IMG/VR virus record: IMGVR_UViG_3300028388_003135
Coordinates: 91-64,090 of that record
Origin: a virus
Lineage: Duplodnaviria > Caudoviricetes
Strand: one strand, 5' to 3'
DNA: 64,000 nucleotides
Numbering within the stretch: position 1 is the stretch's first letter; every line of letters starts with the position of its first letter. Of the stretch, positions 1 through 64,000 are shown piece by piece. Position numbers and translations under genes: made by a program. A model generated the notes under the pieces. The model saw only the letters and a list, made by a program, of their open reading frames with translations, was not told the origin of the DNA and did no database searches.

Positions 1-276
1 TATGTCCAAATGACGATCCTAGATATCCCAGGCGTGGTGAGTCGGATGAACACGCTCACGATGGAATCTGCTCCGCAATGGCCGACCATAGCTTACCTGC
101 GAGCCGCTGCGGAGCGAGAAAGTCCGCCAATGAAGTTGCTATCGCTTTTCAAGTCGGAAGCATTAGATCGCGGCCCTGAGCGTCCTGCAAAGCAACAAGG
201 CGTAGTAACAACTGACGCAGAGCCCCAAACGTTTGGATTAAAGCCACAGCAAATGACTTTTGACTTGGAATTCTGA
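1..276 (+). CDS. C-terminal part of an N6_Mtase/HsdM-like protein (probably continues the ORF at 63576..64000)
   Basis: The frame is open from base 1 and reads YVQMTILDIPGVVSRMNTL, resembling the 'YIQLSLLGIPAVV..GNTL' end of phage N6-MTase-like proteins. Confidence 0.65.
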   Translation, partial: YVQMTILDIPGVVSRMNTLTMESAPQWPTIAYLRAAAERESPPMKLLSLFKSEALDRGPERPAKQQGVVTTDAEPQTFGLKPQQMTFDLEF

Positions 277-282
277 TTTTCC

Positions 283-369
283 GCGCCCTGTTGATCGCCA
301 GATTACGCCTTTACCTATGGGCGGGGAATTGTCCCCGCGAGACACCACTTTGAAAGGCTAGGACATGAC
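283..369 (+). promoter_or_regulatory. Bipartite early-promoter-like motif plus leader repeat, copy 1
   Basis: GCGCCC at 283 and GCCTTTAC at 307. 308-369 is nearly identical to 8675-8740 and includes the hairpin GCGGGGA-ATTG-TCCCCGC. Confidence 0.65.
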
Positions 370-685
370 GAAAAACACTGTTACGCGAATCGCGCACGAC
401 GAGTTGATTGCTGAAGCGTGGTCGCGGTCGTTCAAATATGAAAAGTGCATCGCGACTGCAACGCGGCTAGACGACAGCATTATCGGACAACTGCGAGCTT
501 ACTTGGCAGTGTCGTGCAACAATTGGCAGATCGTCTATCGACCAGACCTCCCAAGTGGACGGCATGAGCATGGCCAGATTTGGATCGGCGCCAACAGTCA
601 CGCAACAACTCGAATTGCAGACGCTTTCGTGTCCGGTTGGACGGCCAATCTCGCATATGCACAGAGGTCCGCACGCATCGCATAG
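365..685 (+). CDS. Hypothetical protein
   Basis: ORF directly after the conserved leader (GAAAGG RBS-like). Confidence 0.65.
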   Translation: MTKNTVTRIAHDELIAEAWSRSFKYEKCIATATRLDDSIIGQLRAYLAVSCNNWQIVYRPDLPSGRHEHGQIWIGANSHATTRIADAFVSGWTANLAYAQRSARIA

Positions 686-761
686 GTCGAAACGCCTTCG
701 GGCGTCTAGGTTGGATGATTCCCGACCTACTGACGAGACAACTCAAACCACGGAGCCGGGC

Positions 762-1019
762 ATGGTTAGCACAGCACAAGCACGAAATCTATACCTCAAG
801 GCAAGCGAAGCGTTCGTAGAAGCGATCCACAATATGGACGGATCGACCGAAAGCGAAATTGAACGACTACGAGTCGCCGCCGCAAACGCGAACGGACGAC
901 GCGAAGCGATCAGGGATCTGGTTGGAGAAGCTCAAGTGCGAGAGTGGGTCACACAAAGCGAGCAAGGTCGCGTGTTCAAGGATGGTTTTGGCAACGTGCT
1001 CAGCCAGCCCCCATTCTAA
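762..1019 (+). CDS. Hypothetical protein
   Basis: ATG at 762 preceded by GGAG; in frame with ORF 555..1019. Confidence 0.5.
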   Translation: MVSTAQARNLYLKASEAFVEAIHNMDGSTESEIERLRVAAANANGRREAIRDLVGEAQVREWVTQSEQGRVFKDGFGNVLSQPPF

Positions 1020-1033
1020 AGAGCTCACACCAA

Positions 1034-1066
1034 GCGCCCCAAACACAAACGTTTGGGGCCTCTATT
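1034..1066 (+). promoter_or_regulatory. Bipartite early-promoter-like motif with palindrome in the spacer
   Basis: GCGCCCCAAACACAAACGTTTGGGGCCT, identical at 4672 and 6063. Confidence 0.65.
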
Positions 1067-1114
1067 GTAGGGCGGCGTTTGCCGCGACCGACACCACTAC
1101 CTTAGGAGACACCG

Positions 1115-2596
1115 ATGAATTCACAAGCCAACGCTACTGTGTACGACAAAGCCGCTCACGCCTTTAAGCGTGGCGTGCCTATTGTGACGTTGACGACCGC
1201 CGATCCCGCGTTAACCGTGAAGCTTCTGCGTGAAGCCATCGACGCGCCTTTAGTGCAGTTTGATGTCGCTGATGGCTGGAAGGTGCCCGAGCAGCCAAAC
1301 CAAGAAGAGGCTAAGAAGCGCCTCGCCGTGGTCGACTGTGACGCACAGCCGGATCCTGCAGAGGCGTTGATTCAGTGCCGACAAATGGACGACGATACTG
1401 TCGTTGTGTTGCATAACGCTCATGTCTTTGTTAACAGCGATGTAGAGCGGCAAGCGATTTGGAATTGTCGCGACGAGTTCAAAGCGACCAACAAGATGCT
1501 AGTCCTGCTCGGTCCGCAGTTTCAAGTACCAGCAGAATTGCAGAATGACGTAGTGCAACTAGACGAGCCGCTACCTGACCATAGCGAACTCGTCGACGTG
1601 ATTGCTGGCCTTTGTGCCGAAGTCGATGTAGATGTCGATAGCGAAGCAGTGCAACGCGCAGCATCGGCCTCAGCTGGCCTATCTGGCTTTGCTGCTGAGC
1701 AGTACGCTGCGATCAACCTGAGTCGCGAAGGCTTGGACGTGCCAGGTATTTGGGAGGACAAGTGTGCCAAGATCAATGAAACGCCAGGCTTACAAGTCGT
1801 ATCTGGCGACAAGACGTTTGAAGATGTTGCTGGCGTGAGTCAAGCGAAGAAGTTTGTGCGGAAGATTCTCGGCGGTTGCGATGCTCCGAATACGATTGTA
1901 TTCATCGACGAGATCGAGAAGTCTATTAGCGGGCAGGGTGACACCTCTGGCGTGTCCCAGGATCAACTTGGTGTGCTGCTACAGTGGATGCAAGACAATG
2001 CCGCTACCGGCATGATCCTTGTCGGACCACCAGGAGCAGCGAAGTCAGCGTTCGCTAAAACGGCTGGCGGCGAGGGCGGCATTCCGACAATCCAATTGGA
2101 TCTTGGCGGGATGAAAGGCGAGTTCGTCGGAACGTCTGAGACGCGAATCCGCGATGCACTTAAGGTAGTGCATTCAGTGTCTGGCGGCAAAACGATGTGG
2201 ATTGCAACATGCAACTCTCTAGCATCGCTGCCACCAGAGCTCAAGCGACGATTCAACTTCGGCACATGGTTCTTCGATCTGCCAACCCGCGAGGAACGCA
2301 AGGCGATCTGGGATCTCTATGTCGCAAAGTTTGGCGTCAGCGATCCCAGCGACAAGCTACTCGACCAACCTTGGACCGGAGCCGAGATCGAGTCCTGCTG
2401 CCGAATCGCTTGGCAAACCAATGACACAGTTGACGAATGTGCAGAGTTTATCGTGCCCGTTGCGACCGCAGCCGCGGATAGTATTGCCAAGCTGCAAGAG
2501 TCCGCTGTAGGCAAGTTTCTCAATGCCGCTGCTCCAGGACCATACGCAAAGCCTAAACCACAGAAGGCGAAGCGAACTCGCAAAGCGAGCATCTAG
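1115..2596 (+). CDS. Ycf46-like AAA+ ATPase with Walker B block placed before Walker A block
   Basis: IVFIDEIEK (1895-), GDTSG, GPPGAAKS (2024-2047), FVGTSE, IATCN, LPPEL.RRF; degenerate N-terminal AAA domain. Confidence 0.9.
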   Translation: MNSQANATVYDKAAHAFKRGVPIVTLTTADPALTVKLLREAIDAPLVQFDVADGWKVPEQPNQEEAKKRLAVVDCDAQPDPAEALIQCRQMDDDTVVVLHNAHVFVNSDVERQAIWNCRDEFKATNKMLVLLGPQFQVPAELQNDVVQLDEPLPDHSELVDVIAGLCAEVDVDVDSEAVQRAASASAGLSGFAAEQYAAINLSREGLDVPGIWEDKCAKINETPGLQVVSGDKTFEDVAGVSQAKKFVRKILGGCDAPNTIVFIDEIEKSISGQGDTSGVSQDQLGVLLQWMQDNAATGMILVGPPGAAKSAFAKTAGGEGGIPTIQLDLGGMKGEFVGTSETRIRDALKVVHSVSGGKTMWIATCNSLASLPPELKRRFNFGTWFFDLPTREERKAIWDLYVAKFGVSDPSDKLLDQPWTGAEIESCCRIAWQTNDTVDECAEFIVPVATAAADSIAKLQESAVGKFLNAAAPGPYAKPKPQKAKRTRKASI

Positions 2597-2643
2597 GGGA
2601 TGGTGTCCCCCTAGCGGGCGCGGCGAGAATCCTAAGGCTCGCC

Positions 2644-2675
2644 GCGCCTACCCATCCAAACGTTTGGGCCTAGAG
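2644..2675 (+). promoter_or_regulatory. Bipartite early-promoter-like motif with palindrome
   Basis: GCGCCT at 2644 and GCCTAG at 2668 (same 24-nt offset as the other copies); palindrome at 2657. Confidence 0.55.
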
Positions 2676-2712
2676 AGATAGGCACCAAAGTTCTTTCACG
2701 GAGACGATTACT

Positions 2713-3150
2713 ATGAGCAAGATGACTCACCATGATTTACGGATTGGCGACAAGGTCAGCGTGAATGGCAAGCCACCACGCACCATAAGCAGGTTGCTAG
2801 GCGGCGATCGGTTCACAGTCCACGGGATCGCAGGCAGCGGCGAGCCGGCTTTTCAGGTATGGTCGTTCTACGAGAACAACGTCCTGCGGACCGAGCAAAC
2901 GTCCGACACTGGCGTGCGGTATGTGGATGCATTCCTGCTAGCACTGGATGAATCGAACGGCATCCTAGACAGTGAGTTCGCGGACAAGTGGCTAGATGAA
3001 CTGCTCGACGAAGGTAGCGAACTCGTCGAAGATGTCCGGCAAACGTTTCTGAGCCACTCGCCTATTTTTCGCTTCCCAGAATCCACGCAGCTAATCATCA
3101 GCCGACTAGGTGAGGTTGCGTTTAACGAACCGGAGACCACGGATGAATGA
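2713..3150 (+). CDS. Hypothetical protein
   Basis: ORF with GGAG RBS. Confidence 0.6.
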   Translation: MSKMTHHDLRIGDKVSVNGKPPRTISRLLGGDRFTVHGIAGSGEPAFQVWSFYENNVLRTEQTSDTGVRYVDAFLLALDESNGILDSEFADKWLDELLDEGSELVEDVRQTFLSHSPIFRFPESTQLIISRLGEVAFNEPETTDE

Positions 3151-3670
3151 ACAGCAACTCTCAGAGCTTTTGACCGACATCTACCCTCAGCTGCAACGGC
3201 AAGCCAGACAGATCGTTAGAGAGAACCCACGTTACGATGCTGACGATGTTCTGCAGCAAGCAATGATCAACGCAACCAGAGCATTCCGCGTAGGGCATTA
3301 TGACGGAATGGACCCAAACGGGATCCACTATTGCGTGGTCAACGAAGTTCGTCGAGCAGTGATCAAGATGTCGGCAAAGCAGCAACGAGCACAGCGAGAC
3401 TATCGCCGAACGCAACACGCCGAAGCGATAGACCTGTCATTCCTAGTGTTAGACGCGACAGAATCGCGTCTAATCGCCGAAGATACCGTCGAACGCATAA
3501 AATCACGTCTTTGCCTGACACCGCACTGGGAGCGAAATGTGAAGGTTTTCGAAGCCCTAATCGCCGGACACTCGATGGCAGACATCAAGAGGCAAGGGAT
3601 GACGAACCGAGCTGTTCGATCAGCGGTCCAAGAGATCCGCGAAATCGCAACAGAATTTCTGGCTTTATAG
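3143..3670 (+). CDS. ECF/sigma-70 family RNA polymerase sigma factor
   Basis: Region 2-like IYPQLQRQARQIV...DADDVLQQAM; region 4 HTH-like VFEALIAGHSMADIKRQGMTNRAVRS. Confidence 0.75.
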   Translation: MNEQQLSELLTDIYPQLQRQARQIVRENPRYDADDVLQQAMINATRAFRVGHYDGMDPNGIHYCVVNEVRRAVIKMSAKQQRAQRDYRRTQHAEAIDLSFLVLDATESRLIAEDTVERIKSRLCLTPHWERNVKVFEALIAGHSMADIKRQGMTNRAVRSAVQEIREIATEFLAL

Positions 3671-3703
3671 CGCCCCAAACGTTTGGGTGCTGGGCCATAC
3701 CTA
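3670..3703 (+). promoter_or_regulatory. Bipartite early-promoter-like motif with palindrome
   Basis: GCGCCC at 3670 and GCCATAC at 3694; the leader TAGGCAAAGTTCATTTCAC(T/C)GGAGGCACCA is shared with 4706-4735. Confidence 0.65.
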
Positions 3704-3734
3704 TAGGCAAAGTTCATTTCACTGGAGGCACCAC

Positions 3735-4658
3735 ATGGTTACTGAAGAAAATAAGACCGAGTTCGCTGAAAAGCTTCGGGCACAAACTTGCGGCGTACGG
3801 TTCCGTTCGTTTGGTATGACGTTGAGTCGCAAGCTAGATAAGGACAAGATCCAGGACATCGCTACGCAGTTTGACGCCGACAGTGAGTCGTTGACTGCAA
3901 GTAAGCGGATTCTCGACAGCAAACATGGTAGCGTCCGCAAGGTTCGTGCTACGCAACGGCAAGCAAAGATTGAGGTTCACAAGAACTCAATCGACTATCC
4001 GGAGAAGGGGCTGCGACTAATCAAAACGGCAGCTATTGAGGCAGTCACCCAGCGAATCGCTGACTATAAGATTGAGTTGGACGAGGCTTTGCAAGAGCTC
4101 TACGACGATTGGGATGACATCAAGGCCGAACGGCAAACCGCCCTCAAAGAACTGTACAGCGATTCGGATTATGATCTCGATGTGCGCGAGCACTTTGCAA
4201 TCTCAATCGAGTTTCCCGCTATTGAGCCAGATCAGCGGCTGATGACATTGCATCCCGAACTTTACGCTGCTGAGCAGGAACGTATCGGGCAGCAATTCGC
4301 CGAAGCACTGATTGAGCTAGAGATCGCTGCAAAAGCGGAATTGACAAAGATGCTGAACCACTTCGTAGAACGCTTAGAGCCAAGCGAGGACGGCAAGAAG
4401 AAGACGCTGACCGAGTCAACGCTTGTGAAGCTTCACGAATACGCAGAGTACTTCAAGTCACAAACAATCGGATCGCATGCCGACCTGGACGGGCTAATGG
4501 CAGAAATCTCTGATTGGTGCCAGGGCCGCAACGTTGAGCAGATCCGCAAGGGCGACCCTATGTACCGCGAGGGCGTCAAGGCGGATCTTACACGATTTAA
4601 AGAAGCTGCTAGCGCGCTAGTCATTGCTAAGCCTCGCCGCATGATCGACTTGGACTAA
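3735..4658 (+). CDS. Helical protein, DUF3150-like
   Basis: GGAGG RBS; 'ASKRILD...YPEKGLRLI...F.I..EF' pattern; adjacent to AAA/DUF1257/DUF2997. Confidence 0.55.
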   Translation: MVTEENKTEFAEKLRAQTCGVRFRSFGMTLSRKLDKDKIQDIATQFDADSESLTASKRILDSKHGSVRKVRATQRQAKIEVHKNSIDYPEKGLRLIKTAAIEAVTQRIADYKIELDEALQELYDDWDDIKAERQTALKELYSDSDYDLDVREHFAISIEFPAIEPDQRLMTLHPELYAAEQERIGQQFAEALIELEIAAKAELTKMLNHFVERLEPSEDGKKKTLTESTLVKLHEYAEYFKSQTIGSHADLDGLMAEISDWCQGRNVEQIRKGDPMYREGVKADLTRFKEAASALVIAKPRRMIDLD

Positions 4659-4671
4659 TGGCGGCGGCGCA

Positions 4672-4703
4672 GCGCCCCAAACACAAACGTTTGGGGCCTT
4701 TAC
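4672..4703 (+). promoter_or_regulatory. Bipartite early-promoter-like motif with palindrome
   Basis: GCGCCC at 4672 and GCCTTTAC at 4696. Confidence 0.65.
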
Positions 4704-4737
4704 GGTAGGCAAAGTTCATTTCACCGGAGGCACCAAA

Positions 4738-5199
4738 ATGAGTCATATTTCAGCAGTCGACTTTCGATTCGACGAAGCGCACTTCGACACGCTCGCTAAG
4801 GACTGCGAAGCGCTAGGGCTAGAGCTTGTTCGGAACGCTACCACGTACAAGTGGTATGGTCGGGATATGGGCGACTATCGCGACAAGACAGCAGGCGAAC
4901 TCGGCATCGTGCCTGACGGCAAGTGTTCGCATAAGATTCGCGTCAAAGACGCGGATAACAGCACGTATGAAATCGGCCTAGTTGCCGATCCGCAAAACGC
5001 TGGCAAGTTCATCCCAGTGTGGGATTTCTGGAACGGCGGGCATGGCTTGATGAAGCTGGTGGGTGATGGTGAAGACATTAACAAGCTCACGCACACGCAT
5101 TCGCTGTCGGTCACCCGAAAGACGCTCCGCAAGAAAGGACTACGTTGGAGTGAGTCAGTAGGCCAGGACGGACGCACGCGATTTAAGGTCACACTCTAA
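4738..5199 (+). CDS. DUF1257 (Ycf35-like) protein
   Basis: MSHIS...L...CEALG...YEIGL...WDFW. Confidence 0.75.
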   Translation: MSHISAVDFRFDEAHFDTLAKDCEALGLELVRNATTYKWYGRDMGDYRDKTAGELGIVPDGKCSHKIRVKDADNSTYEIGLVADPQNAGKFIPVWDFWNGGHGLMKLVGDGEDINKLTHTHSLSVTRKTLRKKGLRWSESVGQDGRTRFKVTL

Positions 5200-5210
5200 G
5201 GAGCAGTCGG

Positions 5211-5420
5211 ATGAAACGTTTCAACAAGTCAAGCGGAACCGTCGACATCACATTCAACGCTGATGGGTCGACCGACATCAAAGTAGAAGGCGTAAAGGGC
5301 AGCAGCTGCACGAAGCTTACCGAGGACATTGAGTCCGCAATTGGTGTCACCAAGTCGAGCAAGAAGACCCGCGAATATCGCGAGAAAGAACAGAGGCAGG
5401 GACGAAAGGCAACGCAATGA
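5211..5420 (+). CDS. DUF2997 family protein
   Basis: ITFNADGSTDIKVEGVKGSSCTKLTEDIESAIG...T.EY. Confidence 0.85.
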   Translation: MKRFNKSSGTVDITFNADGSTDIKVEGVKGSSCTKLTEDIESAIGVTKSSKKTREYREKEQRQGRKATQ

Positions 5421-6061
5421 GTTTCAAAGAGCTTGCTGATCTAGTTGTCGGGCACCGAGTAGTGCTCGCGTCGGAAGTCGACGGCAGCAGCAAGTTCGTA
5501 GAAGTGACTGTCGATCAAATTGGCACAACCGGAGTGTTTGTGAAAGGCTTTCGGTTTCCATCGGCACGTATTAATTTTGCATCGCTCACTACCGATTGTG
5601 GCAGATGGAAGTACATCAAATACTGCCAGCACTATCGTTGCTGCAACCTGCATGCAGCGACTCTGGGAGAAATGCCGCGCCGGAGCCGACGCCAGGACTA
5701 CACATTCTATAGCTGCGACACACCGACAGCTGACGGGCCTTGCACTGTTGGCGTTTGGGGGAGAACGGATTCAAGTCCGGCAGATCAGTTGCTTAGGACT
5801 CTTCGCAAAGACGTGTTTGCGAAACTCAACAGTGTTCCAACGGACCACTATGAAGCGGTTTGGCTCGCAGCAAACGTAGACACCAACGATTCAATCGGTC
5901 GCATGAACACGGACGAATGCAACGAGATGCTCCAAACCATCAAGGAGTATCAAGCAAACGGGATCGAGGCGCTGAGGCCAGTGGCAAAGATACGGACATC
6001 GCCAACTCAAGACAAAACAGTAATTGTGCAACACCACAAGCGAAAAATCAGGCTCGACTGA
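5417..6061 (+). CDS. Hypothetical protein
   Basis: Start overlaps the upstream stop (ATGA); Cys-rich middle. Confidence 0.6.
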   Translation: MSFKELADLVVGHRVVLASEVDGSSKFVEVTVDQIGTTGVFVKGFRFPSARINFASLTTDCGRWKYIKYCQHYRCCNLHAATLGEMPRRSRRQDYTFYSCDTPTADGPCTVGVWGRTDSSPADQLLRTLRKDVFAKLNSVPTDHYEAVWLAANVDTNDSIGRMNTDECNEMLQTIKEYQANGIEALRPVAKIRTSPTQDKTVIVQHHKRKIRLD

Positions 6062-6062
6062 A

Positions 6063-6094
6063 GCGCCCCAAACACAAACGTTTGGGGCCTTTCT
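6063..6094 (+). promoter_or_regulatory. Bipartite early-promoter-like motif with palindrome
   Basis: GCGCCC at 6063 and GCCTTTC at 6087. Confidence 0.6.
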
Positions 6095-6109
6095 AATTTG
6101 GAGGACACC

Positions 6110-6439
6110 ATGCAAGAACGAACATTAGTATTCAACAGCGATGGCTCGATGCGGTTTCTAGCTCACGACGAACTGACTTGTTTAGAGCAGTCAGGCAGTA
6201 CCGCAAAGCGTCGTGCATCACACGTAGAGCCTAAACGTTTGGTGTTGCGAGTAGCGTTCCACATGCTGCGCCGAATGTTCGGCGAATCAGGAACTGTAGC
6301 AGCGTTCACGCGAGTTTGGCCCTGCGAGTGGGTTGTGGACCTTAGACCATCAAACGGACCTCGCCTCGATGGTCCATTCGCAGATAGGGCGACAGCGATT
6401 GAGGCCGAAGAGCGCTGGTTGTCCGAGAATTATCTTTGA
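6110..6439 (+). CDS. Hypothetical protein of the 'RRASHVEP' type
   Basis: GGAGG RBS; RRASHVEP and W.VDL.P..GP.L.GPF..R..A..AE..WL. Confidence 0.7.
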   Translation: MQERTLVFNSDGSMRFLAHDELTCLEQSGSTAKRRASHVEPKRLVLRVAFHMLRRMFGESGTVAAFTRVWPCEWVVDLRPSNGPRLDGPFADRATAIEAEERWLSENYL

Positions 6440-6446
6440 GGTAAAG

Positions 6447-6968
6447 ATGCCGAATTTATTTGAGATTGGCGACGACCTGCGGGAAGCAGATGAACTGCTT
6501 GAGCAGGCATTTGAGCAGGCTGGCGAAGAAGGGTTGTCGCAAGATGATCCTGTACTGCGGTGGTTTGAGGCGATCAAAGGGCAGGAGGCAACCAAGCTAG
6601 AAGGCTATGGCTGGTTGCTGCGAGAGCTCAACGTCGACCTTGCAGGATTTAAGCAGCTACGAGACGAGTTCGTTCGCAAAGCGCAGGTCACCGAGCGTAA
6701 GATCGCGTGGCTAAAACAACGTTTACTCGAGTACATGACAGATACGGACCAGACCAGGATCAAGACGCCAAGCTTTACTGTCAGCCGCCGTGCTAACGGC
6801 GGTAAAGCTCCCGTGGTATTCGAGAAGGACGAATTGCCGGAGGAGTTCTTAGAACAAGTGCTGCACATGGAAGTTAGAACTAACGATCTCCGAGATGCTC
6901 TCGAAGCAGGACAGCAGGTTCAAGGTGCGTACCTCGGTGCGCGAGGGCAGCATGTCCAAGTCCGCTAA
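6447..6968 (+). CDS. Siphovirus Gp157 family protein
   Basis: MPNLFEI...KLEGYGWLLREL...LKQRLLEYM...IKTPSFTVS...LPEEF...GAYL. Confidence 0.8.
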   Translation: MPNLFEIGDDLREADELLEQAFEQAGEEGLSQDDPVLRWFEAIKGQEATKLEGYGWLLRELNVDLAGFKQLRDEFVRKAQVTERKIAWLKQRLLEYMTDTDQTRIKTPSFTVSRRANGGKAPVVFEKDELPEEFLEQVLHMEVRTNDLRDALEAGQQVQGAYLGARGQHVQVR

Positions 6969-7749
6969 GCCACGACGCGTTAAATGCCCATACTGCAAGC
7001 AGTGGGCACAATTTGTTCGCGGCGATCAGGTGTACCCTAACCGCCGCGACCTTCGCGAAAAGCGTTTCTATATCTGCAAGCCCTGCGACGCGCGGGTTGG
7101 TTGTCATCCAAACGGTGACCCGTTCGGTTCTCTTGCAAATGCAGCGACAAGGTCAGCGAGAAGCGAAGCGCATCAAGCATTCGATCCGCTATGGAAGTCT
7201 GGCGGCATGTCTCGCAGCCAAGCATATAAATGGCTCGGCAAAGCAATGGGACTCTCGAAGCGAGAGTGCCACATAGGGCGATTCGATCCAGGGCAATGTC
7301 AGCAAGTCGTCCAGCTGGTAGCCAAGCGCTCTGAAGTAGCGTTAGGACAGATGCCCGACGACATTGTTCAGCAGCAAACAGTGCTGGAGGATATTGTCAC
7401 CGCGCTAGCGTTGATATCGCCAGAGCAGGTCGACCGACAGTTGATCGATCACCTAGTTAGTCGCTCCGGTTCCGAGCAGATGACGTTCGCTTTGCAGATG
7501 TCAATAGCGTGGAGCCACAAGCCAGCGAGGCTCGCTCAGCAGTTCTCCCAAACGTTTGGAACTGACCGCCTTTTGGACCTTATCCGGTTAGCAGATCAGA
7601 GAGTGTTCGTGTGGCACATGAACTACTACATGATTCGATTAGCATGGCTGTACGATCGAGCGAGCGATATCGACGACGCTTTGACCATACTTGTCCGAGC
7701 AAGAGATAGAACTACGTTCTCAACATATAACATCGGAGACACCAAATGA
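6952..7749 (+). CDS. DUF3268 zinc-finger protein with C-terminal extension
   Basis: CPYC, CKPCDARVGCH, AHQAFDPLW, SRSQAYKWL, CHIGRF. Confidence 0.8.
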   Translation: MSKSAKPRRVKCPYCKQWAQFVRGDQVYPNRRDLREKRFYICKPCDARVGCHPNGDPFGSLANAATRSARSEAHQAFDPLWKSGGMSRSQAYKWLGKAMGLSKRECHIGRFDPGQCQQVVQLVAKRSEVALGQMPDDIVQQQTVLEDIVTALALISPEQVDRQLIDHLVSRSGSEQMTFALQMSIAWSHKPARLAQQFSQTFGTDRLLDLIRLADQRVFVWHMNYYMIRLAWLYDRASDIDDALTILVRARDRTTFSTYNIGDTK

Positions 7750-8624
7750 GCAGCACCGGCGAAATCTTCAAAGCGTTGGTTCAAGTGCAGAGGGATTTAG
7801 TTGCGTCTGGCATCAAGAAGGAACGCACCACCGACAGCGGGCCTCGGTATTCGTATCGAGGTATCGACGACATCTACGAAGTAGTCGGCAACATCATGTC
7901 AAAGGCGGGCATAGTTTGCGTGCCGACCAAAACTAATACCCACTACGAAGAACGGGTTATAGAGACACACCAGAAAACAAGTCACGTGCGTTTAGCAGCG
8001 GTAACGCAAACATATCGTTTCTACGCCGAGGACGGGTCGTTCATTGAAGCTGAGATATGCGGAGAGGGCGTCGATCACTCCGACAAAGCGACCAACAAAG
8101 CTCTCTCAGCTGCCTACAAGTATTTGATGTTCCAAACGTTTTGCATTCCATATGAAGGCAACGGCGGCGCGACCGACTCCGAGTCAGACAACATACCTGT
8201 TGGCAAGCCAGCTAATCGCCAACCTAACGCGACCGGAGCGGCAAGCGGCTCAAACGGTGCAAACGGAAGCAGCGGCGGGCAGAACGGCTCACAGACGGCC
8301 TCAGCGGGGCTGGATTGGTGGCCAGCAAAAGTAGACGCGAAGGCAGTGCCAGGACTCTGTGATCGAATTAAGGATCTCGACCAGGACGAACAGCTGCGAG
8401 TCGTGGCAGGAACGTTAGTCAAGGCCTTTGCAGCGAAAACGATATCCAAGCCATCAGGGCGGAAGATTGCATTAGCGGTTCTAGGCCGTCGAGGCGACAT
8501 AGTACCCGAGTCGCGGTTCGCGTCGTTTGCAGACATGGTCGCTCACCTCGAAAAAATCGAACTACTTTCGCATGATGAAGCTGTGCCCATAATTGAAGCC
8601 ACCAGAGCGAGGTTGTCGCTCTAA
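7746..8624 (+). CDS. erf: ERF-family single-strand annealing protein
   Basis: YSYRGIDDI...GEGVDHSDKATNKALSAAYKY.MFQTFCIP. Confidence 0.85.
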   Translation: MSSTGEIFKALVQVQRDLVASGIKKERTTDSGPRYSYRGIDDIYEVVGNIMSKAGIVCVPTKTNTHYEERVIETHQKTSHVRLAAVTQTYRFYAEDGSFIEAEICGEGVDHSDKATNKALSAAYKYLMFQTFCIPYEGNGGATDSESDNIPVGKPANRQPNATGAASGSNGANGSSGGQNGSQTASAGLDWWPAKVDAKAVPGLCDRIKDLDQDEQLRVVAGTLVKAFAAKTISKPSGRKIALAVLGRRGDIVPESRFASFADMVAHLEKIELLSHDEAVPIIEATRARLSL

Positions 8625-8649
8625 ATAAAATCGGTTTTCAGGAAAAGCC

Positions 8650-8740
8650 GCGCCCCAAACGTTTGGATTTCGGACCTTTACCTATGGGCGGGGAATTGTC
8701 CCCGCGAGACCGACACCATCTTGAAAGGCTAGAACATGAC
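8650..8740 (+). promoter_or_regulatory. Bipartite promoter-like motif, palindrome and leader repeat, copy 2
   Basis: GCGCCC at 8650, ACCTTTAC at 8674, palindrome at 8656; 8675-8740 is similar to 308-369. Confidence 0.65.
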
Positions 8741-9536
8741 TAAGACTGCTACATCTAAGGCGACTAAAAAGTGGGTTCGTTTGGACGAGATCGTTTTTGA
8801 TAGCGAGAAGTACCAAATGCGACGTGACGATACGGCAGATTTCGTCAAGGAATATCGCGGGATGCTTCGGGACGCTTCGGAGGCAGCTGCAGAAGGCACC
8901 CGCCCTCAGTGGCCGTTCAAGGATCCGATTGTCGTATACGACATCAAAGGCGAGCTGTACTGCGTGGAAGGGTTCACGCGAGGCGAAGCAGCTCACAAGG
9001 CCAGGTGGGACGAAGTCTACGTCGAGATCCACAAGGGCACTGAGCAGAAGGCGATGATCGCGGCGTTGGGTGCCAATGCGACCCACGGAAAAGCGAGAAC
9101 GAACGCTGACAAGCGAAACGCGGTCCTTAGAGCGTTAGAGGAACTGACAGCGGCAAAGTGGACCCCGCCAAAGATTGCACAGGTTTGCAACGTGTCCGAC
9201 CAGTTTGTTCGCAACATGATCAAGCGTCGCGAGAAGGGCCAAACGTCCAAGGCTGGCGTTGAATCAGCGTTAGCGCCGCAGCCGGAAGCTGAAACCAGCA
9301 GTCCAGCTACGAAGGCAGATAAAAAGCCAACAGCCGCGCAGAAGGCGAACACGGCATCAGTCAGCAATGGTTCAGTCGACCCCCAAGAGATGCGCAAGCA
9401 GCGAGCAAGCAATGCATATACTGCACTTGGCGGGATTGTAACGGTCAGTGAAGAACTTGGATTTTATGATGATATCAAGGACCACCTAGATGCAATTCAA
9501 TCCCGATTCCAAAAAGCGCGACAGTCTGGCAAGTAG
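8736..9536 (+). CDS. ParB/Srx-like protein with HTH
   Basis: PIVVY...YCVEGFTR.EA, ANATHG..RTNADKRNAV, WTPPKIAQVCNVSDQFV (HTH-like). Confidence 0.75.
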   Translation: MTKTATSKATKKWVRLDEIVFDSEKYQMRRDDTADFVKEYRGMLRDASEAAAEGTRPQWPFKDPIVVYDIKGELYCVEGFTRGEAAHKARWDEVYVEIHKGTEQKAMIAALGANATHGKARTNADKRNAVLRALEELTAAKWTPPKIAQVCNVSDQFVRNMIKRREKGQTSKAGVESALAPQPEAETSSPATKADKKPTAAQKANTASVSNGSVDPQEMRKQRASNAYTALGGIVTVSEELGFYDDIKDHLDAIQSRFQKARQSGK

Positions 9537-9788
9537 GCCAAGTCAACAATCTGAATGCTCCGGTCGACAGATCGGAGCCGTATCGGCGGACCACCTAAGT
9601 AATTGGGAGGATCCGCCGGTTTTAGTTCGTATAGTGTACTTCGTCTCCAACATGCCGACGCCCTGCGTAAGGTACTACGACAAAGAGCAGCAAGCCGACG
9701 AGTTTATTGACGAGCTCAAACGTTTGGATTCGCTTCGGAAAATCCATAGTGTTGTGCGATACGACATGCGGTACAACAACGAGGTGAT

Positions 9789-11477
9789 GTGATGGATATC
9801 TTTGACCAGTTGGACTCAGAGTTGCTAGGCGAAACCGACGCAGCAAAGTTCGGCGAACGTCCGCCTCGGGTGGCTCACCAAGATCGTGCTATGGAGCAGA
9901 TCGCGAGAGAGCGCGATCTGCAGCGAGGCAAGCGCGTTAAGGATCCAATATTAGTCGTTGGTCCCTGTGGTAGCGGCAAGTCGCGGATTATGACGGATCT
10001 CACGATGGAGGAAGTATCGCGAGGTGGGCAAGTCGTGTTGAAGGTCCATCGAAACATGCTGCTAGAGCAGCTAATCGACGACCTCACCGGTGCAGGAATT
10101 GATTTCGGCATCATCCAAGCTGACTACGCAGGCGATCCACACGCGCCGGTCCAGCTAGCCTCAACGCAAACCTTATATCGAAGGGCGATCAAGAGTCAGA
10201 CCATCGACATGCCTGACGCGACGTTGGTAATCAACGACGAAGCACACCAGCAGGCCGGGGCGATGGAACGGTCGTTGATCTATGGAGCGATGCAGGGTGG
10301 TTGTGTAATTCCAGGTTGGTCGACCCGCCAAGTCGATGTAGTGGGGTTCACCGCTACACCAGTGTCGCAGTCCAAGATTTATCGCCGCATGGTTGAGTTC
10401 GCGACATACTCGCTAATGCGAGAGGTCAAGTTTCATCAGAAGGTGAAGGTCTACGGACCCTCGGAGATCGACATGAGCGGTCTTCGGCCGAACGCAGAAG
10501 GCAACTTCGCGACAGCGAAACTCGGTGAACGTGCAGTCAAGTTGCACGGAAGCATTTACAGTTCATGGAAGAGCCTAAACCCGTTTGCACTGCCTACAAT
10601 CGGGTTTGCGCCTTGTGTGCCATCGTCTAAGTGGTTCGCGTTTAAGTTTGCAGACAAAGGTGTACCAGTCGCCCATATGGACGGAGAGTTGATTCTCTAT
10701 CCAGAGGTTGGACCGAGGGGAGCAGTTAAGCTCAAGGAGATCGCGTCTACGCGAGAAAACCGAGCGATGGTCCTGGCGGGTTCGAAGGACGGGTCCATCA
10801 AGATTGTTTGGAATCGGTTTTTACTGCGCGAAGCAATCGATATGCCGTGGCTATATCACGGCATCTTCGCGACGGTCATGGGCTCGATCACATCGGCGTT
10901 GCAATCTGTGGGGCGGCTTCAGCGCTTTTGGGGCGACTACGATTTTAAGATTATGCAGGATCATGGCGGATGGTATTGGAGGCATGGTTCGCCGAACGAC
11001 GACCGAAGATGGAAGCTAGGGTATGCTGCCAAGCACTATCAGCGTGAGAGAGTCAAACGTTTGGCTAAGGGCGAGGAGTTCGAAGGGCTCTGCTGTCCGA
11101 AGTGTTCAATGTGGCGGAAGTCCGGTCCAGTATGTCCAGGCTGCGGCAACAACCACAAGCGTTCAATGCGAGTCGTGCAAACCAAAGCTGGAACGCTCAA
11201 AGAGATGCACGGAAGCGTATACAAGAAAGAAAAGGCGAAGCCGAGCGACATGCAGAGGCTTTGGACCGCGCACATCTTCCGTGGCTATGCATTGGACCAC
11301 TCGGTCGATCAGGCAGTAGCGTTGTTCTGTTCTGAGTTGCAGCGGAAAGGTTTGCCGGTGGATTGGAAGTTGTTTCTCAAGTTGAACCACGCGCCGCCGA
11401 ACCCAGACTCAGCCGATTACCGACGAAAGATCAGGAGTTACTATCCGTGGGCAAGACGAAGGACAGAACGGAAGTAG
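9789..11477 (+). CDS. Superfamily 2 DEAH-box helicase with C-terminal Zn finger
   Basis: GPCGSGKS, INDEAH, GFTATP, LQSVGRLQR, CPKC..CPGC. Confidence 0.9.
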   Translation: MMDIFDQLDSELLGETDAAKFGERPPRVAHQDRAMEQIARERDLQRGKRVKDPILVVGPCGSGKSRIMTDLTMEEVSRGGQVVLKVHRNMLLEQLIDDLTGAGIDFGIIQADYAGDPHAPVQLASTQTLYRRAIKSQTIDMPDATLVINDEAHQQAGAMERSLIYGAMQGGCVIPGWSTRQVDVVGFTATPVSQSKIYRRMVEFATYSLMREVKFHQKVKVYGPSEIDMSGLRPNAEGNFATAKLGERAVKLHGSIYSSWKSLNPFALPTIGFAPCVPSSKWFAFKFADKGVPVAHMDGELILYPEVGPRGAVKLKEIASTRENRAMVLAGSKDGSIKIVWNRFLLREAIDMPWLYHGIFATVMGSITSALQSVGRLQRFWGDYDFKIMQDHGGWYWRHGSPNDDRRWKLGYAAKHYQRERVKRLAKGEEFEGLCCPKCSMWRKSGPVCPGCGNNHKRSMRVVQTKAGTLKEMHGSVYKKEKAKPSDMQRLWTAHIFRGYALDHSVDQAVALFCSELQRKGLPVDWKLFLKLNHAPPNPDSADYRRKIRSYYPWARRRTERK

Positions 11478-11860
11478 ATGAAGCGTATGTGCAGATGCTC
11501 ACAGACACTGACTACCCATACTGCTGGAACTGCTTTCGCACGTTGCAGGACCGGCCAGCTGGTTGGCATGGTCCTTGGTTGATCGAGCGAGCACACATTG
11601 TGAATAATCCGCGAGTTGAGGATCGCCGTGCAGTCATTCTGCTGTGCTCGTGGTGCCATCGGATCCAACATGGTGAGCAGCTAACGTTACCGGGTTTGGA
11701 GTCGTTCGTACAGCTAACACTGCCGAACATGCTGGACATGAAAAGTCGGTTCGACGGTCCTTATTACGACAGACCCTGGCTCAGCAAACATCACATTGGC
11801 ACACTGCCGCGCGCGTCAGGGCGCGGTCGATATCGCAAGCGAACGAAGCATGAAAACTAA
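11363..11860 (+). CDS. HNH-like endonuclease (true start probably near 11489-11495)
   Basis: CWNC...ERAHI...LLCSWCHRIQH. Confidence 0.6.
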   Translation: MEVVSQVEPRAAEPRLSRLPTKDQELLSVGKTKDRTEVDEAYVQMLTDTDYPYCWNCFRTLQDRPAGWHGPWLIERAHIVNNPRVEDRRAVILLCSWCHRIQHGEQLTLPGLESFVQLTLPNMLDMKSRFDGPYYDRPWLSKHHIGTLPRASGRGRYRKRTKHEN

Positions 11861-12677
11861 GCTAGTAGTGAACTCAGAGCTGGACGTGTTCGGGTTGGAA
11901 GACGTCGAGATCAGGCTGGTAGGAAACGCGATGGTTAGACTGGCTGGCAACGCAGGTGGGCTCAAAGCTTACCTGAGGCGACCACAGTTGAACAACGTGT
12001 TGATCGATTGCCGAAAGCAAACGTTGGGTTGGCCACCACTGACGATCGGTTATTGCGACTATCCGCAGATCGATAGCGTGGAAGTGTTTCACGGTGGCGG
12101 ACCTGTGTTCATAAAGTCGGTGTGGAATCTGCAAGCAAATCGGCTCCGAGTACTCGGAACGAGGGAATCGAATATGCCAGCGGTGGTTGTCGAGAACATG
12201 ACCCATCGAGTGACAGAGAGCGACGATCCGCAAAGGATAGACTATCCGAACAACGATCTGCTCTTCGAAGGACTGACGATTGAGCGGTGCGCCAGCTTGC
12301 CACTACTGGTACGGGATACGATTGGAATGCGGATTGCGAGCGGCAAGCTTCACGGCTCAGAAGGTGGTCGCGCAGGGTACGATAACAACGAGGGCCTTAT
12401 AAGGTTGCATAACTGCCCTCGATTTCATATCGGCGGAGCAGTGATGCTGACGCAAAGCGAAGAGCCAGCTGTGCAAATCGAAGACAAGCCGACTAGCACA
12501 AAGACTTCGCTTTCAGGTGAGCCAATGCTTGCGCCCAATTGCAAGATTGGTCTGCAGATTAGAACGTCAGGAACGCAGGAGCGGGAGCGTTTGCCTGACG
12601 TAGATTGGTTCGTCCCGCGATACAACAGCGGCCAGCCGAAATTTGACGGCAAGGCATACGGAATAAAGGAGACGTAG
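11850..12677 (+). CDS. Hypothetical protein, possibly a right-handed beta-helix
   Basis: Repetitive beta-strand pattern (NDLLFEGLTIERC, IRLHNC). Confidence 0.5.
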   Translation: MKTKLVVNSELDVFGLEDVEIRLVGNAMVRLAGNAGGLKAYLRRPQLNNVLIDCRKQTLGWPPLTIGYCDYPQIDSVEVFHGGGPVFIKSVWNLQANRLRVLGTRESNMPAVVVENMTHRVTESDDPQRIDYPNNDLLFEGLTIERCASLPLLVRDTIGMRIASGKLHGSEGGRAGYDNNEGLIRLHNCPRFHIGGAVMLTQSEEPAVQIEDKPTSTKTSLSGEPMLAPNCKIGLQIRTSGTQERERLPDVDWFVPRYNSGQPKFDGKAYGIKET

Positions 12678-12678
12678 G

Positions 12679-12924
12679 ATGCTAGTACTGACCAGGGAAC
12701 AGGACGAACAGGTCACTATAGAGTTGACGCCAGAGCTGATGAAGCAATTCGTTGAACGAGGCGAAACAATAGAGATCGTGACAACCGTCGTAGCGTTTCG
12801 CAATCGCACGCGAGTTCGGCTAGGCTTCGACGTGCCTCAGCCGGTCCCAATCTATCGCAATGAACTCAAGCGAGATGTCGACGCCAATGGCTTAAGGAAG
12901 GTATCATGCAATCGCAATTCCTAG
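12679..12924 (+). CDS. csrA: CsrA/RsmA-like RNA-binding regulator
   Basis: MLVLTRE.DEQVTI...RVRLGFDVPQPVPIYRNEL; AAGGAG RBS. Confidence 0.85.
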   Translation: MLVLTREQDEQVTIELTPELMKQFVERGETIEIVTTVVAFRNRTRVRLGFDVPQPVPIYRNELKRDVDANGLRKVSCNRNS

Positions 12925-13301
12925 ACGGTCCAGCAGAAGGCGTCAAGCTGGCCCTCAGACGCGCGCCGCTCTACCTTCGCGTAACTTACCAAAGCGGAGA
13001 GTGGGATGCGTTAGATCAGCTCTCTGACGTCCCAAAAGCCAAAGAGAGTGTTTACATCTACAAACGTTTGGATTGCGCTCGGGGAGTTCATGTACGGGCG
13101 TCGAAGGGCAGCGGTCTGGGTGGTTGCTGGAGCTATGGGCAGTATCGTTATATTGGCGATCTGCCAGACGAGATCAGCAGGCATACCAAGGAGTGGCGAG
13201 CTTGGGCAGAAGATCAGCCAACCCATCACTGGAAAGAAGGCGATGCAACGGGTTACAGCCGAGCAGTTCAAGGAACTGACAAAGACAGGGAAGAAGTCTA
13301 A
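12906..13301 (+). CDS. Hypothetical protein
   Basis: FLDGPAEG..L.LRRAP.YLRV...WDALDQL.D.P. Confidence 0.65.
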   Translation: MQSQFLDGPAEGVKLALRRAPLYLRVTYQSGEWDALDQLSDVPKAKESVYIYKRLDCARGVHVRASKGSGLGGCWSYGQYRYIGDLPDEISRHTKEWRAWAEDQPTHHWKEGDATGYSRAVQGTDKDREEV

Positions 13302-13632
13302 GTGGCGAAACCGGCCAGTGAAGACAAGCGAAGGAGTGTTTGATTCGCAGGCAGAGTACGACAGGTGGTGTGAGCTTAAGATTCTGCAATCACAAGGCGA
13401 GATTCGGAAGTTAGAGCATCACAAGGTCTTTGAGATCAGAGTCGGCGGACACCTGATCTGTAAATACGAGTCCGACTTCGTTTACGAAGAGCAGACCAGC
13501 GATCCAAACGTTTGGACGCCCATCGTTGAGGACGTAAAGGGTAGCAAGGAAACTAAGACGCCGGAGTACAAGCTCAAGGCGAAGTTAATGTTCGCAGTTC
13601 ACAAAATCACTATCAGGGAAACTTTCAAATGA
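13243..13632 (+). CDS. DUF1064 family (PD-(D/E)XK-like) nuclease
   Basis: SKWRN...FDSQAE..R..EL.IL...GEI..L...Y..DFVY...VEDVKG...T.EY.LK.KLM. Confidence 0.85.
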   Translation: MQRVTAEQFKELTKTGKKSKWRNRPVKTSEGVFDSQAEYDRWCELKILQSQGEIRKLEHHKVFEIRVGGHLICKYESDFVYEEQTSDPNVWTPIVEDVKGSKETKTPEYKLKAKLMFAVHKITIRETFK

Positions 13633-13817
13633 CACGCGACGAAGCAAACGTAGTTCTTGATCTAGTAGACGCTGCCACGGAGGGCAATATGCCCACAGTC
13701 CGCGAGCAGATGGCAGAGAGGGGTTATTCTCCAGCAGAGATAGTAAAGGTGTTCAGCGGAATAGCTGCTAAAGCAGGACGGTCGCCAATGTTTGAAGAAA
13801 GCGATTTCAACGAATAA
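13629..13817 (+). CDS. Hypothetical protein
   Basis: Translationally coupled (ATGA). Confidence 0.55.
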   Translation: MTRDEANVVLDLVDAATEGNMPTVREQMAERGYSPAEIVKVFSGIAAKAGRSPMFEESDFNE

Positions 13818-13826
13818 GGGTGAGGC

Positions 13827-14114
13827 ATGCAGCCACGGAAGTACACCAGAAGCGACAAAATGCTGATGGTAGCAATGCAGAACCCTGAAGAGTGGGTCTG
13901 TCAGATCCAGTACATGGACTCTCGGAAACAGTTAACGAACCGCACTGTGTCGCCTATCCGTTTTAATGGTGACGCAGTGCTGGTATACTGCCTGAGCCGC
14001 GACGGCCTTCGCTCACTCAAGCTGACCGGCATTCTAGGCGTAAAGCTTCGGCACGCCAGCGACGTAATGACGCCAGAAGCGTTGCAAGTCCTATTGAGCG
14101 CAAGGCCAGCTTGA
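13827..14114 (+). CDS. Stand-alone WYL-domain protein
   Basis: IQYMDSRKQLTNRTVSPIR...VYCLSRDGLRSLKLTGI. Confidence 0.75.
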   Translation: MQPRKYTRSDKMLMVAMQNPEEWVCQIQYMDSRKQLTNRTVSPIRFNGDAVLVYCLSRDGLRSLKLTGILGVKLRHASDVMTPEALQVLLSARPA

Positions 14115-14425
14115 TAAGTCAATGGGAACGACGGGCCAAACGTTTGGCTTGGTCACATCAACGACGGCCAGCGGGAAAGGGAAGGTCTATGGCTAAGGTG
14201 TTTGATATGGGCCGAGGGTTCAATGCGACCGCGGGCACGGACTTGTGGTCAGCTAAGCTGATAAGCCCAGAGCCCAATATAAATGCAACAATGGCTGCTC
14301 AGTTAATGGCTGAGGCAGCAAACACTTTGGCTATGCCAGGCGTGTTGGCTCAAGTCAACACTTCACCACAGCAACAAGATCCTTTAGTACGCAAGCAACA
14401 TAAGCGGAGAGTCAACCTTGACTGA
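14111..14425 (+). CDS. Hypothetical protein
   Basis: Fills the gap between coupled genes. Confidence 0.5.
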   Translation: MISQWERRAKRLAWSHQRRPAGKGRSMAKVFDMGRGFNATAGTDLWSAKLISPEPNINATMAAQLMAEAANTLAMPGVLAQVNTSPQQQDPLVRKQHKRRVNLD

Positions 14426-15056
14426 AAATCCGACCGACGAAAACGCAGTGCCAGAAGCGGTAGAAGAAATTGAGGCATCGCTTGATCTTTCACTATTCCC
14501 TGTCATTGAGCTGGACAAGCTCAAGCTCGACCCGAGCAACGCAAGGAAGCATGGGTCAAAAGACATTGACGCGATCGCGGAGAGCTTGCAAGGCTTTGGG
14601 CAGCAAACGCCGATTGTGATTAATCGATATGGCGTGATCGTCAAAGGCAATGGAACGGTGCTAGCAGCAAAGCAGCTGGGTTGGGAAACGCTGCACTACA
14701 TCGTGACAAAGCTTGAAGGCGACGAAGAGCGAGCCTATGCGATAGCGGACAATCAAACCGCCCTCCTGTCTGAGTGGGATATCGAAGAGCTGTCGAAGCA
14801 AATCCAAACGTTTGACGAGTCGTTATTAGGCAAGCTGGGATTCAGCGATGCCGATCTCGCTGAGTTGATCGACGCCAACATTGAGACGTTCACGGTAACG
14901 GACGGACCAGGCGGCGAGATCGAGCCGGAGGACGACACGGCGTTTACAGTTCAGCTCACTGAGAAAGTGCCGGACAGCGATAAAGGCAAAGTGATCGAAG
15001 CAATCAACAAAGCTATGGAAGGGGCAGGTCTTGCTTATCGCGCCGAAGCCTACTGA
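14418..15056 (+). CDS. ParB-like nuclease domain protein
   Basis: NARKH...IAESLQGFGQQTPIVI...GNGT..AAKQLG...AIADN. Confidence 0.85.
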   Translation: MTENPTDENAVPEAVEEIEASLDLSLFPVIELDKLKLDPSNARKHGSKDIDAIAESLQGFGQQTPIVINRYGVIVKGNGTVLAAKQLGWETLHYIVTKLEGDEERAYAIADNQTALLSEWDIEELSKQIQTFDESLLGKLGFSDADLAELIDANIETFTVTDGPGGEIEPEDDTAFTVQLTEKVPDSDKGKVIEAINKAMEGAGLAYRAEAY

Positions 15057-15993
15057 TAAGGTTCCCCTGCTGGTTAGCTACCACTACATCAAGGATTGGC
15101 CAGAAGAACGAATCAAGTATGTTCTCGAAAATCCACACCTAGAAGTCCTGATCGACTCCGGAGCGTTCTCAGCGTTGAACGCTGGCGTTGAAGTTGATAT
15201 CGAGGAGTACATGGCGTGGGTCAAACGTTGGGAAAACCATTTGTTTGGCTACATGCTGCTCGACAAGCTCGGCGACCCGAAGACATCTGCTGAGAACTAC
15301 GAGGTTATGCTTCGCAATGGACTCCATCCGATCCCGATTCATGTGCGCGGTGATGGCGAACAGCGAATGGACGAATTGTTCGAACGGTCGGCGTATGTCG
15401 CGTGTGGTGGCTTCCGACGCCCTAAGGTTGGGTGGAGCAGCGAAGGTTATGTTGAGCTCAAGATGCAGTGGGCGAAAGGTCGGCCCGTCCACTGGTTAGG
15501 CTACACGAAGCATACGATGCTGATGCGATATGCCCCGTACTCCTGCGACTCGTCGAACGTGATGTCGGCGGCGCAGTATGGCTTGTTGATCTACCCAAAG
15601 TCAGGTGGGCTCACGCAGATCAAATACAACGAGCTCAAAGCATCGCCGCCCATCGCCCTTAAGCGAACGCTCGACCGGCTTGGCATTCAATGGGAGGATC
15701 TCAAGGACAGGCGGTCATGGCGATGCAACCGCCCTGCAGGCCAAGAATACTGCGAGCACTTGTCGCACTTTATGACGTGCTTTGCTTACGTGGACTACGC
15801 AAGACGGATGAATGCCTATAACGGAACGCGAGTATTCATAGCGACCACCGGCGTCTATGACACACCAGAGATGGTGAGTTTCTTCGCCAATGAGACTTGC
15901 CTGACTGAACGCGCACCATACCCGGTGAGCATTGCAACCCGACCGAGACCCGTTGCTGAATGGAGCAATCAAGATGCAGCCGCTACCGCCTGA
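15031..15993 (+). CDS. dpdA: tRNA-guanine transglycosylase-like protein (DpdA-like DNA 7-deazaguanine transglycosylase)
   Basis: LLVSYHY, LIDSGAFS, PIPIH, VHWLG, SCDSS; adjacent to queD/queE/folE. Confidence 0.7.
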   Translation: MLIAPKPTDKVPLLVSYHYIKDWPEERIKYVLENPHLEVLIDSGAFSALNAGVEVDIEEYMAWVKRWENHLFGYMLLDKLGDPKTSAENYEVMLRNGLHPIPIHVRGDGEQRMDELFERSAYVACGGFRRPKVGWSSEGYVELKMQWAKGRPVHWLGYTKHTMLMRYAPYSCDSSNVMSAAQYGLLIYPKSGGLTQIKYNELKASPPIALKRTLDRLGIQWEDLKDRRSWRCNRPAGQEYCEHLSHFMTCFAYVDYARRMNAYNGTRVFIATTGVYDTPEMVSFFANETCLTERAPYPVSIATRPRPVAEWSNQDAAATA

Positions 15994-16372
15994 TGACGTC
16001 CAGATACTTGAGATAGTTGTCACGACAGAATTTGAGGCCGTGCACTGTTGGCCCAACGCGCCAGAGGGCAATATTCTCAAGCATCCGCACCGGCATAAAT
16101 TCTTCGTTCGCGTCAAGTTTGCGGTCACGCATACTGACCGCCAGTTAGAGTTCTTGGACATGAAAGAAGTGGTCGAGGGTCATATCGCTAATCGGCTGAA
16201 CCAAATTGAAGCGATAGGCCGGGGTGGAGAAGCGTTGCATTGGTCATGCGAAGACTTTTGCAACGACATCGCCGCGCATCTACAATCGCAAGACTACCCA
16301 GTGACGTTTGTCTCCGTGTTCGAGGACAACGAGAATGGAGCAGAGTTAACGTTAGGGCTGAAAAGTGTTTGA
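15974..16372 (+). CDS. QueD/PTPS-like T-fold protein
   Basis: FEAVHCWP...HPHRH.F...DRQLEF...SCE...V.EDNENGA. Confidence 0.65.
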   Translation: MQPLPPDDVQILEIVVTTEFEAVHCWPNAPEGNILKHPHRHKFFVRVKFAVTHTDRQLEFLDMKEVVEGHIANRLNQIEAIGRGGEALHWSCEDFCNDIAAHLQSQDYPVTFVSVFEDNENGAELTLGLKSV

Positions 16373-17006
16373 CAGCGAACCATACGAAGAGACAGACCGG
16401 ACCATCACGTTTAAGGACGGTCAGACAGTGTCGTTTGGGGTCCTACCTAGCCCCCGGCCAAAGCTCAAACGTTTGCCTACTTGGGTCCTTGTAGTCGTGT
16501 ACCTTGCAGCTATCGTTGCTGCGAACTTGCTGGTTGCCCGCTATGGACAGATAGCGTTACTGTTCACGGCGGTCGCTCTCCTGCCAACTGACTTTCTAAT
16601 CCGCGACATCCTTCACAGTCGCTGGGAAGTTGAAAGCAAGTATTGGTTCTTCGCGATGGCCCTGCTTGTCGGCAGCGGCGGCGTGATAACGTTGCTGGTC
16701 AATTACTCGGCGGTTAACGTGGCTCTGGCGTCTTCTGCGGCGTTCTGCGCGGCAGGGGTGTCAAATGCGGCGGTGTACGCTTCAATCGCGTTAGATCGCA
16801 AATTTACCCGCATGACCGCCTCGAATGCTGTGGCCAGTGTGGTAGACTCGGTCCTGTTTCCACTTTTGGCGTTTGGAACGCTCGACTGGCGGATCTCAGC
16901 TGGTCAAGCCGCCCTCAAGTTCATAGGCGGGTTGCTACTCACAATTTGGTATCTTCGCAGGACCGACCCACGTGCGATATTTCTCAACAAAGACCTACGG
17001 GCATGA
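16365..17006 (+). CDS. yhhQ: VUT/YhhQ family queuosine-precursor transporter
   Basis: AIVAAN..., RDILH, ALASSAAF, SNAVASVVDSVLF..LAFG, Q...K; multiple transmembrane segments. Confidence 0.8.
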   Translation: MFDSEPYEETDRTITFKDGQTVSFGVLPSPRPKLKRLPTWVLVVVYLAAIVAANLLVARYGQIALLFTAVALLPTDFLIRDILHSRWEVESKYWFFAMALLVGSGGVITLLVNYSAVNVALASSAAFCAAGVSNAAVYASIALDRKFTRMTASNAVASVVDSVLFPLLAFGTLDWRISAGQAALKFIGGLLLTIWYLRRTDPRAIFLNKDLRA

Positions 17007-17412
17007 GCTCGGGTTGTCTTGCTGTTTTCGACAGCATAAAGCCAAGAGCCACTGTAATCGTTTGCATGGCTACGCGATCAGCGTCAAGCTGGTTTTCGAA
17101 GCCGACACATTAGACCATCGCAATTGGGTTCAAGACTTCGGCGATCTCGATTGGGTGAAGACTTATTTGAAGCAAACGTTTGACCACACAACAGTAGTCG
17201 CAGCAGACGATCCAGCGATGAAGGTGTTCGAGGACATGCATTCGAAAGGACTGCTCAAGCTGGTGGTCCGTGAAGCAGTTGGTTGCGAAGCGTTTGCAAT
17301 GCAGATCGCGGATTACGTTGCCTCCGGACTGCCACCGCGAGTGAATTTGTTAGAGGTCGAGGTACGAGAGCATGGCGCCAATAGTGCAGGAGTCAAGATC
17401 TATGGAGCATGA
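16972..17412 (+). CDS. queD: 6-carboxytetrahydropterin synthase
   Basis: CNRLHGY, WVQDFGDL, FDHT, GCE.FA, VEVREH..NSA. Confidence 0.9.
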   Translation: MRYFSTKTYGHELGLSCCFRQHKAKSHCNRLHGYAISVKLVFEADTLDHRNWVQDFGDLDWVKTYLKQTFDHTTVVAADDPAMKVFEDMHSKGLLKLVVREAVGCEAFAMQIADYVASGLPPRVNLLEVEVREHGANSAGVKIYGA

Positions 17413-18034
17413 GAAGCAGTATCGAATAAACGAGGTGTTCGTAGCTAAGCAGGGCGAGGGCTTGCGAAGCGGCGAGATGTCGATATTCGTTCGGTTCAGC
17501 GGCTGTAACATGCGTTGCGACCTTGAGGCGAGCCAGGTGTCGCCAGGCGGTTTTAAATGCGATACCGAGTTCACTAGCGGGCGGTCGCTCAACGCAGCAG
17601 CGATCCTCAAGTACATCGACGAGATGAAGGCGATAGCGAAGACGCCAGAATGCAATTGGATCGTCCTGACTGGCGGCGAACCTATGCTGCAAGTTGACCA
17701 ACCGTTGATCGACGCATTGCATCAAGCGGGCTATCGGTTACAAATTGAAACCAATGGAACGCTCGAAGTGCCGAGGACGATCGATTTCATCACAGTCAGT
17801 CCCAAGGTTGCGGAGCATGCGATTGTGCAACGCTCAGCGACTGAGGTGAAGTATGTTAGGGGCTACGGCCAGGCACTGCCGTCAACTTGCGTAGACGCAA
17901 AGCACTTTTGGATCTCGGCAGCGTTCGACTCAGGCAGCGTTGCCCCCAAGACCGTTGAATGGTGTTCTCAACTATGCGAAGGAACCAAATGGAAGCTCAG
18001 CCTACAGACACACAATCTCGAGGGAAGTCGATAG
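17402..18034 (+). CDS. queE: 7-carboxy-7-deazaguanine synthase (radical SAM)
   Basis: QGEG..SG...FVRFSGCN, CDT, LTGGEPMLQ, IETNGT, VSPK, LSLQTH. Confidence 0.9.
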   Translation: MEHEKQYRINEVFVAKQGEGLRSGEMSIFVRFSGCNMRCDLEASQVSPGGFKCDTEFTSGRSLNAAAILKYIDEMKAIAKTPECNWIVLTGGEPMLQVDQPLIDALHQAGYRLQIETNGTLEVPRTIDFITVSPKVAEHAIVQRSATEVKYVRGYGQALPSTCVDAKHFWISAAFDSGSVAPKTVEWCSQLCEGTKWKLSLQTHNLEGSR

Positions 18035-18588
18035 AGGTTCCTGTCTACGAAGCGGAGGAGGCGGTCAAACGTTTGCTTTTGCATCTAGGAGAAGATCCAG
18101 CACGCGATGGATTGTTGGACACGCCTTCGCGCGTCGTTAAGGCTCTGCGAGAGATGACGGCTGGCTATGCTGTGGATCCCGCAAAGCTGCTATCCAAGCA
18201 GTTCGAAGCAGAGCACGACGAGATGATCGTGGTCAAAGATATGCCGTTCGTCTCCATGTGCGAGCATCACCTAATGCCGTTTCGTGGAACAGCAGCAATA
18301 GGTTATCTGCCCGGCGCCAAGATCGTTGGGCTTAGCAAGTTTGCCAGATTGCTAGATTGTTTTGCTTGCCGATTTCAAGTGCAGGAGCGACTCACGGACC
18401 AGATCGCCACCGCGATCATGGAGCATACTGACGCGCGGGGGGCGGGTTGTATTGTCCGTTCTTCACATGGTTGCATGACTTGTCGAGGTATCAAGAAGCA
18501 CGGCAAAATGGTAACATCGGCGATGAAGGGTATGTTCTTAGAGGTTCCAGCCACGAAGGCGGAGTTCTTATCTCACGTGAGATCGTGA
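17989..18588 (+). CDS. folE: GTP cyclohydrolase I
   Basis: GL.DTP.RV, SMCEHHL.PF.G, GLSKFAR, QVQERLT.QI, HGCM..RG. Confidence 0.95.
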   Translation: MEAQPTDTQSRGKSIEVPVYEAEEAVKRLLLHLGEDPARDGLLDTPSRVVKALREMTAGYAVDPAKLLSKQFEAEHDEMIVVKDMPFVSMCEHHLMPFRGTAAIGYLPGAKIVGLSKFARLLDCFACRFQVQERLTDQIATAIMEHTDARGAGCIVRSSHGCMTCRGIKKHGKMVTSAMKGMFLEVPATKAEFLSHVRS

Positions 18589-18779
18589 TGCTTATCTGCG
18601 CCTTGGCATGTTTGTTTTGCGCTACCTACTGCGCGATTGCGGTGGGTAAGGCGGCATGGTATTCCAACGATAAGCCGTTTTTCGCAAGAGCCCTGACCAT
18701 GCAGGGATTCGGCATGCTGTTCTGTATTTCAGCTGTGCTAGGCGTGTTGTGCCTACTCAAATTCTATTCGCAAGGGTAG
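18588..18779 (+). CDS. Small membrane protein
   Basis: Two hydrophobic segments; TGATG coupling. Confidence 0.5.
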   Translation: MLICALACLFCATYCAIAVGKAAWYSNDKPFFARALTMQGFGMLFCISAVLGVLCLLKFYSQG

Positions 18780-18784
18780 GTCCG

Positions 18785-19084
18785 ATGAATGTACTGGACA
18801 CGCAGAACAAAATTGAGGTCCTTATACATTTGGCAGACGGGACTCAGATAAAGGCAGTGACCGACGATGTGGACGTGCTCCAAAAAGTGCAGCGCGCTCA
18901 CAAGAGGAGTCGGCAGCTCTGGCGACCGTTCAGGCCGCGTACTTTTGCAATCAGCGACCAAGGCAAAGTGGTGTGCGTGTTTTGCTTAGCAGCCTTTGAT
19001 TTAGCAGCAGCCGCAACGACGCCTGTATCTCACATTATGGCAAATGAACCAAACCCACCAAACCAACCTATGGCAGCAGTTTAG
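18785..19084 (+). CDS. Hypothetical protein
   Basis: ORF within the operon. Confidence 0.5.
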   Translation: MNVLDTQNKIEVLIHLADGTQIKAVTDDVDVLQKVQRAHKRSRQLWRPFRPRTFAISDQGKVVCVFCLAAFDLAAAATTPVSHIMANEPNPPNQPMAAV

Positions 19085-19874
19085 GGACGCGCAGCAGCAT
19101 TTGTTCACCGAGCCCTTCCTTCAAGCAAAAGTCGATACATATGTCGGCGTGACGATTTTTATGGTTGCAACGCGGCAGGCAGACTGGTCGCAGCAAACGT
19201 TTGGATCGGATAAAGAGAGAGGGCCGATCGGGCCACTCAAGCATCTAATCAAGGAAGCAGACGAAGCGCAGTCTGCGTGGGGTGCGTGGCAAGCTTTGGA
19301 AGCATCGCTCGACGACGATTTGGCGTCTGTCGCAAAGCTCGGTCTTTTGGAGGAACTCGCAGACTGCTCTCTGCTACTCTTCGATGCACTTCGGCGAGCT
19401 GGATTCACAACCGTGGATCTTGTTTCGATGATGTGGAAGAAACAGATACTCAACGAGAAGCGAGAATGGAACGTCAAGGTGGACAACGAGTCGCCGGTTG
19501 AGCACGTCAAGGACGTAAAGGACGTAAAGGAGGACGAGTCGCGCATTGCTGGGAATGATACCTTCAACCTGCACATGCACACGATTCGACGCGGTGAGCT
19601 TGTTGGCGGTGCCGAACGAATTTTGTTCACGGCATGGCCCTCGGTAGAAGATGTTGCTAGACCGCTCTGCTATGCGGTAGTCCATCAGACCGAGCTAATG
19701 GGGAACTACTTAGAATGGATTCACGTCGAGGAGGGATATCGGCGAACCGGGATCGCTACAGCGGTCGCAACCCTGATCGAAGCCGCAATAGGTCCGCTTG
19801 AGCTATCCGGAGTCACGGAGGAAGGCGAGGCGTGGTGTGAAGCATTCTGTGAAGCGAAACCTGATGAAGGATAA
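19044..19874 (+). CDS. DUF550 dATP/dGTP pyrophosphohydrolase (MazG-like) fused to a GNAT domain
   Basis: WSQQTFG...GPIGPLKHL.KE..EA...E.AD...L.FDA.RRAG; C-terminal LEWIHVEEGYRRTGIAT. Confidence 0.8.
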   Translation: MNQTHQTNLWQQFRDAQQHLFTEPFLQAKVDTYVGVTIFMVATRQADWSQQTFGSDKERGPIGPLKHLIKEADEAQSAWGAWQALEASLDDDLASVAKLGLLEELADCSLLLFDALRRAGFTTVDLVSMMWKKQILNEKREWNVKVDNESPVEHVKDVKDVKEDESRIAGNDTFNLHMHTIRRGELVGGAERILFTAWPSVEDVARPLCYAVVHQTELMGNYLEWIHVEEGYRRTGIATAVATLIEAAIGPLELSGVTEEGEAWCEAFCEAKPDEG

Positions 19875-20033
19875 AGACGAACAGATAGAAGCAACGATCC
19901 ACCGGATGTCGTTGAAACAGGGAACCGAGTTGAAGATCGTCCATGTGATCGAGCTGGGCGACAGTTGGGTCACGCTGGCAGTTGTCGCAGCTGGTTGCTG
20001 GGCCATAGCCAAGATGTTTATTGGGTGGGTAGC

Positions 20034-20381
20034 GTGAAATATCACTACGAAGCGATCTGCACAGCGGTTTACGATGGCGACACTATAACCGTCGACATTG
20101 ACCTTGGGTTTGGCATCTGGTTGCGAGATCAGAAGCTCAGGCTTTATGGCATCAACGCACCTGAAATCCGTGGTGAGCAGCGAGCAAGCGGCCTTAGAGC
20201 GAAGGACTGGCTTTTAGACCAGATCTTTGACGAGACAATCGAGTTCAATTCGCTCAAGGACACTAAGGGTAAGTATGGCCGCTGGATCGCGGAGATCACC
20301 CACATAGATGGCGTTCGGCTCGAAACAACCCTCAATCAACAAATGGTGATTTCTGGGCACGCTATCGAGGCGAACTACTAA
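20034..20381 (+). CDS. Thermonuclease (SNase) family protein
   Basis: VYDGDT..VDIDLGF...RLYGINAPE...KGKYGR. Confidence 0.9.
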   Translation: MKYHYEAICTAVYDGDTITVDIDLGFGIWLRDQKLRLYGINAPEIRGEQRASGLRAKDWLLDQIFDETIEFNSLKDTKGKYGRWIAEITHIDGVRLETTLNQQMVISGHAIEANY

Positions 20382-20554
20382 TGGACGGCAAAGGACGGCT
20401 AACTGACGACGATCCTATGCCAATCGGCAAGCACAAAGGCAAACGTTTGGGCGATGTGCCTGATAGCTATTGGGCATGGTTCCTCGATCAAGATTGGTGT
20501 GACAAGTATCCAAAGCTGGTGGAGTATGCAAACACCGGTGTTGACTGCGAGTAG
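20381..20554 (+). CDS. DUF3820-like small protein (57 aa, not in the ORF track)
   Basis: MPIGKHKGKRLGDVPDSYWAW; TAATG coupling. Confidence 0.7.
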   Translation: MDGKGRLTDDDPMPIGKHKGKRLGDVPDSYWAWFLDQDWCDKYPKLVEYANTGVDCE

Positions 20555-20560
20555 GTAGCA

Positions 20561-20589
20561 TTGGTTTCAAACGTTTGATAGGTTAGGAT
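20561..20589 (+). promoter_or_regulatory. Sigma70-like promoter candidate with palindrome in the spacer
   Basis: TTGGTT-N17-TAGGAT; CAAACGTTTG at 20568. Confidence 0.4.
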
Positions 20590-20620
20590 TCGTTGACCGA
20601 CACTCTAACCGGAGAGACCG

Positions 20621-21082
20621 ATGAAAAACCCCACCCCAATCTTTGCGTGGATTGCTCTGATTGCCGTAGGCTGCGTTGTCTATTCTGCCATCAAATGGGA
20701 GATCGAAGAGCAGCGGAATGCCGATCTAACCGCACAGAACGACGATCTAAGCGACTCTGTGGACGAATACGGCAAAATACTCATAGGTGTTGCTGCAGGC
20801 GATATAGAGGCTCTGAAGCGGCTTGAGCCGGGCTCGGTGTGGGTTGATCTCGCTGGCGATGGGTATGAGCTCGGTCATGTGAACACAGCGACCGGTGAAG
20901 TGGAGTTGCATCGGGTCCTAACTTCGGGCGACCAATGTGGCGTTTGTGGTTGGGTCTGGGAGGCTGCGACAACAGGCAATCCTGTGCGTTCCGACGAAGG
21001 GCAAGACGGAGGAACGAAACCGCCTGTTGGAGAGGTCTCAGCTTCGCCGGTCGCTCACCAACGTTGTGATGTCCACTTCTAG
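20621..21082 (+). CDS. Membrane-anchored hypothetical protein
   Basis: N-terminal transmembrane segment followed by coiled coil; GGAG RBS. Confidence 0.6.
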   Translation: MKNPTPIFAWIALIAVGCVVYSAIKWEIEEQRNADLTAQNDDLSDSVDEYGKILIGVAAGDIEALKRLEPGSVWVDLAGDGYELGHVNTATGEVELHRVLTSGDQCGVCGWVWEAATTGNPVRSDEGQDGGTKPPVGEVSASPVAHQRCDVHF

Positions 21083-21128
21083 GGCGAGTTGGGTGACAAA
21101 GAGAGCCGGCTCACGCTCCGGCAAAGAT

Positions 21129-21638
21129 ATGGGGTCGCAACGACACCCACCAGGCGCAACCAGCGGGTTCCCTGACACCCTTGAAGAAGACGGGTTGTCG
21201 CCTGAGGAATCGTTTGCCATTGAGACGCGAGCAATTCGCGAACTCTGGATTGGCAGCGGTGAAGCATTTGCTAAGGGACGGCAAGCGCTGATGAACAAGA
21301 TTCTCAAGATCGGACTCACCACTCAAGATGAAGGCATGGCAGTGTCTGCGATGAACACGTTGGTTCGTGCAGAGCTAGGAGTTCAGCGAAACGCAATTCT
21401 AGCCAAACGTTTGGACATGGGCGGGTCGGGCGGCGACTTGCCTCCGCAAGCTGAGCCAGAAAAGCAGGAGCGAGCAATTGTTATCGAGGGCTCGGCGAAA
21501 CCTGTCAGTCCGCAGGACTTCGTCCGCCAGATGATCGGTAATCAGGATGTCAGAGCCTCTATCCGAACTCGACTTAGTAACGCCACTGAATTACGCAGTA
21601 GCGACGAACAACCAATTCAAGAGGGCGAGACATCTTGA
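21129..21638 (+). CDS. Putative terminase small subunit
   Basis: Position immediately upstream of TerL; helical; start uncertain. Confidence 0.45.
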   Translation: MGSQRHPPGATSGFPDTLEEDGLSPEESFAIETRAIRELWIGSGEAFAKGRQALMNKILKIGLTTQDEGMAVSAMNTLVRAELGVQRNAILAKRLDMGGSGGDLPPQAEPEKQERAIVIEGSAKPVSPQDFVRQMIGNQDVRASIRTRLSNATELRSSDEQPIQEGETS

Positions 21639-22983
21639 GCTTCTTGAGCATGAGCTCATTGAAACACTCAACAATGAGTTTGATGTTCTAATTGCCCAAG
21701 CGCCGCCTCGGCATGGGAAGTCCTGGTTTCTCGCTCGCGAATTCCCGAAGTGGTATCACGGCGTCTGGCCTGAGCATCAATCTCTGATTACCAGTTACCA
21801 GCTGGACCTAGCCCGAGATCATTCCTCCTATGTTCGCGACGAGTTCCACCGCCTTGCGCCCTACTGGGGATTGGAGGGTGTTCGCTACTCAAAGGCAGCG
21901 GCGGCGAAGTGGGAGATTGCAGGCGGTCCCGGCGATATCATGGGCGGTTGTCGCGCAGCGGGTATCGGCGGCGGTATCACTGGGCGCGGTGCAAACGTGT
22001 TCATTATTGACGACTACCTCAAGAACGCTGAGCAAGCGACGTCAGAACGGATTCGCGACAAACAATGGGAATGGTTCGAAACGACTGCTTGGACTCGGTT
22101 GGAACCGGGCGGCAAGATGATCATCCTTGCGACCCGGTGGCATGAGGACGACTTAATTGGTCGAGCGTTGAGGTTCTTGACCGCAGCCAATTTCAAGGTT
22201 CGCGAGATCCGACTGCCTGCGCTAGCTGAGCCAACCGACGAGCAGCCAGATCCGCTAGGCCGCAAGACAGGCGAAGCGCTATGGCCAGAGCGATGGTCCG
22301 CCGAATACCTACGACAGCAACAGTTGCTGTTCGATCCCTATTGGTTCAATGCGATGTACCAGCAGCGGTTAGGTAGTTACGGTGCAAATGAGTGGCCGAG
22401 CGAATACTTCTGGAACATGATGGTTCAACCGGAGGATTGGCCGCAAACGTTTGAGTTCTCAGCAACGGCTCTAGACCCGTCCAAGGGCAAACAGGCTAAG
22501 GTTGGCGACTTTTCAGCAATTGTGAACGTCGCATATCACAAAGGCTACTTGTGGGTGGAGGCAGACCTAGAACGACGCGATGCTGGCAAGATGGCAAGCG
22601 ATCTCGTAGCGTTCAATGACTTGCGAAGGCCAATTGTCACAGGGATCGAGGCAAATGCGTTCCAGCACTTGTTGGCGGACACCTATATTCAGGCGCAAAT
22701 AGATCACGGAAACTATCGCGACGAACCGGAGCTGATTGATAACAAAGTTGCAAAGGCTTTGCGGATAGCGAGGCTCGGCTTCTGGTTGCGAATTCATCGA
22801 GTCAAGATCAAGGACACGCCAGGCGGGCGGCTGTTGTTTGAGCAATTGAAGCACTTTCCCAACGCCAAGTATGACGACGGGCCCGATGCGTTCGAGATGG
22901 CCCTTAGGCTTCTCCTGCAGGCGAGCTGGGACCCGACGTTGAATCAGCTAGCCGAGGGTAACGTTACGCACATCGCGGCGTAG
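21547..22983 (+). CDS. terL: Terminase large subunit
   Basis: APPRHGKS, GITGRGA, IIDD, TRWHEDD, LDPS, FPNAKYDDGPDA. Confidence 0.95.
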   Translation: MSEPLSELDLVTPLNYAVATNNQFKRARHLELLEHELIETLNNEFDVLIAQAPPRHGKSWFLAREFPKWYHGVWPEHQSLITSYQLDLARDHSSYVRDEFHRLAPYWGLEGVRYSKAAAAKWEIAGGPGDIMGGCRAAGIGGGITGRGANVFIIDDYLKNAEQATSERIRDKQWEWFETTAWTRLEPGGKMIILATRWHEDDLIGRALRFLTAANFKVREIRLPALAEPTDEQPDPLGRKTGEALWPERWSAEYLRQQQLLFDPYWFNAMYQQRLGSYGANEWPSEYFWNMMVQPEDWPQTFEFSATALDPSKGKQAKVGDFSAIVNVAYHKGYLWVEADLERRDAGKMASDLVAFNDLRRPIVTGIEANAFQHLLADTYIQAQIDHGNYRDEPELIDNKVAKALRIARLGFWLRIHRVKIKDTPGGRLLFEQLKHFPNAKYDDGPDAFEMALRLLLQASWDPTLNQLAEGNVTHIAA

Positions 22984-23272
22984 GGGCCTTATGAAGCAGG
23001 GACACGCCATCAGTGGCGTTAACGAGAGGCAACGTTAGCGAACGGCGTCAAGCTGGGAGCGGGAGGGAGAGCCAGCCGATGTCATTATCCGAACGACAAT
23101 TCCTGATTCTGCGAGGCAAGATCAAAGCAGCTGAGCAGCGATGGCGAGGTCGCGCAGAACAGGAACGTTTGCATGGTACCGACGACCTTCGATCCGAAGC
23201 AGAGGACTCAGCGGCAGCGTTCGAAGCAATTGGTTTGTTGATAGAAATACTCATGCCAAAGGATAAAACGGA

Positions 23273-23716
23273 ATGATCGAGTTAGATAGTTTGACGCCTG
23301 AAGATGTGGGCCGGAGCGTGCTTTATGTCGACGGCCAAGGGCAGAGCGACGAGGGCACAATTCACGGCTCGAATCAACTATTGATCTTCGTCCGGTTTAA
23401 GACAGGAGTGATGGGTTGCATGCCATCAACGCTTTACCGTTGCACCAAAGCTGAGTACAGGGCAGCGAGAGTCCAAACCGATGCCATTCAGAAGTGCGTA
23501 GGTAAGATCAACGGGGCAAAGTTCGCGGTAGATTCTTCGCGGAATCTAATAGCCCTTATGCAGGAGTATGCCGAGGAGTACCAGAAAGAGCTCGCATTGC
23601 AATTGGCGATTCTCGGTGGTCATGGCAAGTCGGAATATGATGCAGCAATGAGTGCGTCAAAGCTGACGGCAGATGAAATTGAAGAAGCACGTAAATGGAA
23701 TGCCGTAAAGGAATAG
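23273..23716 (+). CDS. Hypothetical protein
   Basis: ORF in a tandem run of + strand genes. Confidence 0.6.
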   Translation: MIELDSLTPEDVGRSVLYVDGQGQSDEGTIHGSNQLLIFVRFKTGVMGCMPSTLYRCTKAEYRAARVQTDAIQKCVGKINGAKFAVDSSRNLIALMQEYAEEYQKELALQLAILGGHGKSEYDAAMSASKLTADEIEEARKWNAVKE

Positions 23717-23719
23717 TTC

Positions 23720-23959
23720 ATGGCGAATCACAGTCCACCACGATCCTACACTCCTGACGAGCTGCGGCGAGTAGCGGCCTCTTTCCGTGTTGTGCTCGAC
23801 GGATTGGAAGGCGTAGCCACAAATATGGAAGAAGCAAGCATCGAGTCAGTGCCAGTACGGTATTGGAAGGTCGGAGAGCGCGCGTCAGACCAGTTTGTGA
23901 AGTTTGTCGCGGACGCACAGCAACAGTTGGTAGCAAAGACACTAAAGGCGGGCGAGTGA
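23720..23959 (+). CDS. Hypothetical protein
   Basis: ORF in a tandem run of + strand genes. Confidence 0.55.
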   Translation: MANHSPPRSYTPDELRRVAASFRVVLDGLEGVATNMEEASIESVPVRYWKVGERASDQFVKFVADAQQQLVAKTLKAGE

Positions 23960-24804
23960 TGGATCATCTTGGACTTAGCAGCTACAGCAAGTCGCCCAAA
24001 CGTTTGGATACAACGCCGAAACGCAAAGTATGCGAGGACGAGCTTCCAAGCGAAGTGGTGGATGCTCTGGTCGACTGGAACAGCTCGCTTGAAAGCTATG
24101 AGCGGTGTGGGTGTGGAAAACATCACTACGGCGACTCTTATCTAGAGTGCTATGACGAAAACGGGGAACCCACTGGCGACATGCTATCCCACAGTGAAGT
24201 GCCAGAATCTTGGGTGTGGACAGGGGAGGATGATGTATGCGTCGTCCACTTTGACGGTTGTGACTATGTTGTGGGCTGTGAGTGCAATTGGCCCGCGAAG
24301 CACTGGCAATGGCTCGCACAAAACAAAGAGTGGATTTTAGTAGCGTTCCACGAAACAGCGACCAATCAAGTTGAGACAGGGATGGCGATGTGGGCTAAGA
24401 CCCGTCAGTCGCATGTCGTCCATGATGGTGATTTGTCAAACAAAGTGGTCACAACGGCAGAAGCGGTGACGATTGCACATGAGTTCATGGACGCAGCTCG
24501 GGACGAGTTGCTAAAAGAATTCAAGGTTAGCAGTGAGTCGATCACGAGCACATATCGGAACCTTGAATCTGCTTTGAAAAGAGATGTCAAAGGCAGTGTG
24601 GACAAGCTAGAAAACAACATCACCCACGCTATAGATAAGCGGTTGCGGGCCGTAGCAGATGTGCTGAAGGCAGAATCCGCTGCGGCGTTGCAGAAAGCGA
24701 CCAAGAAGGCAACAGAAGCCGCAGTTGAGGCGGCGAAGCACTATGCGCAACAAGAGGTTCAGGTACAGCTCAATCAACGCAGAAAACTAATCTTAGGAGA
24801 CTAA
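23959..24804 (+). CDS. Hypothetical protein (Cys/His-rich N-terminus, coiled-coil C-terminus)
   Basis: TGATG coupling; CGCGKHH, GCEC. Confidence 0.6.
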   Translation: MDHLGLSSYSKSPKRLDTTPKRKVCEDELPSEVVDALVDWNSSLESYERCGCGKHHYGDSYLECYDENGEPTGDMLSHSEVPESWVWTGEDDVCVVHFDGCDYVVGCECNWPAKHWQWLAQNKEWILVAFHETATNQVETGMAMWAKTRQSHVVHDGDLSNKVVTTAEAVTIAHEFMDAARDELLKEFKVSSESITSTYRNLESALKRDVKGSVDKLENNITHAIDKRLRAVADVLKAESAAALQKATKKATEAAVEAAKHYAQQEVQVQLNQRRKLILGD

Positions 24805-24805
24805 T

Positions 24806-25255
24806 ATGCGACCACGAATGATCGCAATGAAGGACCATCTATACGTCGTAGCGTGTGTGGACACGGACTTCGTGGCAACGCTTGAAGAGGGCGGGATGGT
24901 TGCCGCGACATGGGCCCAATCGGATATGCCGAATGGGTTCACAGAGTACTTCTGCGTAGCCGTAAAGGAAGGGACTTCGCTGCCTGAAGCGCCGCCGCCT
25001 CCCAAATACCCGGTGGCGATTCGTATTGATCAGCAAGGGCTCGACAACTTGAAAGAGGCCGGTGTGTCGTCAAGCTCGACTGACAAAGTCACGTCAATTA
25101 TCGCAGTGCGAACTTTGGAGCAAGGAGACGCTTGCGACGGCTGTGAAAAAGCAGTCGCGGAACTAGCGAGAGTAGTCGCGCGGCAGAAGAAACAAAAGCA
25201 AAAAGAGTATCGCGAGCGTAGTTTCTATTCCCGAAGCAACCCGAGTTTGAATTAA
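24806..25255 (+). CDS. Hypothetical protein
   Basis: AGGAG RBS. Confidence 0.6.
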   Translation: MRPRMIAMKDHLYVVACVDTDFVATLEEGGMVAATWAQSDMPNGFTEYFCVAVKEGTSLPEAPPPPKYPVAIRIDQQGLDNLKEAGVSSSSTDKVTSIIAVRTLEQGDACDGCEKAVAELARVVARQKKQKQKEYRERSFYSRSNPSLN

Positions 25256-25677
25256 TGACAAAAAAGAGGCATCTAAATCCCAAACGTTTGGTCGAAGTCA
25301 GTCCGGCAGTACTCGCAAGGGTGCCCAACTCTGCTCAGCGAGTGTTTGCAGACCACACGAACGGCTGGATGGTAAGTGTCGACGACTGGGATGGAACAGA
25401 CGGAACGCCCTGGGAGGGATCGCTTCGTGTCCACGTTACGCAGAATTCCGGATCGCGCCCTGAGCACTGGAATGACCCAAAGTATCGCGCTAACGATATC
25501 ACCTGGGATGAACTCAACGCGATAAAGCAGCATTTCTGGCCCAATCGAATTGCAATCGAAATCTATCCGCCTAAGAATAGGAGCGTGGACGTAGCAGCTA
25601 TCCGCTGGCTTTGGGTTCTGCCCGAAGGCGCCGAGCTGCCGTTTAACCTAGAAGCGAACTCTACGATCTTGAAATAG
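25255..25677 (+). CDS. Phage hypothetical protein
   Basis: ITWDEL.AIK...AIEIYPP...VDVA..RWLW. Confidence 0.65.
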   Translation: MTKKRHLNPKRLVEVSPAVLARVPNSAQRVFADHTNGWMVSVDDWDGTDGTPWEGSLRVHVTQNSGSRPEHWNDPKYRANDITWDELNAIKQHFWPNRIAIEIYPPKNRSVDVAAIRWLWVLPEGAELPFNLEANSTILK

Positions 25678-25688
25678 GACGACCGGCT

Positions 25689-25910
25689 ATGCTTAACGAT
25701 CCCGCGCATCCAATTTGGCCAATCATTCGTTCCGGTATGTGGGCCATCGCCTTGGTGGTGTGGCTGGTGTTTGGTACCGAAGGCTGGGACGTGCAGCACA
25801 TCTTGTTAGTAATTGGGGCGGTTGGGGCCTTACTTACCGGAGGCGAACTGCCGTTCTTGTCGCAGTTTAAGCCGAAGAAAGAGAACCCGGCGGAAAAGCC
25901 GGACGAGTAA
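25689..25910 (+). CDS. Small two-TM membrane protein (holin-like topology)
   Basis: Two hydrophobic helices and a charged C-terminal tail. Confidence 0.5.
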   Translation: MLNDPAHPIWPIIRSGMWAIALVVWLVFGTEGWDVQHILLVIGAVGALLTGGELPFLSQFKPKKENPAEKPDE

Positions 25911-25931
25911 CCCAAACGTTTGGAGCGAGCG

Positions 25932-26519
25932 ATGATCTGGTTGGCAGTGGCGATGGCGATTGGTTTTGTCTGTGGCATAGGGACTGCAATTGGCGTTCTG
26001 TTCTGCCTCCCTGCAAGCGACGATCACCGGCAGATTGAGATTCAGAAGCGCGAGCTATATTCGCAGTTATCCGGAAAGAACCCGCAGGATGTGTGGACCG
26101 AGCCCCGGTCCCCTGAACGTTGCGATGCACGGAGCAACAGTACAGAAAAGACGCCGTCGGTTGCTTCCGTGCAATCGGTTGTTCGCACGCCTGGTCCGTG
26201 GCGTGTGGCAAGACTTGATCGCGTATGTCACCCCAATTTGCCAAACAACTCACTTGGTGTCGTAGCTGATCCGTCGCACAAGCAAAACGGCGTTCGAGGC
26301 AACGCGGCAGTGATATGCATAATTGCGCCGCCAGAGTTTTTGACGCCACAGGACATTGAAAACGCAAGGCTCATTGCGATTGCACCGAAGCTGCTCGAAG
26401 GCTTAGGTGAGGCGTTAGCAATGTTGCGCTCGCAGTATGAGGAATCAGACACGCCGACGTGTGAAGCATGGCTTGCGGATCTAGAACGCCTGGAGTCAAT
26501 CGCCGACAGCGCATGCTAG
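25932..26519 (+). CDS. Hypothetical protein (TPGPW...NARLIA.AP.LLE phage motif)
   Basis: N-terminal transmembrane segment plus a common phage motif. Confidence 0.6.
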   Translation: MIWLAVAMAIGFVCGIGTAIGVLFCLPASDDHRQIEIQKRELYSQLSGKNPQDVWTEPRSPERCDARSNSTEKTPSVASVQSVVRTPGPWRVARLDRVCHPNLPNNSLGVVADPSHKQNGVRGNAAVICIIAPPEFLTPQDIENARLIAIAPKLLEGLGEALAMLRSQYEESDTPTCEAWLADLERLESIADSAC

Positions 26520-27130
26520 ATCGTGCCAACGCCAGTGGTATCTACAGCAGCAACGGCTCGACGAATCGACGCTGCGGGGATATCAAGCGATTCGCCTTCA
26601 CTGTGCAGTTGGGCATTCAAAGCAATTGCTGGCAAGTACGCATGCCAATTGCCTGACGGCCAATACCGGAGATCAGCTGCGACGTCGCGGAGAGAATGCC
26701 GCAGCTCTCTAGTTCGTTCAGCACCAGCAATGTGCCGCAGTGTCAGGGTCGAATACCACAAGCCAGGGCCGAGCATTTTCTTAGCCAAACGTTTGACTTC
26801 GCTCACTGTTACGGTCAATCTGCCGTTGTGGCGAATGGGTGCGAGTAAGCCTGCTCTCACCAGTCGCCGCATTTTGTCGTGTGATGGCCAGCCGGGTAGT
26901 AGCGTTGCTGCCACGGCCAGTGAGACGCGCCCCCGCTGAGGCGGAGTGACCTGAAGCCCTAACTCTAAGGCCAGCGGATCGCTATACTGACGTTGGTTCT
27001 GCAGGTGGGCGCGAACGGTGTTCCTGTGGATGCCGAGCGTACGCGCGACTTCCGACCGACTATTCCCTGCTCGCGATAGCTCATGGATCCGGCGAACAGT
27101 TCGAGGCGTCAGATGTTTGCTAGTTGGCAT
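26516..27130 (-). CDS. Double-HTH DNA-binding protein (only convincing minus-strand gene)
   Basis: GNSRSEVARTLGIHRNTVRAHL; second MerR/excisionase-like HTH (SLAVAATLL...MRRLVRAGLL). Confidence 0.75.
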   Translation of the reverse strand: MPTSKHLTPRTVRRIHELSRAGNSRSEVARTLGIHRNTVRAHLQNQRQYSDPLALELGLQVTPPQRGRVSLAVAATLLPGWPSHDKMRRLVRAGLLAPIRHNGRLTVTVSEVKRLAKKMLGPGLWYSTLTLRHIAGAERTRELRHSLRDVAADLRYWPSGNWHAYLPAIALNAQLHSEGESLDIPAASIRRAVAAVDTTGVGTI

Positions 27131-27141
27131 GAGGTAGTCCG

Positions 27142-30100
27142 ATGGAAGATAGCAAGGTAGTCGATAACCCGATTTTTAATCAAAACGGCGAAGTAGTCGA
27201 CGGTACACGCGACATGGTAGCCGATCTCTTAGACGCAATCCAAGGCGATGGCCTGTTTGACTCCCTGCAGGAGAGTTATTGGTCGCACTTTGGCAACGTG
27301 TCCAACCCATACGCCTCAATGCAAGGTTTTGGTTGGCTATCTGACCGACAAGGCTACCACACGCAGAATCGCGACCGGCTGGAAGGTCGCTATTCTCCGG
27401 TCTACGACAACGAGATTGATCTACGCGCGATCCGCCAAGCCTGCCGTTTACTGATTGAGCGGGTGCCTGTTGCAAAGGCGATGCGAGAACGGCTCGTCGA
27501 CTACACGATCTCGAAAGGGTTTGAGATCAAGATCACGCACGATTCGCCCGACGTCCAACAGCTTTGCCAACGGGTCGTGGATAAGTTCATTGAGGACAAC
27601 GACTGGGAATCGTTAGAGATTGAGTCGTTCGAACGGGAACACGAGGAGGGCGAGTTCATCGCGTCGCTGCGTTACGAGCAGGGGCACGTGATGATGGATA
27701 TTCACGAAGGCGACTATTTGAGCGAACCGGTCAACACGGGCGAGCTTGAGTCGTGGTTGCAGCTGCCGGACCGGATCGATCCCTGCTGGACGTTTGGTGT
27801 GCTCCGAGAAAAGCATAGACGGCGAAATCTTGGCTACCACATCACCCGCGATCTCGGTGCGGATTGGCAATTCTATCCCGAGCGACATTTTGTCCATTGG
27901 AAACGAAACAGCAAACAAGACGCTAAGCGTGGGTTTGGAGATCATTACACAACGCACCAATGGCTGAGTCATGGTTCCAAAGTCCTTGGAAACACTGCCC
28001 ACGGAGCAGCAATTCAAGCTGCTATCGCGTACGTCGTAGAGCATGCCAACAAGGTTACGAGCGGGCAGGCAGCGGCATTGGCAGCGACCCGAGGAAAGGT
28101 ATCGATGCGTCCGCAAGTCAACGGAGACGGGACGACCTCAACGCAGCGGAAGTTCAACCCCGGTACCGTTGTCGACCTAAACCAGGGTAGCAAGTATCAC
28201 GCGGGGCTACTTGGCTCGAACAACTCACAGATCTACATCACGGTGATGGAAGCCTGCATGCGGCTATCGGGAACTATCTGGGCGTTTCCCGAACATATGC
28301 TGACCGGCTACGCGGGGAATAACAACCGCGCGAGCAGCGAGACCGCCGAGAGTCCGTTCATTCAGGGACGGCTTCGCGACATCCGGATTCGATCGAAGCG
28401 AACCAAACGTTTGGTTTTGAAGATCCTCCGCATGTACTTCGATGCTAATCAGAGCATAGGGAGTTGGGAGGAGATCGAACCGGGGCTGGATGTAGCGATT
28501 GGCGAACCAGAGATTGTCAATCGTGATGAAGCAGCTGTGACGGCAGCACTGGTTCAGCAAGCCGAGAAGGGATGGGTATCTAACCACACAGCAATGACCA
28601 CGCTAGGCCGCGACGTCGAAGACGAGCAGGCGAAAATTGCGGACGAGCAGAAGTCGCAGCCAGGCCAGCAGGAAGGCCCTGCAGCGGGCCGCTCAGCGAC
28701 GTTCGGCGGGCTCTCCCGTATGCAATGGACACGCAACAACAGGGCCTTAGATGACGTGCTAGGGGCTTTAAAAAGCGGTGGAGTCAGTGCTCGCAGAGCG
28801 CGCGTAATGTTGCGAACGTTGGGATTGGACGGTGATGACGCTTTAGAGTTGATTCAAGATGCAGGCGGTCCCCAACGTTTGGGCGAGTCTATTGAAAGGT
28901 TTCTTGAGGCGTGGGATCCGAGCGAGCATCCGCGATACCCGAAGGGGCATCCGAAGGGCGGTAAGTTCATGTCGAAGGATGATGCGGAACAGTACCATCG
29001 CGAGCAGGCCGCGCAACAAACGCAAGTCGAAGCAGCGAGGAAGGTCGAGAAGGCGATGCGCACGCTCAAAGGTCGCAAAGAGCTCTCGCAAGAAATATAC
29101 GAGAGCTTGGACGCTGACGGCCAAACAGCGATGTATGAGTATTCTGGCATCGGCATCGACATTAATCAGGCGATCCGCGACGGACGTACCAGCGGTGTGC
29201 ACATGGAAGCGGCCAGGGCTCTTGAGAAGGTCATGCAGCAGTCAGGAGTCGAGGTCCCAGCGGGAACCCTTTTGCATCGTGTGGTCGAAGAAAAGCATGT
29301 GAAGGCGTTGCTAGAAACAGGCGTAGATGCTGATGACGCATTCGTCTCAACGACCGTTGGCAACCTTGACCGCATCAAGTCGGACATGGAGGACTTCGAC
29401 GCCGAGAATCCGGTAACGCTGAACATACTGCTTGCGGACGACATCAAGGGCTTGCCGCTACAGGGTAAGTTTAATCAGTACTTCGCGTATCAGGACGAGG
29501 TTCTGCTTGAGCCAGGCACTGTCTTTGAATTGGAGTATAAAGACGGCAATAGCATCGACGTGCTCGCGTACAAGCGACGGGAGGCACCCGACTGGACTGG
29601 AGGCGGTGTAGCGAACACGTCGCAGTTCGACACGGCGCACGCTCGCGACAACGCCGGGCGGCGACTAATGCAATCAGCGCCGGCGATGCTAGCGGCCAAC
29701 CGAGAGTTCGCGGACTTCGCGGCTTTCGAGGACGATACGGAGCAGCGTGTATCGTCAGCAGCGAAAGAAATGTTCGGGCATGGGTGGGATGCCGTGACGC
29801 GAGAATCTGTAGCCGACGCGGCGGGGGCGCTGGATAACGCGTCTGTGATGGTCGACGAGTGGGAGGGGCAGATCCGCGTATCCGTCAAACATCCGGACGT
29901 CATGACGCAAGAGCGGATCCTATACAGGGAGGGCAACGAGACGTTCATGCTCAACGACCAGCTAGAAACATTCGGAGAATCAGGTATTGGTCGGGAAATC
30001 TTCCGACAGCAGGTAGTAGCGTCCAAACGTTTGGGCCTCAACGCGATGAAAGCCGTTGCGTCAGGCGACGGTCGCGTTGGAGATCAGAACGGTTACTACA

Positions 30101-30339
30101 CTTGGGCTCGCTACGGCTACGACGGACCGATCGAAAGCATTCGCAGCAAGCGAACGCAAGAAAAGGTTCGCCAGCGATTCCCGAAAGCGAAGACGATGCT
30201 TGACCTGATGTCGACGCAAGCCGGTCGAGACTTCTGGCGGGACAATGGGACCGAATGGGACGCGACGTTCGATCTAGCTGACGGATCGCGATCGCTGGCA
30301 GTGTTTGAGGCCTACTTAGAAGCAAAAGGTGAGCTATGA
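27142..30339 (+). CDS. Portal protein fused to an ADP-ribosyltransferase and a GNAT-like domain
   Basis: N-terminal ~500 aa portal-like (position; HWKRN...RG..D; N.ASS...ESPF). HPRYPKG..KGGKF linker. ART motifs LHRV, FVSTT, QDEVLL. C-terminal GIGREIF...NGYYTWARYGY. Confidence 0.75.
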   Translation: MEDSKVVDNPIFNQNGEVVDGTRDMVADLLDAIQGDGLFDSLQESYWSHFGNVSNPYASMQGFGWLSDRQGYHTQNRDRLEGRYSPVYDNEIDLRAIRQACRLLIERVPVAKAMRERLVDYTISKGFEIKITHDSPDVQQLCQRVVDKFIEDNDWESLEIESFEREHEEGEFIASLRYEQGHVMMDIHEGDYLSEPVNTGELESWLQLPDRIDPCWTFGVLREKHRRRNLGYHITRDLGADWQFYPERHFVHWKRNSKQDAKRGFGDHYTTHQWLSHGSKVLGNTAHGAAIQAAIAYVVEHANKVTSGQAAALAATRGKVSMRPQVNGDGTTSTQRKFNPGTVVDLNQGSKYHAGLLGSNNSQIYITVMEACMRLSGTIWAFPEHMLTGYAGNNNRASSETAESPFIQGRLRDIRIRSKRTKRLVLKILRMYFDANQSIGSWEEIEPGLDVAIGEPEIVNRDEAAVTAALVQQAEKGWVSNHTAMTTLGRDVEDEQAKIADEQKSQPGQQEGPAAGRSATFGGLSRMQWTRNNRALDDVLGALKSGGVSARRARVMLRTLGLDGDDALELIQDAGGPQRLGESIERFLEAWDPSEHPRYPKGHPKGGKFMSKDDAEQYHREQAAQQTQVEAARKVEKAMRTLKGRKELSQEIYESLDADGQTAMYEYSGIGIDINQAIRDGRTSGVHMEAARALEKVMQQSGVEVPAGTLLHRVVEEKHVKALLETGVDADDAFVSTTVGNLDRIKSDMEDFDAENPVTLNILLADDIKGLPLQGKFNQYFAYQDEVLLEPGTVFELEYKDGNSIDVLAYKRREAPDWTGGGVANTSQFDTAHARDNAGRRLMQSAPAMLAANREFADFAAFEDDTEQRVSSAAKEMFGHGWDAVTRESVADAAGALDNASVMVDEWEGQIRVSVKHPDVMTQERILYREGNETFMLNDQLETFGESGIGREIFRQQVVASKRLGLNAMKAVASGDGRVGDQNGYYTWARYGYDGPIESIRSKRTQEKVRQRFPKAKTMLDLMSTQAGRDFWRDNGTEWDATFDLADGSRSLAVFEAYLEAKGEL

Positions 30340-31013
30340 ACCGCGACAAAAACGAACTCCGAGAAACTCGCCTTGACGCAAGGGCGCACACTGCCGCGAC
30401 TGGCCTTGTGAATCGCGTGTTTGGCGCTGTGCCAGATGCCGTCCTCAAACGTTTGGGCAAGTGGCCCAAACCCGGCAAGCCTAAGCTGCTTAAGGAATCT
30501 GTTCAAACCGTTGCGAGCGGCTTAGCGTTGATCGCTAGGGATACTGGGCGAGTGCTAATGATCCAGCGAGCGAACGACCCGGCGGATCATGCAGCTGGCT
30601 TTTGGGAGTTTCCAGGTGGACATATCGAGGATGGCGAAACGCCATTGCAGGCCGCTATTCGCGAATGGGAAGAAGAAGTCGGGGTGAAGTTGCCAGACGG
30701 GTTGGATAGCGAGAGCGACTGGTCAACGGGCGTCTATATGGGTCACGTAGCGTTCATCGACAGCGAATCCGACTTAGAGATCAACACGGATTCCAAGGAA
30801 GTGCTCAACCCAGACGATCCGGACGGCGATGGTGTCGAGGTTGCAGCGTGGTGGGACATAGACCATATTATGGGCAGTAAGAACATTCGTCCTGAACTTC
30901 GGGCCGTCGCTAGTCTAGTCGTCGGCGTTATGCGTTCGGCTACTCCGTTGCTGGAGTCGGACCTATCTAATACGCAACGCCAAATGCTCGAACGATGGTC
31001 CAACTACCCATGA
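30336..31013 (+). CDS. NUDIX hydrolase
   Basis: Nudix box GGHIEDGETPLQAAIREWEEEVG. Confidence 0.9.
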   Translation: MNRDKNELRETRLDARAHTAATGLVNRVFGAVPDAVLKRLGKWPKPGKPKLLKESVQTVASGLALIARDTGRVLMIQRANDPADHAAGFWEFPGGHIEDGETPLQAAIREWEEEVGVKLPDGLDSESDWSTGVYMGHVAFIDSESDLEINTDSKEVLNPDDPDGDGVEVAAWWDIDHIMGSKNIRPELRAVASLVVGVMRSATPLLESDLSNTQRQMLERWSNYP

Positions 31014-31020
31014 GGCCGTT

Positions 31021-31317
31021 ATGACCGACACACCACCGCAAAGAATCGCTCTGCAACCCGAAGACCTAGACACGATTCGGCAACGCGAAAAGGCGTACAT
31101 AGACTCCCTCAGTCAGCGATACCCACACATCCAGCTAACGAATGAACAATTCGAAACACTGGTCAAAGGACGAAGAGTCGAGATCATGCTAGAGATTCAC
31201 GACGAACGAATGCGACAGAGCGAACTCGGCACAACACAGCCCGGCGCCAACCTAGTGATTGCAAGTAACCCCGAAGAGTCACAGACAACAGCGGCAAGCG
31301 AACTTACTGAAGAGTAA
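31021..31317 (+). CDS. Hypothetical protein
   Basis: GAGG RBS. Confidence 0.5.
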   Translation: MTDTPPQRIALQPEDLDTIRQREKAYIDSLSQRYPHIQLTNEQFETLVKGRRVEIMLEIHDERMRQSELGTTQPGANLVIASNPEESQTTAASELTEE

Positions 31318-31349
31318 GTCAAACGTTTGCAGTGGATCTAAAGTTCTAC

Positions 31350-31376
31350 ACGCTCTGCTATGCGGAGCGTTTTTTT
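31350..31376 (+). terminator. Rho-independent terminator
   Basis: ACGCTCTGC-TAT-GCGGAGCGT followed by a T-tract. Confidence 0.7.
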
Positions 31377-31390
31377 ATAGGCAGAGCACA

Positions 31391-32005
31391 ATGGAACTAC
31401 CGAACAGAGGTCGGCTTGAGTCGCAGCTACGTAGCGCGGTCCGCAAGACGTTCAAGCAATATCGAACACTCGGAACTCGACAACCGCCTTGGGTGAAGAT
31501 TCGCCGCGAGTTAGAGCAGAATGTCAAGCCGATCTTGGATCGGATTAAGTCCGAGTCGGCGCGCACGATGGCGGCTAAATATGCGGACGATCCGTTACCT
31601 CCTGACTTTGATCCAGGCGGGCGAACCGCTACGGAGTTTGCTGCGGACGTAGTGTCGCGAACTGCCAGGTCATGGCTGAAAATGCCGCGACGAACGAAAG
31701 AGGTTCGCGAAGCGTTCGCAGAGAAGCACTTCGGGGAAGATCGCATCGCAGTCATCGGAACCACAGAGGCGACGTTTGCGCATCAGGCAGGCGAAAATGC
31801 AGTGATGGATTGGCTCGACGACGCGGACCTTGAGGCGATCTGGCAAGTCGAAGAAGGCTGCACCAAAAGCGGTCCTTGCGAAGAATGCCAGAAGATGCAC
31901 AACAAGCCAAAAAGCTACTGGGAACAGTTCTACCCGCTTGGGCCAGGGTCTGTGCATCCGTCCTGTTGTTGCTGGCTGAAGTACCGTCGAAGGTCTAGGC
32001 GGTAG
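31391..32005 (+). CDS. Head morphogenesis (MuF/gp7-like) minor capsid protein
   Basis: R...I..TE...A...G; W...C..C; HPSCCC. Confidence 0.7.
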   Translation: MELPNRGRLESQLRSAVRKTFKQYRTLGTRQPPWVKIRRELEQNVKPILDRIKSESARTMAAKYADDPLPPDFDPGGRTATEFAADVVSRTARSWLKMPRRTKEVREAFAEKHFGEDRIAVIGTTEATFAHQAGENAVMDWLDDADLEAIWQVEEGCTKSGPCEECQKMHNKPKSYWEQFYPLGPGSVHPSCCCWLKYRRRSRR

Positions 32006-32013
32006 CAGAAATA

Positions 32014-32054
32014 CAAACGTTTGGTTGGCTATGTGTTCAGCTACTGGGCATAAT
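32014..32054 (+). promoter_or_regulatory. Late-promoter candidate, copy 1
   Basis: 29-nt identity with 41592-41620; TTGGCT-N18-CATAAT. Confidence 0.65.
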
Positions 32055-32061
32055 TCCATGC

Positions 32062-33207
32062 ATGAGCAGTCCAGCAGCTAACGCCGAAGTGATTCGTTTC
32101 CAGGAATCCTACCAGTTTGACAAGAGCCGCATTGATCGTGATGCAGGCGTCATTCATAACGTCAAGGTGCTAGGCCTGGAGTCGAAGAATCGCCGGAACT
32201 ACCGCGAAGCAATCAAGGCCTCCAAGGCGAAATACGAGGGGGCAAAAGTATTTCTCGACCACGAACGCGAAGGCAAGGAACGACGCAACGAAGATCGATG
32301 GGGCAAGCTCGAAGGGATTTACGAAGCTGCGGACGGGCTTTATGCCAAACGTTTGGTCTATGCGAAAGAGCATCGTCTAACGCCACAGATTCTAGAAGGC
32401 ATCGAGCGGTTCAACGATTTTGGCCTTTCCCATGATGCAAGCGGTCGCGGTCGCAAAGACGGCAGCGGCGTAGTAGTCGAAGCGATTGACGTAGTTCATT
32501 CGGTCGACCTTGTTCAACAGCCAGCAACCACCAACAACCTATTCGAGTCAAGCATGAGCGCTAAAGCGAAATTTTGGACCGTACTTCGCGAGTCTTGTGG
32601 CAAGAACGATACCGCAACTTTGCTGCTCACCAATCTCACCGAGATGGATGACAGCGAGCTCTATCCTTCTGAGAAAGAGATGGAAGTTGACGAGGCTGCG
32701 ATGGGCGAGATGTCCCTCGACGAACAAGTCGATCAAGCATTCAACGCTGCCGTCACTGCCATTCTGAACGCGAACATCGACACCAAGTCCAAGATCGCAA
32801 AGATTAGCATGCTCTTGCGTACCGCTGACAAGGCGCACAACGCAAACGCCACCGACACCCAAACCACTGAATCGCAAGAGACTGGAGGTCCCGGCAAGAT
32901 GACCGAATCGCAACAGAAGCAGCTTGAAGAGTTGCAACAGTTCAAAGAGGAAACCCTGCAGGCGCAAGAGCGCGACTCATGCGTGAACCTGTTAGAGTCG
33001 TTCGAAGTCGAGCCAACCGACGTTCGCGTAAATGCGTTGGTTGCATTGGAAAGCAGTCAGCGAGAAGCATTGGCGAAGTCGTTTCCGACCAAAGCCAAGC
33101 GGCCAGAGTCGAGCCTCGGTCGGCTAGCCGAGTCCGTAATGAACGGCGGCAACGATCAGGACGAGTTTCCTTCCGATCCGGCTAAGCTGCACGAAATCTT
33201 CCACTAA
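32062..33207 (+). CDS. Prohead protease/scaffold protein
   Basis: SKNRRNY, VFLDH, GLSH, SVDLVQQPA; acidic helical C-terminal scaffold. Confidence 0.8.
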   Translation: MSSPAANAEVIRFQESYQFDKSRIDRDAGVIHNVKVLGLESKNRRNYREAIKASKAKYEGAKVFLDHEREGKERRNEDRWGKLEGIYEAADGLYAKRLVYAKEHRLTPQILEGIERFNDFGLSHDASGRGRKDGSGVVVEAIDVVHSVDLVQQPATTNNLFESSMSAKAKFWTVLRESCGKNDTATLLLTNLTEMDDSELYPSEKEMEVDEAAMGEMSLDEQVDQAFNAAVTAILNANIDTKSKIAKISMLLRTADKAHNANATDTQTTESQETGGPGKMTESQQKQLEELQQFKEETLQAQERDSCVNLLESFEVEPTDVRVNALVALESSQREALAKSFPTKAKRPESSLGRLAESVMNGGNDQDEFPSDPAKLHEIFH

Positions 33208-33270
33208 TCAAGCCCGAGCCAAGCCCGGCCCCAAACGTTTGCTACATTCATTATTTTTTGAGTAGGTCCG

Positions 33271-33981
33271 ATGACGAAAGCAACCGACTTCAATGACGTT
33301 CAGCGTGGTTCGTTCAACAACGCACAGTGGCAAGAAATGTGCATTGTTGCACCACCTGACGGCCACGGCTCGGCTGGGACGATCGCGCTCCTTGAGGAGA
33401 ATGGCGGTGGCGTCTCGATCACAACCTCAACCACCGATAACAACCTTGCGTATATTCAGAAGTCCGCGCGGACAATGAACCTCGCAGGCGGCTATTCGGT
33501 GGCCTTGAGTGGTATCCTTCAGTTCTCTGAAGCTAACACCAATGCGGCAAACATCTTCGTTGGTCTCACCAACATCGCATCAGCAGCGGTTCTGCAAGAC
33601 GACGGAGCTGGCCTGATCTCAGCGTTCAAAGGCGTCGGTTTCTTCAAGGTAGATGGTGGCGTAAACCTCCAGGTCGGAGTAGGCAACGGTACTGACGCCA
33701 ATGAAACCAAGGAGATCGATAACACGGCCAATCAGCGAAAGGCGGCGGTGGTAGCTGGGTCCGCTTCCGACGTACCTTTCCGGATTGGAGCGATCTACAA
33801 AACGTCAACCAAGATCGATGTGGTCTTCTGGTGGAACGGTGTCGAGGTCTACAAGATCACCGACTACGACCCAACCGGCATGGGCTTGCTAGCTCCGTGC
33901 TTCGCCGTGAAGTGTGGTTCGACCACCGCAGAAGTCTTGAAGCTGCGGATGTACAACGCATCTGTTCGGCGCGCTGGTTAA
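33271..33981 (+). CDS. Virion structural protein (head decoration-like)
   Basis: Lies between protease and capsid; beta-rich, small residues. Confidence 0.5.
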   Translation: MTKATDFNDVQRGSFNNAQWQEMCIVAPPDGHGSAGTIALLEENGGGVSITTSTTDNNLAYIQKSARTMNLAGGYSVALSGILQFSEANTNAANIFVGLTNIASAAVLQDDGAGLISAFKGVGFFKVDGGVNLQVGVGNGTDANETKEIDNTANQRKAAVVAGSASDVPFRIGAIYKTSTKIDVVFWWNGVEVYKITDYDPTGMGLLAPCFAVKCGSTTAEVLKLRMYNASVRRAG

Positions 33982-34039
33982 GGCCTGACGGTCCCCCAAT
34001 AACTCAAACGTTTGAATCAATAGCTTATTTCCGGAGAGT

Positions 34040-35209
34040 ATGATGGACGCGAAGACACGACGCCACAACGACCTACGCCGATGGCGTGAGTCCCGTCAAA
34101 AGGAAGGCCGTCCAGGTGTTAAGCGGTTTGTCAACGAGTGGCGAGGCATGCTCAAAGAGGCACGCCGCAACAACACTCTCGATGACTGGTCCATTCGTGG
34201 CATGTTCGAGGCTGTGGTTGACGATGGGCACGAACTGGTCAACAACCACTTTGGTTCGAACTCCGGTGGCTTCCGGATGCATGAGGCCGGGACGGCAATT
34301 GACACGTCGTTGTTTCAGGCGACTCAAGGGCAGTACGTTTACAACCTCATCATGGAGGCGTACGAGAAGCCCGAGTTCGTCGGCGACTTGCTGTTCCGCA
34401 CGCAGCAGTCCAACGAGGTTCGCGAAACAATCCCCGGCGTGAGCGAGCTGGGTGATGACGTGGAGGTCGTGGACGAGAACGAGCCATATCCAAACGCTGT
34501 CACGCAAGAGTGCTGGATCGAGACTCCTGCTACGATCAAACGCGGTTTGATGGTCAACGTCACGAAAGAAACGGTCTTCTTCGACAAGACCGGTTTGATC
34601 ATGCAGCGAGCGTCAAACGTCGGGTACACGATTCGCCTCAACAAAGAGAAGCGAATGCTCGATTGTGCGTTCGGCATCACGACCGTTTACAAGCGAAATG
34701 GCAAGGCCGCAGAAGCGACCTACCAGTCAGAGAATCTGACCGCAAGTAATCCGTTGGTCGACTTCCAAAGCCTCGATACCGCTGACACGAAGTACAGCGA
34801 CATCTTGGATCCGGACACCGGCGAACCAATCGTCTCAACGCCGAACACGTTAATTGTCCCATCGGCGTTGAAAAATACTGCAATGCGAATCCGGAACTCG
34901 GTACTGACGAACGTTTCGACGCAGTCGTCAACAGTCGAGACTCGGGTAGCAGGCAACTCGTTGAATCAGCCCTATGAGATCGTTACGAGCCCATACGTGA
35001 AGCAGCGGACATCGTCAGCTTCGACATGGTTCTACGGCAATCCAAAGGCCGCGTTCATCTACATGCAAAACTGGCCTTTGACCGTCGAAAACGAGACCGG
35101 TAACGGCCCGCAAGCGTTTGAACGGGATATCGTCGCGAGATACAAAGCGTCCGAGCGAGGTTCAGCGGGTGTCTACGAACGACGCCACATGCTCAAGGCA
35201 ACCGCCTAG
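34040..35209 (+). CDS. Major capsid protein (Mu gpT-like, HK97 fold)
   Basis: V.E.E.YP, KRG....T.E...D.TG, TGEPI...P..LIVP.AL, SPY, W..G. Confidence 0.85.
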   Translation: MMDAKTRRHNDLRRWRESRQKEGRPGVKRFVNEWRGMLKEARRNNTLDDWSIRGMFEAVVDDGHELVNNHFGSNSGGFRMHEAGTAIDTSLFQATQGQYVYNLIMEAYEKPEFVGDLLFRTQQSNEVRETIPGVSELGDDVEVVDENEPYPNAVTQECWIETPATIKRGLMVNVTKETVFFDKTGLIMQRASNVGYTIRLNKEKRMLDCAFGITTVYKRNGKAAEATYQSENLTASNPLVDFQSLDTADTKYSDILDPDTGEPIVSTPNTLIVPSALKNTAMRIRNSVLTNVSTQSSTVETRVAGNSLNQPYEIVTSPYVKQRTSSASTWFYGNPKAAFIYMQNWPLTVENETGNGPQAFERDIVARYKASERGSAGVYERRHMLKATA

Positions 35210-35279
35210 AATTGCGTTCTAACGCGACCTGTTGGTTGCGTGCGTGAAACGCCAGCCCTAAACTTAACTACGTTTAAAC

Positions 35280-35310
35280 AGCCGCTCCTGCGATCAGGAG
35301 CGGCTTTTTT
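35280..35310 (+). terminator. Rho-independent terminator after the capsid gene
   Basis: AGCCGCTCCTG-CGAT-CAGGAGCGGCT followed by a T-tract. Confidence 0.9.
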
Positions 35311-35333
35311 CCTAGTTACAGACAGGCGACACA

Positions 35334-36092
35334 ATGACCGACGACAGACGACCACCAGCAGCAGCAGCGGACGAAGATTTACAGACGGGGGAGAACTTGC
35401 AGGCAGAGGCTGAATTGCGAGGCGAGTCCAATAAGGGCGGTGAAGACATCCAAACGTTTGCCGGCGCAGCAACCGATGTTACGTTTGACGGCCCTGAAGC
35501 AGATTCCGATCCCGATGCCCCCATAGAAAACACCTTGCGGGAGTCGCTGAAGGCACTCAGTGACGCAGAGCGAGAGAGTCCTGCAGTGCAAGCGATCCTA
35601 GCGAAGCTCGATGAAGCAGAAGCTGCTGTAACGGAGCTGCAAGCTAGGAACGACCAGCTAGAAGCTGATGCGGCAGCCAATTCGATCCATCGTGGCGCAA
35701 GGCCGGTCGTTGGTGAAGGCGGTGGCTACGTGTTTGTAGTGGGGCCAGTTAATCGGGCAAAGCACAGTGCTCTGCCGGTCAAGCGACTAACGTGCTGCGA
35801 CGAATCAGAGGCTATCCGGTACTACGTTATCTCGACGGACAATCCGCCGGGCAGCGGCAAGCAGGTGGATCCAGTCAAGGTCGCGCTAAGAGCTGTGATT
35901 ACGGATAACCGACGTGCGAAGCTAACGCAGCTCAAGCAAAGGATATCGCAAGTGCGTTTGAAGTTGCAAAACGGCGCGCCGTTGACCACGAACGATCAGA
36001 AGATTTACTCGCAGTATCAACAAGAGATCGACGGACTGCCGTATGATGAAAACAACCCATTCGAGGACGCGGACGTGCAAGACGTGTCCTAA
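35334..36092 (+). CDS. Hypothetical protein
   Basis: Long ORF with an acidic N-terminus. Confidence 0.65.
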   Translation: MTDDRRPPAAAADEDLQTGENLQAEAELRGESNKGGEDIQTFAGAATDVTFDGPEADSDPDAPIENTLRESLKALSDAERESPAVQAILAKLDEAEAAVTELQARNDQLEADAAANSIHRGARPVVGEGGGYVFVVGPVNRAKHSALPVKRLTCCDESEAIRYYVISTDNPPGSGKQVDPVKVALRAVITDNRRAKLTQLKQRISQVRLKLQNGAPLTTNDQKIYSQYQQEIDGLPYDENNPFEDADVQDVS

Positions 36093-36115
36093 CTACTTTT
36101 TCTGGAGCGAGGAAC

Positions 36116-36421
36116 ATGACAAAGAAGTTTGAAGTGACGTTAGGTGAATCGGTTCTGATGGTCGAAGCCGACGACGAAATCGAAGCGATTCGCTTGGCCA
36201 GGCTGAAGGCTAATGTTCCTCACTCCACGCATCACAAGGTCGTCTGTTGCGATCCAGAATGCGAGGAGCATGCTGACGAAACCGCCGACGTCGATCCGGA
36301 CGCAGAAACCGTCGATCCAGAAACGGCCGATCCGGAAACCGTCGATCCGGAAACGCCGGAGGATCCGGTTGTCGTTGATACGAATCCCGACCTCCCACTT
36401 CCGACCAATCCGTTAGGTTAA
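36116..36421 (+). CDS. Hypothetical protein with (V/A)DPET repeats
   Basis: GAGG RBS; 15-bp-like repeats at about 36289-36368. Confidence 0.6.
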   Translation: MTKKFEVTLGESVLMVEADDEIEAIRLARLKANVPHSTHHKVVCCDPECEEHADETADVDPDAETVDPETADPETVDPETPEDPVVVDTNPDLPLPTNPLG

Positions 36422-36425
36422 ACCT

Positions 36426-36704
36426 ATGACCACCAGCTGCGAGCAAGCAAAAGAGTACTTGCAAACGTTGCTAAAGCGTCAAGCAACGATCAACAAACGT
36501 CTGGAAGAAGCTTACGAGTGCTTTAAACCAAACGTAAAGAGCAGCGAAGGCGGTTCGACGGTAGATCACGCAGGGGCCCGCAAAGAATTAGAGCAGGCCC
36601 TCAAGAACGTCAATCAGCAGATCGCCGAAGCGCGAGAGCAGATGGAGGCGATCTGCGGTGATGGTGGAACGTTCGAGGTGATTAGCGAGATGGACGTGTT
36701 CTAA
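36426..36704 (+). CDS. Putative head-tail adaptor
   Basis: Position, size and helix-hairpin-helix pattern. Confidence 0.45.
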   Translation: MTTSCEQAKEYLQTLLKRQATINKRLEEAYECFKPNVKSSEGGSTVDHAGARKELEQALKNVNQQIAEAREQMEAICGDGGTFEVISEMDVF

Positions 36705-37156
36705 TGTCGTTGTCGTTGCTGACGGAAGTAGATTGCTCTGCGGATCGTTTCGAGTGCTATGCCGACGAATGGAAGCACATGGACGACGATTCAATCGTGG
36801 ATGTCGGCATTGTCTATTCGTCTGATGTTAGGGACGATACGACTTCGCGAAGAAAGCCCGCTCCAACCGCAGGAGTCAAGGCACTGCGGACAGATCCTAG
36901 TCACAACGAGATCGCGATTCTCGCTAGCGGTTCGTTTGGCTTCCAATCGTCGGATCGGCGTTTCACTCTCTTTGTGAACACGCTTCGGGTAAACCCGAAG
37001 GACAGCAAAAGCGACATGCTCGCCCTTGTAGAGTCTGATAAGATCGTGAGCGGTTCTTTCACGTACACAATTCTCTCGATGCGACTGGCAGTCTACGACA
37101 CGCAATTGATCTGCTTATGCCGGCGTGTCCACAGTCAGGCTAGCGCACCTATATAG
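36704..37156 (+). CDS. Putative head closure protein
   Basis: Position; C-terminal D.I.....YTI.........C.C pattern. Confidence 0.45.
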   Translation: MSLSLLTEVDCSADRFECYADEWKHMDDDSIVDVGIVYSSDVRDDTTSRRKPAPTAGVKALRTDPSHNEIAILASGSFGFQSSDRRFTLFVNTLRVNPKDSKSDMLALVESDKIVSGSFTYTILSMRLAVYDTQLICLCRRVHSQASAPI

Positions 37157-37370
37157 GACGAACCGATGATGGTTTCCGACGTTGACTATTATGCGGCATT
37201 TTTGGCATCGCGAATCCTGCTTTTCCTAGCGTTTCTCTTCGCGGCCTGGTGCTTCGGCTACTACTACATGGACTACCACGGTCGTCACCGTGGCATCTGA
37301 GCCCCCAAACGTTTGGGCCTTAATAAGGTGCAACGCACAGAACGCGACATCTACAACGGAGGCACCGATC

Positions 37371-37838
37371 ATGCTCATTTACCTAAAGAAGAAGAACTCT
37401 AACAGGGTTCAAGGCCCGTATTCTTACGAGATGGTCCAGGCTTCGGCCAGCAGTGGGAAGCTGAACGACTATCTTGCGTCCTCAGACCGCAGTGAGTGGT
37501 TCTCTGCTCGCAATCTAGCGAGACCAGAGCCAACGCCGGTCACAGTCAACGTGACAGCAGGGAAGTCGCGGCCAGCGCTTCCGGCAAAAGCTGAGCGAAA
37601 GAAGATGCACGCCATCACGTTCCTGCTATGGCTGTTCTTTGGCGGGTTAGGTGCCCAACATTGGTATCGCGGCCACACAATCGTAGGCGGTGTCTACGTT
37701 GGCATGTGGGTATTTTGGATGGCAGTCGCGCCAGACTATGCGGCTCTCCATGTGTTCGTGTTTCTGCTAGACGGCGTCATTATGCTCTGCTCAAGCTTCT
37801 ACGATCGTTTTCACTACGATCTCGCATCGCAGCCCTAG
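37371..37838 (+). CDS. GYF_2 plus TM2 domain membrane protein (moron-like)
   Basis: VQGPYS...SGKL; FLLWLFFGGLGAQHWY.G; GGAGG RBS. Confidence 0.75.
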   Translation: MLIYLKKKNSNRVQGPYSYEMVQASASSGKLNDYLASSDRSEWFSARNLARPEPTPVTVNVTAGKSRPALPAKAERKKMHAITFLLWLFFGGLGAQHWYRGHTIVGGVYVGMWVFWMAVAPDYAALHVFVFLLDGVIMLCSSFYDRFHYDLASQP

Positions 37839-37923
37839 AGCTTGCATCGCCGGTTGGTCGTGATATCATGGCAAACGACGACCGACCGGCTCGAACTCCA
37901 ATCTCTATCCAAACGTTTGACCT

Positions 37924-39105
37924 ATGGTTAGTCGACATCCTTTTACGCGATCCGCCCGTAACGCGTTCAAAGCAATCGCCAGGGCGGCGGCATCTGCCGG
38001 AACGCGGGACGCTGCTCCGTCTGCTACCCTAGTTGGGCAATGGCTGAACTCTACCGCCCCTGGGCACCAAACCATTACGGACGAATCGGGCTTTGATCGC
38101 CACGCTGCTTGGGTCAACTCCAATTGCTTCGACTTCACGACCGGGACCGCAGCATCTGCGGGGGTGGATATCGAAAGCGCGGAAGCGGCGGCTCTGGGCA
38201 CGACAGGGGCATCGTCTGATTTCTTTCTGTCCTTCTGGATCAACCTGGACGAGTGGTCCGGCATCACAGCCCCTATCGGTCGCTATGACACGTTGGGGTG
38301 GACGATTCTAAACATCAACACCAACGAAATAAGAGTTTACCGCGATGCGGACGGCTTGCGGTTTTTGACCGCAAGGACGGGGTTGACGGGGTGGAACCAT
38401 TTTGTGTTTTCATGGGAAGGCACCGACGCAAATCTTTGGGTAAACGGTGTGCTGTATTCCGGCACTAAAAATTCGTCTTTCAGTAGCGCAACTAACTCCG
38501 CAGCGACAAGCACGGCGGTTATTGGCGGGCGTGGCAAAAGCGGGGCTTCGGTTGTAACACCGGCCTTGGCGTCGATGGCGGGCGTCTATGCATTCAGCGG
38601 AACGCCTACTTCGGATAACGTGACCTATCTCTACACAAACGGCAGAAGCGGGACGCAGCCCCCAAACATGGTATTCGGCTATCCTGGCGCAGAAGGCGAA
38701 AGCGGCTCGGGAACCGGCAACATCTGGGATATTTCAGGTAACGACAACCACGGCAATTCCTTAGCTTCGCTTGCGGTTGGTTCGCAGGACGCCTTTCACT
38801 ACAACGTACTGAACGGCTACACGGAATCAGGCGGCATCTACGTTCCCAAGCAGTTTGACGATGCTGCGGACGCTGAAGGCAACACGCTCGGGCGTCCAGC
38901 GGGTACGTATCACAACGGCGCGGAAACGCAAATCAATTTCCGATTCACGGAACAAGATGCGGGTTCGGGTGCTTGGTATCAACCGATTCTCGATGCGGGC
39001 AAACCTGTTTACGCCAACTGGTCTTATGGCGACACGCCGGGCGATGGGTGGACCATCGATCAGTCGACCGCATTCCAAGAGAAGAACTACCGGCTTTTTT
39101 TTTAG
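37924..39105 (+). CDS. LamG/concanavalin A-like domain virion protein
   Basis: LSFWIN, WNHFVFSW.G...LWVNG, DISGNDNHG. Confidence 0.7.
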   Translation: MVSRHPFTRSARNAFKAIARAAASAGTRDAAPSATLVGQWLNSTAPGHQTITDESGFDRHAAWVNSNCFDFTTGTAASAGVDIESAEAAALGTTGASSDFFLSFWINLDEWSGITAPIGRYDTLGWTILNINTNEIRVYRDADGLRFLTARTGLTGWNHFVFSWEGTDANLWVNGVLYSGTKNSSFSSATNSAATSTAVIGGRGKSGASVVTPALASMAGVYAFSGTPTSDNVTYLYTNGRSGTQPPNMVFGYPGAEGESGSGTGNIWDISGNDNHGNSLASLAVGSQDAFHYNVLNGYTESGGIYVPKQFDDAADAEGNTLGRPAGTYHNGAETQINFRFTEQDAGSGAWYQPILDAGKPVYANWSYGDTPGDGWTIDQSTAFQEKNYRLFF

Positions 39106-39183
39106 CGCTGCCTAACGCCCGTTCGTGGGATTTCTCGTTTGATAGTTCGTTCGTTAATTAGCACTTAGAAACAAACGTTTGCG

Positions 39184-40689
39184 ATGGTAACTGAACGAAT
39201 TCCGTTTGACCGTGTGACCGGTGTTCTTGAAACCGATGGCGCCGAGGCGCTTATCGCTGAGATTCTTGGGGAAACCACGCAAGCGGAAAATAGCCGTGCA
39301 CGGGTAGCCGAAACGCTAACGCGGCTTCTGCAGCAATGCTCGGGCGTCCACCATTGGGCAAACGCTCGGGATTGGGGCCTAACGACGTCGGTCTCTAATC
39401 CGGCTGCGATCATCAATCAAGCAATTCAAGATTGCTATACCGAAGGGTGGGGCCTGTCTATCGATCCTGGGACGTATTTGCTGGAAGTTCCCATTGAGTA
39501 CGCCACCTATAGCTCGGGTTGGATCACGGGGCAACTTCCGCCGATTCGTGGTAGTGTTTGGACGAAACCAAAGGTGAACACCGCGAGCACTGTCACGAAG
39601 CTGGAAGCGACCTACGATGATGGGCCCGTTCTGTTCACACAAGGTTCGCGGGGTGCGAAGCTCGAATTCTTGCACTTGGTAGCAAATACGCTGGGCACAA
39701 CATCGGGACAGCCTAGCGAAACGGTCGAGAATAAGGTTACGAACGAAGCGCTGTACCAGAACGCTACGGCGGACCAATGGAAGCCGCAATGCGTGGTCGC
39801 CATCGATCCTTGCGGGGTTCAGACCGATCAAGCGGGGCGGCGATATTCGACCATCGATTCGTCGCGATATAGCGCCACGAATTCGCAGTCGTCGGACATT
39901 ACAATTCGGAACTGCTTGCTGGAAGGCGCGGAAGTAGCCGTAACGGCGGGGCTCGGTGTGTCGGCTAATTCCGACGGAGTCTTGATAGAAGACACGGATA
40001 TTACCAAGTGCCGCTATGCGGTGTCTGCTGGGCACTCGCAAACCAAGAATATCCGGCTGCGAAACACGTCAACGTCAGACGTTTGGCAAGTGGCGGCTAA
40101 CAATATCCACGGACAACAAAACGCGCGAATGCCGATTATCGAAAGCCTTGGGCAGTCGTCGGTAATTGGGACAATTTTTGGAACGCCCCACCCGTCCAGC
40201 CCTTGCTATTTCTTGGGTGGTCCGCATACCGAAGTCGTTGGTTCATTGGGGACGTTTGCGGGCACGGGCACGTCGACGCCGGTGGTGTTTCGTGATGCTT
40301 CGTTCAATATGTACGGCACCGACACGCAATTAAGCGCGGGCGGGCGTGTTGTGCTGGTTGAGAATTGCACGTTCTTTATGGGGACGTCTGGGCATGGATT
40401 CAAGGTTGAATGCACGTGCGACGACGATTTGCCGGGCACTTGGGACGGCGGCGCTTACTCTGGCGAAGTGCGCGGGGCTGAAATCATCTTCCGAAACACT
40501 ACATTCGGCGCCTCAACTACCGGGCAAGACCTAGACCACTACGTCAATCCAACTACGGACGAAGGCACTACGACGGCGGCTCGGGCAGACTGGATTCGTT
40601 TTGTAAACTGTTTGACGGGCGCTGGCGCAACGTCGCCCTACTCGCATTTGCTGAACGGGCGTGCGGGTGCAATGAACATCTACACATGA
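39184..40689 (+). CDS. Pectin lyase-like beta-helix protein (spike/depolymerase-like)
   Basis: INQAI.......IDPGTYLL; repeated ITIRNC, LVENCTF, IFRNTTF. Confidence 0.65.
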   Translation: MVTERIPFDRVTGVLETDGAEALIAEILGETTQAENSRARVAETLTRLLQQCSGVHHWANARDWGLTTSVSNPAAIINQAIQDCYTEGWGLSIDPGTYLLEVPIEYATYSSGWITGQLPPIRGSVWTKPKVNTASTVTKLEATYDDGPVLFTQGSRGAKLEFLHLVANTLGTTSGQPSETVENKVTNEALYQNATADQWKPQCVVAIDPCGVQTDQAGRRYSTIDSSRYSATNSQSSDITIRNCLLEGAEVAVTAGLGVSANSDGVLIEDTDITKCRYAVSAGHSQTKNIRLRNTSTSDVWQVAANNIHGQQNARMPIIESLGQSSVIGTIFGTPHPSSPCYFLGGPHTEVVGSLGTFAGTGTSTPVVFRDASFNMYGTDTQLSAGGRVVLVENCTFFMGTSGHGFKVECTCDDDLPGTWDGGAYSGEVRGAEIIFRNTTFGASTTGQDLDHYVNPTTDEGTTTAARADWIRFVNCLTGAGATSPYSHLLNGRAGAMNIYT

Positions 40690-40783
40690 GAAAGCTCATA
40701 GTTTTCGCTGTCATCGTTTCAAGTTTATTGCTGCCCTTGATTCTGGGCAGAATGACACACACTCAAACGTTTGGATTTGAATA

Positions 40784-41134
40784 ATGGACATCGCAGAAGA
40801 AACAGACGATCTAGGCTTGCACTTTGCAACGGTCACCAGTGCTGCAGCTACTTCCGAGTGGGTTCCGCTTGGAACGTCGGGCGGTATGGCTTGCATTGAC
40901 TCGGTCGATGCGAACGGAAACTCGACAGGATGGGGAAGCGCTACGGCGACTCTGCTCTATTCTCCTGACGGAAAGATGATCTGTTCTGGCGAGGATGTGA
41001 ACGGAGACGTTCAGGACAAGGCTGACGGTTTCGCCCGCGAGTTCGACATGGGCGGTTTTGTAGCAATCTTGTCCGGTGGTTCGTTCTCCGGTGAGACGCT
41101 TCGAATCACGGTCCGTCCTAAACTCAGGCGTTAA
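40784..41134 (+). CDS. Hypothetical structural protein
   Basis: Beta-rich ORF in the structural module. Confidence 0.55.
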   Translation: MDIAEETDDLGLHFATVTSAAATSEWVPLGTSGGMACIDSVDANGNSTGWGSATATLLYSPDGKMICSGEDVNGDVQDKADGFAREFDMGGFVAILSGGSFSGETLRITVRPKLRR

Positions 41135-41589
41135 TGGCCAACCTGTCGCAGATCCGCAAAGGCTTTGACCCTCTGATGGATCTGTTTGAGCGTCACAGTG
41201 AAGAAGTTATCTTCGCCGACGCTATTCAAGAGGGTCACGATATGATAGCGAGCGGCTTCGGAGATAACTTCGATGCCGCACGGAACGCTGACGGATCCAG
41301 TTGGCCAGAGCGGGTGGACGACAAGCCACACCCATTACTCCAGCTATCGCTGGACATGCGGCGAGCGGCGACCAATCAAGGGCCGGGCCACTACTTCGAG
41401 CAAACCGGCAGCGGCGGAGCCACTTACGAGATCGGCATCGACGACGATGTGATTCCTTACGCTCGATTCCACGTGCTTGGAACGCGGATTCATCCTGTTC
41501 GCGACCCTATCTACGCTGCACCGATGGTTGAGTATGCCGTCGAGACGGCTTTCCTGAAGTCGATCAATGAGCAGCTAGGGTTGGCATAA
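41134..41589 (+). CDS. Virion morphogenesis (Mu gpG/P2 gpS-like) protein
   Basis: DGSSWP...LL......RR...IG....PYARFH..GT...P.R. Confidence 0.75.
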   Translation: MANLSQIRKGFDPLMDLFERHSEEVIFADAIQEGHDMIASGFGDNFDAARNADGSSWPERVDDKPHPLLQLSLDMRRAATNQGPGHYFEQTGSGGATYEIGIDDDVIPYARFHVLGTRIHPVRDPIYAAPMVEYAVETAFLKSINEQLGLA

Positions 41590-41591
41590 CC

Positions 41592-41632
41592 CAAACGTTT
41601 GGTTGGCTATGTGTTCAGCTCAGCAGCATAAT
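41592..41632 (+). promoter_or_regulatory. Late-promoter candidate, copy 2
   Basis: Same 29-mer as at 32014; TTGGCT-N18-CATAAT. Confidence 0.65.
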
Positions 41633-41740
41633 TTGAGCAGCTGTTCTGTTCGAGTCGGTCGGTTCAGTCCAGTCAGGGCCGGATGCTTGCGGTAAGCCAC
41701 CAGCCGGTTCGTGTGAAGCGCAAGCACCGGTCCGAAATTT

Positions 41741-42268
41741 ATGGCATTAGAATCTCGACGACTGAAGATCATGGAGGCGCTGTCGGCTACGTTCTTGGCG
41801 CATACCGACCTAGCAGCACTCTTGCCAACGTGGCGGATTCAAAAGTCATTGTTTAATCGTTATCAACCTTGGCAGGCTGGCGGCTTGATCGCCGCGACGG
41901 GGACGGCCAATCCTACACATGAAAATGTGGTGTCACGGTTCGAGTGGGGTATCTTGGTAGCGTGGGCGTTTCCGACTGATGGCAATACGGGCAACCAAAC
42001 ACAGCTGGAGAATATGCTTGCAATCGACGAGTGGATGGCGATCACTTTTTCATTCACTGGCAAGAACCGAGCGCCGGCGCCGATTGCAGCATTGGATAGT
42101 TCGTTCCCTGAAGCCGATCCGCACCATTTCACATTCGAGGGCGTCTCTGTCCAAGACGGTTCACCGTTTGTCGAGGGCGCGATTCGGAGCAACTTTGATG
42201 CAAACGCCAGGCATCTGATATTCAAAGTCAACATCCCTAAGCCAGACAACTCAAGCCTTGGAGCCTAA
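41741..42268 (+). CDS. Putative tail terminator
   Basis: Position before the tail tube gene; size. Confidence 0.5.
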   Translation: MALESRRLKIMEALSATFLAHTDLAALLPTWRIQKSLFNRYQPWQAGGLIAATGTANPTHENVVSRFEWGILVAWAFPTDGNTGNQTQLENMLAIDEWMAITFSFTGKNRAPAPIAALDSSFPEADPHHFTFEGVSVQDGSPFVEGAIRSNFDANARHLIFKVNIPKPDNSSLGA

Positions 42269-42271
42269 GCG

Positions 42272-42754
42272 GTGGCTGAATCAGACACGACGCAAGATGA
42301 AACCGATGCACCAGCCGAATCGCAGCCTGCTCCTGCGAGCACTTCGGATAACCCGGCGCACTACAAAGCGAAGAAACCGCCAAAACGGACCACACCAAAG
42401 CCAAGTATTAAGGTGTCGCTTGGAGGGAGAGACGCGCAGCTATCGCTGTTCCATGTTACGAACTGCAAGAAGCGGAACCTAAAGCATATTTTCGCAATTG
42501 ATCGCGAGGCAGCGGCAAGGATTTATAACGCCGACGAGTACCCTGGCAAACGTTTGGAGTCTGCTCCTAAGGATCTGCTTGCGGGGTTCGCGTTGCAAGC
42601 GGCTTCGTGTCCATGTAACGGGGAGGCCGTTTACGTCCAGGTCAGTTTGCCGACTCTGGCAGAAAATCATCCTAAGGCAGATCACAACCGACTGGCGAGC
42701 TTGCATGGCGTGGCTTTCATTTGCCGTACCTTCACTCAGGAGATGATTGGTTAG
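42272..42754 (+). CDS. Hypothetical protein
   Basis: GGAG RBS with GTG start. Confidence 0.5.
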   Translation: MAESDTTQDETDAPAESQPAPASTSDNPAHYKAKKPPKRTTPKPSIKVSLGGRDAQLSLFHVTNCKKRNLKHIFAIDREAAARIYNADEYPGKRLESAPKDLLAGFALQAASCPCNGEAVYVQVSLPTLAENHPKADHNRLASLHGVAFICRTFTQEMIG

Positions 42755-43496
42755 ATGTCGCAATCACATGAAATGCGAGTTCAGCTCGCTGACAACGTTG
42801 GCGGAACCACGAACGCAATTTCGCTAGCTGTTTCGGACCTTGATTTAGCAGGTGAGCGGATCTTCGGTCGCGAGGAGGGCAAGCGTGGCAGCAGGCTGCG
42901 TCGGAGCGCAAATGTATGGTTGGGTTGATAAGGGCGCGAAGAACTATCAGTACACGCTTCTAACGATTAGTTCGATAACGATATCGATCAGTGAACAAGA
43001 CTACGTTCGGATGCGAGTCGACTTCATCGGCGGCGCCGAGACTGAGGTCGTTAGCTTTGCTGGCACGCCGCCGGACATTGACTGCAATAGCGAGTTCATC
43101 GCATCGGATTGCACGTTCACGATTGGCGGCACTGCTTATCCATTCAAGTCGTTCGAGCTGACGATCAACAATCAACTCGCATCCAATCAGCATGAGAACG
43201 CGCAGACGCGATCAATCTTCGAATCCGAGGATTTGCTCATTACGTCCAACATCACGACAGGTTGGCGGACGGACACGACAGGACTCTACCGACGGGCGGT
43301 CGCGGGCGACGATTCTGCGACCCTAGTATTTACTGATGGCACCGATACGTATACCTTCACTTTCGGTAACACCGCGATTCCAGACAGAGGGCCGTCTGTG
43401 GGTAGCGGTGAAATCATCCGTAACATAGCGATGATTCACGAAGGCACTGGCCCTGACGGTACCGACTTGCCGCAGATATCCATCGCGAAGTCTTAA
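42755..43496 (+). pseudogene. Tail tube protein, split into two frames near 42920
   Basis: 42755-42928 encodes MSQSHEMRVQLAD...GKRGSRLRR then TGA; the tube-like remainder (FELTINNQL...N..T) is in another frame to 43496. Confidence 0.6.
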
Positions 43497-43505
43497 GAGA
43501 CTCCT

Positions 43506-43973
43506 ATGACGACCGACCCAAAGGATTTGACTGGCCCTAGCGATCCACCTGACCGCATTCCACAACGAAACTTACTCAGCGCAACTGACAACGTGATTCG
43601 CGACGGATGGTCGCAAGAAGGCTACATTGCAGAGAGTTCGATCAACGGTGAACTCGGCTTTACTTATCGGCCTTTCCTGCCAGAAGACGTCGCGGCAATC
43701 GACGGTTTCATTGCACAGAACCAGCGAGCAGCGCCAAGGGAGGTTGTGAAGTCGTTGGCAAATGAGATCGCCAAACGTTTGGATAGTTGGACGGAGGGGG
43801 AGCCGCCAAACTACGAAAGCCTTCGACGAGTTCGGTATCCTGTTCTTAAACGCATGTACGACATCATGGCAGGGTACGAGGCAAGCGACGAAGCGCCTGA
43901 TGCGGACGAGCCACCGAAAGGTGAGGACCCGGGCAAGCCGATTAACCTGACGGAGATGATAAAAAACTCATAG
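43506..43973 (+). CDS. Tail assembly chaperone (gpG-like)
   Basis: Lies between tube and tape measure genes; ends in slippery A AAA AAC. Confidence 0.75.
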   Translation: MTTDPKDLTGPSDPPDRIPQRNLLSATDNVIRDGWSQEGYIAESSINGELGFTYRPFLPEDVAAIDGFIAQNQRAAPREVVKSLANEIAKRLDSWTEGEPPNYESLRRVRYPVLKRMYDIMAGYEASDEAPDADEPPKGEDPGKPINLTEMIKNS

Positions 43974-44380
43974 CGGCGATTGATCTGGCAATCGAGCATC
44001 CGCAATTAGCAAGGACCAGCTGCCAGACATGCCGCCTATACAAGCTTGACGAGAACTGGGAGGTTCGAAAGTCGAACCGAGGCAACAAGCTTCGCCGAAT
44101 TGGAGATCCTCCCTGCGAAACTCCGGAAGGTTGTCCGAAAGGCCATCATCGGAATCCGATTGAGTACAGACTTCGGGACTACAAGTTGATCGAACTCTAC
44201 TTCGCGACGAAGGCGATGGGAGGGCACAACCTAACGCAAGCCGAAAGAGGAGACCGACTACTCCAATCGCTGTTTTCGCTGTTGGAGCAGAAGTTCAGAG
44301 CGATCGACCAGCAACACGCGCAAGCCAGTTCGACCATGATCGCCAATGCAATGATCGCGAGAGTGCCACGTGACCAATAA
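43961..44380 (+). CDS. -1 frameshift extension of the chaperone (gpGT-like)
   Basis: The -1 frame is open from 43967 to 44380: LIAAIDLAIEHPQLARTSCQTC...PCETPEGCPKG. Confidence 0.75.
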   Translation, partial: KKLIAAIDLAIEHPQLARTSCQTCRLYKLDENWEVRKSNRGNKLRRIGDPPCETPEGCPKGHHRNPIEYRLRDYKLIELYFATKAMGGHNLTQAERGDRLLQSLFSLLEQKFRAIDQQHAQASSTMIANAMIARVPRDQ

Positions 44381-46769
44381 GAAACTCGTTTACGAATTGG
44401 CCGCAGTACGCGATCCACGGTCTGGCCAAGCAGTCAAGCAGTTCAGCCGCGAGATCCTCAGCGAATACGCGAAGATCAAAAAACAGACTCCCGGTCTGGG
44501 CGACCAGGCCAAGGAGTTGGCGGCAACTGCTAGGCAAGCATTCTCAACCGCTCGCAAGACGTTCCGAACGTTCAAGGACTTCGAGGACGCAAAGGTCAAG
44601 GTCGCGGAAGATGCTCAGCGTGCGATCCAAGAGACCATCGCAGAAGGCCACAAGCAAGGCGTGGCAACGATGGAGAATTCGCTCGCGATCTCTGTTGAGA
44701 TGTCCAAAGCAGCGGCAGCAGAGATCGAACAGATCAACAAGCGTCAAACGCGATTCCTGAATCGCGAATCCGGCTTGCGTACCCAGAAGGAGATCGCTGA
44801 GCAACGAAAGCAGGAGGCAGAGGGGCGGCGGTCGCTTGCCAAACGTTTGGCCGACTTCAAGAAGGCAAAGGCAGAAGAACGCCGGATAGCCAAGAAAGCT
44901 GCCGACGACATGCGCAGGGCAGAAGAGCGCGCGCACGCAGCTGCGGAGGCAGATGTATCCCGTCGCAGAGAGTTTGCTAACTCAGCAAACGAGTATTTCA
45001 ATCGCTTCGACGATCAGCTTGGGAGAGCGCTTGATGGTGTCGGTCGCGTATCACGCGGTTTCGTAGCTCTTGGGTTGGTAGGCGAGGACTCGCTGCAAGA
45101 GCTCACAGATGGCTTGCTGACAATGCAAGGTGCGTTCGATGTTATCTCCGGTGGTGCTTCGGTCATCATGGGAATGCAAAAGGCGATGCAAGCCTATGCC
45201 GTTGCTACACAGTTTGCTGCAGCAGCACAACAAACACTCGCCGCGACCGCGCCTGGCGGTGGAGGTTCGAGAGGGCGGAAAGGTGGCAGTCGTCGCGGCG
45301 GTGGTAGCAGTGCAGCATTGACAGGAGCAGCAGCAATTGCGGCCAACCAGTTCGTTCCCGCGATCACCGGCTCTGGAGCATTAGCAGCTGCAGGCGCTAC
45401 GTTCACGGTCGGATCCGCAGCAGCGTTAGCAACCAGCGTGTTTGATTCTGGTCGGGGCTATTTGGACTACGCATCGGGACGCTCACGCAATGTCGGCGTT
45501 CGTTCTGGTTCGATCTCGGACATCTTCAATCGGAATATCGTTAATCCTGCCGCTGGCATGTTCGACGAGTTCACCGGCAACACCGACACCGCAGCGGCGC
45601 AGGCTCGAATCAGCAGCCGCAAGGTTGCCAAGATGGAAGAAGAGGTGAAAGCCGTCATTGCACAACGGCTTGCAATCGAGGAGAAGATCAACGAGCAATA
45701 CGAAGCACGCGAAGGCATCCTATCCAAAATGCGTTCGTTTCACGAAACCATCATGGATCTCCAGCTATCCGAAGCGGACAACAGCGAAAAACGAGTGCTT
45801 CTGGCTAAGCATGTTCACGACTATGAGAATCGCATAGCAGCGGTGCGGGAACGCATGGACTCGTTAACAGATGCGAATGAGGGCCAGCGAGCGTCACTAT
45901 TGGAGCGCGAGGCATCGCTTGCGGGTCGCCTTCGGGACATCACCAAGGAGCGATTCGAGGTCGAGCGAGACATCATCAAGGAGAAGGCAGCGGGCGCGGC
46001 GAAGGCTCAGCAAGCAGCCGAACGTGAGCTAGATACGATCAAACAACGAACCAAGGCAGCAAGAGATTCGCTGTTGTCGTCAGAGGTTCGATTCGGCCTA
46101 ATGAGCGACGAGGACCAAACCGAGATTCTTGGGCTGCTTCAGAAAGGTCGGTCTGGCAAACGTTTGGACGTTGACGAGCTTCGCAAGCTACAAGGGCTCG
46201 GCTCCAAAGAGGCGACGGAGATAGTCAACCGTCAGGCATTGGCTCGGGCCGGCGGTTTGTTTCAGCCGCAGAGTGCAGCGCTCGAGTCTATCGAAAGGCA
46301 GCGAGCCAAGTTACAACTTGAGGAAGCAAGGGTCCTGCGTGGTGCCAGGGGCGATTTTGACGAAGATGGCAACCGCATCGGCCTACGTTTGGGCATTCGC
46401 GGCTCAAACGCTCTTGATGGCATTGCAGGGCGACGACAGCGTCTGAACGCTCAGGAGGCCCGTATACGAGCGCAAATGGCGGGAGAGCAAAGATTACGGG
46501 ATAGCGTGTTTGGACGCGAGAGACGCGAGCTGGACGCATTAGCGGGGCGACAGAACAAGGTCGAAGCGCGAATTCAGCACCAAATCAGCGTTCAGGCGAA
46601 GTTTGACCAGACCGCTGAGGCTATAGGCGATGCTATGGTAGAACGGCTAATGCAGCAGATGCAACCGTTCGTGAACCGGATCCACAGTCAGATGGCGACT
46701 CACGACGAGCAAATCGCGGGCCTGCTTCGAGTTCGGCGTCAGACCATACCAGGCCAAGGGGGGTTCTAG
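44370..46769 (+). CDS. Tape measure protein
   Basis: 799 aa, Ala-rich and coiled-coil, directly after the chaperone. Confidence 0.8.
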   Translation: MTNKKLVYELAAVRDPRSGQAVKQFSREILSEYAKIKKQTPGLGDQAKELAATARQAFSTARKTFRTFKDFEDAKVKVAEDAQRAIQETIAEGHKQGVATMENSLAISVEMSKAAAAEIEQINKRQTRFLNRESGLRTQKEIAEQRKQEAEGRRSLAKRLADFKKAKAEERRIAKKAADDMRRAEERAHAAAEADVSRRREFANSANEYFNRFDDQLGRALDGVGRVSRGFVALGLVGEDSLQELTDGLLTMQGAFDVISGGASVIMGMQKAMQAYAVATQFAAAAQQTLAATAPGGGGSRGRKGGSRRGGGSSAALTGAAAIAANQFVPAITGSGALAAAGATFTVGSAAALATSVFDSGRGYLDYASGRSRNVGVRSGSISDIFNRNIVNPAAGMFDEFTGNTDTAAAQARISSRKVAKMEEEVKAVIAQRLAIEEKINEQYEAREGILSKMRSFHETIMDLQLSEADNSEKRVLLAKHVHDYENRIAAVRERMDSLTDANEGQRASLLEREASLAGRLRDITKERFEVERDIIKEKAAGAAKAQQAAERELDTIKQRTKAARDSLLSSEVRFGLMSDEDQTEILGLLQKGRSGKRLDVDELRKLQGLGSKEATEIVNRQALARAGGLFQPQSAALESIERQRAKLQLEEARVLRGARGDFDEDGNRIGLRLGIRGSNALDGIAGRRQRLNAQEARIRAQMAGEQRLRDSVFGRERRELDALAGRQNKVEARIQHQISVQAKFDQTAEAIGDAMVERLMQQMQPFVNRIHSQMATHDEQIAGLLRVRRQTIPGQGGF

Positions 46770-47491
46770 TGCGGTTGAAAATCGGTTCCTTTCTTCGGCC
46801 GAACAACGAAGCGACGGCCAATATTAGCTATCGTCCGCTCTACGACGCCAAGCAGCGAATGTATGGCGTGATGGAGACGTGGCAGATCAGCGGTCGTTTG
46901 ACTATCAACCCTGGTGGGCAAACAGAGATGGACGCTGCGCTGAGGATTCTGCGCAGGGACTTCAGCCAGCAAGAACCGGATTTAGTCTTCATGCATGACG
47001 ACGGGTTCACAGAGAGCGAGCAGCAGCTCAAGCGTCAGAATTGCGTGTCAGGTCCAACAGTAACCGCGCTGGGTTTGCCTCGCGATGCCGAGGATGTTTA
47101 CGCGACGGGGATGACCTACACCGCAACATTTGAAGCAGAGACCAGGCTATCAGGAGCGACCGGCAATCCAATCATCGAGTTCAACGAAACCTTATCGAAT
47201 CCGGAAGGTGGAACCAAGCTCGGATTCGTTGGTGGCTCAATCGGCTTGGCAGAGCGCCAGGTGTTCCAGCAGAACGCTCCCTACATCTACATTCAGGCAG
47301 GGTTTGCGGTCGGCAAATACGGATACGTAGCACCACCACTGCCGCTATGGCCAAACCTGCAACTCGAACGCAATAAGCCTGTGTTAGTTGGCCCCAGAAA
47401 GCTTGGTCGCATTAACACCGAGTACGTGACACAATGGTCATACCGAATGGGTAACGAGTTTCCGTTGTCCGGTGTTCCCCACGAACTGTAA
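46769..47491 (+). CDS. Tail protein (distal tail-like)
   Basis: Position after the tape measure gene. Confidence 0.55.
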   Translation: MRLKIGSFLRPNNEATANISYRPLYDAKQRMYGVMETWQISGRLTINPGGQTEMDAALRILRRDFSQQEPDLVFMHDDGFTESEQQLKRQNCVSGPTVTALGLPRDAEDVYATGMTYTATFEAETRLSGATGNPIIEFNETLSNPEGGTKLGFVGGSIGLAERQVFQQNAPYIYIQAGFAVGKYGYVAPPLPLWPNLQLERNKPVLVGPRKLGRINTEYVTQWSYRMGNEFPLSGVPHEL

Positions 47492-47511
47492 ACAAACGTT
47501 TGGATTGAGGC

Positions 47512-48732
47512 ATGGCTACTAGAACCTGGACAGGCGCGGCCCGAAACATTGCACAAGTCGCTACATCGAGCGGTACGTGGGCTACTGGAACCTATACCTA
47601 CACGATCAACGGCAAAGACGTTTCCTATGTCGCTACGTCGAGCGGCGCGGCAAATGTGATTCCCGGCATCGCAGCAGCGATCGAAGCGGCTGCGATCCCA
47701 GAGTTCTCTGAGCTCACGCTAACGCAAGATACTGTTGGCGGTACGTTGACGTTCACGGCGGCCACAGCAGGCAAGCCGTTCGTTATGACTACGTCGGGTC
47801 CGGCGGGATTCACTCACACCGCGACAACAGCTAGCACCGGCGCAGAGTATTTCGACAATGCTGACAACTGGGCAGAGGGCGCTGTTCCGATCACCGGTGA
47901 CGATATTGTATTTGCGGACTCAGCGATTTCGTGTCGATACGCTTTAGATCAGACTGGCGTCGATCCAGACTCTTGCACAGTACGGGCGACCTTCACTGGT
48001 GAAATCGGTTTGCCGCCTACAAACACTAGCAATTATCCCGAGTACCGCGACCGGTATCTCAAATTCGGCGGCGGTGCAGCAATCACGCTAACTGTTGGTG
48101 GCGGGCAGGGTAATCAATCAAGCCTGATTCTTATCGACACCAACGGGGCGGACACCACGCTACAACTCTATGGTTCGGGCTCAGCACAGAACACGCCCTA
48201 CCCATTCAACCTGAAAGGCACTGGCGCGGGCTCCGATCTCTCCTGCTACGGCGGCTCAGGCTTGTTCGAGTCCTGTACCGCAGACAACTTCTTCGCGACT
48301 CCTTTCGAGGCTGGCGGCGATGTTTATGAGCTCGATAGCAACTGCTCGATAGCAACGTTGCGGTCGACCAGCGCAGCGAACGTTCGCTTATACGGCGCAA
48401 TAACTACGCTGCTCGAAGCGTTAGGCGGTTCGCAAGTTACAACGTTCGGAGCAGCTGCGGCTCCAACTGTTCGAACCGCTACAGGCGGTCGCATACTTTG
48501 GGCGTCTACCGGAGGCATCTCAACGCATCTCTATTGTGAACACCAAGGGTTCATAAGCTTCAACGAGGATGCGAGTGCTAAAACGGTCGCAAACGCCACC
48601 ATGTACGCTGGCAGCGAATTGCTTGATCCGCTGGGCGTGGTAACCTTTACCAACCCAATTAACCTGACGGGTTGTTCGCTTGCCGACGTAACTCTTGACG
48701 TAGGACGGAACCGAACGCTCGCCATAGCATAG
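47512..48732 (+). CDS. Tail/virion structural protein
   Basis: Thr/Gly/Ala-rich; NW..GAVP..GDD. Confidence 0.6.
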   Translation: MATRTWTGAARNIAQVATSSGTWATGTYTYTINGKDVSYVATSSGAANVIPGIAAAIEAAAIPEFSELTLTQDTVGGTLTFTAATAGKPFVMTTSGPAGFTHTATTASTGAEYFDNADNWAEGAVPITGDDIVFADSAISCRYALDQTGVDPDSCTVRATFTGEIGLPPTNTSNYPEYRDRYLKFGGGAAITLTVGGGQGNQSSLILIDTNGADTTLQLYGSGSAQNTPYPFNLKGTGAGSDLSCYGGSGLFESCTADNFFATPFEAGGDVYELDSNCSIATLRSTSAANVRLYGAITTLLEALGGSQVTTFGAAAAPTVRTATGGRILWASTGGISTHLYCEHQGFISFNEDASAKTVANATMYAGSELLDPLGVVTFTNPINLTGCSLADVTLDVGRNRTLAIA

Positions 48733-48744
48733 GCAAACGTTTGG

Positions 48745-50550
48745 ATGACTAAGCACTGTCAGTTCTATTTCGCGGGAATCCCCTCTGAAGCCGGAACGTT
48801 CCCGCTGCAAGCAGGCGTCGAGCCGTCGACGGGGCAACTATCGTTCACAATCAGCAACGGCTCACGACTGCCGCAAATCGGCGACGTAACAATTACCGAT
48901 GGTGCTGGGTCGGCGCGGGTGTTCAGGAACTGCCGAATCGTGCGGTCAATCCGCTCAACCGGCACAAGTGGCCAAATGTACGAGGTCACGTTTGTTGATC
49001 GTCGTTGGCTATGGGCTAGCGATCATTACGCAGTGTCGGGCGAATATAACCGCAACGAAACTGACTACCCGAACAACAGGACCCCTCGGCAGCTGGCAGT
49101 CATCTTGGCGCAGTTCATGGGCGAGTCTGGGTTCGATGTGTCGGCGTTCCCACATGCGGTAGCGTTCCGGACACCTAAGACCAAGCAGCTGCGAATCAAG
49201 TTCTTTCAAGGTCCACTGAAGAAGTGGGATGCAGACAATCCAGCCTCTGAGCTCGATACGCTCTGCCAAGAGTATGGGATGATTCCTAGCCTCTCAACGT
49301 CCGACCGCCTGGTTGTCCATCCAATCGGTTCCGGTCGCCAACCGTTCAGCGACCAACGGCTAATCGAAAACACCAACGGCATCGAGCCGCCGGTGATACC
49401 GCGATCGCTCGTCTTCGAGGGTGGTCAAACGTCGATCCAACACGATTTAAAGCTGGTTCCGGTTGGCAAAGAGGTTACTGGCGATAAAGCTGGGCAGTTT
49501 ATCGACATCGACGACTTGAGCTATAAGCCTTCAATTGGCTGGGAGCGAGATGACCCTAATACGTTCTTGACTGTTCTCAGAGAACACGGTCGACGAGCAC
49601 AGCGATTAGCTCAGGAGCACATCTGGACGCTATATGCGGTTGGCGATGGATTCCAGCTACCGTTGCCGCCGTTTGTTCTTGCAAACAAGAATAAGAAAGG
49701 CGGACTCACTACGCAGCAGGTTCAGCAGATCAAACAGGATTTCAAGATCAACGCAGGCACATCGAAAGTGCAAAGCGAACGGTGGAGGATCCTGCCAGTT
49801 AACGCTCAACAGAACTTCACCTACCAGCAAGAGCCAGCAGAAGTCATTGGTTACTTCAACCTTGCGAACTCGACGCAAAGGAACGTGACCAACATAGCGG
49901 ATTACGCTAGTTTGCCAGCCGACGCAACCAACTACGACAAGTTGATCGCGACGATGCCGCTGCCGGATAACAGCAAGTTACACTACACAGATGGGTTTAC
50001 GCTGAATCAAACGTTTGGATTCGTGAAGTTCAATAGGCCGGTTTACTTCGTCGAGCAGGGGGTTGGTCTTCGTCCAGCCGTGATACGCTTGCGGACCAGC
50101 TTCCCTTTGAGGTTCCGCGATACTGCGGCAGTGCTGTGTCAGCAGTTCTGGCAGAGCCCTGGCAGTCCGCAGGCCGTTAATGTGGCGACGATGGTAAAGC
50201 GGTCGGATATCTGGTATGAATATGACACGCAGGGGAACAATAATCAGACTGAGTTCACCGCTGCCGCATTCGACTCCCTGCTATCAAGGCTGAACCAATA
50301 CAAGATCGGTGTAGGAGTTAGCCAAACATTCAGAGGCTTTGCGTTCGACTACATGCCAGACGGAATTGTAAGAACGGTAACGTTTGCAAAGGCATATCAA
50401 GGAGGAGGAACCACCTCGGTCGATTTCAATATGGAACGACCGGACCTCTACACAACATTAGCAGAGATCCGCAACCGGAGGGCCTTAAGCTATCAGGCCC
50501 GCAAGGTACTGGAAGATCAGCGAAAACGGGCACGTGGACTACTTCGATAG
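48745..50550 (+). CDS. Tail hub/baseplate-like protein
   Basis: DRRW.W, SGEYN, L....GE...DVS; position. Confidence 0.55.
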   Translation: MTKHCQFYFAGIPSEAGTFPLQAGVEPSTGQLSFTISNGSRLPQIGDVTITDGAGSARVFRNCRIVRSIRSTGTSGQMYEVTFVDRRWLWASDHYAVSGEYNRNETDYPNNRTPRQLAVILAQFMGESGFDVSAFPHAVAFRTPKTKQLRIKFFQGPLKKWDADNPASELDTLCQEYGMIPSLSTSDRLVVHPIGSGRQPFSDQRLIENTNGIEPPVIPRSLVFEGGQTSIQHDLKLVPVGKEVTGDKAGQFIDIDDLSYKPSIGWERDDPNTFLTVLREHGRRAQRLAQEHIWTLYAVGDGFQLPLPPFVLANKNKKGGLTTQQVQQIKQDFKINAGTSKVQSERWRILPVNAQQNFTYQQEPAEVIGYFNLANSTQRNVTNIADYASLPADATNYDKLIATMPLPDNSKLHYTDGFTLNQTFGFVKFNRPVYFVEQGVGLRPAVIRLRTSFPLRFRDTAAVLCQQFWQSPGSPQAVNVATMVKRSDIWYEYDTQGNNNQTEFTAAAFDSLLSRLNQYKIGVGVSQTFRGFAFDYMPDGIVRTVTFAKAYQGGGTTSVDFNMERPDLYTTLAEIRNRRALSYQARKVLEDQRKRARGLLR

Positions 50551-50564
50551 CAAAGACCGACAAG

Positions 50565-50930
50565 GTGGAGCAAATGGCCAAGAGCAAAACAACGCAAATT
50601 CTAAGAGTTCGATGCCGCATCAACAACGCGCTAAATCGATGGGAAGTATTGTCGTCAGCAAACGATACTGACCTGGACTTAGACGCTGGCTGGTTCATCC
50701 CTCGGTCTGTGACTGAGGTTGATTTAGTTGTTTCGCGGCAGGTGCCAGAGGCAGAGTACTACAAAACCCACTATCTGGTTTTACTCGAAGACAGCGGGGA
50801 GATTCCAGCAACGGGCGACCTTCTCCCAGCGTCTTGTGTAGAGGCGATAAGCAAACGTTTGGATGCTTTGCTTGGTCGCAAGCTCAATGGCCCGGCGGCG
50901 GAAGTTCTTTGTATACAGGTCGAGTACTAG
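50565..50930 (+). CDS. Hypothetical protein
   Basis: ORF between tail genes. Confidence 0.5.
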   Translation: MEQMAKSKTTQILRVRCRINNALNRWEVLSSANDTDLDLDAGWFIPRSVTEVDLVVSRQVPEAEYYKTHYLVLLEDSGEIPATGDLLPASCVEAISKRLDALLGRKLNGPAAEVLCIQVEY

Positions 50931-50933
50931 CAG

Positions 50934-51974
50934 ATGTCGCGCAATTGGGATGCAAACCCTAAGCAGTTTTGGCTGAACGACCTTAGCGAGGACGTTCCCC
51001 CGTTTGCGTGTCTTGAGCTCAAGGTAGCGTCCAATACAGCGACCGAAGTTGTCGAGGACGAAGAACTGCAATGGAACGTCAAGAAGCCCACAGCGGATGC
51101 CACAGCAAACACGGTCGTCTTTAATGGGCCATTGGAAGTGGTGGACGAGGCTAGCGGCGAGATGCAAGTCGTCCACCTTAAAAGATGCTTGGTCGATACG
51201 TCCGCTAACACTCCGGAAGTGGGCGACGAGCTCGGGCCGGTCGATGGCGAATACTACCTTGGTGAGGGCAGCGGTTTCGTGTTCCAAGGGCTGGATGCTT
51301 CGGAGGCGTATGTCGACGGAGATATCAAGTCCGCGTGGGTGGTGCCTGGCGTCAGCAATGGTGTAAGGCTTGTGAAGTTGCAGGCGGACTACGACGGTAC
51401 GGCGGCGGTTCCTGCTGACTGGATTCGTCGAACCGATAAAAGCACGAGTCGCGGCGTACTAAGCGTTTGGGGCCAACCATATACTGGCGGCGACCTAATG
51501 AACGGGGCCGAAGCAGGCTACGAAACCGAAGTCGCGCGGGTAGATGGTGAGTGGATGCAGGTTCCAGGCGCTTGTATCGATACGTCGGGAGTCCAGCCGG
51601 GCACGACAGCACCGGCGGCGCAATCTTCGTTCTCCCAGCAGAACGGGACTGCATTCAGCGAAGTGTTCGATAACGACGATGCTTCTATGGATATCGCGGT
51701 GGCGTCGGTCACGAACAAGGCAACGGGCGCACTTGTTCATGCCAACGTGACCACAGCATTGACCACGCTTGGACTGTCGCAGGCGACAACGGACAAGGGA
51801 AGTGGTGCGGGGAACAATCGCCTGACGATTAGCGGTATGCTCGCCAATTTGCCGGGCACGTATATTCTGAAAATTACGTCCGTGCAAGCGAGGGCCGCTT
51901 TCAGTCCATTGTTCTCGGCCGAGTTTTCCGATGCACGAACGGCAACCACGTTCATCGAGGTAACGATAACGTGA
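50934..51974 (+). CDS. Tail-associated protein
   Basis: N.S.E..PPFAC pattern; Ig-like C-terminus. Confidence 0.5.
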   Translation: MSRNWDANPKQFWLNDLSEDVPPFACLELKVASNTATEVVEDEELQWNVKKPTADATANTVVFNGPLEVVDEASGEMQVVHLKRCLVDTSANTPEVGDELGPVDGEYYLGEGSGFVFQGLDASEAYVDGDIKSAWVVPGVSNGVRLVKLQADYDGTAAVPADWIRRTDKSTSRGVLSVWGQPYTGGDLMNGAEAGYETEVARVDGEWMQVPGACIDTSGVQPGTTAPAAQSSFSQQNGTAFSEVFDNDDASMDIAVASVTNKATGALVHANVTTALTTLGLSQATTDKGSGAGNNRLTISGMLANLPGTYILKITSVQARAAFSPLFSAEFSDARTATTFIEVTIT

Positions 51975-52807
51975 CAATCATTGGCCCAAAATGCTGCTGT
52001 GGGGGCGACCCTGGTTGTGCTTCCCCAAACAGTAATCAGTATGCATTGGATCAGTTGGGCATATCGACGCTGACAAGGTCTGGGAATGCGCAATCGATCC
52101 TGAACATGGAGGACTATGAGCCACGGCGACTAACGTGCTCGGGGTTCCCTACGCCCTTTGCATACTACGACTACTTTGGGCCCGCCGATCAGTCAGTGGA
52201 CCTCACAACCACAAACACGACCCTAGCAGAAGTTACGGTCGGGAGAACTGAAGAGAATGGTTGGTTGTACGAATTCAACGGGCCTGGCGGTCCGTATTCG
52301 TGTCAAGGTTTGGCGTTCCAAGATTACTACACAATCCACCCGGCAGTGCGGATTGCGTCATCATTAGAAATAACATGCGAAACAACTTTGCAGGGGGATA
52401 CGTTCCGCCGGTGGACGCATCGCATGTCCGTTCAGATTATCTATCTTGGACGGGGCTCTGCGTCTGCGCCCAACTTCGCGGCCTTAGGGACCAATGGGCA
52501 GTTCGTACATGATACCAGTGAATTCGGTTCGGCATGGATTTCAGGGGCACCTAACAATCAGATTCACTTTATCAGCGATGCCACTACACGAATGGCTTGG
52601 ACGTTCGGGCAGGCATTCTTGAATAACCCGCCCGCGTTCAACACAGGGAAAAGCTGCGTGGCGGTTTCGTTATCGGTAAGGCGGGGCCCATTCTTTCTTG
52701 AGGAACAAGACTATTTGCTTGACGTGCTGCCCATTGCCCCAACGGTAGCGAACAGTAGTTATCCTGACGCGTTCGGACTACTCGTCGGACAATCACAACT
52801 CAGCTAG
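51971..52807 (+). CDS. Hypothetical virion protein with N-terminal CCC motif
   Basis: GPKCCCGG; coupled GTGA. Confidence 0.5.
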   Translation: MTIIGPKCCCGGDPGCASPNSNQYALDQLGISTLTRSGNAQSILNMEDYEPRRLTCSGFPTPFAYYDYFGPADQSVDLTTTNTTLAEVTVGRTEENGWLYEFNGPGGPYSCQGLAFQDYYTIHPAVRIASSLEITCETTLQGDTFRRWTHRMSVQIIYLGRGSASAPNFAALGTNGQFVHDTSEFGSAWISGAPNNQIHFISDATTRMAWTFGQAFLNNPPAFNTGKSCVAVSLSVRRGPFFLEEQDYLLDVLPIAPTVANSSYPDAFGLLVGQSQLS

Positions 52808-52816
52808 GACTTTCAA

Positions 52817-53368
52817 ATGCCATTCCCAACACCTGTAGATGACCTCGACTCGCTGATCGAAGCGGTGGGCGACGAAACAGCATCGGGTGGAATAACGCCA
52901 ACCGAATTAGAAACGATCCTCGAAGCCCTGCGCGGGTACGGGATCGGCTATCACGATATCATCGCATCAGACGCGACGATTAACTCTACAACGCACACAA
53001 CGCAACATTCCTTCGATGCGTTTGGTCCGGCGAGCGGAACGGGCTACACAAAATTCGAAGGTCGCTGGATGATGAACGGCGATGCTACGGCGGGTTTGAT
53101 TTTGCGGATTAATGCGACCGGATGCACGGGGCGTGTTTGGGTGATATCCCCAGCAATCACGACGCAACATGCGGCGATATCGTCCGGCGTGTTCACTTCA
53201 TCCGCCCTGGTCATGGCAGGTGCAAACGACATTGTCCGATTCGGTGGCATCATCGCAAACGCTACGGCTTCTGATGTGGCGTGTACCGTGCAGGCGGCTA
53301 ACAACACCGGAACGAACTCGCAGACGCTTTACCAGAACTCCTATATGCAATCCTGGCCGTTCAGCTAG
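52817..53368 (+). CDS. Hypothetical fiber-like protein
   Basis: Beta-rich C-terminal domain. Confidence 0.5.
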   Translation: MPFPTPVDDLDSLIEAVGDETASGGITPTELETILEALRGYGIGYHDIIASDATINSTTHTTQHSFDAFGPASGTGYTKFEGRWMMNGDATAGLILRINATGCTGRVWVISPAITTQHAAISSGVFTSSALVMAGANDIVRFGGIIANATASDVACTVQAANNTGTNSQTLYQNSYMQSWPFS

Positions 53369-53429
53369 CTTGCGTCCAAACGTTTGGGCGGTCACACTGA
53401 TAGAAACTATTCTATTCAGGAGACCGACT

Positions 53430-54035
53430 GTGAAGAAACCAATTCTGATAGGGTCCGCGATCTGCGGACTCCTGCTTGTAGCTCACTGGCTGTTCAGCGG
53501 ATCGCTAGGCGACACCGTTCGGCACGCTGCCACGGACGATCCTTCGAAGCTCTCGCTCGACCCTGGTTCGCTGGCAGACAAACTTGTAAATCTGGTAATG
53601 GACATCGGCCTGACCGTTGTCCTGTTCTTGATCGGGCTGTGGACCCGCATTTGGGAGGCGGTCACCGACTTGTGGGAGGGTGCGAAAGGAGCCAAAGAGC
53701 AGGGCAAGACATCGCCGCCTCTGCCTATCCCTCCTGACAAGGTCGGTGAGGCGAGGCAGCTGCGGCAGCAACTGTTCGAGGCAGTGCTGCGAGGGGACGA
53801 CGCTGAAGCAGACAGGCTGCGACTCCTAATCGAGGAAACGTTCCCGACAGAAGCCACGGAGAGCGACTCTAACGCGACGGAGCCAGACTACGACAAGCTA
53901 GCCGAAATGGTCGCGCATCGCGTTTTGGCGCAAATCTCGCAGGCGACACACGGCAATCCTGAGGCTGGCCGTTATGACATGGTGCCACCAGTGCCCTCCG
54001 TGGATGACATAATCAACAGCGAGGTGAGCAAATGA
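53430..54035 (+). CDS. Membrane protein
   Basis: AGGAG plus GTG start; two transmembrane segments. Confidence 0.6.
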   Translation: MKKPILIGSAICGLLLVAHWLFSGSLGDTVRHAATDDPSKLSLDPGSLADKLVNLVMDIGLTVVLFLIGLWTRIWEAVTDLWEGAKGAKEQGKTSPPLPIPPDKVGEARQLRQQLFEAVLRGDDAEADRLRLLIEETFPTEATESDSNATEPDYDKLAEMVAHRVLAQISQATHGNPEAGRYDMVPPVPSVDDIINSEVSK

Positions 54036-54544
54036 GCGAGGATCCATTAGATGCGATAGCTGCACAGCAGCGCGGCTCAAATGTGGCGTCGGTTGTTCAG
54101 TCGCTGACAACTCTCATTCTCGGGTTGGCTCTTGCATTCGTTGTCCTGCGTGTGATGGATAGCAGCGGCGGCGACGGGGGCCAGCGAGATGATGATCGCT
54201 ACGAAGATCGCGATGATCGGGACAGGGATCGAGATCGCGACTCCCAAACGTTTGACTTCACTGGCAGAACAATACTGTTCATTTCAGAGAAGAAGGACGG
54301 TCCGTTAGAGCATGATCTGCTTGTCCGACAGATGCCAGAGTTCTGCAAGGACAATAGCTGTGACTTCCGTTGGTATGATGACGACGAAGAAGCGTTTGCT
54401 GAGGTCATTGCTTGGGCAAAGGAGCAGTCAGTTGCGCCACCGTTCATCTTAGTAACTGACGACAGGTTGGACCCAGACAAAGTGGTTCCCTGGCCAGACA
54501 ACGATAATCCAACGACCGACATGCTGAAAGGATTGTTCAAATGA
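54032..54544 (+). CDS. Membrane-anchored protein (thioredoxin-like fold possible)
   Basis: Transmembrane segment, D/R-rich linker, alpha/beta domain. Confidence 0.55.
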   Translation: MSEDPLDAIAAQQRGSNVASVVQSLTTLILGLALAFVVLRVMDSSGGDGGQRDDDRYEDRDDRDRDRDRDSQTFDFTGRTILFISEKKDGPLEHDLLVRQMPEFCKDNSCDFRWYDDDEEAFAEVIAWAKEQSVAPPFILVTDDRLDPDKVVPWPDNDNPTTDMLKGLFK

Positions 54545-55476
54545 GCGAGCCGTATGAATTACAACTTGACGCCTCAGATGGTGGCGGCAAAGTCAAAACA
54601 GGTCTTGTTTTGCCCGACGAGGAACAGCTGCGACTAACGACAACCGTTCGAGAGTTTCCTACGCGAATGTTGTTAGAGTGGGACCAGATCGAACGGGCGC
54701 TGCAAGGAGATTTCTACCGAGCAGAACGTCAGCGATTAGGACCGTGGATGATCAACCAAAGCTCGATTGGTAAATGCAATGCGTCGGCAGACGTTGGAGC
54801 GGTTGACCAGCTTCGAGACAACTCAGGCCAGCCGCATATCCCGCTCGCTGACAACGACCTTTATTTGCAAATGAATGGTGGGCAGGATCGCGGCTCAGCA
54901 TTGATCGAAGGGTTTCGACTGTTACAGACGCGAGGCTGTTCTTCACGTCGGTTGCAGGTTCGCGGCATGGAGAAAATCTATCCGCACCTGGCGTATCGTC
55001 CACAGCAGGTGGATCGCGACGTTTTAGAGCAGGCCAGCGTCGAGGCGCCTCGGTTCAAGGGTTGGGAGTTCTTCCGAGCGCCCGAGCGCTATGACGACTT
55101 TCGTCATGCGCTAGCGTCAGCAGCTGCTAGGCGATGGCCGGTAGTCTTCGCGTGGGCGGTTGGTCGCAACGGGTCACGGCTTCGCAACGGCTATGTTCAG
55201 GTGGACAGCAACGGCAAGGGCAACCATGCCAACGTGTTCAGTTCTGCAAAGTGGGTAGGTGGAAACGATAAAGTTCATATGGATTGCAGGAACAGTTGGG
55301 GACCGGTCCGCGACCCAATCTACGGGCCTCGCGGCGCGGGGTGGGGTGAGAACGGTTTCGGCCTGTTTACTATGGAAGATGCGTTTCAATGCAACCGATG
55401 GCACTATACCTTCATCTGCACTAGCGCTACCGCAGATCCGAACGACCCGTTTACAGCGGCTTGTCAGCGTCTGTAG
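54541..55476 (+). CDS. Papain-like (C1) cysteine peptidase
   Basis: NQSSIGKC, GNHA, NSWG...WGENGFG. Confidence 0.8.
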   Translation: MSEPYELQLDASDGGGKVKTGLVLPDEEQLRLTTTVREFPTRMLLEWDQIERALQGDFYRAERQRLGPWMINQSSIGKCNASADVGAVDQLRDNSGQPHIPLADNDLYLQMNGGQDRGSALIEGFRLLQTRGCSSRRLQVRGMEKIYPHLAYRPQQVDRDVLEQASVEAPRFKGWEFFRAPERYDDFRHALASAAARRWPVVFAWAVGRNGSRLRNGYVQVDSNGKGNHANVFSSAKWVGGNDKVHMDCRNSWGPVRDPIYGPRGAGWGENGFGLFTMEDAFQCNRWHYTFICTSATADPNDPFTAACQRL

Positions 55477-55561
55477 GGCTAGGCGAGGTTGACAGCAAGC
55501 CTCTTGGGTGAAAAGCTAAGCGTAGGTCAAACGTTTGGCACATTAACCTTGGAGGCTCATT

Positions 55562-56458
55562 ATGCTTCGTTTCGTAGCGGTCGCAGTTCCCGCGCTATTG
55601 ATCTGCGTCTTTATCAACACGGTTTCTCAGTCGCAGGTTGAGCCGAAGCTCACTGCCACGTTATCGCCAGCTGACCAGCAGCTACTCGAAGACTCTGGGC
55701 TCGCCGACGCATTGAACAAAGCGTTTCAAGAAGTCGATTCGCAGCAAGGCGAACGGTTGCGTGAGGCACAGCGAGAATTTACTAACAGCTTGGCGGAGAT
55801 CATTGCTAGGCAGGATCTTGCAGTCAGCGACAAGTTAGACGCATTGAGCGACAAGGTCGGAGACCTAGATGAACAGCTGCTAGAAGCCAATGTGAGGTTA
55901 GCGGATATCGATGCCGCGATGTCATCCTACAAAGAAAAGATTGGCGATCTCCGCACTGAGAACACGAAGCTCTCAGAGAAGCTGACGTCAGTACAAACTG
56001 ATGATTGCATAATCGATCCAACCACTGGTTTGCAAGTATGCCCTAACGGGACCATATCCGCACCAGGCACTACGACGACTAGCACTGTGGTCTACTCCTA
56101 TCCGTCTGTTAGTTCCTATCCGTCAGTTAGGAGCGTTAGCAACGGGTCGGGAGGGACGAGGTTCTACAACACGACGACAAGTGCTGGCTCGAACGGGACG
56201 ATGTTCTACAATCCAGCCTCGGGCGCGGGATCAGGTGGAACGATGTTCTATAATCCAACAGCGAGCGTGCAATCGAGCCAAGCATTCCTGATGCAGTCGC
56301 CTGGCGTGAACCTAGTATCCTACGACGGTAGCGGTGCTTCGCTTCGTATGCCTGGCGTGATGACAACGAGCAGCGGCGAGAATTGGGTCGTCTCGAGGAG
56401 CGGACGCAGGGCACGTAGATTTCGTCCCTTGTTGTTCCCTCGATTGCGAGGCTTCTAA
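55562..56458 (+). CDS. Exported coiled-coil protein with three 14-aa repeats
   Basis: Signal peptide, coiled coil, CIIDPTTGLQVC, GSxGTxFYN x3. Confidence 0.65.
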   Translation: MLRFVAVAVPALLICVFINTVSQSQVEPKLTATLSPADQQLLEDSGLADALNKAFQEVDSQQGERLREAQREFTNSLAEIIARQDLAVSDKLDALSDKVGDLDEQLLEANVRLADIDAAMSSYKEKIGDLRTENTKLSEKLTSVQTDDCIIDPTTGLQVCPNGTISAPGTTTTSTVVYSYPSVSSYPSVRSVSNGSGGTRFYNTTTSAGSNGTMFYNPASGAGSGGTMFYNPTASVQSSQAFLMQSPGVNLVSYDGSGASLRMPGVMTTSSGENWVVSRSGRRARRFRPLLFPRLRGF

Positions 56459-56461
56459 TCG

Positions 56462-56758
56462 GTGTGGTCGCTTGTAACGGATCTCAAAGGCACCATTTGG
56501 GCGTTAGTCTTCTTGGTGTTGTCGTTGTGTTGGCTTATGCGTGGCTGCGAATCCCGATGGGAAAAGCGGCGAGAGCGATGGGACCAGAGACGAGACGAGC
56601 GACGTGAACGCTGGGACGAGCGCAAACAAGATCGCCAAGACCGTCGCGACGACCGACAAGATCGCGACGGTTTCTTTCAAAGGTGGCAAGATCGCCGAGA
56701 GCGGCGACGGCTTAACATAGGCGAAGCAATTACTAACGCCGAGGGCGAATCCGGCTAG
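56462..56758 (+). CDS. Membrane protein with R/D/E-rich tail
   Basis: Transmembrane segment, GC, then charged repeats. Confidence 0.55.
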   Translation: MWSLVTDLKGTIWALVFLVLSLCWLMRGCESRWEKRRERWDQRRDERRERWDERKQDRQDRRDDRQDRDGFFQRWQDRRERRRLNIGEAITNAEGESG

Positions 56759-56788
56759 TCCTCTCCTCTCAAACGTTTGGATGACTAG

Positions 56789-57367
56789 ATGGATTGGATC
56801 CCTTTTCAGCATGCAATGAATGCGATGGACTGCTTGACTGGCCACGGTGTTGACCACCCTTGGGCAGTGTGGGCAACGGTTGCGTTTTGTATTGTGGTCT
56901 GTTTGCAGTACTTACGCATCGCTGGCCGGTGGCTAACAGCTTTCGGCCTGCCAGTGCGGTTTCGCTACCTGTTTGTGTTTCAGCGGATGAAAGGCAAGGA
57001 CGAGCTGCGCAAGTCGATAGCGTGGAAGTTATCTGGTATATTCCTGCTATGTGCGTTGTGCGGATACGGTTCCTTTGTTGCCGCAGTATGGTTCCCGTTC
57101 GCTGCGTATGTCGCTCGATTGGTTGGGCTGATGTTTCTAATTGTCGTCAATGAGATGTTCTTAATAGGAACCACTCAGACAAAGTTCAACGTCGAGGCCC
57201 GCAATCAAGCAATCGGTCAATCGATGATGGATCTTGCCGACGAGCAAGAGTTTGACATCACGACACTTGACCGTAACAACCCTGAGCATTTGCAGGCAGC
57301 GTTCACCTACTGCAAAATGACTAACCAGAGGGTCAAAGCAATTGAGGCGTTCTTCAATAACGAGTAG
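56789..57367 (+). CDS. Multi-pass membrane protein
   Basis: Three hydrophobic helices; IFLLCALCGY. Confidence 0.65.
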   Translation: MDWIPFQHAMNAMDCLTGHGVDHPWAVWATVAFCIVVCLQYLRIAGRWLTAFGLPVRFRYLFVFQRMKGKDELRKSIAWKLSGIFLLCALCGYGSFVAAVWFPFAAYVARLVGLMFLIVVNEMFLIGTTQTKFNVEARNQAIGQSMMDLADEQEFDITTLDRNNPEHLQAAFTYCKMTNQRVKAIEAFFNNE

Positions 57368-57375
57368 GAACGCAT

Positions 57376-58065
57376 GTGGAACGTACGCAGAAAATCTGGG
57401 CAGCAGTAAAAGAGGCCCACAGAAACCATAGGAAGCTGGGTTGTGCTCTTGTTGATCGAGAAGGCAAGATACTGGATTGCACTGCAGCGTTTGCGGAGCT
57501 GCTTGAACAAGACGTGTCAGAGCTTCTCCAGCTTGGAGCAACAATCTTCTCCATCGGATTCCCCGAGGACGAGCATAAGACCCGACTCAAACTTGAGTGG
57601 TTGTTTGACACCAAGTCACCAGGGCACATATCGACGATCGAGTGGTATAAAGGCGCACAAGGCCAAAGACTGCCAAGGCAGTTAGAATCGCAGGCAATCG
57701 AAGGCGCGGACGGCAACCGACACTGTTGTATTTCAATCGTCTTCGAGGTTCCTAAGACAGCAGTACAGTTCACGCAAATCCGGACGGAGCTGTCAGATGT
57801 ATCCAAACGTTTGGATGGCATCGTGAAATCACAAGAATCAACTGTCGGAGGTATTACAGTCGTGGCAGGAACTAACACACACAACCAGGCCGATCGCGGT
57901 TCGTCGATTAGCAACACGCAGAACTCGAACACGATCATCATTGTTGCGTTTCTAGCGTTAGCAGTAATTGTTGCGGTAGTGTTTGGCGCTAGGGTGTTTA
58001 TGACGCCGACTAGCGTAGAGGTAAATCAGCCGCCGGCTGTAGAAAGTCAGGACGAGGAACCATAG
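57376..58065 (+). CDS. PAS-like domain protein with C-terminal transmembrane segment
   Basis: GCALVDREGKILDCTAAFAELL....ELL...I.FPED. Confidence 0.6.
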   Translation: MERTQKIWAAVKEAHRNHRKLGCALVDREGKILDCTAAFAELLEQDVSELLQLGATIFSIGFPEDEHKTRLKLEWLFDTKSPGHISTIEWYKGAQGQRLPRQLESQAIEGADGNRHCCISIVFEVPKTAVQFTQIRTELSDVSKRLDGIVKSQESTVGGITVVAGTNTHNQADRGSSISNTQNSNTIIIVAFLALAVIVAVVFGARVFMTPTSVEVNQPPAVESQDEEP

Positions 58066-58146
58066 CGAGTGTGGACGGCAGACACCTATTCGCCTTCGGG
58101 ATGCTTTGGCCGGAAACGGCATCGGGTTCGAATCCCGACTATGGTT
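58059..58146 (+). ncRNA. Non-canonical tRNA-like element
   Basis: Acceptor ACCATAG/CTATGGT, D-stem GTGT/ACAC, T-arm TCGGG-TTCGAAT-CCCGA, long variable arm GCCG-GAAA-CGGC; atypical anticodon loop. Confidence 0.45.
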
Positions 58147-58152
58147 CTTTAT

Positions 58153-58181
58153 TTGCGTCGAGGTGGGGTACGTGGTAGGAT
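58153..58181 (+). promoter_or_regulatory. Sigma70-like promoter candidate
   Basis: TTGCGT-N17-TAGGAT. Confidence 0.4.
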
Positions 58182-58241
58182 TTGGTTCGACAATGCTGAC
58201 CAGGGTTTAGGGGTATTCACTGGTTGGTAGGGTAAGACGGG

Positions 58242-58272
58242 GACGGCGACCTTTCGGGGTCGCCGTTATTTA
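58242..58272 (+). terminator. Terminator-like hairpin
   Basis: GACGGCGACC-TTTCGG-GGTCGCCGTT followed by ATTT. Confidence 0.6.
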
Positions 58273-58380
58273 TAGGTGCAGGATGAACGATCCGATTAAC
58301 GGTACCATCCGCGAAGACCATGTTTTTCGCCGCTGCATGTATGCACTTGGCATTTTCTTTCTGTTGTCGTGGGTGTTGTC

Positions 58381-58884
58381 ATGGCCACTTATCCAAATGC
58401 GTCCGACGTTCGATCCGGAGTTGTGTACGGGCCGAACGACAACGACTTCACAGGAACGTTAGTTACGAGCCCTGTAGCGGGTAGTGGCTTCACAGCAGCC
58501 TCGTTAATCAAAGGCGACTCTTACACCGCAGCTGTTGGGCGCGACTTGCGGTTCGTGTTCGATGCGCCGGCCGGTCTTACAGTTGGTGACTTTACAGTCA
58601 AGCTGTATCTCAAGGGCCTTGTAATTGACGGTGCGTCGGAGTCACCAGTTGAGGAATCCTACAGTTACGCTGGAACTGTTGCGGCTGGCTCGGGTAGCGA
58701 ATCCGGCAAATGGGTAGCGACTATCGAGATCGCCGACACAGAGTCGGCGTCTTGGAAGCCAGGTCTATTTGAGTGGTTCCTAGTGTTAGTCCTCACTGCT
58801 ACTGCCGACGAGGCGACTGTTCTTCACAGCGCAGATAGTGATTGCTGCGACAACAAGATTCTTATTCACGAAAAAGCGTTTTAA
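58381..58884 (+). CDS. Hypothetical virion-like protein
   Basis: YP..SDVRSGVVYG...TGTL; BppU-like C-terminal pattern. Confidence 0.55.
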   Translation: MATYPNASDVRSGVVYGPNDNDFTGTLVTSPVAGSGFTAASLIKGDSYTAAVGRDLRFVFDAPAGLTVGDFTVKLYLKGLVIDGASESPVEESYSYAGTVAAGSGSESGKWVATIEIADTESASWKPGLFEWFLVLVLTATADEATVLHSADSDCCDNKILIHEKAF

Positions 58885-58911
58885 GAGGCAAACGTTTGGG
58901 CCTTATCTGTT

Positions 58912-59442
58912 GTGAGAACAATTCTAACAACGGAGACTCAAGTGAACGCTGTCACGCAACACCGCCGGCTAGCTAACGAAGGCTTTGCTAACTATCACGA
59001 GATTAAGGAGGCGCCTGGTCTCGCTCATGGCGATTGCTTACGGTTAGCGATTGCTGCTCAGGCAGCTCTGTCGGCCAATCGTATCCGCAGCGTGATTGTT
59101 GCGGGCTCTGCTAGGTTTTGGGTCCATGATACGTTCAACCTTGAATTTCGTTGGGACGACAGCCTAAACGGTACGCAGCTCGGCATTTGGGCGAAGCATG
59201 AGCGTATGCCGGAGATGCACTGCTGGGTGAAGATACCATCAACGAACATGATTATGGATCTGTGGCCGAAGTACCTCCAAGAGCGTTTGGTCGCGATGAA
59301 CCTAGACGACAAGGTCGCGGAGCCAGTTGATTTTCTGTTCAAACGTTTGGATCAAATGCCGGAAGCGTTTGAATACAAGGAGCATCCTGTTGCGACGGAA
59401 TACGCTAGAACTATGGCGGCGTCTTTGACTGCGAAACTTTAA
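58912..59442 (+). CDS. Hypothetical protein, possible papain/transglutaminase-like triad
   Basis: GDC ... MHCWV ... MDL. Confidence 0.55.
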   Translation: MRTILTTETQVNAVTQHRRLANEGFANYHEIKEAPGLAHGDCLRLAIAAQAALSANRIRSVIVAGSARFWVHDTFNLEFRWDDSLNGTQLGIWAKHERMPEMHCWVKIPSTNMIMDLWPKYLQERLVAMNLDDKVAEPVDFLFKRLDQMPEAFEYKEHPVATEYARTMAASLTAKL

Positions 59443-59458
59443 CTTTGAGAGAGAACTT

Positions 59459-59767
59459 ATGAACCAACGTCATTTTGACCGCAATGCGTTTTGCCATAAC
59501 GCGGCTATTCGCATGGATTGTGACTTCGTCCATAGCGACGAGCTACAGTTCTACGACAGCAGCAAAGCGTTGAAGGTGGTTGTTAGTAAAGAATCGCTTG
59601 CTAGTGAAAACACAATGCGATCCAAGCTAGACCAGCTTTGCAAGGCTCTGACTGCACTCAAGAAGTCTGCCGAGGTTGTGGTGTTCGCGATAGTGGACAT
59701 AGACGATCCTTCGGACTGCTTGTCTGGCTTCGAGATTAAAGCAGTGGCGGGTGATCTCGCGGACTAG
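59459..59767 (+). CDS. Hypothetical protein
   Basis: ORF with purine-rich RBS. Confidence 0.5.
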   Translation: MNQRHFDRNAFCHNAAIRMDCDFVHSDELQFYDSSKALKVVVSKESLASENTMRSKLDQLCKALTALKKSAEVVVFAIVDIDDPSDCLSGFEIKAVAGDLAD

Positions 59768-59807
59768 GCCACTTCGAAACAGATCGTTGGCGGCTTTGGA
59801 GTTTGTT

Positions 59808-60110
59808 ATGGCTATTGGCAAAAAGCATCTTGACCAGTTGAGACACGCAGTTGGTTTCTACGCGGACAAGCCGGGATTCCGAAACGCATTTCACACGGAC
59901 AAGGACGACGCGATTTGGAATGAGCTGAAGGAACTGGGGTTTGCAGCCGGTGGAATCGAGCGGTTGGGCTCCTGCTATTTCTGGGTCACGGAGCAAGGTG
60001 AGGAATTGATCGGACTTGGCGAGCAGAAGCGATACAAAGAAGGCATTGACCGCCAGCATGAGCGAAGCATTGAGGACATCTGCGAGACGCACGACATTGT
60101 GTTTGATTAG
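59808..60110 (+). CDS. Hypothetical protein, wHTH-like
   Basis: LRHAVG...FRN.F...W.EL..LGFA...VTEQG. Confidence 0.55.
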   Translation: MAIGKKHLDQLRHAVGFYADKPGFRNAFHTDKDDAIWNELKELGFAAGGIERLGSCYFWVTEQGEELIGLGEQKRYKEGIDRQHERSIEDICETHDIVFD

Positions 60111-60113
60111 TCC

Positions 60114-60202
60114 GCAGAACGTCGAGCATAACCGGGCCGGGAGTAAATGCGGCCACTAAAAACCAGCGTGAATCCGGCTCCGGTTCATGCGTTTTGTTAT
60201 CT
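60114..60202 (+). mobile_element. Integron attC-like recombination site
   Basis: AAC-5nt-GCAT.AACCGG.GCCGG ... CCGGC-T-CCGGTT-C-ATGC-5nt-GTT; two extrahelical bases. Confidence 0.75.
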
Positions 60203-60211
60203 GGATTTTCG

Positions 60212-60520
60212 ATGGACCCAATAAACCTGCAAACACCGGAAGAAATGTTGGAGCGATGGAGCGGTGTGCAATGCGAGTGTGACCCCAGCGTTGGGCATCT
60301 GTGCGAGTGCTGCCACGACACCCAAGTGCTGCGGGACTTGATCAAAGAACGTGATCGTCTTCGGGACGGTATCGATTTCTGGTCGTATTGTATGTCGCAA
60401 GGGATGCGGGACACGTGCCCAGAGCGGGTGGAAGAGTTGGCCGATTTCCTGATGAGTTGCAAGGTGGCACCGTATTACATTCGGAACAAACATTGTGAGA
60501 CGGTCGCTACTGACAGATAA
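60212..60520 (+). CDS. Gene-cassette ORF, hypothetical
   Basis: Flanked by GTTATCTG (60196) and its exact reverse complement CAGATAAC (60514). Confidence 0.6.
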   Translation: MDPINLQTPEEMLERWSGVQCECDPSVGHLCECCHDTQVLRDLIKERDRLRDGIDFWSYCMSQGMRDTCPERVEELADFLMSCKVAPYYIRNKHCETVATDR

Positions 60521-60704
60521 CGCTTGAGATCATCGAGCACGAAAGGACTACCGTTTGCTGGATAGCGACTGAACGATGGATAAGTTGAAACGGCCCGATA
60601 ATTGATGATATTTGCTACCAGCAAGCAAGGATTGAGTTTTATTGCCCGAAGTGCGGTAGAAAGTATGGAACATTCCTACGCCGAATCATGGGACGCCATG
60701 ACGA

Positions 60705-60807
60705 GGCTAGTCGGTCGTCTACTGGATAGGACGCCTGTCGGTGGCGGGCTTGCAATCCGTCAAGACAGGAGAAGCGGGGTTCGATTCCCCGCCCGGCGAT
60801 TTAGCCA
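60705..60807 (+). tRNA. tRNA-like RNA with extended anticodon arm (loop CTTGCAA, anticodon TGC/Ala)
   Basis: D-arm GTC-TACTGGATAG-GAC, T-arm GCGGGG-TTCGATT-CCCCGC, 3' CCA at 60805-60807. Confidence 0.55.
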
Positions 60808-60877
60808 GATAACTTCGGATTATGTTGCGCGGCGCAACGTATGCTCAAACGTTTGGATTGCTGGGCCGAAAGTCTGC

Positions 60878-60906
60878 TTGACTAGCGAATAGCATGAGCG
60901 TATGTT
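60878..60906 (+). promoter_or_regulatory. Sigma70-like promoter
   Basis: TTGACT-N17-TATGTT, 22 bp downstream of the palindrome at 60846-60855. Confidence 0.55.
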
Positions 60907-60913
60907 GCTAAAT

Positions 60914-61117
60914 AGCTGATCAAAGGTCCTGGCGGACAACCTGATTGGCGGACTGACTGACCGAAAGGCAAGTAGAGAACTTTCCTGCGAGGCAACCAAC
61001 CTTCTGCAGCTTCATGCTTTCGAGCATGTCTCACTATTTGCTTAGTGTCAGTCCGCGAAGTCCGCCAACCGGTTGTCTCGCAGGGTAGTTCTCATTCTTT
61101 CCCAACCTCGATCAGCT
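60914..61117 (+). ncRNA. Structured non-coding RNA candidate
   Basis: Closing helix AGCTGATC/GATCAGCT, several long internal helices, UUCG and GAAA tetraloops, no ORF in the track. Confidence 0.55.
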
Positions 61118-61465
61118 CGAACATGATCGGGGCGTCTATGTCAGCCCTCGGGCTGCGGTCTAATGGCATAGTGGAGCAGCATGGCGGCGCTGCGTAGGAA
61201 AACGGTAGTCGCGTCCGGCAGGCCAAGAGCTAGCGGACATCTTCATTCCATCTCGTTGAGAACCCCGAGTGCTTGGAGCGTGCGAGGGCCCTTCGTTGGG
61301 TGACTGGACAGCACGTTAAAAACGCGGAGCTTGCTGGGTCATGCTGCGCTCGCGTTGTGGGCCGCTCGGGTCCTTATAGGGTTATGTAGCGTCCAGCTTC
61401 ACTAAAACGTTTGGACGCTGATCAAATAACAACAACCGCGAAGCGACGATAAGAGGGCATGAAAC

Positions 61466-61681
61466 ATGCGGGACCGATTTCATTATGACGCGAACGGACG
61501 ACTGCGAGGACGCTCCTCTGATCGCGGACCGGGCGGCGGTTGTGGAATAGTCATAGCGATAGCTGGCTTGATGTTAGTGTTCACTACCGGAGGGCGGAAC
61601 GCCGTAGAGGCATTCGGGTTTCTCATGCTCGTTCTGATAGCTGTGGTAGCACTAGCGATATCTATGAGGTTGATTAAATGA
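61466..61681 (+). CDS. Small two-TM membrane protein
   Basis: Two hydrophobic helices. Confidence 0.5.
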   Translation: MRDRFHYDANGRLRGRSSDRGPGGGCGIVIAIAGLMLVFTTGGRNAVEAFGFLMLVLIAVVALAISMRLIK

Positions 61682-62439
61682 GGATCGCAAGCGTGAGCAG
61701 CAAGCAAGGATTTAGGCCGTTCGCTAAAACAGAACCAACGCTAGGCATCGTCCTGCTAGGGAACTGGTCGGTTTTGGTAGCTCGTAAAAATCGAAGCAAT
61801 CAGCGGAACCATCTTGCCGACATGCCGACCCAAGCTTCTGCGAGTAACGGTAGGCACTGGTTGTCCTGCAGTAATTCGTTCGGGAGATCTACCGCCTTCA
61901 TGCGACCAGCAGCTATCAACTGCACATCATGTATCAATCAGGCGCAGCAGCTAACAATGCGTTGGCTCGCTAACGAGATGGGGTGTGAGCGACCAGAACA
62001 CTGCAACAGGGAGCTGGTAGCAGTAGCCATAGATCAGCTACTCGACAGCGAAGCATATCCTGAACAGCTCAAGACGTTGATCATAGCGAACGCGCTGATA
62101 GCGCTTGAAAACCCGCCGAAGGCGCGGTCGGACTACTTGCGAATACCATCAGCAGAGCTGCTACTGAGCCTTTCGGTGAAACCAAACGTTTGGGATGGCG
62201 TTCCTTCTTTCCCGTCTCTCAGCGAGTCCGGTTTGCCAAAAGGTACGAGGAAGTCTGGCCGGATCAGGCTGTCAATCTACTTGGACCTTGTCATGCGAGG
62301 CCTAGTCACAGTAGAGCCAGGCAAGCCAATATTCTTAACCAACAAAGGCGTCGACGTGCTTCGCCATGACGACACGATAAGGCTGGTGGAAACACAAAGA
62401 CAAAGGAGAACCGATGCAAACCATAGTCCTGTCCGTTAA
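61678..62439 (+). CDS. Hypothetical protein with C-terminal wHTH-like segment
   Basis: YLDLVMRGLV......LTNKG; start uncertain. Confidence 0.5.
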   Translation: MRIASVSSKQGFRPFAKTEPTLGIVLLGNWSVLVARKNRSNQRNHLADMPTQASASNGRHWLSCSNSFGRSTAFMRPAAINCTSCINQAQQLTMRWLANEMGCERPEHCNRELVAVAIDQLLDSEAYPEQLKTLIIANALIALENPPKARSDYLRIPSAELLLSLSVKPNVWDGVPSFPSLSESGLPKGTRKSGRIRLSIYLDLVMRGLVTVEPGKPIFLTNKGVDVLRHDDTIRLVETQRQRRTDANHSPVR

Positions 62440-62734
62440 GACTAAAACCGGCTGGCGATACATAGCTGCGGAAGTCCGGAGCAACATCAACCGCTATGAC
62501 ACTGTGCAATTGCCCCACCCTTGGAAGGCGGGCGTCGACATAGCGACAGTCGTTCAGAGGGCCGTACACCTGAGCAAAGAGGCTGACAAGCAAGCAGACG
62601 TGTTGCACATGAGCATAACGGAACCGCCCTTGGTGTTTGATGGTACGCCAACAGAACTGCAAGAGGCCTTATCAGACAGATGGGGAAGCGACATCGCACT
62701 ACTGGAGATCCAAAATGAACACACCGACGAATAA
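62414..62734 (+). CDS. Hypothetical protein
   Basis: AAGGAG RBS. Confidence 0.55.
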   Translation: MQTIVLSVKTKTGWRYIAAEVRSNINRYDTVQLPHPWKAGVDIATVVQRAVHLSKEADKQADVLHMSITEPPLVFDGTPTELQEALSDRWGSDIALLEIQNEHTDE

Positions 62735-63143
62735 GACCATGAGCATGATGCCAAAAGCAAAGCTGACGAACGGATTAGTCGTAGCGAACTTCAGCAGCGG
62801 TCATCCGTTTACGTTCGAAGATGGAACGGTTTTGCCTGCATGTCAGGACGACCGAGTGCAAGCGTTGGTGATCGTCCACCAAGAAACGCATTCGCAGAAG
62901 CGCATCGTAGACCAGACAGAATACGAAATGAGGAACATAACCGCTGAGCTCACCGAGTTGGGGATGGCGATGGTCCAAACCACAGTGTTGGACGAATGCA
63001 ACGTGATTATCGCGCCTCGGCAAGTCGTAGAAGCGATTCATGCTGCCGGGCTTCTGAAAAAGCACGATCGCTTCGCGTCAATCAAAATGACGAAGCGCGG
63101 CGGTCCTGCACGAATCGACGTATTTTGCCAACCTATGGAGTAA
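62715..63143 (+). CDS. Hypothetical protein
   Basis: GGAG RBS; LTNGLVVANFSSGHPFTFEDG..LPAC. Confidence 0.6.
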   Translation: MNTPTNKTMSMMPKAKLTNGLVVANFSSGHPFTFEDGTVLPACQDDRVQALVIVHQETHSQKRIVDQTEYEMRNITAELTELGMAMVQTTVLDECNVIIAPRQVVEAIHAAGLLKKHDRFASIKMTKRGGPARIDVFCQPME

Positions 63144-63147
63144 AGCA

Positions 63148-63567
63148 ATGGAGCGTAAACCGAAAGGCGAACAATTCAAGCGCAAGTTGACGTTCATGTA
63201 TCGCGACGAGAACGGGTACGTTTGGTACGACCACGAAGCAGATATGCGTCGGCGATGGGCAGGAGTAATTCAGCGGCGCGCGGAACCCGGTCAGATCTAT
63301 GAGTTCGAATGTGAGCAGGGTCACGAAGCGGATGGCCTTGTGGTAGTTAAGAATAGCGGACTTTTCTCGGGGCAATGCGATACAGATGATGTTGCACAAT
63401 GGGCAATAACACACAAAGCCAACGCATTGCAACGAGCAGCAAAGGCTGATGATGCTTGGAAAGAAAGGCTAGAGCCGCTGAGGAGGGCATACCGATCCGC
63501 ACAATCGGCGCAGAAGAAAGCAGCGATCATAGCTACCGCGATAAAGTACATCACAGCTCATAAGTGA
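63148..63567 (+). CDS. Hypothetical protein
   Basis: GGAG RBS. Confidence 0.55.
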   Translation: MERKPKGEQFKRKLTFMYRDENGYVWYDHEADMRRRWAGVIQRRAEPGQIYEFECEQGHEADGLVVVKNSGLFSGQCDTDDVAQWAITHKANALQRAAKADDAWKERLEPLRRAYRSAQSAQKKAAIIATAIKYITAHK

Positions 63568-63575
63568 GAAGTCAC

Positions 63576-64000
63576 ATGAAGTCGACATGGTTTGGAGATC
63601 GCAAACGATATGAGTTTGCTTCGGAGATTTTCGCGGCGTGGAAAGGTGTCGACTATTGGACCGCAGTCAGTCACTGGATCGAGGTCGTATGGTGTAGTTT
63701 CCGACAAGCAGCATGGCGAATGGGCTTTATGAGCCACATCGAAACTGAGAGGCAGTATATGCGGCTGATTGGCCAGCTGCACGACGCGAAGCGATATCAA
63801 GCCGCCCTGCATATCCTGACCGAAGCACTGGCAGACGATCCTTACGACTTTATTGGCATGGTCCTACAAGAGCTCGATCAAACCAACAAGCTTGCAGGGC
63901 AGTTCTTCACGCCTCGCGAGGTGAGTCGCTGCATGGCTCAAATGACGCTGGTGGATTTTAAACGAGATGGGATAGGCCGGTGTTTGATGTTAGAGCCAGC
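63576..64000 (+). CDS. N6_Mtase/HsdM-like DNA methyltransferase homolog, N-terminal part (runs off the window)
   Basis: DFIG....EL...NKLAGQFFTPREVSRCMAQM...MLEP. Confidence 0.85.
   Translation, partial: MKSTWFGDRKRYEFASEIFAAWKGVDYWTAVSHWIEVVWCSFRQAAWRMGFMSHIETERQYMRLIGQLHDAKRYQAALHILTEALADDPYDFIGMVLQELDQTNKLAGQFFTPREVSRCMAQMTLVDFKRDGIGRCLMLEP

What the first reader, a model, noticed from the sequence alone, without database searches (positions are those of the whole stretch)
226..62192. Genome-wide, evenly spaced lattice of the palindrome CAAACGTTTG (57 copies, about one per 1.1 kb)
Seen: 57 perfect copies by manual count, where about 0.06 are expected by chance in 64 kb. Near-copies also occur (3040, 5213, 6232, 8133, 12018, 61404), and some extend to 16-bp palindromes (28401, 57801). 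Spacing is more regular than random. Of 56 gaps (mean about 1.1 kb), only 5 are under 500 bp and 2 exceed 2 kb; an exponential model predicts about 20 and about 9. More than half of the copies lie inside coding sequence, in all three frames: KRL in portal, tape measure, FolE and helicase; QTF in TerL and QueD; NVW in DUF1064. Selection is therefore on the DNA, not the protein. About 43 of 57 copies are followed by G and about 27 are preceded by C, a strand skew. Established: phages usually avoid palindromes. Known analogues are host chromosome signals (parS, Noc NBS, matS, cyanobacterial HIP1), and I do not recall a phage with such a lattice. Inference: this is a binding or loading site for a dimeric protein that must coat the whole genome, for example for compaction, segregation, silencing, packaging/ejection, anti-defence or targeting of DNA modification.
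Basis: partly seen in the sequence, partly recalled or inferred. Interest (0 to 1): 0.95.

Follow-up and report, generated by a model that had tools for sequence, protein, structure and literature searches.

The report
Phage-wide palindrome array, ParB-like reader
An uncultivated phage, probably of planctomycete bacteria, carries one 10-base palindrome about every 1.1 kb along its whole genome, most likely as docking sites for its own ParB-type DNA-binding protein, and related phages carry the same kind of array with different palindromes.

Summary
There are 57 exact CAAACGTTTG copies where 0.1 are expected. Gap CV is 0.40, and none of 20,000 random placements came that low.

Selection acts on the DNA. 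29 copies lie in coding sequence, against 1.5 after synonymous shuffling. The tripeptides KRL and QTF are 5-7 times over-represented.

The motif is not a host signal: 406 planctomycete genomes hold at most 25 copies each, like the reversed control.

Relatives found through the capsid carry analogous arrays of different palindromes, 8-23 copies each. This points to a phage-encoded reader that co-evolves with its sites.

The best candidate is the protein at 8736-9536. It has a ParB/Noc/KorB fold, a GxxRxxA box, an HTH and a predicted C-terminal homodimer. In seven of seven orthologues of the relatives' type, a site sits in the 3' part of the gene. At the same codons it changed from ETFP to ATLP when the motif changed.

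The 7-deazaguanine genes are not required. Binding, spreading and purpose are untested.

This is a new variant of a known kind (KorB operators, Noc sites, mycobacteriophage stoperators). It is unusual for its density, its even spacing and the recoding of proteins.

The parts
226..62192 (.). Array of 57 exact CAAACGTTTG palindromes. A weaker 16-bp symmetry surrounds the core: A at position -3 and T at position +3 in 28 of 57 copies each.
   Evidence: start coordinates: 226, 1046, 2657, 3676, 4684, 6075, 7549, 8656, 9717, 11054, 13061, 13505, 14137, 14805, 16466, 17173, 18066, 19194, 20440, 20568, 21404, 22444, 23997, 25281, 25913, 26786, 28404, 30024, 30446, 31320, 32014, 32346, 33232, 34005, 35451, 37306, 37910, 39172, 40764, 41592, 42547, 43772, 44840, 46157, 47493, 48734, 50008, 50852, 53377, 54245, 55528, 56770, 57804, 58889, 59340, 60846, 62183. 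Spacing statistics are, flank counts.
8736..9536 (+). Orphan ParB-family protein (266 aa), the candidate reader. It has an N-terminal ParB/Srx-type domain with a GxxRxxA box, a central helix-turn-helix, a disordered linker and a C-terminal two-helix dimerisation domain.
   Evidence: PHROG 1033 'ParB-like partition protein', E 1.1e-14. Pfam HTH_23 at residues 136-169, E 2e-4, below the curated cut-off. AlphaFold2 mean pLDDT 82.7, with low confidence at 176-210. Foldseek top hits are ParB-CDP, Noc and KorB, E 7e-7 to 1e-4. G79, R82, A85 and A86 are invariant in 4 orthologues; G79 and R82 remain invariant in 14.
8656..8665 (.). Array copy 80 bp upstream of the ParB-like start codon. It may be an autoregulatory site.
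9789..11477 (+). ResIII/DEAD superfamily-2 helicase. In the window, G001, G003, G004 and G006 it lies within about 1.4 kb downstream of the ParB-like gene. It contains one array copy, at 11054.
   Evidence: Pfam ResIII E 6.7e-11.
1036..1059 (+). Terminator-like hairpin with a 9-bp stem that embeds an array copy. The same 24-base hairpin sequence recurs at 4674-4697 and 6065-6088.
   Evidence: predicts the hairpins at 1036-1059 and 6065-6088. One search shows the flanking bases that form the hairpin are identical at sites 1046, 4684 and 6075.
28401..28416 (.). Copy extended to a perfect 16-bp palindrome, inside the 1065-aa portal-containing gene. A second 16-bp palindrome lies at 57801-57816.
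26516..27130 (-). Double helix-turn-helix protein (204 aa), the only sizeable minus-strand gene with a family match. It is an alternative candidate reader and contains the copy at 26786.
   Evidence: Pfam HTH_17 E 2e-6 and HTH_20, HTH_23 and HTH_8 at about 1e-4 to 1e-5. Homologues are found in G006, G004, G025, G007 and G015 but not in G001, G002, G003, G026, G024 or G012.
14418..18034 (+). 7-deazaguanine gene cluster: a second, weak ParB_N protein, a DpdA-like ORF (so labelled in scan note e1-6245610; no Pfam family matched), YhhQ/Vut_1, QueD/PTPS and QueE. It was considered and rejected as the cause of the array.
   Evidence: Pfam results. DpdA, YhhQ and QueE homologues are found only in G004 among 17 relatives' records.

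Best explanation
The palindromes are the cognate DNA sites of the phage's own orphan ParB-family protein (8736-9536). That protein is predicted to form a homodimer and would read each half-site with a helix-turn-helix.

By analogy with KorB on plasmid RK2 and Noc in Bacillus, dimers would load at the sites. Using the N-terminal nucleotide-binding domain, they would then close into clamps that slide or spread over neighbouring DNA. With a site about every 1.1 kb and no gap above 2.5 kb, every base lies within about 1.3 kb of a loading site, so the whole chromosome can be covered.

The likely purpose is genome-wide control of transcription, by silencing or roadblock, or a protective coat.

Shown: the array, DNA-level selection, absence from host-phylum genomes, lineage-specific motifs, and the fold, architecture and predicted dimer of the protein. 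Inferred: that this protein binds the sites, that it loads and spreads, and what this achieves.
For: 1. The array is real and selected on DNA. There are 57 copies against 0.1 expected. Coding sequence holds 29 copies against a mean of 1.5 (maximum 6) in 300 synonymous shuffles. KRL occurs 24 times against 4.3 expected, and 18 of those 24 use the exact motif codons. QTF occurs 12 times against 1.7 expected.

2. Sites were newly made. Homologues in relatives aligned at 11 of the 29 coding sites, and at none of the 11 did the relatives carry their own motif. At those positions the relatives have other residues, for example helicase VKRLA against IEKIL or AKRIQ, and portal TKRLV against LKELI or MREMI.

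3. Of 17 relatives' records examined in full, 11 carry arrays, each of its own palindrome:
- G001, G002, G003, G004 and G026: TGGAAACGTTTCCA type, 8-23 copies
- G006: TGTAAACGTTTACA, 18 copies
- G025: TGGCAACGTTGCCA, 14 copies
- G007 and G015: a GGTCTCGCGCGAGACC type
- G012: GTGCCACnGTGGCAC, 16-17 copies
- G024: ACGGCCGT, 36 copies in 31 kb
By contrast, only 1 of 85 random viral loci of 7 kb or more reaches 5 copies of any 10-13-bp palindrome, and that one is AT-rich.

4. Link to the ParB-like gene. It is present in 9 of those 11 array-bearing records; the two without it are fragments. G024 shares only this protein with the window. In 7 of 7 zinc-ribbon-type orthologues an array copy lies in the 3' part of the gene. 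In six of them it is 150-159 nt before the stop, and at that homologous position the peptide reads ETFP in the GGAAACGTTTCC lineages and ATLP in the GGCAACGTTGCC lineage. In the window a copy lies 80 bp upstream of the gene. The recognition-helix sequence differs between motif classes.

5. The protein looks like ParB, Noc and KorB. See PHROG 1033, Foldseek hits over 150-178 aligned columns and the GxxRxxA residues. For the homodimer, the complex prediction score was 0.45 and the best of 3 controls 0.00. That mark was reached by 20 of 30 proteins solved as pairs of one chain and by 1 of 23 solved as single chains. The runs agree in at least 29% of contacts and the partner's pLDDT is at least 64. 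The interface is residues 220-266. ParB-family dimers have been solved, so this pass may reflect likeness.

6. KorB slides to promoters up to 1.5 kb from its sites (PMC11790492, abstract and passages). That is the same scale as the spacing here.

7. Two other contigs with homologues of this protein carry tandem arrays of 18 iterons with a CAAAACGT core, lying about 1.2-3.5 kb (L474) and 3.4-4.4 kb (L455) from the gene.
Against: Three relatives (G010, G011, G014) have the ParB-like gene but no detectable array, so the gene is not sufficient.

G012 has an array but no ParB-like match in its 38-kb fragment.

Within the GGAAACGTTTCC class the recognition helices still differ, so the covariation is loose and is confounded by shared descent.

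A site inside an 870-bp gene is not improbable at these densities, and many sites are positionally conserved between relatives anyway.

G024 was found through the ParB search, which is an ascertainment bias. Only 4 of 67 ParB-bearing viral loci of 7 kb or more show arrays.

The G-after/C-before skew on the coding strand (43 against 27 of 57) is unexpected for a symmetric dimer.

Pfam's ParB_N model does not hit this protein, and the sequence-level PDB hits are weak (E 0.001-0.7).
Confidence: 0.5

Rival explanations
1. The sites are read by a different phage-encoded sequence-specific protein. Candidates are the divergently transcribed double-HTH protein (26516-27130, minus strand) or one of the many unannotated proteins. 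The ParB-like gene would then merely travel with the array.
For: The double-HTH protein has several HTH matches and homologues in G006, G004, G025, G007 and G015. Most of the 90 ORFs I scanned against Pfam have no match. Three genomes have the ParB-like gene without an array.
Against: At E <= 0.01 the double-HTH protein is not found in G001, G002, G003, G026, G024 or G012, all of which carry arrays. Of 79 window proteins compared, only the ParB-like protein is shared with G024. No other candidate has a motif copy tracked inside its own gene.
Confidence: 0.2
2. The palindromes are targets of an enzyme that marks or cuts the phage DNA at regular intervals. This could be 7-deazaguanine insertion by the DpdA/ParB_N pair, methylation, or site-specific nicking as in T5-like phages.
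For: The window encodes a DpdA-like ORF (labelled in scan note e1-6245610; no Pfam match), a weak ParB_N protein, QueD, QueE and YhhQ. Bacterial Dpd modification occurs at about 1 per 1000 nucleotides, at a site nested in a palindrome (PMC10164549, passages). That matches the density here. A truncated ORF at 63564-63998 has a weak N6_Mtase match, E 9e-4.
Against: Arrays occur in G001, G002, G003, G006, G007, G025 and G026, which give no match to the window's DpdA, QueE or YhhQ. G004 has those genes and only 11 sites. A modification target does not explain why sites would be created at the cost of amino-acid changes, or spaced evenly. The DpdA of Salmonella needs a C after the target G. Neither G within the 10-bp core is followed by C, and the base after the core is C at only 6 of 57 sites.
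Confidence: 0.1
3. The sites mimic the operator of a host protein, such as a LacI/PurR-type regulator or the host's own ParB or Noc. They would titrate or recruit that host protein.
For: The 10-mer appears in papers on PurR and other LacI-family operators (search listing only). A central CG flanked by AA..TT is typical of that family (recalled).
Against: Related phages of similar G+C content use different palindromes. The motif is no commoner than its reversed control in 5 and then 401 planctomycete genomes; the maximum is 25 copies in 9.5 Mb. A real host regulon could be small, however, so this only excludes a chromosome-wide signal. The true host is unknown.
Confidence: 0.08
4. The copies act in RNA or as DNA structure, for example as terminator or processing hairpins or cruciforms, or they are miniature mobile repeats.
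For: Three intergenic copies sit in an identical 9-bp-stem hairpin, and two of those are the top terminator-like predictions in 1-20000. Copies are several-fold enriched between genes: 23-28 of 57 lie in about 18% of the sequence.
Against: 29 of 57 copies lie inside genes, in three frames. A 10-base palindrome alone gives only a 3-bp stem. The reading frames are intact, so the copies are not insertions. Terminator-like hits in the region are no more frequent than in shuffles, 20 against 19.3.
Confidence: 0.05

Closest known systems
KorB and its OB operators on IncP plasmid RK2
   Same: Both involve a ParB-family protein on a mobile element of about 60 kb with dispersed palindromic sites. In KorB the protein acts as a CTP-dependent sliding clamp that reaches promoters up to 1.5 kb away (PMC11790492). 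KorB is among the structural matches of the window protein (8qa9 and 8qa8). The relatives' density of 11-23 sites per 60 kb is similar to RK2's dozen sites (the RK2 number is recalled).
   Different: This is a phage, not a plasmid. No ParA (IncC), KorA or TrbA partner was seen. The window has 57 sites, evenly spaced, and half of them lie inside genes. The site sequence is unrelated. Nucleotide binding and sliding are untested.
Noc and its binding sites on the Bacillus subtilis chromosome
   Same: Noc is an orphan ParB paralogue without a ParA partner. It binds many dispersed palindromic sites and spreads from them. Noc is among the best structural matches (7nfu, 7ng0, 7ol9).
   Different: Noc sites number tens per 4 Mb (recalled), against about one per kb here. 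Noc tethers DNA to the membrane through an N-terminal amphipathic helix, and I did not test for one here. Noc is a host chromosome function.
Stoperators and the immunity repressor of Cluster A mycobacteriophages
   Same: Tens of repressor sites are distributed across the whole phage genome, some of them inside genes. They silence transcription (PMC9283540; PMC6550527; listing and abstract starts). That the sites co-evolve with repressor specificity is recalled, not seen in those listings.
   Different: Stoperators are asymmetric, oriented with transcription, and read by a monomeric two-domain repressor, not a ParB-type dimer.
17-bp palindromic repeat of Cluster O mycobacteriophages
   Same: These phages carry more than 30 copies of an invariant palindrome (TGTTCGGNNNCCGAACA) throughout their genomes. 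About a third of the copies are in coding regions. The genomes also encode a ParB-like domain protein and an AAA ATPase. Function is unknown (PMC4351075, passages).
   Different: The repeat has a gapped, odd-length centre. It is denser toward one genome end and not evenly spaced. No reader has been proposed, and the hosts and phage lineage are unrelated.
ParB-parS partition centromeres
   Same: The protein fold, the HTH reading of a palindrome with a central CG, and a site inside or next to the parB gene are shared features. The Bacillus case of a site inside the gene is recalled.
   Different: Centromeres are one or a few clustered sites that work with a ParA ATPase. Here no ParA was found and the sites are dispersed.

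Membership tests
ParB/Noc/KorB family (ParB-CTPase fold proteins with HTH) | N-terminal ParB/Srx-type nucleotide-binding fold | tested here: met
   The Foldseek top hits are ParB-CDP (6sdk), ParB-CTPgS (7bm8, 7bnr), Noc and KorB, at E 7e-7 to 1e-4, on a model with mean pLDDT 82.7. PHROG 1033 matches at E 1e-14. The sequence-only PDB search gives sulfiredoxin at E 0.001 and Noc and Spo0J at E 0.4-0.7. Pfam's ParB_N model itself does not hit this protein.
ParB/Noc/KorB family (ParB-CTPase fold proteins with HTH) | Box II GxxRxxA motif with the conserved arginine | tested here: met
   G79, R82, A85 and A86 are invariant in 4 orthologues. G79 and R82 remain invariant in 14. The motif definition comes from PMC10164549 and PMC12704722.
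ParB/Noc/KorB family (ParB-CTPase fold proteins with HTH) | Central helix-turn-helix DNA-binding domain | tested here: met
   Helices run through 123-173 in the model. Pfam HTH_23 matches 136-169 at E 2e-4, below the cut-off. The Foldseek alignments to ParB, Noc and KorB chains span 150-178 columns.
ParB/Noc/KorB family (ParB-CTPase fold proteins with HTH) | C-terminal dimerisation domain | tested here: met
   The predicted symmetric interface covers residues 220-266. The score was 0.45 with a best control of 0.00. The mark was reached by 20 of 30 solved homodimers and 1 of 23 solved monomers. Run agreement was at least 29% and pLDDT at least 64. This is a prediction only and may reflect likeness to solved ParB dimers.
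ParB/Noc/KorB family (ParB-CTPase fold proteins with HTH) | CTP (or other NTP) binding, clamp closure and spreading from the cognate site | not testable with these tools
   This needs biochemistry.
Canonical ParABS partition system | ParA ATPase partner and the N-terminal ParA-interaction motif | tested here: not met
   None of the 90 window ORFs I scanned gave a ParA/CbiA-type Pfam match. No LG(K/R)GL-type motif is visible in the N-terminus printed. The protein is therefore treated as an orphan ParB.
Host chromosome-wide repeats (HIP1-like repeats, uptake sequences) | Motif is as abundant in the host chromosome | tested here: not met
   Five planctomycete genomes hold 3-8 copies against 5-9 for the reversed control. 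A sample of 401 genomes of the phylum has a maximum of 25 copies in 9.5 Mb, and 208 of 401 have any copy at all. The true host species is unknown. The host phylum is inferred from capsid relatives in MAGs and genomes.
Dpd-type 7-deazaguanine modification target | Array depends on DpdA/DpdB and the preQ0 pathway genes | tested here: not met
   DpdA, YhhQ and QueE homologues are found only in G004 among 17 relatives' records. Arrays are present in 10 records that lack them.
Mycobacteriophage stoperators | Asymmetric site oriented with transcription and read by a monomeric repressor | tested here: not met
   The core is a perfect palindrome. In relatives the invariant site is a 14-bp perfect palindrome. 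Only a weak flank skew exists in the window.

The most novel reading that the evidence does not exclude
The array is a genome-wide loading lattice. Its spacing has been tuned by selection to the sliding range of a phage ParB-type clamp, so that the whole viral chromosome is kept under a protein coat, a kind of 'phage chromatin'. The coat would silence or shield the DNA. Related phages would have switched site and reader specificity in concert at dozens of positions to avoid cross-talk, as heteroimmune groups do. In this lineage the demand for sites was strong enough to rewrite protein sequences.
Probability: 0.3. Interest if true: 0.85.

Novelty: new variant of a known kind. Interest (0 to 1): 0.8.

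Why it matters
If the ParB-like protein reads these sites, this would be a phage counterpart of KorB or Noc, acting over an entire viral genome. It would also be in a host phylum, Planctomycetota, whose phages are almost unstudied.

The family offers a natural series of matched reader-and-site switches: at least six palindromes in related genomes. These could be used to work out how ParB-type specificity evolves, and how dozens of sites change in concert.

The window genome shows how far such selection can go. It has one site per 1.1 kb, evenly spaced. Tripeptides are 5-7 times over-represented because the DNA needs the motif.

It may also explain the unexplained palindromic repeats of Cluster O mycobacteriophages, which also encode a ParB-like protein.

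Tried and rejected
Searches for named relatives. Megablast of window 1-25000 and tblastn of the capsid against 50,697 phage records gave no match. A TerL-based scan of viral contigs gave 6 distant loci (32-37% identity) with no copy of the motif and no array.

DNA-pattern scans of viral contigs. All were single chance hits, apart from one self-overlapping pair and one locus with two copies. This scan therefore cannot show that no other contig has the array. A 23-mer of the recurrent hairpin gave 0 hits. Across the 496 non-self loci fetched, none has more than 2 copies of CAAACGTTTG (5.6 Mb for all 500 loci).

For sequencing runs, none was listed, so read laying was not used and no check for read-level nicks or artefacts was possible. 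An assembly artefact is nevertheless unlikely, because reading frames are intact and relatives from other samples show the same kind of array. The search of earlier findings for relatives returned nothing.

Rejected ideas:
- A 7-deazaguanine target.
- A host chromosome signal.
- A strict period: Rayleigh R is only 0.35.
- Sigma-70 promoters: 6 found against 12.1 in shuffles.
- The second ParB_N protein (14418-15056) as reader: it is absent from G003, G004, G007 and G025.

Even spacing is not a family trait. CV is 0.58-0.73 in G001-G004 (P 0.02-0.2), 0.46 in G026 (P 0.016), and 0.9-1.2 in G006, G025, G024 and G012.

Literature searches for a described evenly spaced phage palindrome array found the Cluster O paper and nothing closer. 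Paper supplements were not seen.

Full report
WHAT IS THERE

The window is nearly all of a 64,090-bp IMG/VR viral contig. It has 54% G+C, positive GC skew throughout, and almost all genes on the plus strand.

CAAACGTTTG occurs 57 times, against 0.10 expected from dinucleotide shuffles.

The 56 gaps have mean 1106 bp and CV 0.40. Five are under 500 bp and two are over 2 kb. None of 20,000 uniform placements reached that regularity; their minimum CV was 0.62. None of 20,000 placements that keep the coding/non-coding split did either; their minimum was 0.66. The spacing is regular but not strictly periodic: the best Rayleigh R is 0.35, at 1177 bp.

Only 10 one-mismatch copies exist, so the exact form is strongly favoured.

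G follows 43 of 57 copies and C precedes 27. The skew persists outside genes, at 20 and 12 of 28. A weak outer symmetry, A at -3 and T at +3 in 28 of 57 each, makes a loose 16-bp palindrome.

SELECTION IS ON THE DNA

My gene calls are ORF-based and crude. By those copies are in coding sequence (KRL 17, QTF 9, NVW 3), 23 are intergenic and 5 are ambiguous.

Synonymous-codon shuffling within genes gives a mean of 1.5 copies and a maximum of 6 in 300 shuffles, against 29 observed. KRL occurs 24 times against 4.3 expected, and 18 of the 24 use the exact motif codons. QTF occurs 12 times against 1.7 expected.

Homologues in relatives aligned at 11 of the 29 coding sites, and at none of the 11 did the relatives carry their own motif. 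In those conserved genes (helicase, TerL, portal, tail genes) the relatives have other residues at the positions. These sites were therefore created in this lineage by amino-acid-changing substitutions.

Intergenic space is several-fold enriched for copies. Three copies sit in an identical 9-bp-stem, terminator-like hairpin.

HOST AND HOST SIGNAL

Capsid relatives in 185,579 species genomes lie almost entirely in Planctomycetota genomes and MAGs, including Pirellulales, Planctomycetaceae, Thermoguttaceae, Aeoliella and Bythopirellula. The host is probably a planctomycete.

Five such genomes hold 3-8 copies of the motif, like the reversed control at 5-9. In a sample of 401 genomes of the phylum, the maximum is 25 copies in 9.5 Mb. 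The true host remains unknown.

RELATIVES

No cultured phage matched. The capsid has hundreds of metagenomic homologues at 40-62% identity.

I fetched 80 viral loci through the capsid and then 17 relatives' records in full. Eleven of the 17 carry arrays, each of a different palindrome:
- G001, G002, G003, G004 and G026: the invariant 14-mer TGGAAACGTTTCCA, at 23, 23, 21-22, 11 and 8-9 copies
- G006: TGTAAACGTTTACA, 18 copies
- G025: TGGCAACGTTGCCA, 14-15 copies in 27.7 kb
- G007 and G015: a GGTCTCGCGCGAGACC type
- G012: GTGCCACnGTGGCAC, 16-17 copies in 38 kb
- G024: ACGGCCGT, 36 copies in 31 kb

Six records have no array: G008, G009, G010, G011, G013 and G014.

Arrays are rare in general. Only 1 of 85 random viral loci of 7 kb or more has 5 or more copies of any 10-13-bp palindrome, and that one is AT-rich. 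None of the 496 non-self loci fetched has more than two copies of the window's own motif.

Between G004 or G003 and G001, many sites sit at homologous positions and stay perfect within DNA that is only 65-75% identical. At least one homologous position reads GGCAACGTTGCC in G025 and GGAAACGTTTCC in G004. Sites are thus conserved, and they were converted in place when specificity changed.

Strong even spacing is specific to the window. CV is 0.63-0.71 in G001-G003 (P about 0.02-0.05) and 0.46 in G026 (P 0.016). There is no under-dispersion in G006, G025, G024 or G012.

WHO READS THE SITES

Lineage-specific palindromes argue for a phage-encoded dimeric reader.

The 7-deazaguanine genes are excluded. 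Among the 17 records, homologues of the window's DpdA, YhhQ and QueE occur only in G004.

The protein at 8736-9536 is the best candidate, for these reasons:
- It matches PHROG 'ParB-like partition protein'.
- It folds with mean pLDDT 82.7 into an N-terminal domain plus helical domain, a disordered linker and a C-terminal helical hairpin.
- Its best structural matches are ParB-CDP/CTPgS, Noc, PadC and KorB.
- It keeps the GxxRxxA box.
- It is predicted to form a homodimer through residues 220-266. The score was 0.45 with a best control of 0.00. The mark was reached by 20 of 30 solved homodimers and 1 of 23 monomers. Run agreement was at least 29% and pLDDT at least 64. Solved ParB dimers exist, so this may reflect likeness.
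- No ParA was found in the 90 ORFs I scanned.

The gene lies next to, or within about 1.4 kb of, a ResIII helicase in the family members examined. It is present in 9 of the 11 array-bearing records; the other two are fragments. It is the only window protein shared with the otherwise unrelated G024.

In all seven zinc-ribbon-type orthologues an array copy lies in the 3' part of the gene. In six it is 150-159 nt before the stop. There the encoded peptide is (V/L)ETFP in the GGAAACGTTTCC genomes and VATLP in the GGCAACGTTGCC genome. In the window a copy lies 80 bp upstream of the gene.

Recognition helices differ between motif classes.

Two metagenome contigs with homologues of this protein carry 18 tandem iterons with a CAAAACGT core, lying about 1.2-3.5 kb (L474) and 3.4-4.4 kb (L455) from the gene. 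That suggests a centromere-like ancestral arrangement.

AGAINST

G010, G011 and G014 have the gene but no array. The covariation is loose and is not phylogenetically independent. G024 was ascertained through the ParB search. The flank skew is unexplained. The double-HTH protein (26516-27130, minus strand) is an alternative reader, but it is undetected in six array-bearing records.

HOW IT LIKELY WORKS

By analogy with KorB, which slides to promoters up to 1.5 kb from its operators (PMC11790492), and with Noc, the dimer would load at the palindromes and spread. The spacing puts every base within about 1.3 kb of a site.

A stoperator-like roadblock (PMC9283540 and PMC6550527, listing and abstracts) is an alternative mode of action for the same reader.

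Binding, nucleotide use, spreading and purpose are all inferred.

COMPARISON AND NOVELTY

The kind is known: dispersed cognate sites for a global DNA-binding protein on a mobile element. Examples are KorB operators, Noc sites and Cluster A stoperators. Cluster O mycobacteriophages have an unexplained array of more than 30 copies of a 17-bp palindromic repeat, together with a ParB-like gene (PMC4351075).

What is new here:
- a phage family, probably of Planctomycetota, with at least six matched site variants
- concerted in-place conversion of sites
- in this genome, an expansion to 57 evenly spaced sites that reshaped protein sequences

I rate this a new variant of a known kind, with interest 0.8. 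I found no report of this on other DNA in the scan.

Noticed in passing
window 12679-12924 (+): A phage-encoded CsrA-family protein of 81 aa (Pfam CsrA, E 3.7e-10). It is a possible post-transcriptional regulator carried by the phage.
   Followed up: no
window 19044-19874 (+) and 19965-20381 (+): A dATP/dGTP pyrophosphohydrolase family protein (PF04447, E 1.3e-11) lies next to a staphylococcal-nuclease homologue (E 5.5e-6). Both are downstream of the 7-deazaguanine cluster. They fit nucleotide-pool remodelling and host DNA breakdown.
   Followed up: no
window 63564-63998 (+), cut by the contig end: An ORF running off the window has a weak N-6 DNA methylase match (E 9e-4, below the cut-off). 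The contig may lack a methyltransferase gene beyond its end.
   Followed up: no
L455 5484-6453 and L474 1318-3574: Two metagenome contigs with ParB-like homologues each carry 18 co-oriented tandem iterons, spaced about 31-54 bp, with a CAAAACGT core. They lie about 1.2-3.5 kb (L474) and 3.4-4.4 kb (L455) from the gene, like a partition centromere or an origin.
   Followed up: partly
G024 (L320-L321), a 31,305-bp record with direct terminal repeats: This is an unrelated small phage whose only protein shared with the window is a 433-aa ParB-like protein. It holds 36 copies of ACGGCCGT, 14 of them as AACGGCCGTT, with no even spacing (CV 1.21).
   Followed up: partly
L341-L420 (genome contigs): The capsid family is found almost only in Planctomycetota genomes and MAGs, several times inside multi-megabase chromosomes. 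The wider family therefore includes prophages. These more distant members (36-46% capsid identity) show no clear array.
   Followed up: partly
window 32014-32048 and 41592-41626: Two array copies are followed by the same 15 bases, as seen in the flank listing. They lie ahead of the head and tail gene blocks.
   Followed up: no
window 6895-7749 (+): A DUF3268 zinc-finger-domain protein (E 5.7e-36) lies next to an ERF-family recombinase (7746-8624, E 2.7e-12). The window shows no recognisable DNA polymerase or primase.
   Followed up: no

Follow-up and report, generated by a model that had tools for sequence, protein, structure and literature searches.

Phage AAA ATPases with the Walker B block ahead of the Walker A block form a conserved family

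The chain order of Walker A, Walker B and sensor 1 serves to define AAA+ ATPases, and classical AAA proteins have pore loop 1 between the two Walker motifs. Few features in protein evolution are conserved as strongly as the way in which the P-loop ASCE core is connected. Reordered nucleotide-binding motifs are found in other groups: P-loop GTPases of the YjeQ/YlqF type are circularly permuted, and permuted DNA methyltransferases were reportedly described by Bujnicki in 2002. The AAA protein analysed here resembles them in that its motifs are naturally reordered while the three-dimensional site would be kept. The permutation of the GTPases and methyltransferases involves the whole domain and creates new termini, whereas here the termini are unchanged and two internal blocks swap places. 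The protein is encoded in a window of 64,000 nucleotides –the whole stretch of DNA that was analysed– from the IMG/VR record IMGVR_UViG_3300028388_003135.

Among AAA proteins of normal order, gp60 of the Rhodobacter phage RcTiptonus (P0122) has blocks very similar to those of the window's protein, arranged canonically. The gp60-type family shares the N-domain, the active AAA domain, the lid and the C-terminal tail, together with the Walker B signature DEI[DE]K..GD.G..WMQ[DE] and the block of Walker A and pore loop, and inteins also occur in it. It differs in that a linker of about 30 residues occupies the site of the permuted family's Walker B block. RcTiptonus, unlike the window, is without a DUF3150-like gene; its gp59 and gp61 were considered as DUF3150-like partners and rejected, since neither is DUF3150-like. 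Some members of the gp60-type family carry the JGI label 'SpoVK/Ycf46/Vps4 family AAA+-type ATPase', and we take the window's protein to be a two-domain AAA protein of the Ycf46 type, a COG name that comes from JGI. Its layout agrees with this (N-domain, one active AAA domain and C-terminal tail in about 500 aa), as judged against the phage family rather than plastid or cyanobacterial chromosomal Ycf46, and so does its linkage with DUF1257 (Ycf35) and DUF2997 genes.

More distant relatives also follow the canonical order. Two AAA proteins from Ca. Manganitrophus (CP114554.1) and Pseudanabaena galeata (pPg_01) are about 26-27% identical to the window's protein along most of its length and have a similar C-terminal tail, but they differ in motif order and are borne by plasmids rather than by phages. 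The best structural matches of the full model in Foldseek were type II classical AAA proteins (p97/Cdc48, Rix7 and NVL), with E about 1e-12 and TMq up to 0.52, at an identity of only 12-14%. They share the second region of homology with two arginines and the GAE lid motif; unlike in our protein, both of their domains keep the canonical order and D1 is usually active. Libraries of defence systems returned nothing beyond generic AAA similarity. An identity with the anti-phage proteins IetA/IteA was rejected: the PADLOC IetA match (E 2.1e-5) covered residues 359-433 only, and the NCBIfam IteA match scored 19 bits against a cut-off of 510.

The IMG/VR record is linear and has 64,090 bases, with a CheckV completeness of 70%, and the window covers nearly all of it. 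Large open reading frames in the window lie on the + strand without exception. Since it codes for a large terminase (21547-22983), a head maturation protease, a helicase, an ERF recombinase, a Gp157-like protein and DUF3268, and for one tRNA-Ala, the source is a tailed phage. The AAA gene and its module are located in the early/replication region of this phage. The gene (1115-2596, + strand) encodes a two-domain AAA ATPase of 493 aa (P0001) in one open frame, and a Shine-Dalgarno-like AGGAG on the same strand (1104-1108), read directly, stands 6 nt 5′ of the ATG at 1115. The original prediction had confined the feature to 1865-2300; it belongs to the whole gene.

Along the + strand, the gene starts with the N-domain (residues 1-230, positions 1115-1804), which has TADP at the P-loop position and no Walker B DE. 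It fits an AAA-like D1 domain that is catalytically dead, a kinship suggested mainly by the fold match, with marginal sequence similarity (E 0.018), and by homology with other N-domains. The active domain opens with a linker and helix a0, FEDVAGVSQAKKFVRKILGG (residues 237-256, 1823-1882), assigned from the translation, the AlphaFold2 model (H242-252) and coevolution; the FEDVAG part of the linker occupies residues 237-242 in the translation of 1115-2593. The next element is the Walker B block, moved forward (residues 257-297, 1883-2005). It consists of the strand IVFIDE, within IVFIDEIEK (residues 261-269, nt 1895-1921), the GDTSG loop at the pore-loop-2 position, and helix 3, with GDTSG..LLQWMQD at residues 275-294. 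It is followed by the Walker A block (residues 298-358, 2006-2188), which contains strand 1, the P-loop GPPGAAKS, helix 1, strand 2, the pore loop FVG and helix 2; the assignment of both blocks is backed by hhalign. Strand 1 and the P-loop read GMILVGPPGAAKS (residues 299-311, nt 2009-2047), and EFVGTSETRIR lies at residues 336-346. Conservation places the sensor-1 strand MWIATCN with N367 (WIATCN, residues 362-367) and the second region of homology with R378 and R379 (LPPELKRRF, residues 372-380) at 2189-2251. The lid helices (GAEIESCC) and the conserved C-terminal tail (IVPV..L..A.GKFL.A) take up 2282-2593, according to the alignment and AlphaFold2.

Along the chain, Walker B comes first and is followed by Walker A, pore loop 1 and sensor 1, which departs from the classical AAA order. 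The domain still opens with helix a0 and closes with sensor 1, strand 5 and the lid, as usual. As these N- and C-terminal elements are unmoved, the domain as a whole is not circularly permuted, and the swap is a circular permutation of an internal segment. The original prediction had anticipated most of this from the letters: a Walker B block encoded before the Walker A block, and an exchange of two adjacent blocks of the AAA core other than a simple circular permutation. It had also described an intact frame with all its motifs, and indeed 1115-2593 is a single open frame with Walker B hhhhDE present as IVFIDE. Its Walker A reading, GxxGxAKS, corresponds to GPPGAAKS, in which Ala replaces the classical Gly before Lys. 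The coordinate 2024 given for this block is the start of GPPG; the strand itself begins at 2009.

The exchange was also visible in comparisons with single structures and profiles. A phmmer search against PDB chains aligned VAT (5vc7) in three non-collinear pieces: query residues 297-356 with VAT 320-379 (Walker A to helix 2), 260-304 with VAT 381-428 (Walker B to helix 3), and 366-432 with VAT 430-501. Pfam PF00004 was matched in 2 stretches (53.5 bits against a cut-off of 21.2), the best of which paired residues 300-352 with profile positions 1-53, and the best PHROG match, PHROG 8638 (E 8.5e-46), came in 4 stretches. These results are a caution that profile tools break such proteins into partial matches.

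The comparison with the gp60-type family located the moved block. By BLASTP, residues 92-463 of the window's protein aligned with gp60 in one piece (E 1e-13), with a gap of about 53 residues at the Walker B block of gp60. With hhalign, the permuted family and the gp60-type family aligned at full length (probability 100, E 3.3e-49, 459 columns), and the Walker B block showed up as an insertion after helix 2. When blocks were aligned separately, Walker B matched Walker B (probability 99.3, E 6.5e-21, 39 columns) and Walker A matched Walker A (E 1.2e-30, 58 columns); the three cross controls gave E values of 0.07-0.36.

The non-circular permutation of the AAA core is real and conserved. In a word-indexed protein search, 8,000 candidates were scored and 1,928 had E <= 1e-3. 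A single BLASTP alignment spanned 92-100% of the query in 117 of the 119 relatives listed, the two exceptions being a fragment of 384 aa and an intein-bearing protein. The exhaustive search of cluster representatives returned 6,105 matches at E <= 1e-3, 3,264 at <= 1e-10 and 1,130 at <= 1e-30; the best 150 of the 6,105 all had E <= 2.6e-95 and mostly matched in one stretch.

The original prediction had named close homologues of canonical order as the finding that would overturn it; every family member examined followed the permuted order. This was the case for 15/15 aligned homologues and for all 267 family proteins, of which 233 matched a strict pattern of Walker B before Walker A. Inspection of 33 of the 34 remaining showed either a variant Walker B in the same place (e.g. 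VEELDK or DEGEK) or a variant or intein-split Walker A. In the one protein left (P0205), an intein interrupts Walker A, and the BLAST match is collinear over residues 20-307. The same applied to 160 loci (80 IMG/VR viral contigs and 80 contigs from GTDB bacterial MAGs): in 160/160, Walker B lies at most 75 residues upstream of Walker A and in none downstream. The isolated Tunturiibacter phage Tunturi_3 also has the permuted order in its gp103, at 35% identity. Since the order recurs in every relative examined, it is no chance event. No intermediate with two Walker B blocks was detected among the 267 proteins and 160 loci, which represent the best-scoring part of the 6,105 matches.

At the structural level, AlphaFold2 with a 150-sequence alignment gave a model with mean pLDDT 95.9 and pTM 0.91. 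Its predicted elements were H242-252, E260-264, H280-294, E298-303, H310-321, E325-328, H338-356, E360-366, H374-379 and E384-386, followed by the lid helices; the alternation of strands and helices is the expected one. We performed two mean-field DCA analyses of modest depth, one with 322 sequences (Meff 288; 112,575 couplings) and one restricted to the active domain with 400 sequences (Meff 280). The coupling T260-S356 ranked 2 in the first and 1 in the second. It links the beginning of the Walker B strand with the end of helix 2, two places that adjoin each other along the chain of normal AAA proteins. Helix a0 coevolved with the P-loop and helix 1 (V241-A309, A244-F313 and V248-A317), and other top couplings joined helix 3 with helix 2 and the GDTSG loop with the region of pore loop 1.

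Strand pairs with couplings above the 99th percentile in the first DCA were Walker B-sensor 1 (8/90), Walker A-sensor 1 (5/80), Walker A-strand 5 (4/56) and Walker B-strand 2 (4/72). There were none for Walker B-Walker A (0/72) or strand 2-sensor 1 (0/80), and off-pattern pairs had one or two each, among them Walker B-strand 5 (2/63), strand 2-strand 5 (2/56) and sensor 1-strand 5 (2/70). The second DCA reproduced the pattern with a weaker signal, with 4/90 for Walker B-sensor 1, 3/80 for Walker A-sensor 1, 2/72 for Walker B-strand 2, 1/56 for Walker A-strand 5 and 0/72 for Walker B-Walker A; off the pattern, it had sensor 1-strand 5 (2/70), strand 2-sensor 1 (1/80) and Walker A-strand 2 (1/64). 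Together with topology, this coevolution supports the canonical arrangement b5-b1-b4-b3-b2 of the strands in space, and the AlphaFold2 secondary structure fits it. Because coevolution puts the strands in canonical order, only three loops at one edge of the sheet appear to be rewired.

We consider it very probable that this is a phage AAA protein of the Ycf46 type with a dead N-domain and an active domain, in which the Walker B and Walker A units are exchanged along the chain and the site and the sheet are kept. The Walker B unit (strand 3, the pore-loop-2 region and helix 3) would have changed places with the Walker A unit (strand 1, P-loop, helix 1, strand 2, pore loop 1 and helix 2). The canonical ASCE sheet b5-b1-b4-b3-b2 would then read 5-2-4-1-3 in the chain's own numbering, and the altered connections would be a0 to b3, a3 to b1 and a2 to b4. 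These three loops are predicted at the N-terminal edge of the sheet, remote from the ATP site, with each re-routing crossing one or two strand positions. Right-handed crossovers are the established rule for b-a-b units. On this topology argument, all crossovers would remain right-handed and each helix would stay on its native face. As the re-routed loops lie away from the ATP site, this site (K310, D265/E266, N367 and, in trans, R378/R379) and the pore loops should be kept. The arrangement may have arisen when the Walker B unit, or the A-B segment, was duplicated and the original copy was then lost.

Other explanations have to be weighed against this exchange of units. If two adjacent segments of a normal AAA gene had been swapped in the contig by assembly or annotation, the same order would have to be an error in 267/267 proteins and 160/160 loci at 35-58% identity, and in Tunturi_3, which is an isolated and completely sequenced phage. 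One systematic assembly error is implausible because the sources are independent (NCBI, JGI, ENA, Logan and the isolated phage), and we give an artefact a practically negligible probability. The gene could also hold two partial domains, with the DE belonging to the upstream domain as its Walker B and the downstream domain having lost its own. An AAA-like N-domain does exist, and the original prediction itself had listed a separate upstream domain as a way in which it could fail. The active domain, however, begins with the FEDVAG/a0 linker, and the DE strand lies downstream of this linker. When compared separately with hhalign, the N-domain (residues 1-225) matches its counterpart in the normal-order family (E 1.7e-18). 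The N-domains are thus homologous separately, which together with the position after the linker helix puts the DE motif outside the upstream domain. Moreover, the block is homologous to the normal-order D2 Walker B block, as the block-wise alignment above indicates, and shows coevolution with three elements of D2 (the sensor-1 strand, strand 2 and helix 2). Two partial domains are therefore very improbable.

The remaining alternatives accept the order and dispute its consequences. The original prediction had proposed a rewired or domain-swapped topology, and in a 3D domain swap the forward Walker B unit would complete the adjacent subunit's core within the ring. DCA is blind to the difference between contacts within and between chains, so coevolution would be compatible with such a swap. 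The AlphaFold2 monomer, by contrast, is compact, with no low-confidence linker around residues 255-300, and the linkers a0-b3 (about 7 residues) and a3-b1 (about 3 residues) fit rewiring within the chain. Rewiring is the part of the proposal that stands, backed by coevolution and the confident monomer; the swap between subunits is without support, and we rate it as highly improbable. We hold a similarly low expectation for a permuted domain that is a catalytically dead scaffold and only looks like an ATPase. Its Walker A deviates from GxxxxGK[ST] at the Gly before Lys, and in most members the aromatic position of the pore loop is Leu (consensus LVG). Against this reading, E266, G307, K310, N367 and R379 are invariant, and D265, S311, V338, G339 and R378 are at least 90% conserved, in an alignment of 150 sequences with 37-56% identity to the query. 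Besides, inteins in some members sit within Walker A, pore loop 1 and sensor 1, and the catalytic motifs are thus intein targets.

Regarding function, the protein is a normal-looking and probably active ATPase. By analogy with its relatives, the protein would most likely be a ring-forming, ATP-driven protein remodeller or unfoldase. Its neighbours give further indications. A DUF3150-like gene lies downstream of the AAA gene on the + strand (3735-4658, or from an alternative GTG start at 3687), identified by the family profile and PF11348 matches; PF11348 was matched by 12/56 aligned members of the family. An iterated profile search located such a gene, always on the strand of the AAA gene, in 138/162 loci, and BLAST clustering in 66/78. 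The AlphaFold2 model of the protein had pLDDT 91.2, and its BFVD matches were uncharacterised phage proteins, including a DUF3150 protein, with which the protein atlas agrees. There was no PDB fold match and no PHROG, and PDB sequence searches with the protein alone and with the profile gave no match (best E 0.29-0.5). In the literature searched, the name DUF3150 occurred in a single preprint. The name 'HNH endonuclease' on the DUF3150-like protein of Tunturi_3 was set aside, as nothing was found in its support. Complex prediction of the AAA and DUF3150-like proteins, run with no controls, returned a score of 0.00 and a mark of 0.32, which speaks neither for nor against binding.

Further along the + strand there are a DUF1257 (Ycf35)-like gene of 153 aa (4738-5199), recognised with hhalign and present in 111/162 loci, and a DUF2997 gene of 69 aa (5211-5420; PF11211, E 5.2e-13, 49.1 bits against a cut-off of 24.1), present in 108/162. 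The window's DUF1257-like protein alone had no Pfam match; its family profile aligned with two plasmid DUF1257 proteins at hhalign E 7.3e-18 and 1.3e-19. On the Ca. Manganitrophus plasmid, the normal-order AAA gene is flanked by DUF1257, DUF2997 and DUF3150, and on the Pseudanabaena plasmid by DUF1257 and DUF2997. Since the same partners flank normal-order AAA genes, the permuted protein most likely does the job of its normal-order relatives. The AAA, DUF3150-like, DUF1257/Ycf35-like and DUF2997 genes form a conserved four-gene module, which links Ycf46-like, Ycf35-like, DUF2997 and DUF3150 proteins and whose products may cooperate. A DUF2997-ycf35 cluster is described for cyanobacteria in PMC4284462.

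In the full texts searched, we found no account of an AAA protein whose Walker B precedes Walker A; the 'permuted' matches examined there concerned FHA domains and methylases, and not AAA proteins. The words ATPase, AAA and Walker are all absent from the main text of the Tunturi phage paper. A bolder reading, which we offer tentatively and consider rather unlikely, is that no natural AAA+ lineage before this one was known to have its ASCE core rewired in a non-circular way, that the rewiring is not neutral and couples the substrate loops mechanically to the nucleotide site in a new manner, and that the four-gene set is one machine. Helix 3, after the pore-loop-2 region, would then lead into the P-loop strand, and helix 2, after pore loop 1, into the sensor-1 strand. 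If the set were one machine, the phage version could reveal the role of the long-unexplained ycf46 and ycf35 genes of plastids and cyanobacteria.

The permuted family comprises a thousand sequence clusters or more and occurs in the phages and prophages of many bacterial phyla. It shows that an internal block swap can become fixed and persist under purifying selection. It is also a natural test case of what chain connectivity means for the folding, allostery and ring mechanics of AAA motors, with normal-order sisters for comparison. Function is testable because at least one cultured pair has the permuted gene, Tunturi_3 on Tunturiibacter psychrotolerans.

Viral contigs with the permuted gene ranged from 10 to 125 kb. 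The MAGs belonged to Acidobacteriota (many), Planctomycetota, Armatimonadota, Nitrospirota, Gemmatimonadota, Dormibacterota and Proteobacteria, and some contained several copies of the gene. Some of the MAG contigs are megabase-sized, which suggests prophages. Among the matches listed, the closest named relative of the window's protein came from a Pirellulaceae MAG, with 49% identity.

At the level of the whole window, the palindrome CAAACGTTTG(GG) was strongly over-represented throughout: allowing at most one mismatch and counting both strands, we found 86 matches against 0.28 expected from shuffled sequences. The AAACGTTT cores (n = 62) recurred with a spacing of about 1 kb, and 25 of them were not within an ORF body, despite a coding density of about 92% across the window. 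Copies lie, for example, at 1046-1057, 2657-2668, 3676-3687, 4684-4695, and 6075-6086, and the permuted AAA gene is flanked by them. None of the 163 other fetched loci contained the palindrome, its sole carrier among the fetched loci (L083) being the window's own record. It is possibly a phage-specific site for protein binding or regulation.

Two G+C-rich dyads were seen by eye immediately 3' of the AAA stop codon, at 2597-2650: GGGGATGGTGTCCCC, and GGCGCGGCGAG paired with CTCGCCGCGCC. Both lack a T run, and neither appeared in the output of the terminator scan. Further downstream, between the AAA gene and the gene of its DUF3150-like partner, an ORF of 186 aa (3110-3670) weakly resembled phrog_1740 (E = 0.0047), a family of phage RNA polymerase sigma factors. 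The only tRNA of the window is a tRNA-Ala (anticodon TGC) at 60720-60799.

Within the permuted family, inteins interrupt the AAA protein of seven members (P0070, P0123, P0133, P0158, P0205, P0211, and P0246). The insertion points are three catalytic sites: the Walker A motif (GPPG|C), pore loop 1 (VGES|), and sensor 1 (IAT|C). Inteins are also present in the AAA family with the normal motif order.

The permuted AAA gene is also multicopy within single bacterial MAGs: one Acidobacteriota MAG contributed four loci (L092, L096, L100, and L104) and one Bryobacter MAG another four (L101, L136, L153, and L157), and the contigs that carry some of these copies are 2-3.6 Mb long. The multiplicity points to several related prophages or to some other mobile element.

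For the isolated Tunturiibacter phage Tunturi_3, gp96 (L001, 9393-10352) is annotated as an 'HNH endonuclease'. This label looks wrong: gp96 matched the profile of the DUF3150-like partner with an E-value of 2.3e-83 and fell in the same cluster.

Finally, the normal-order AAA, DUF1257, and DUF2997 genes of a Pseudanabaena plasmid (L165, 1-3632) adjoin genes for GrpE, a member of the Hsp70 family, and an additional ATP-binding protein; this neighborhood hints that the module is linked to protein folding or remodelling.
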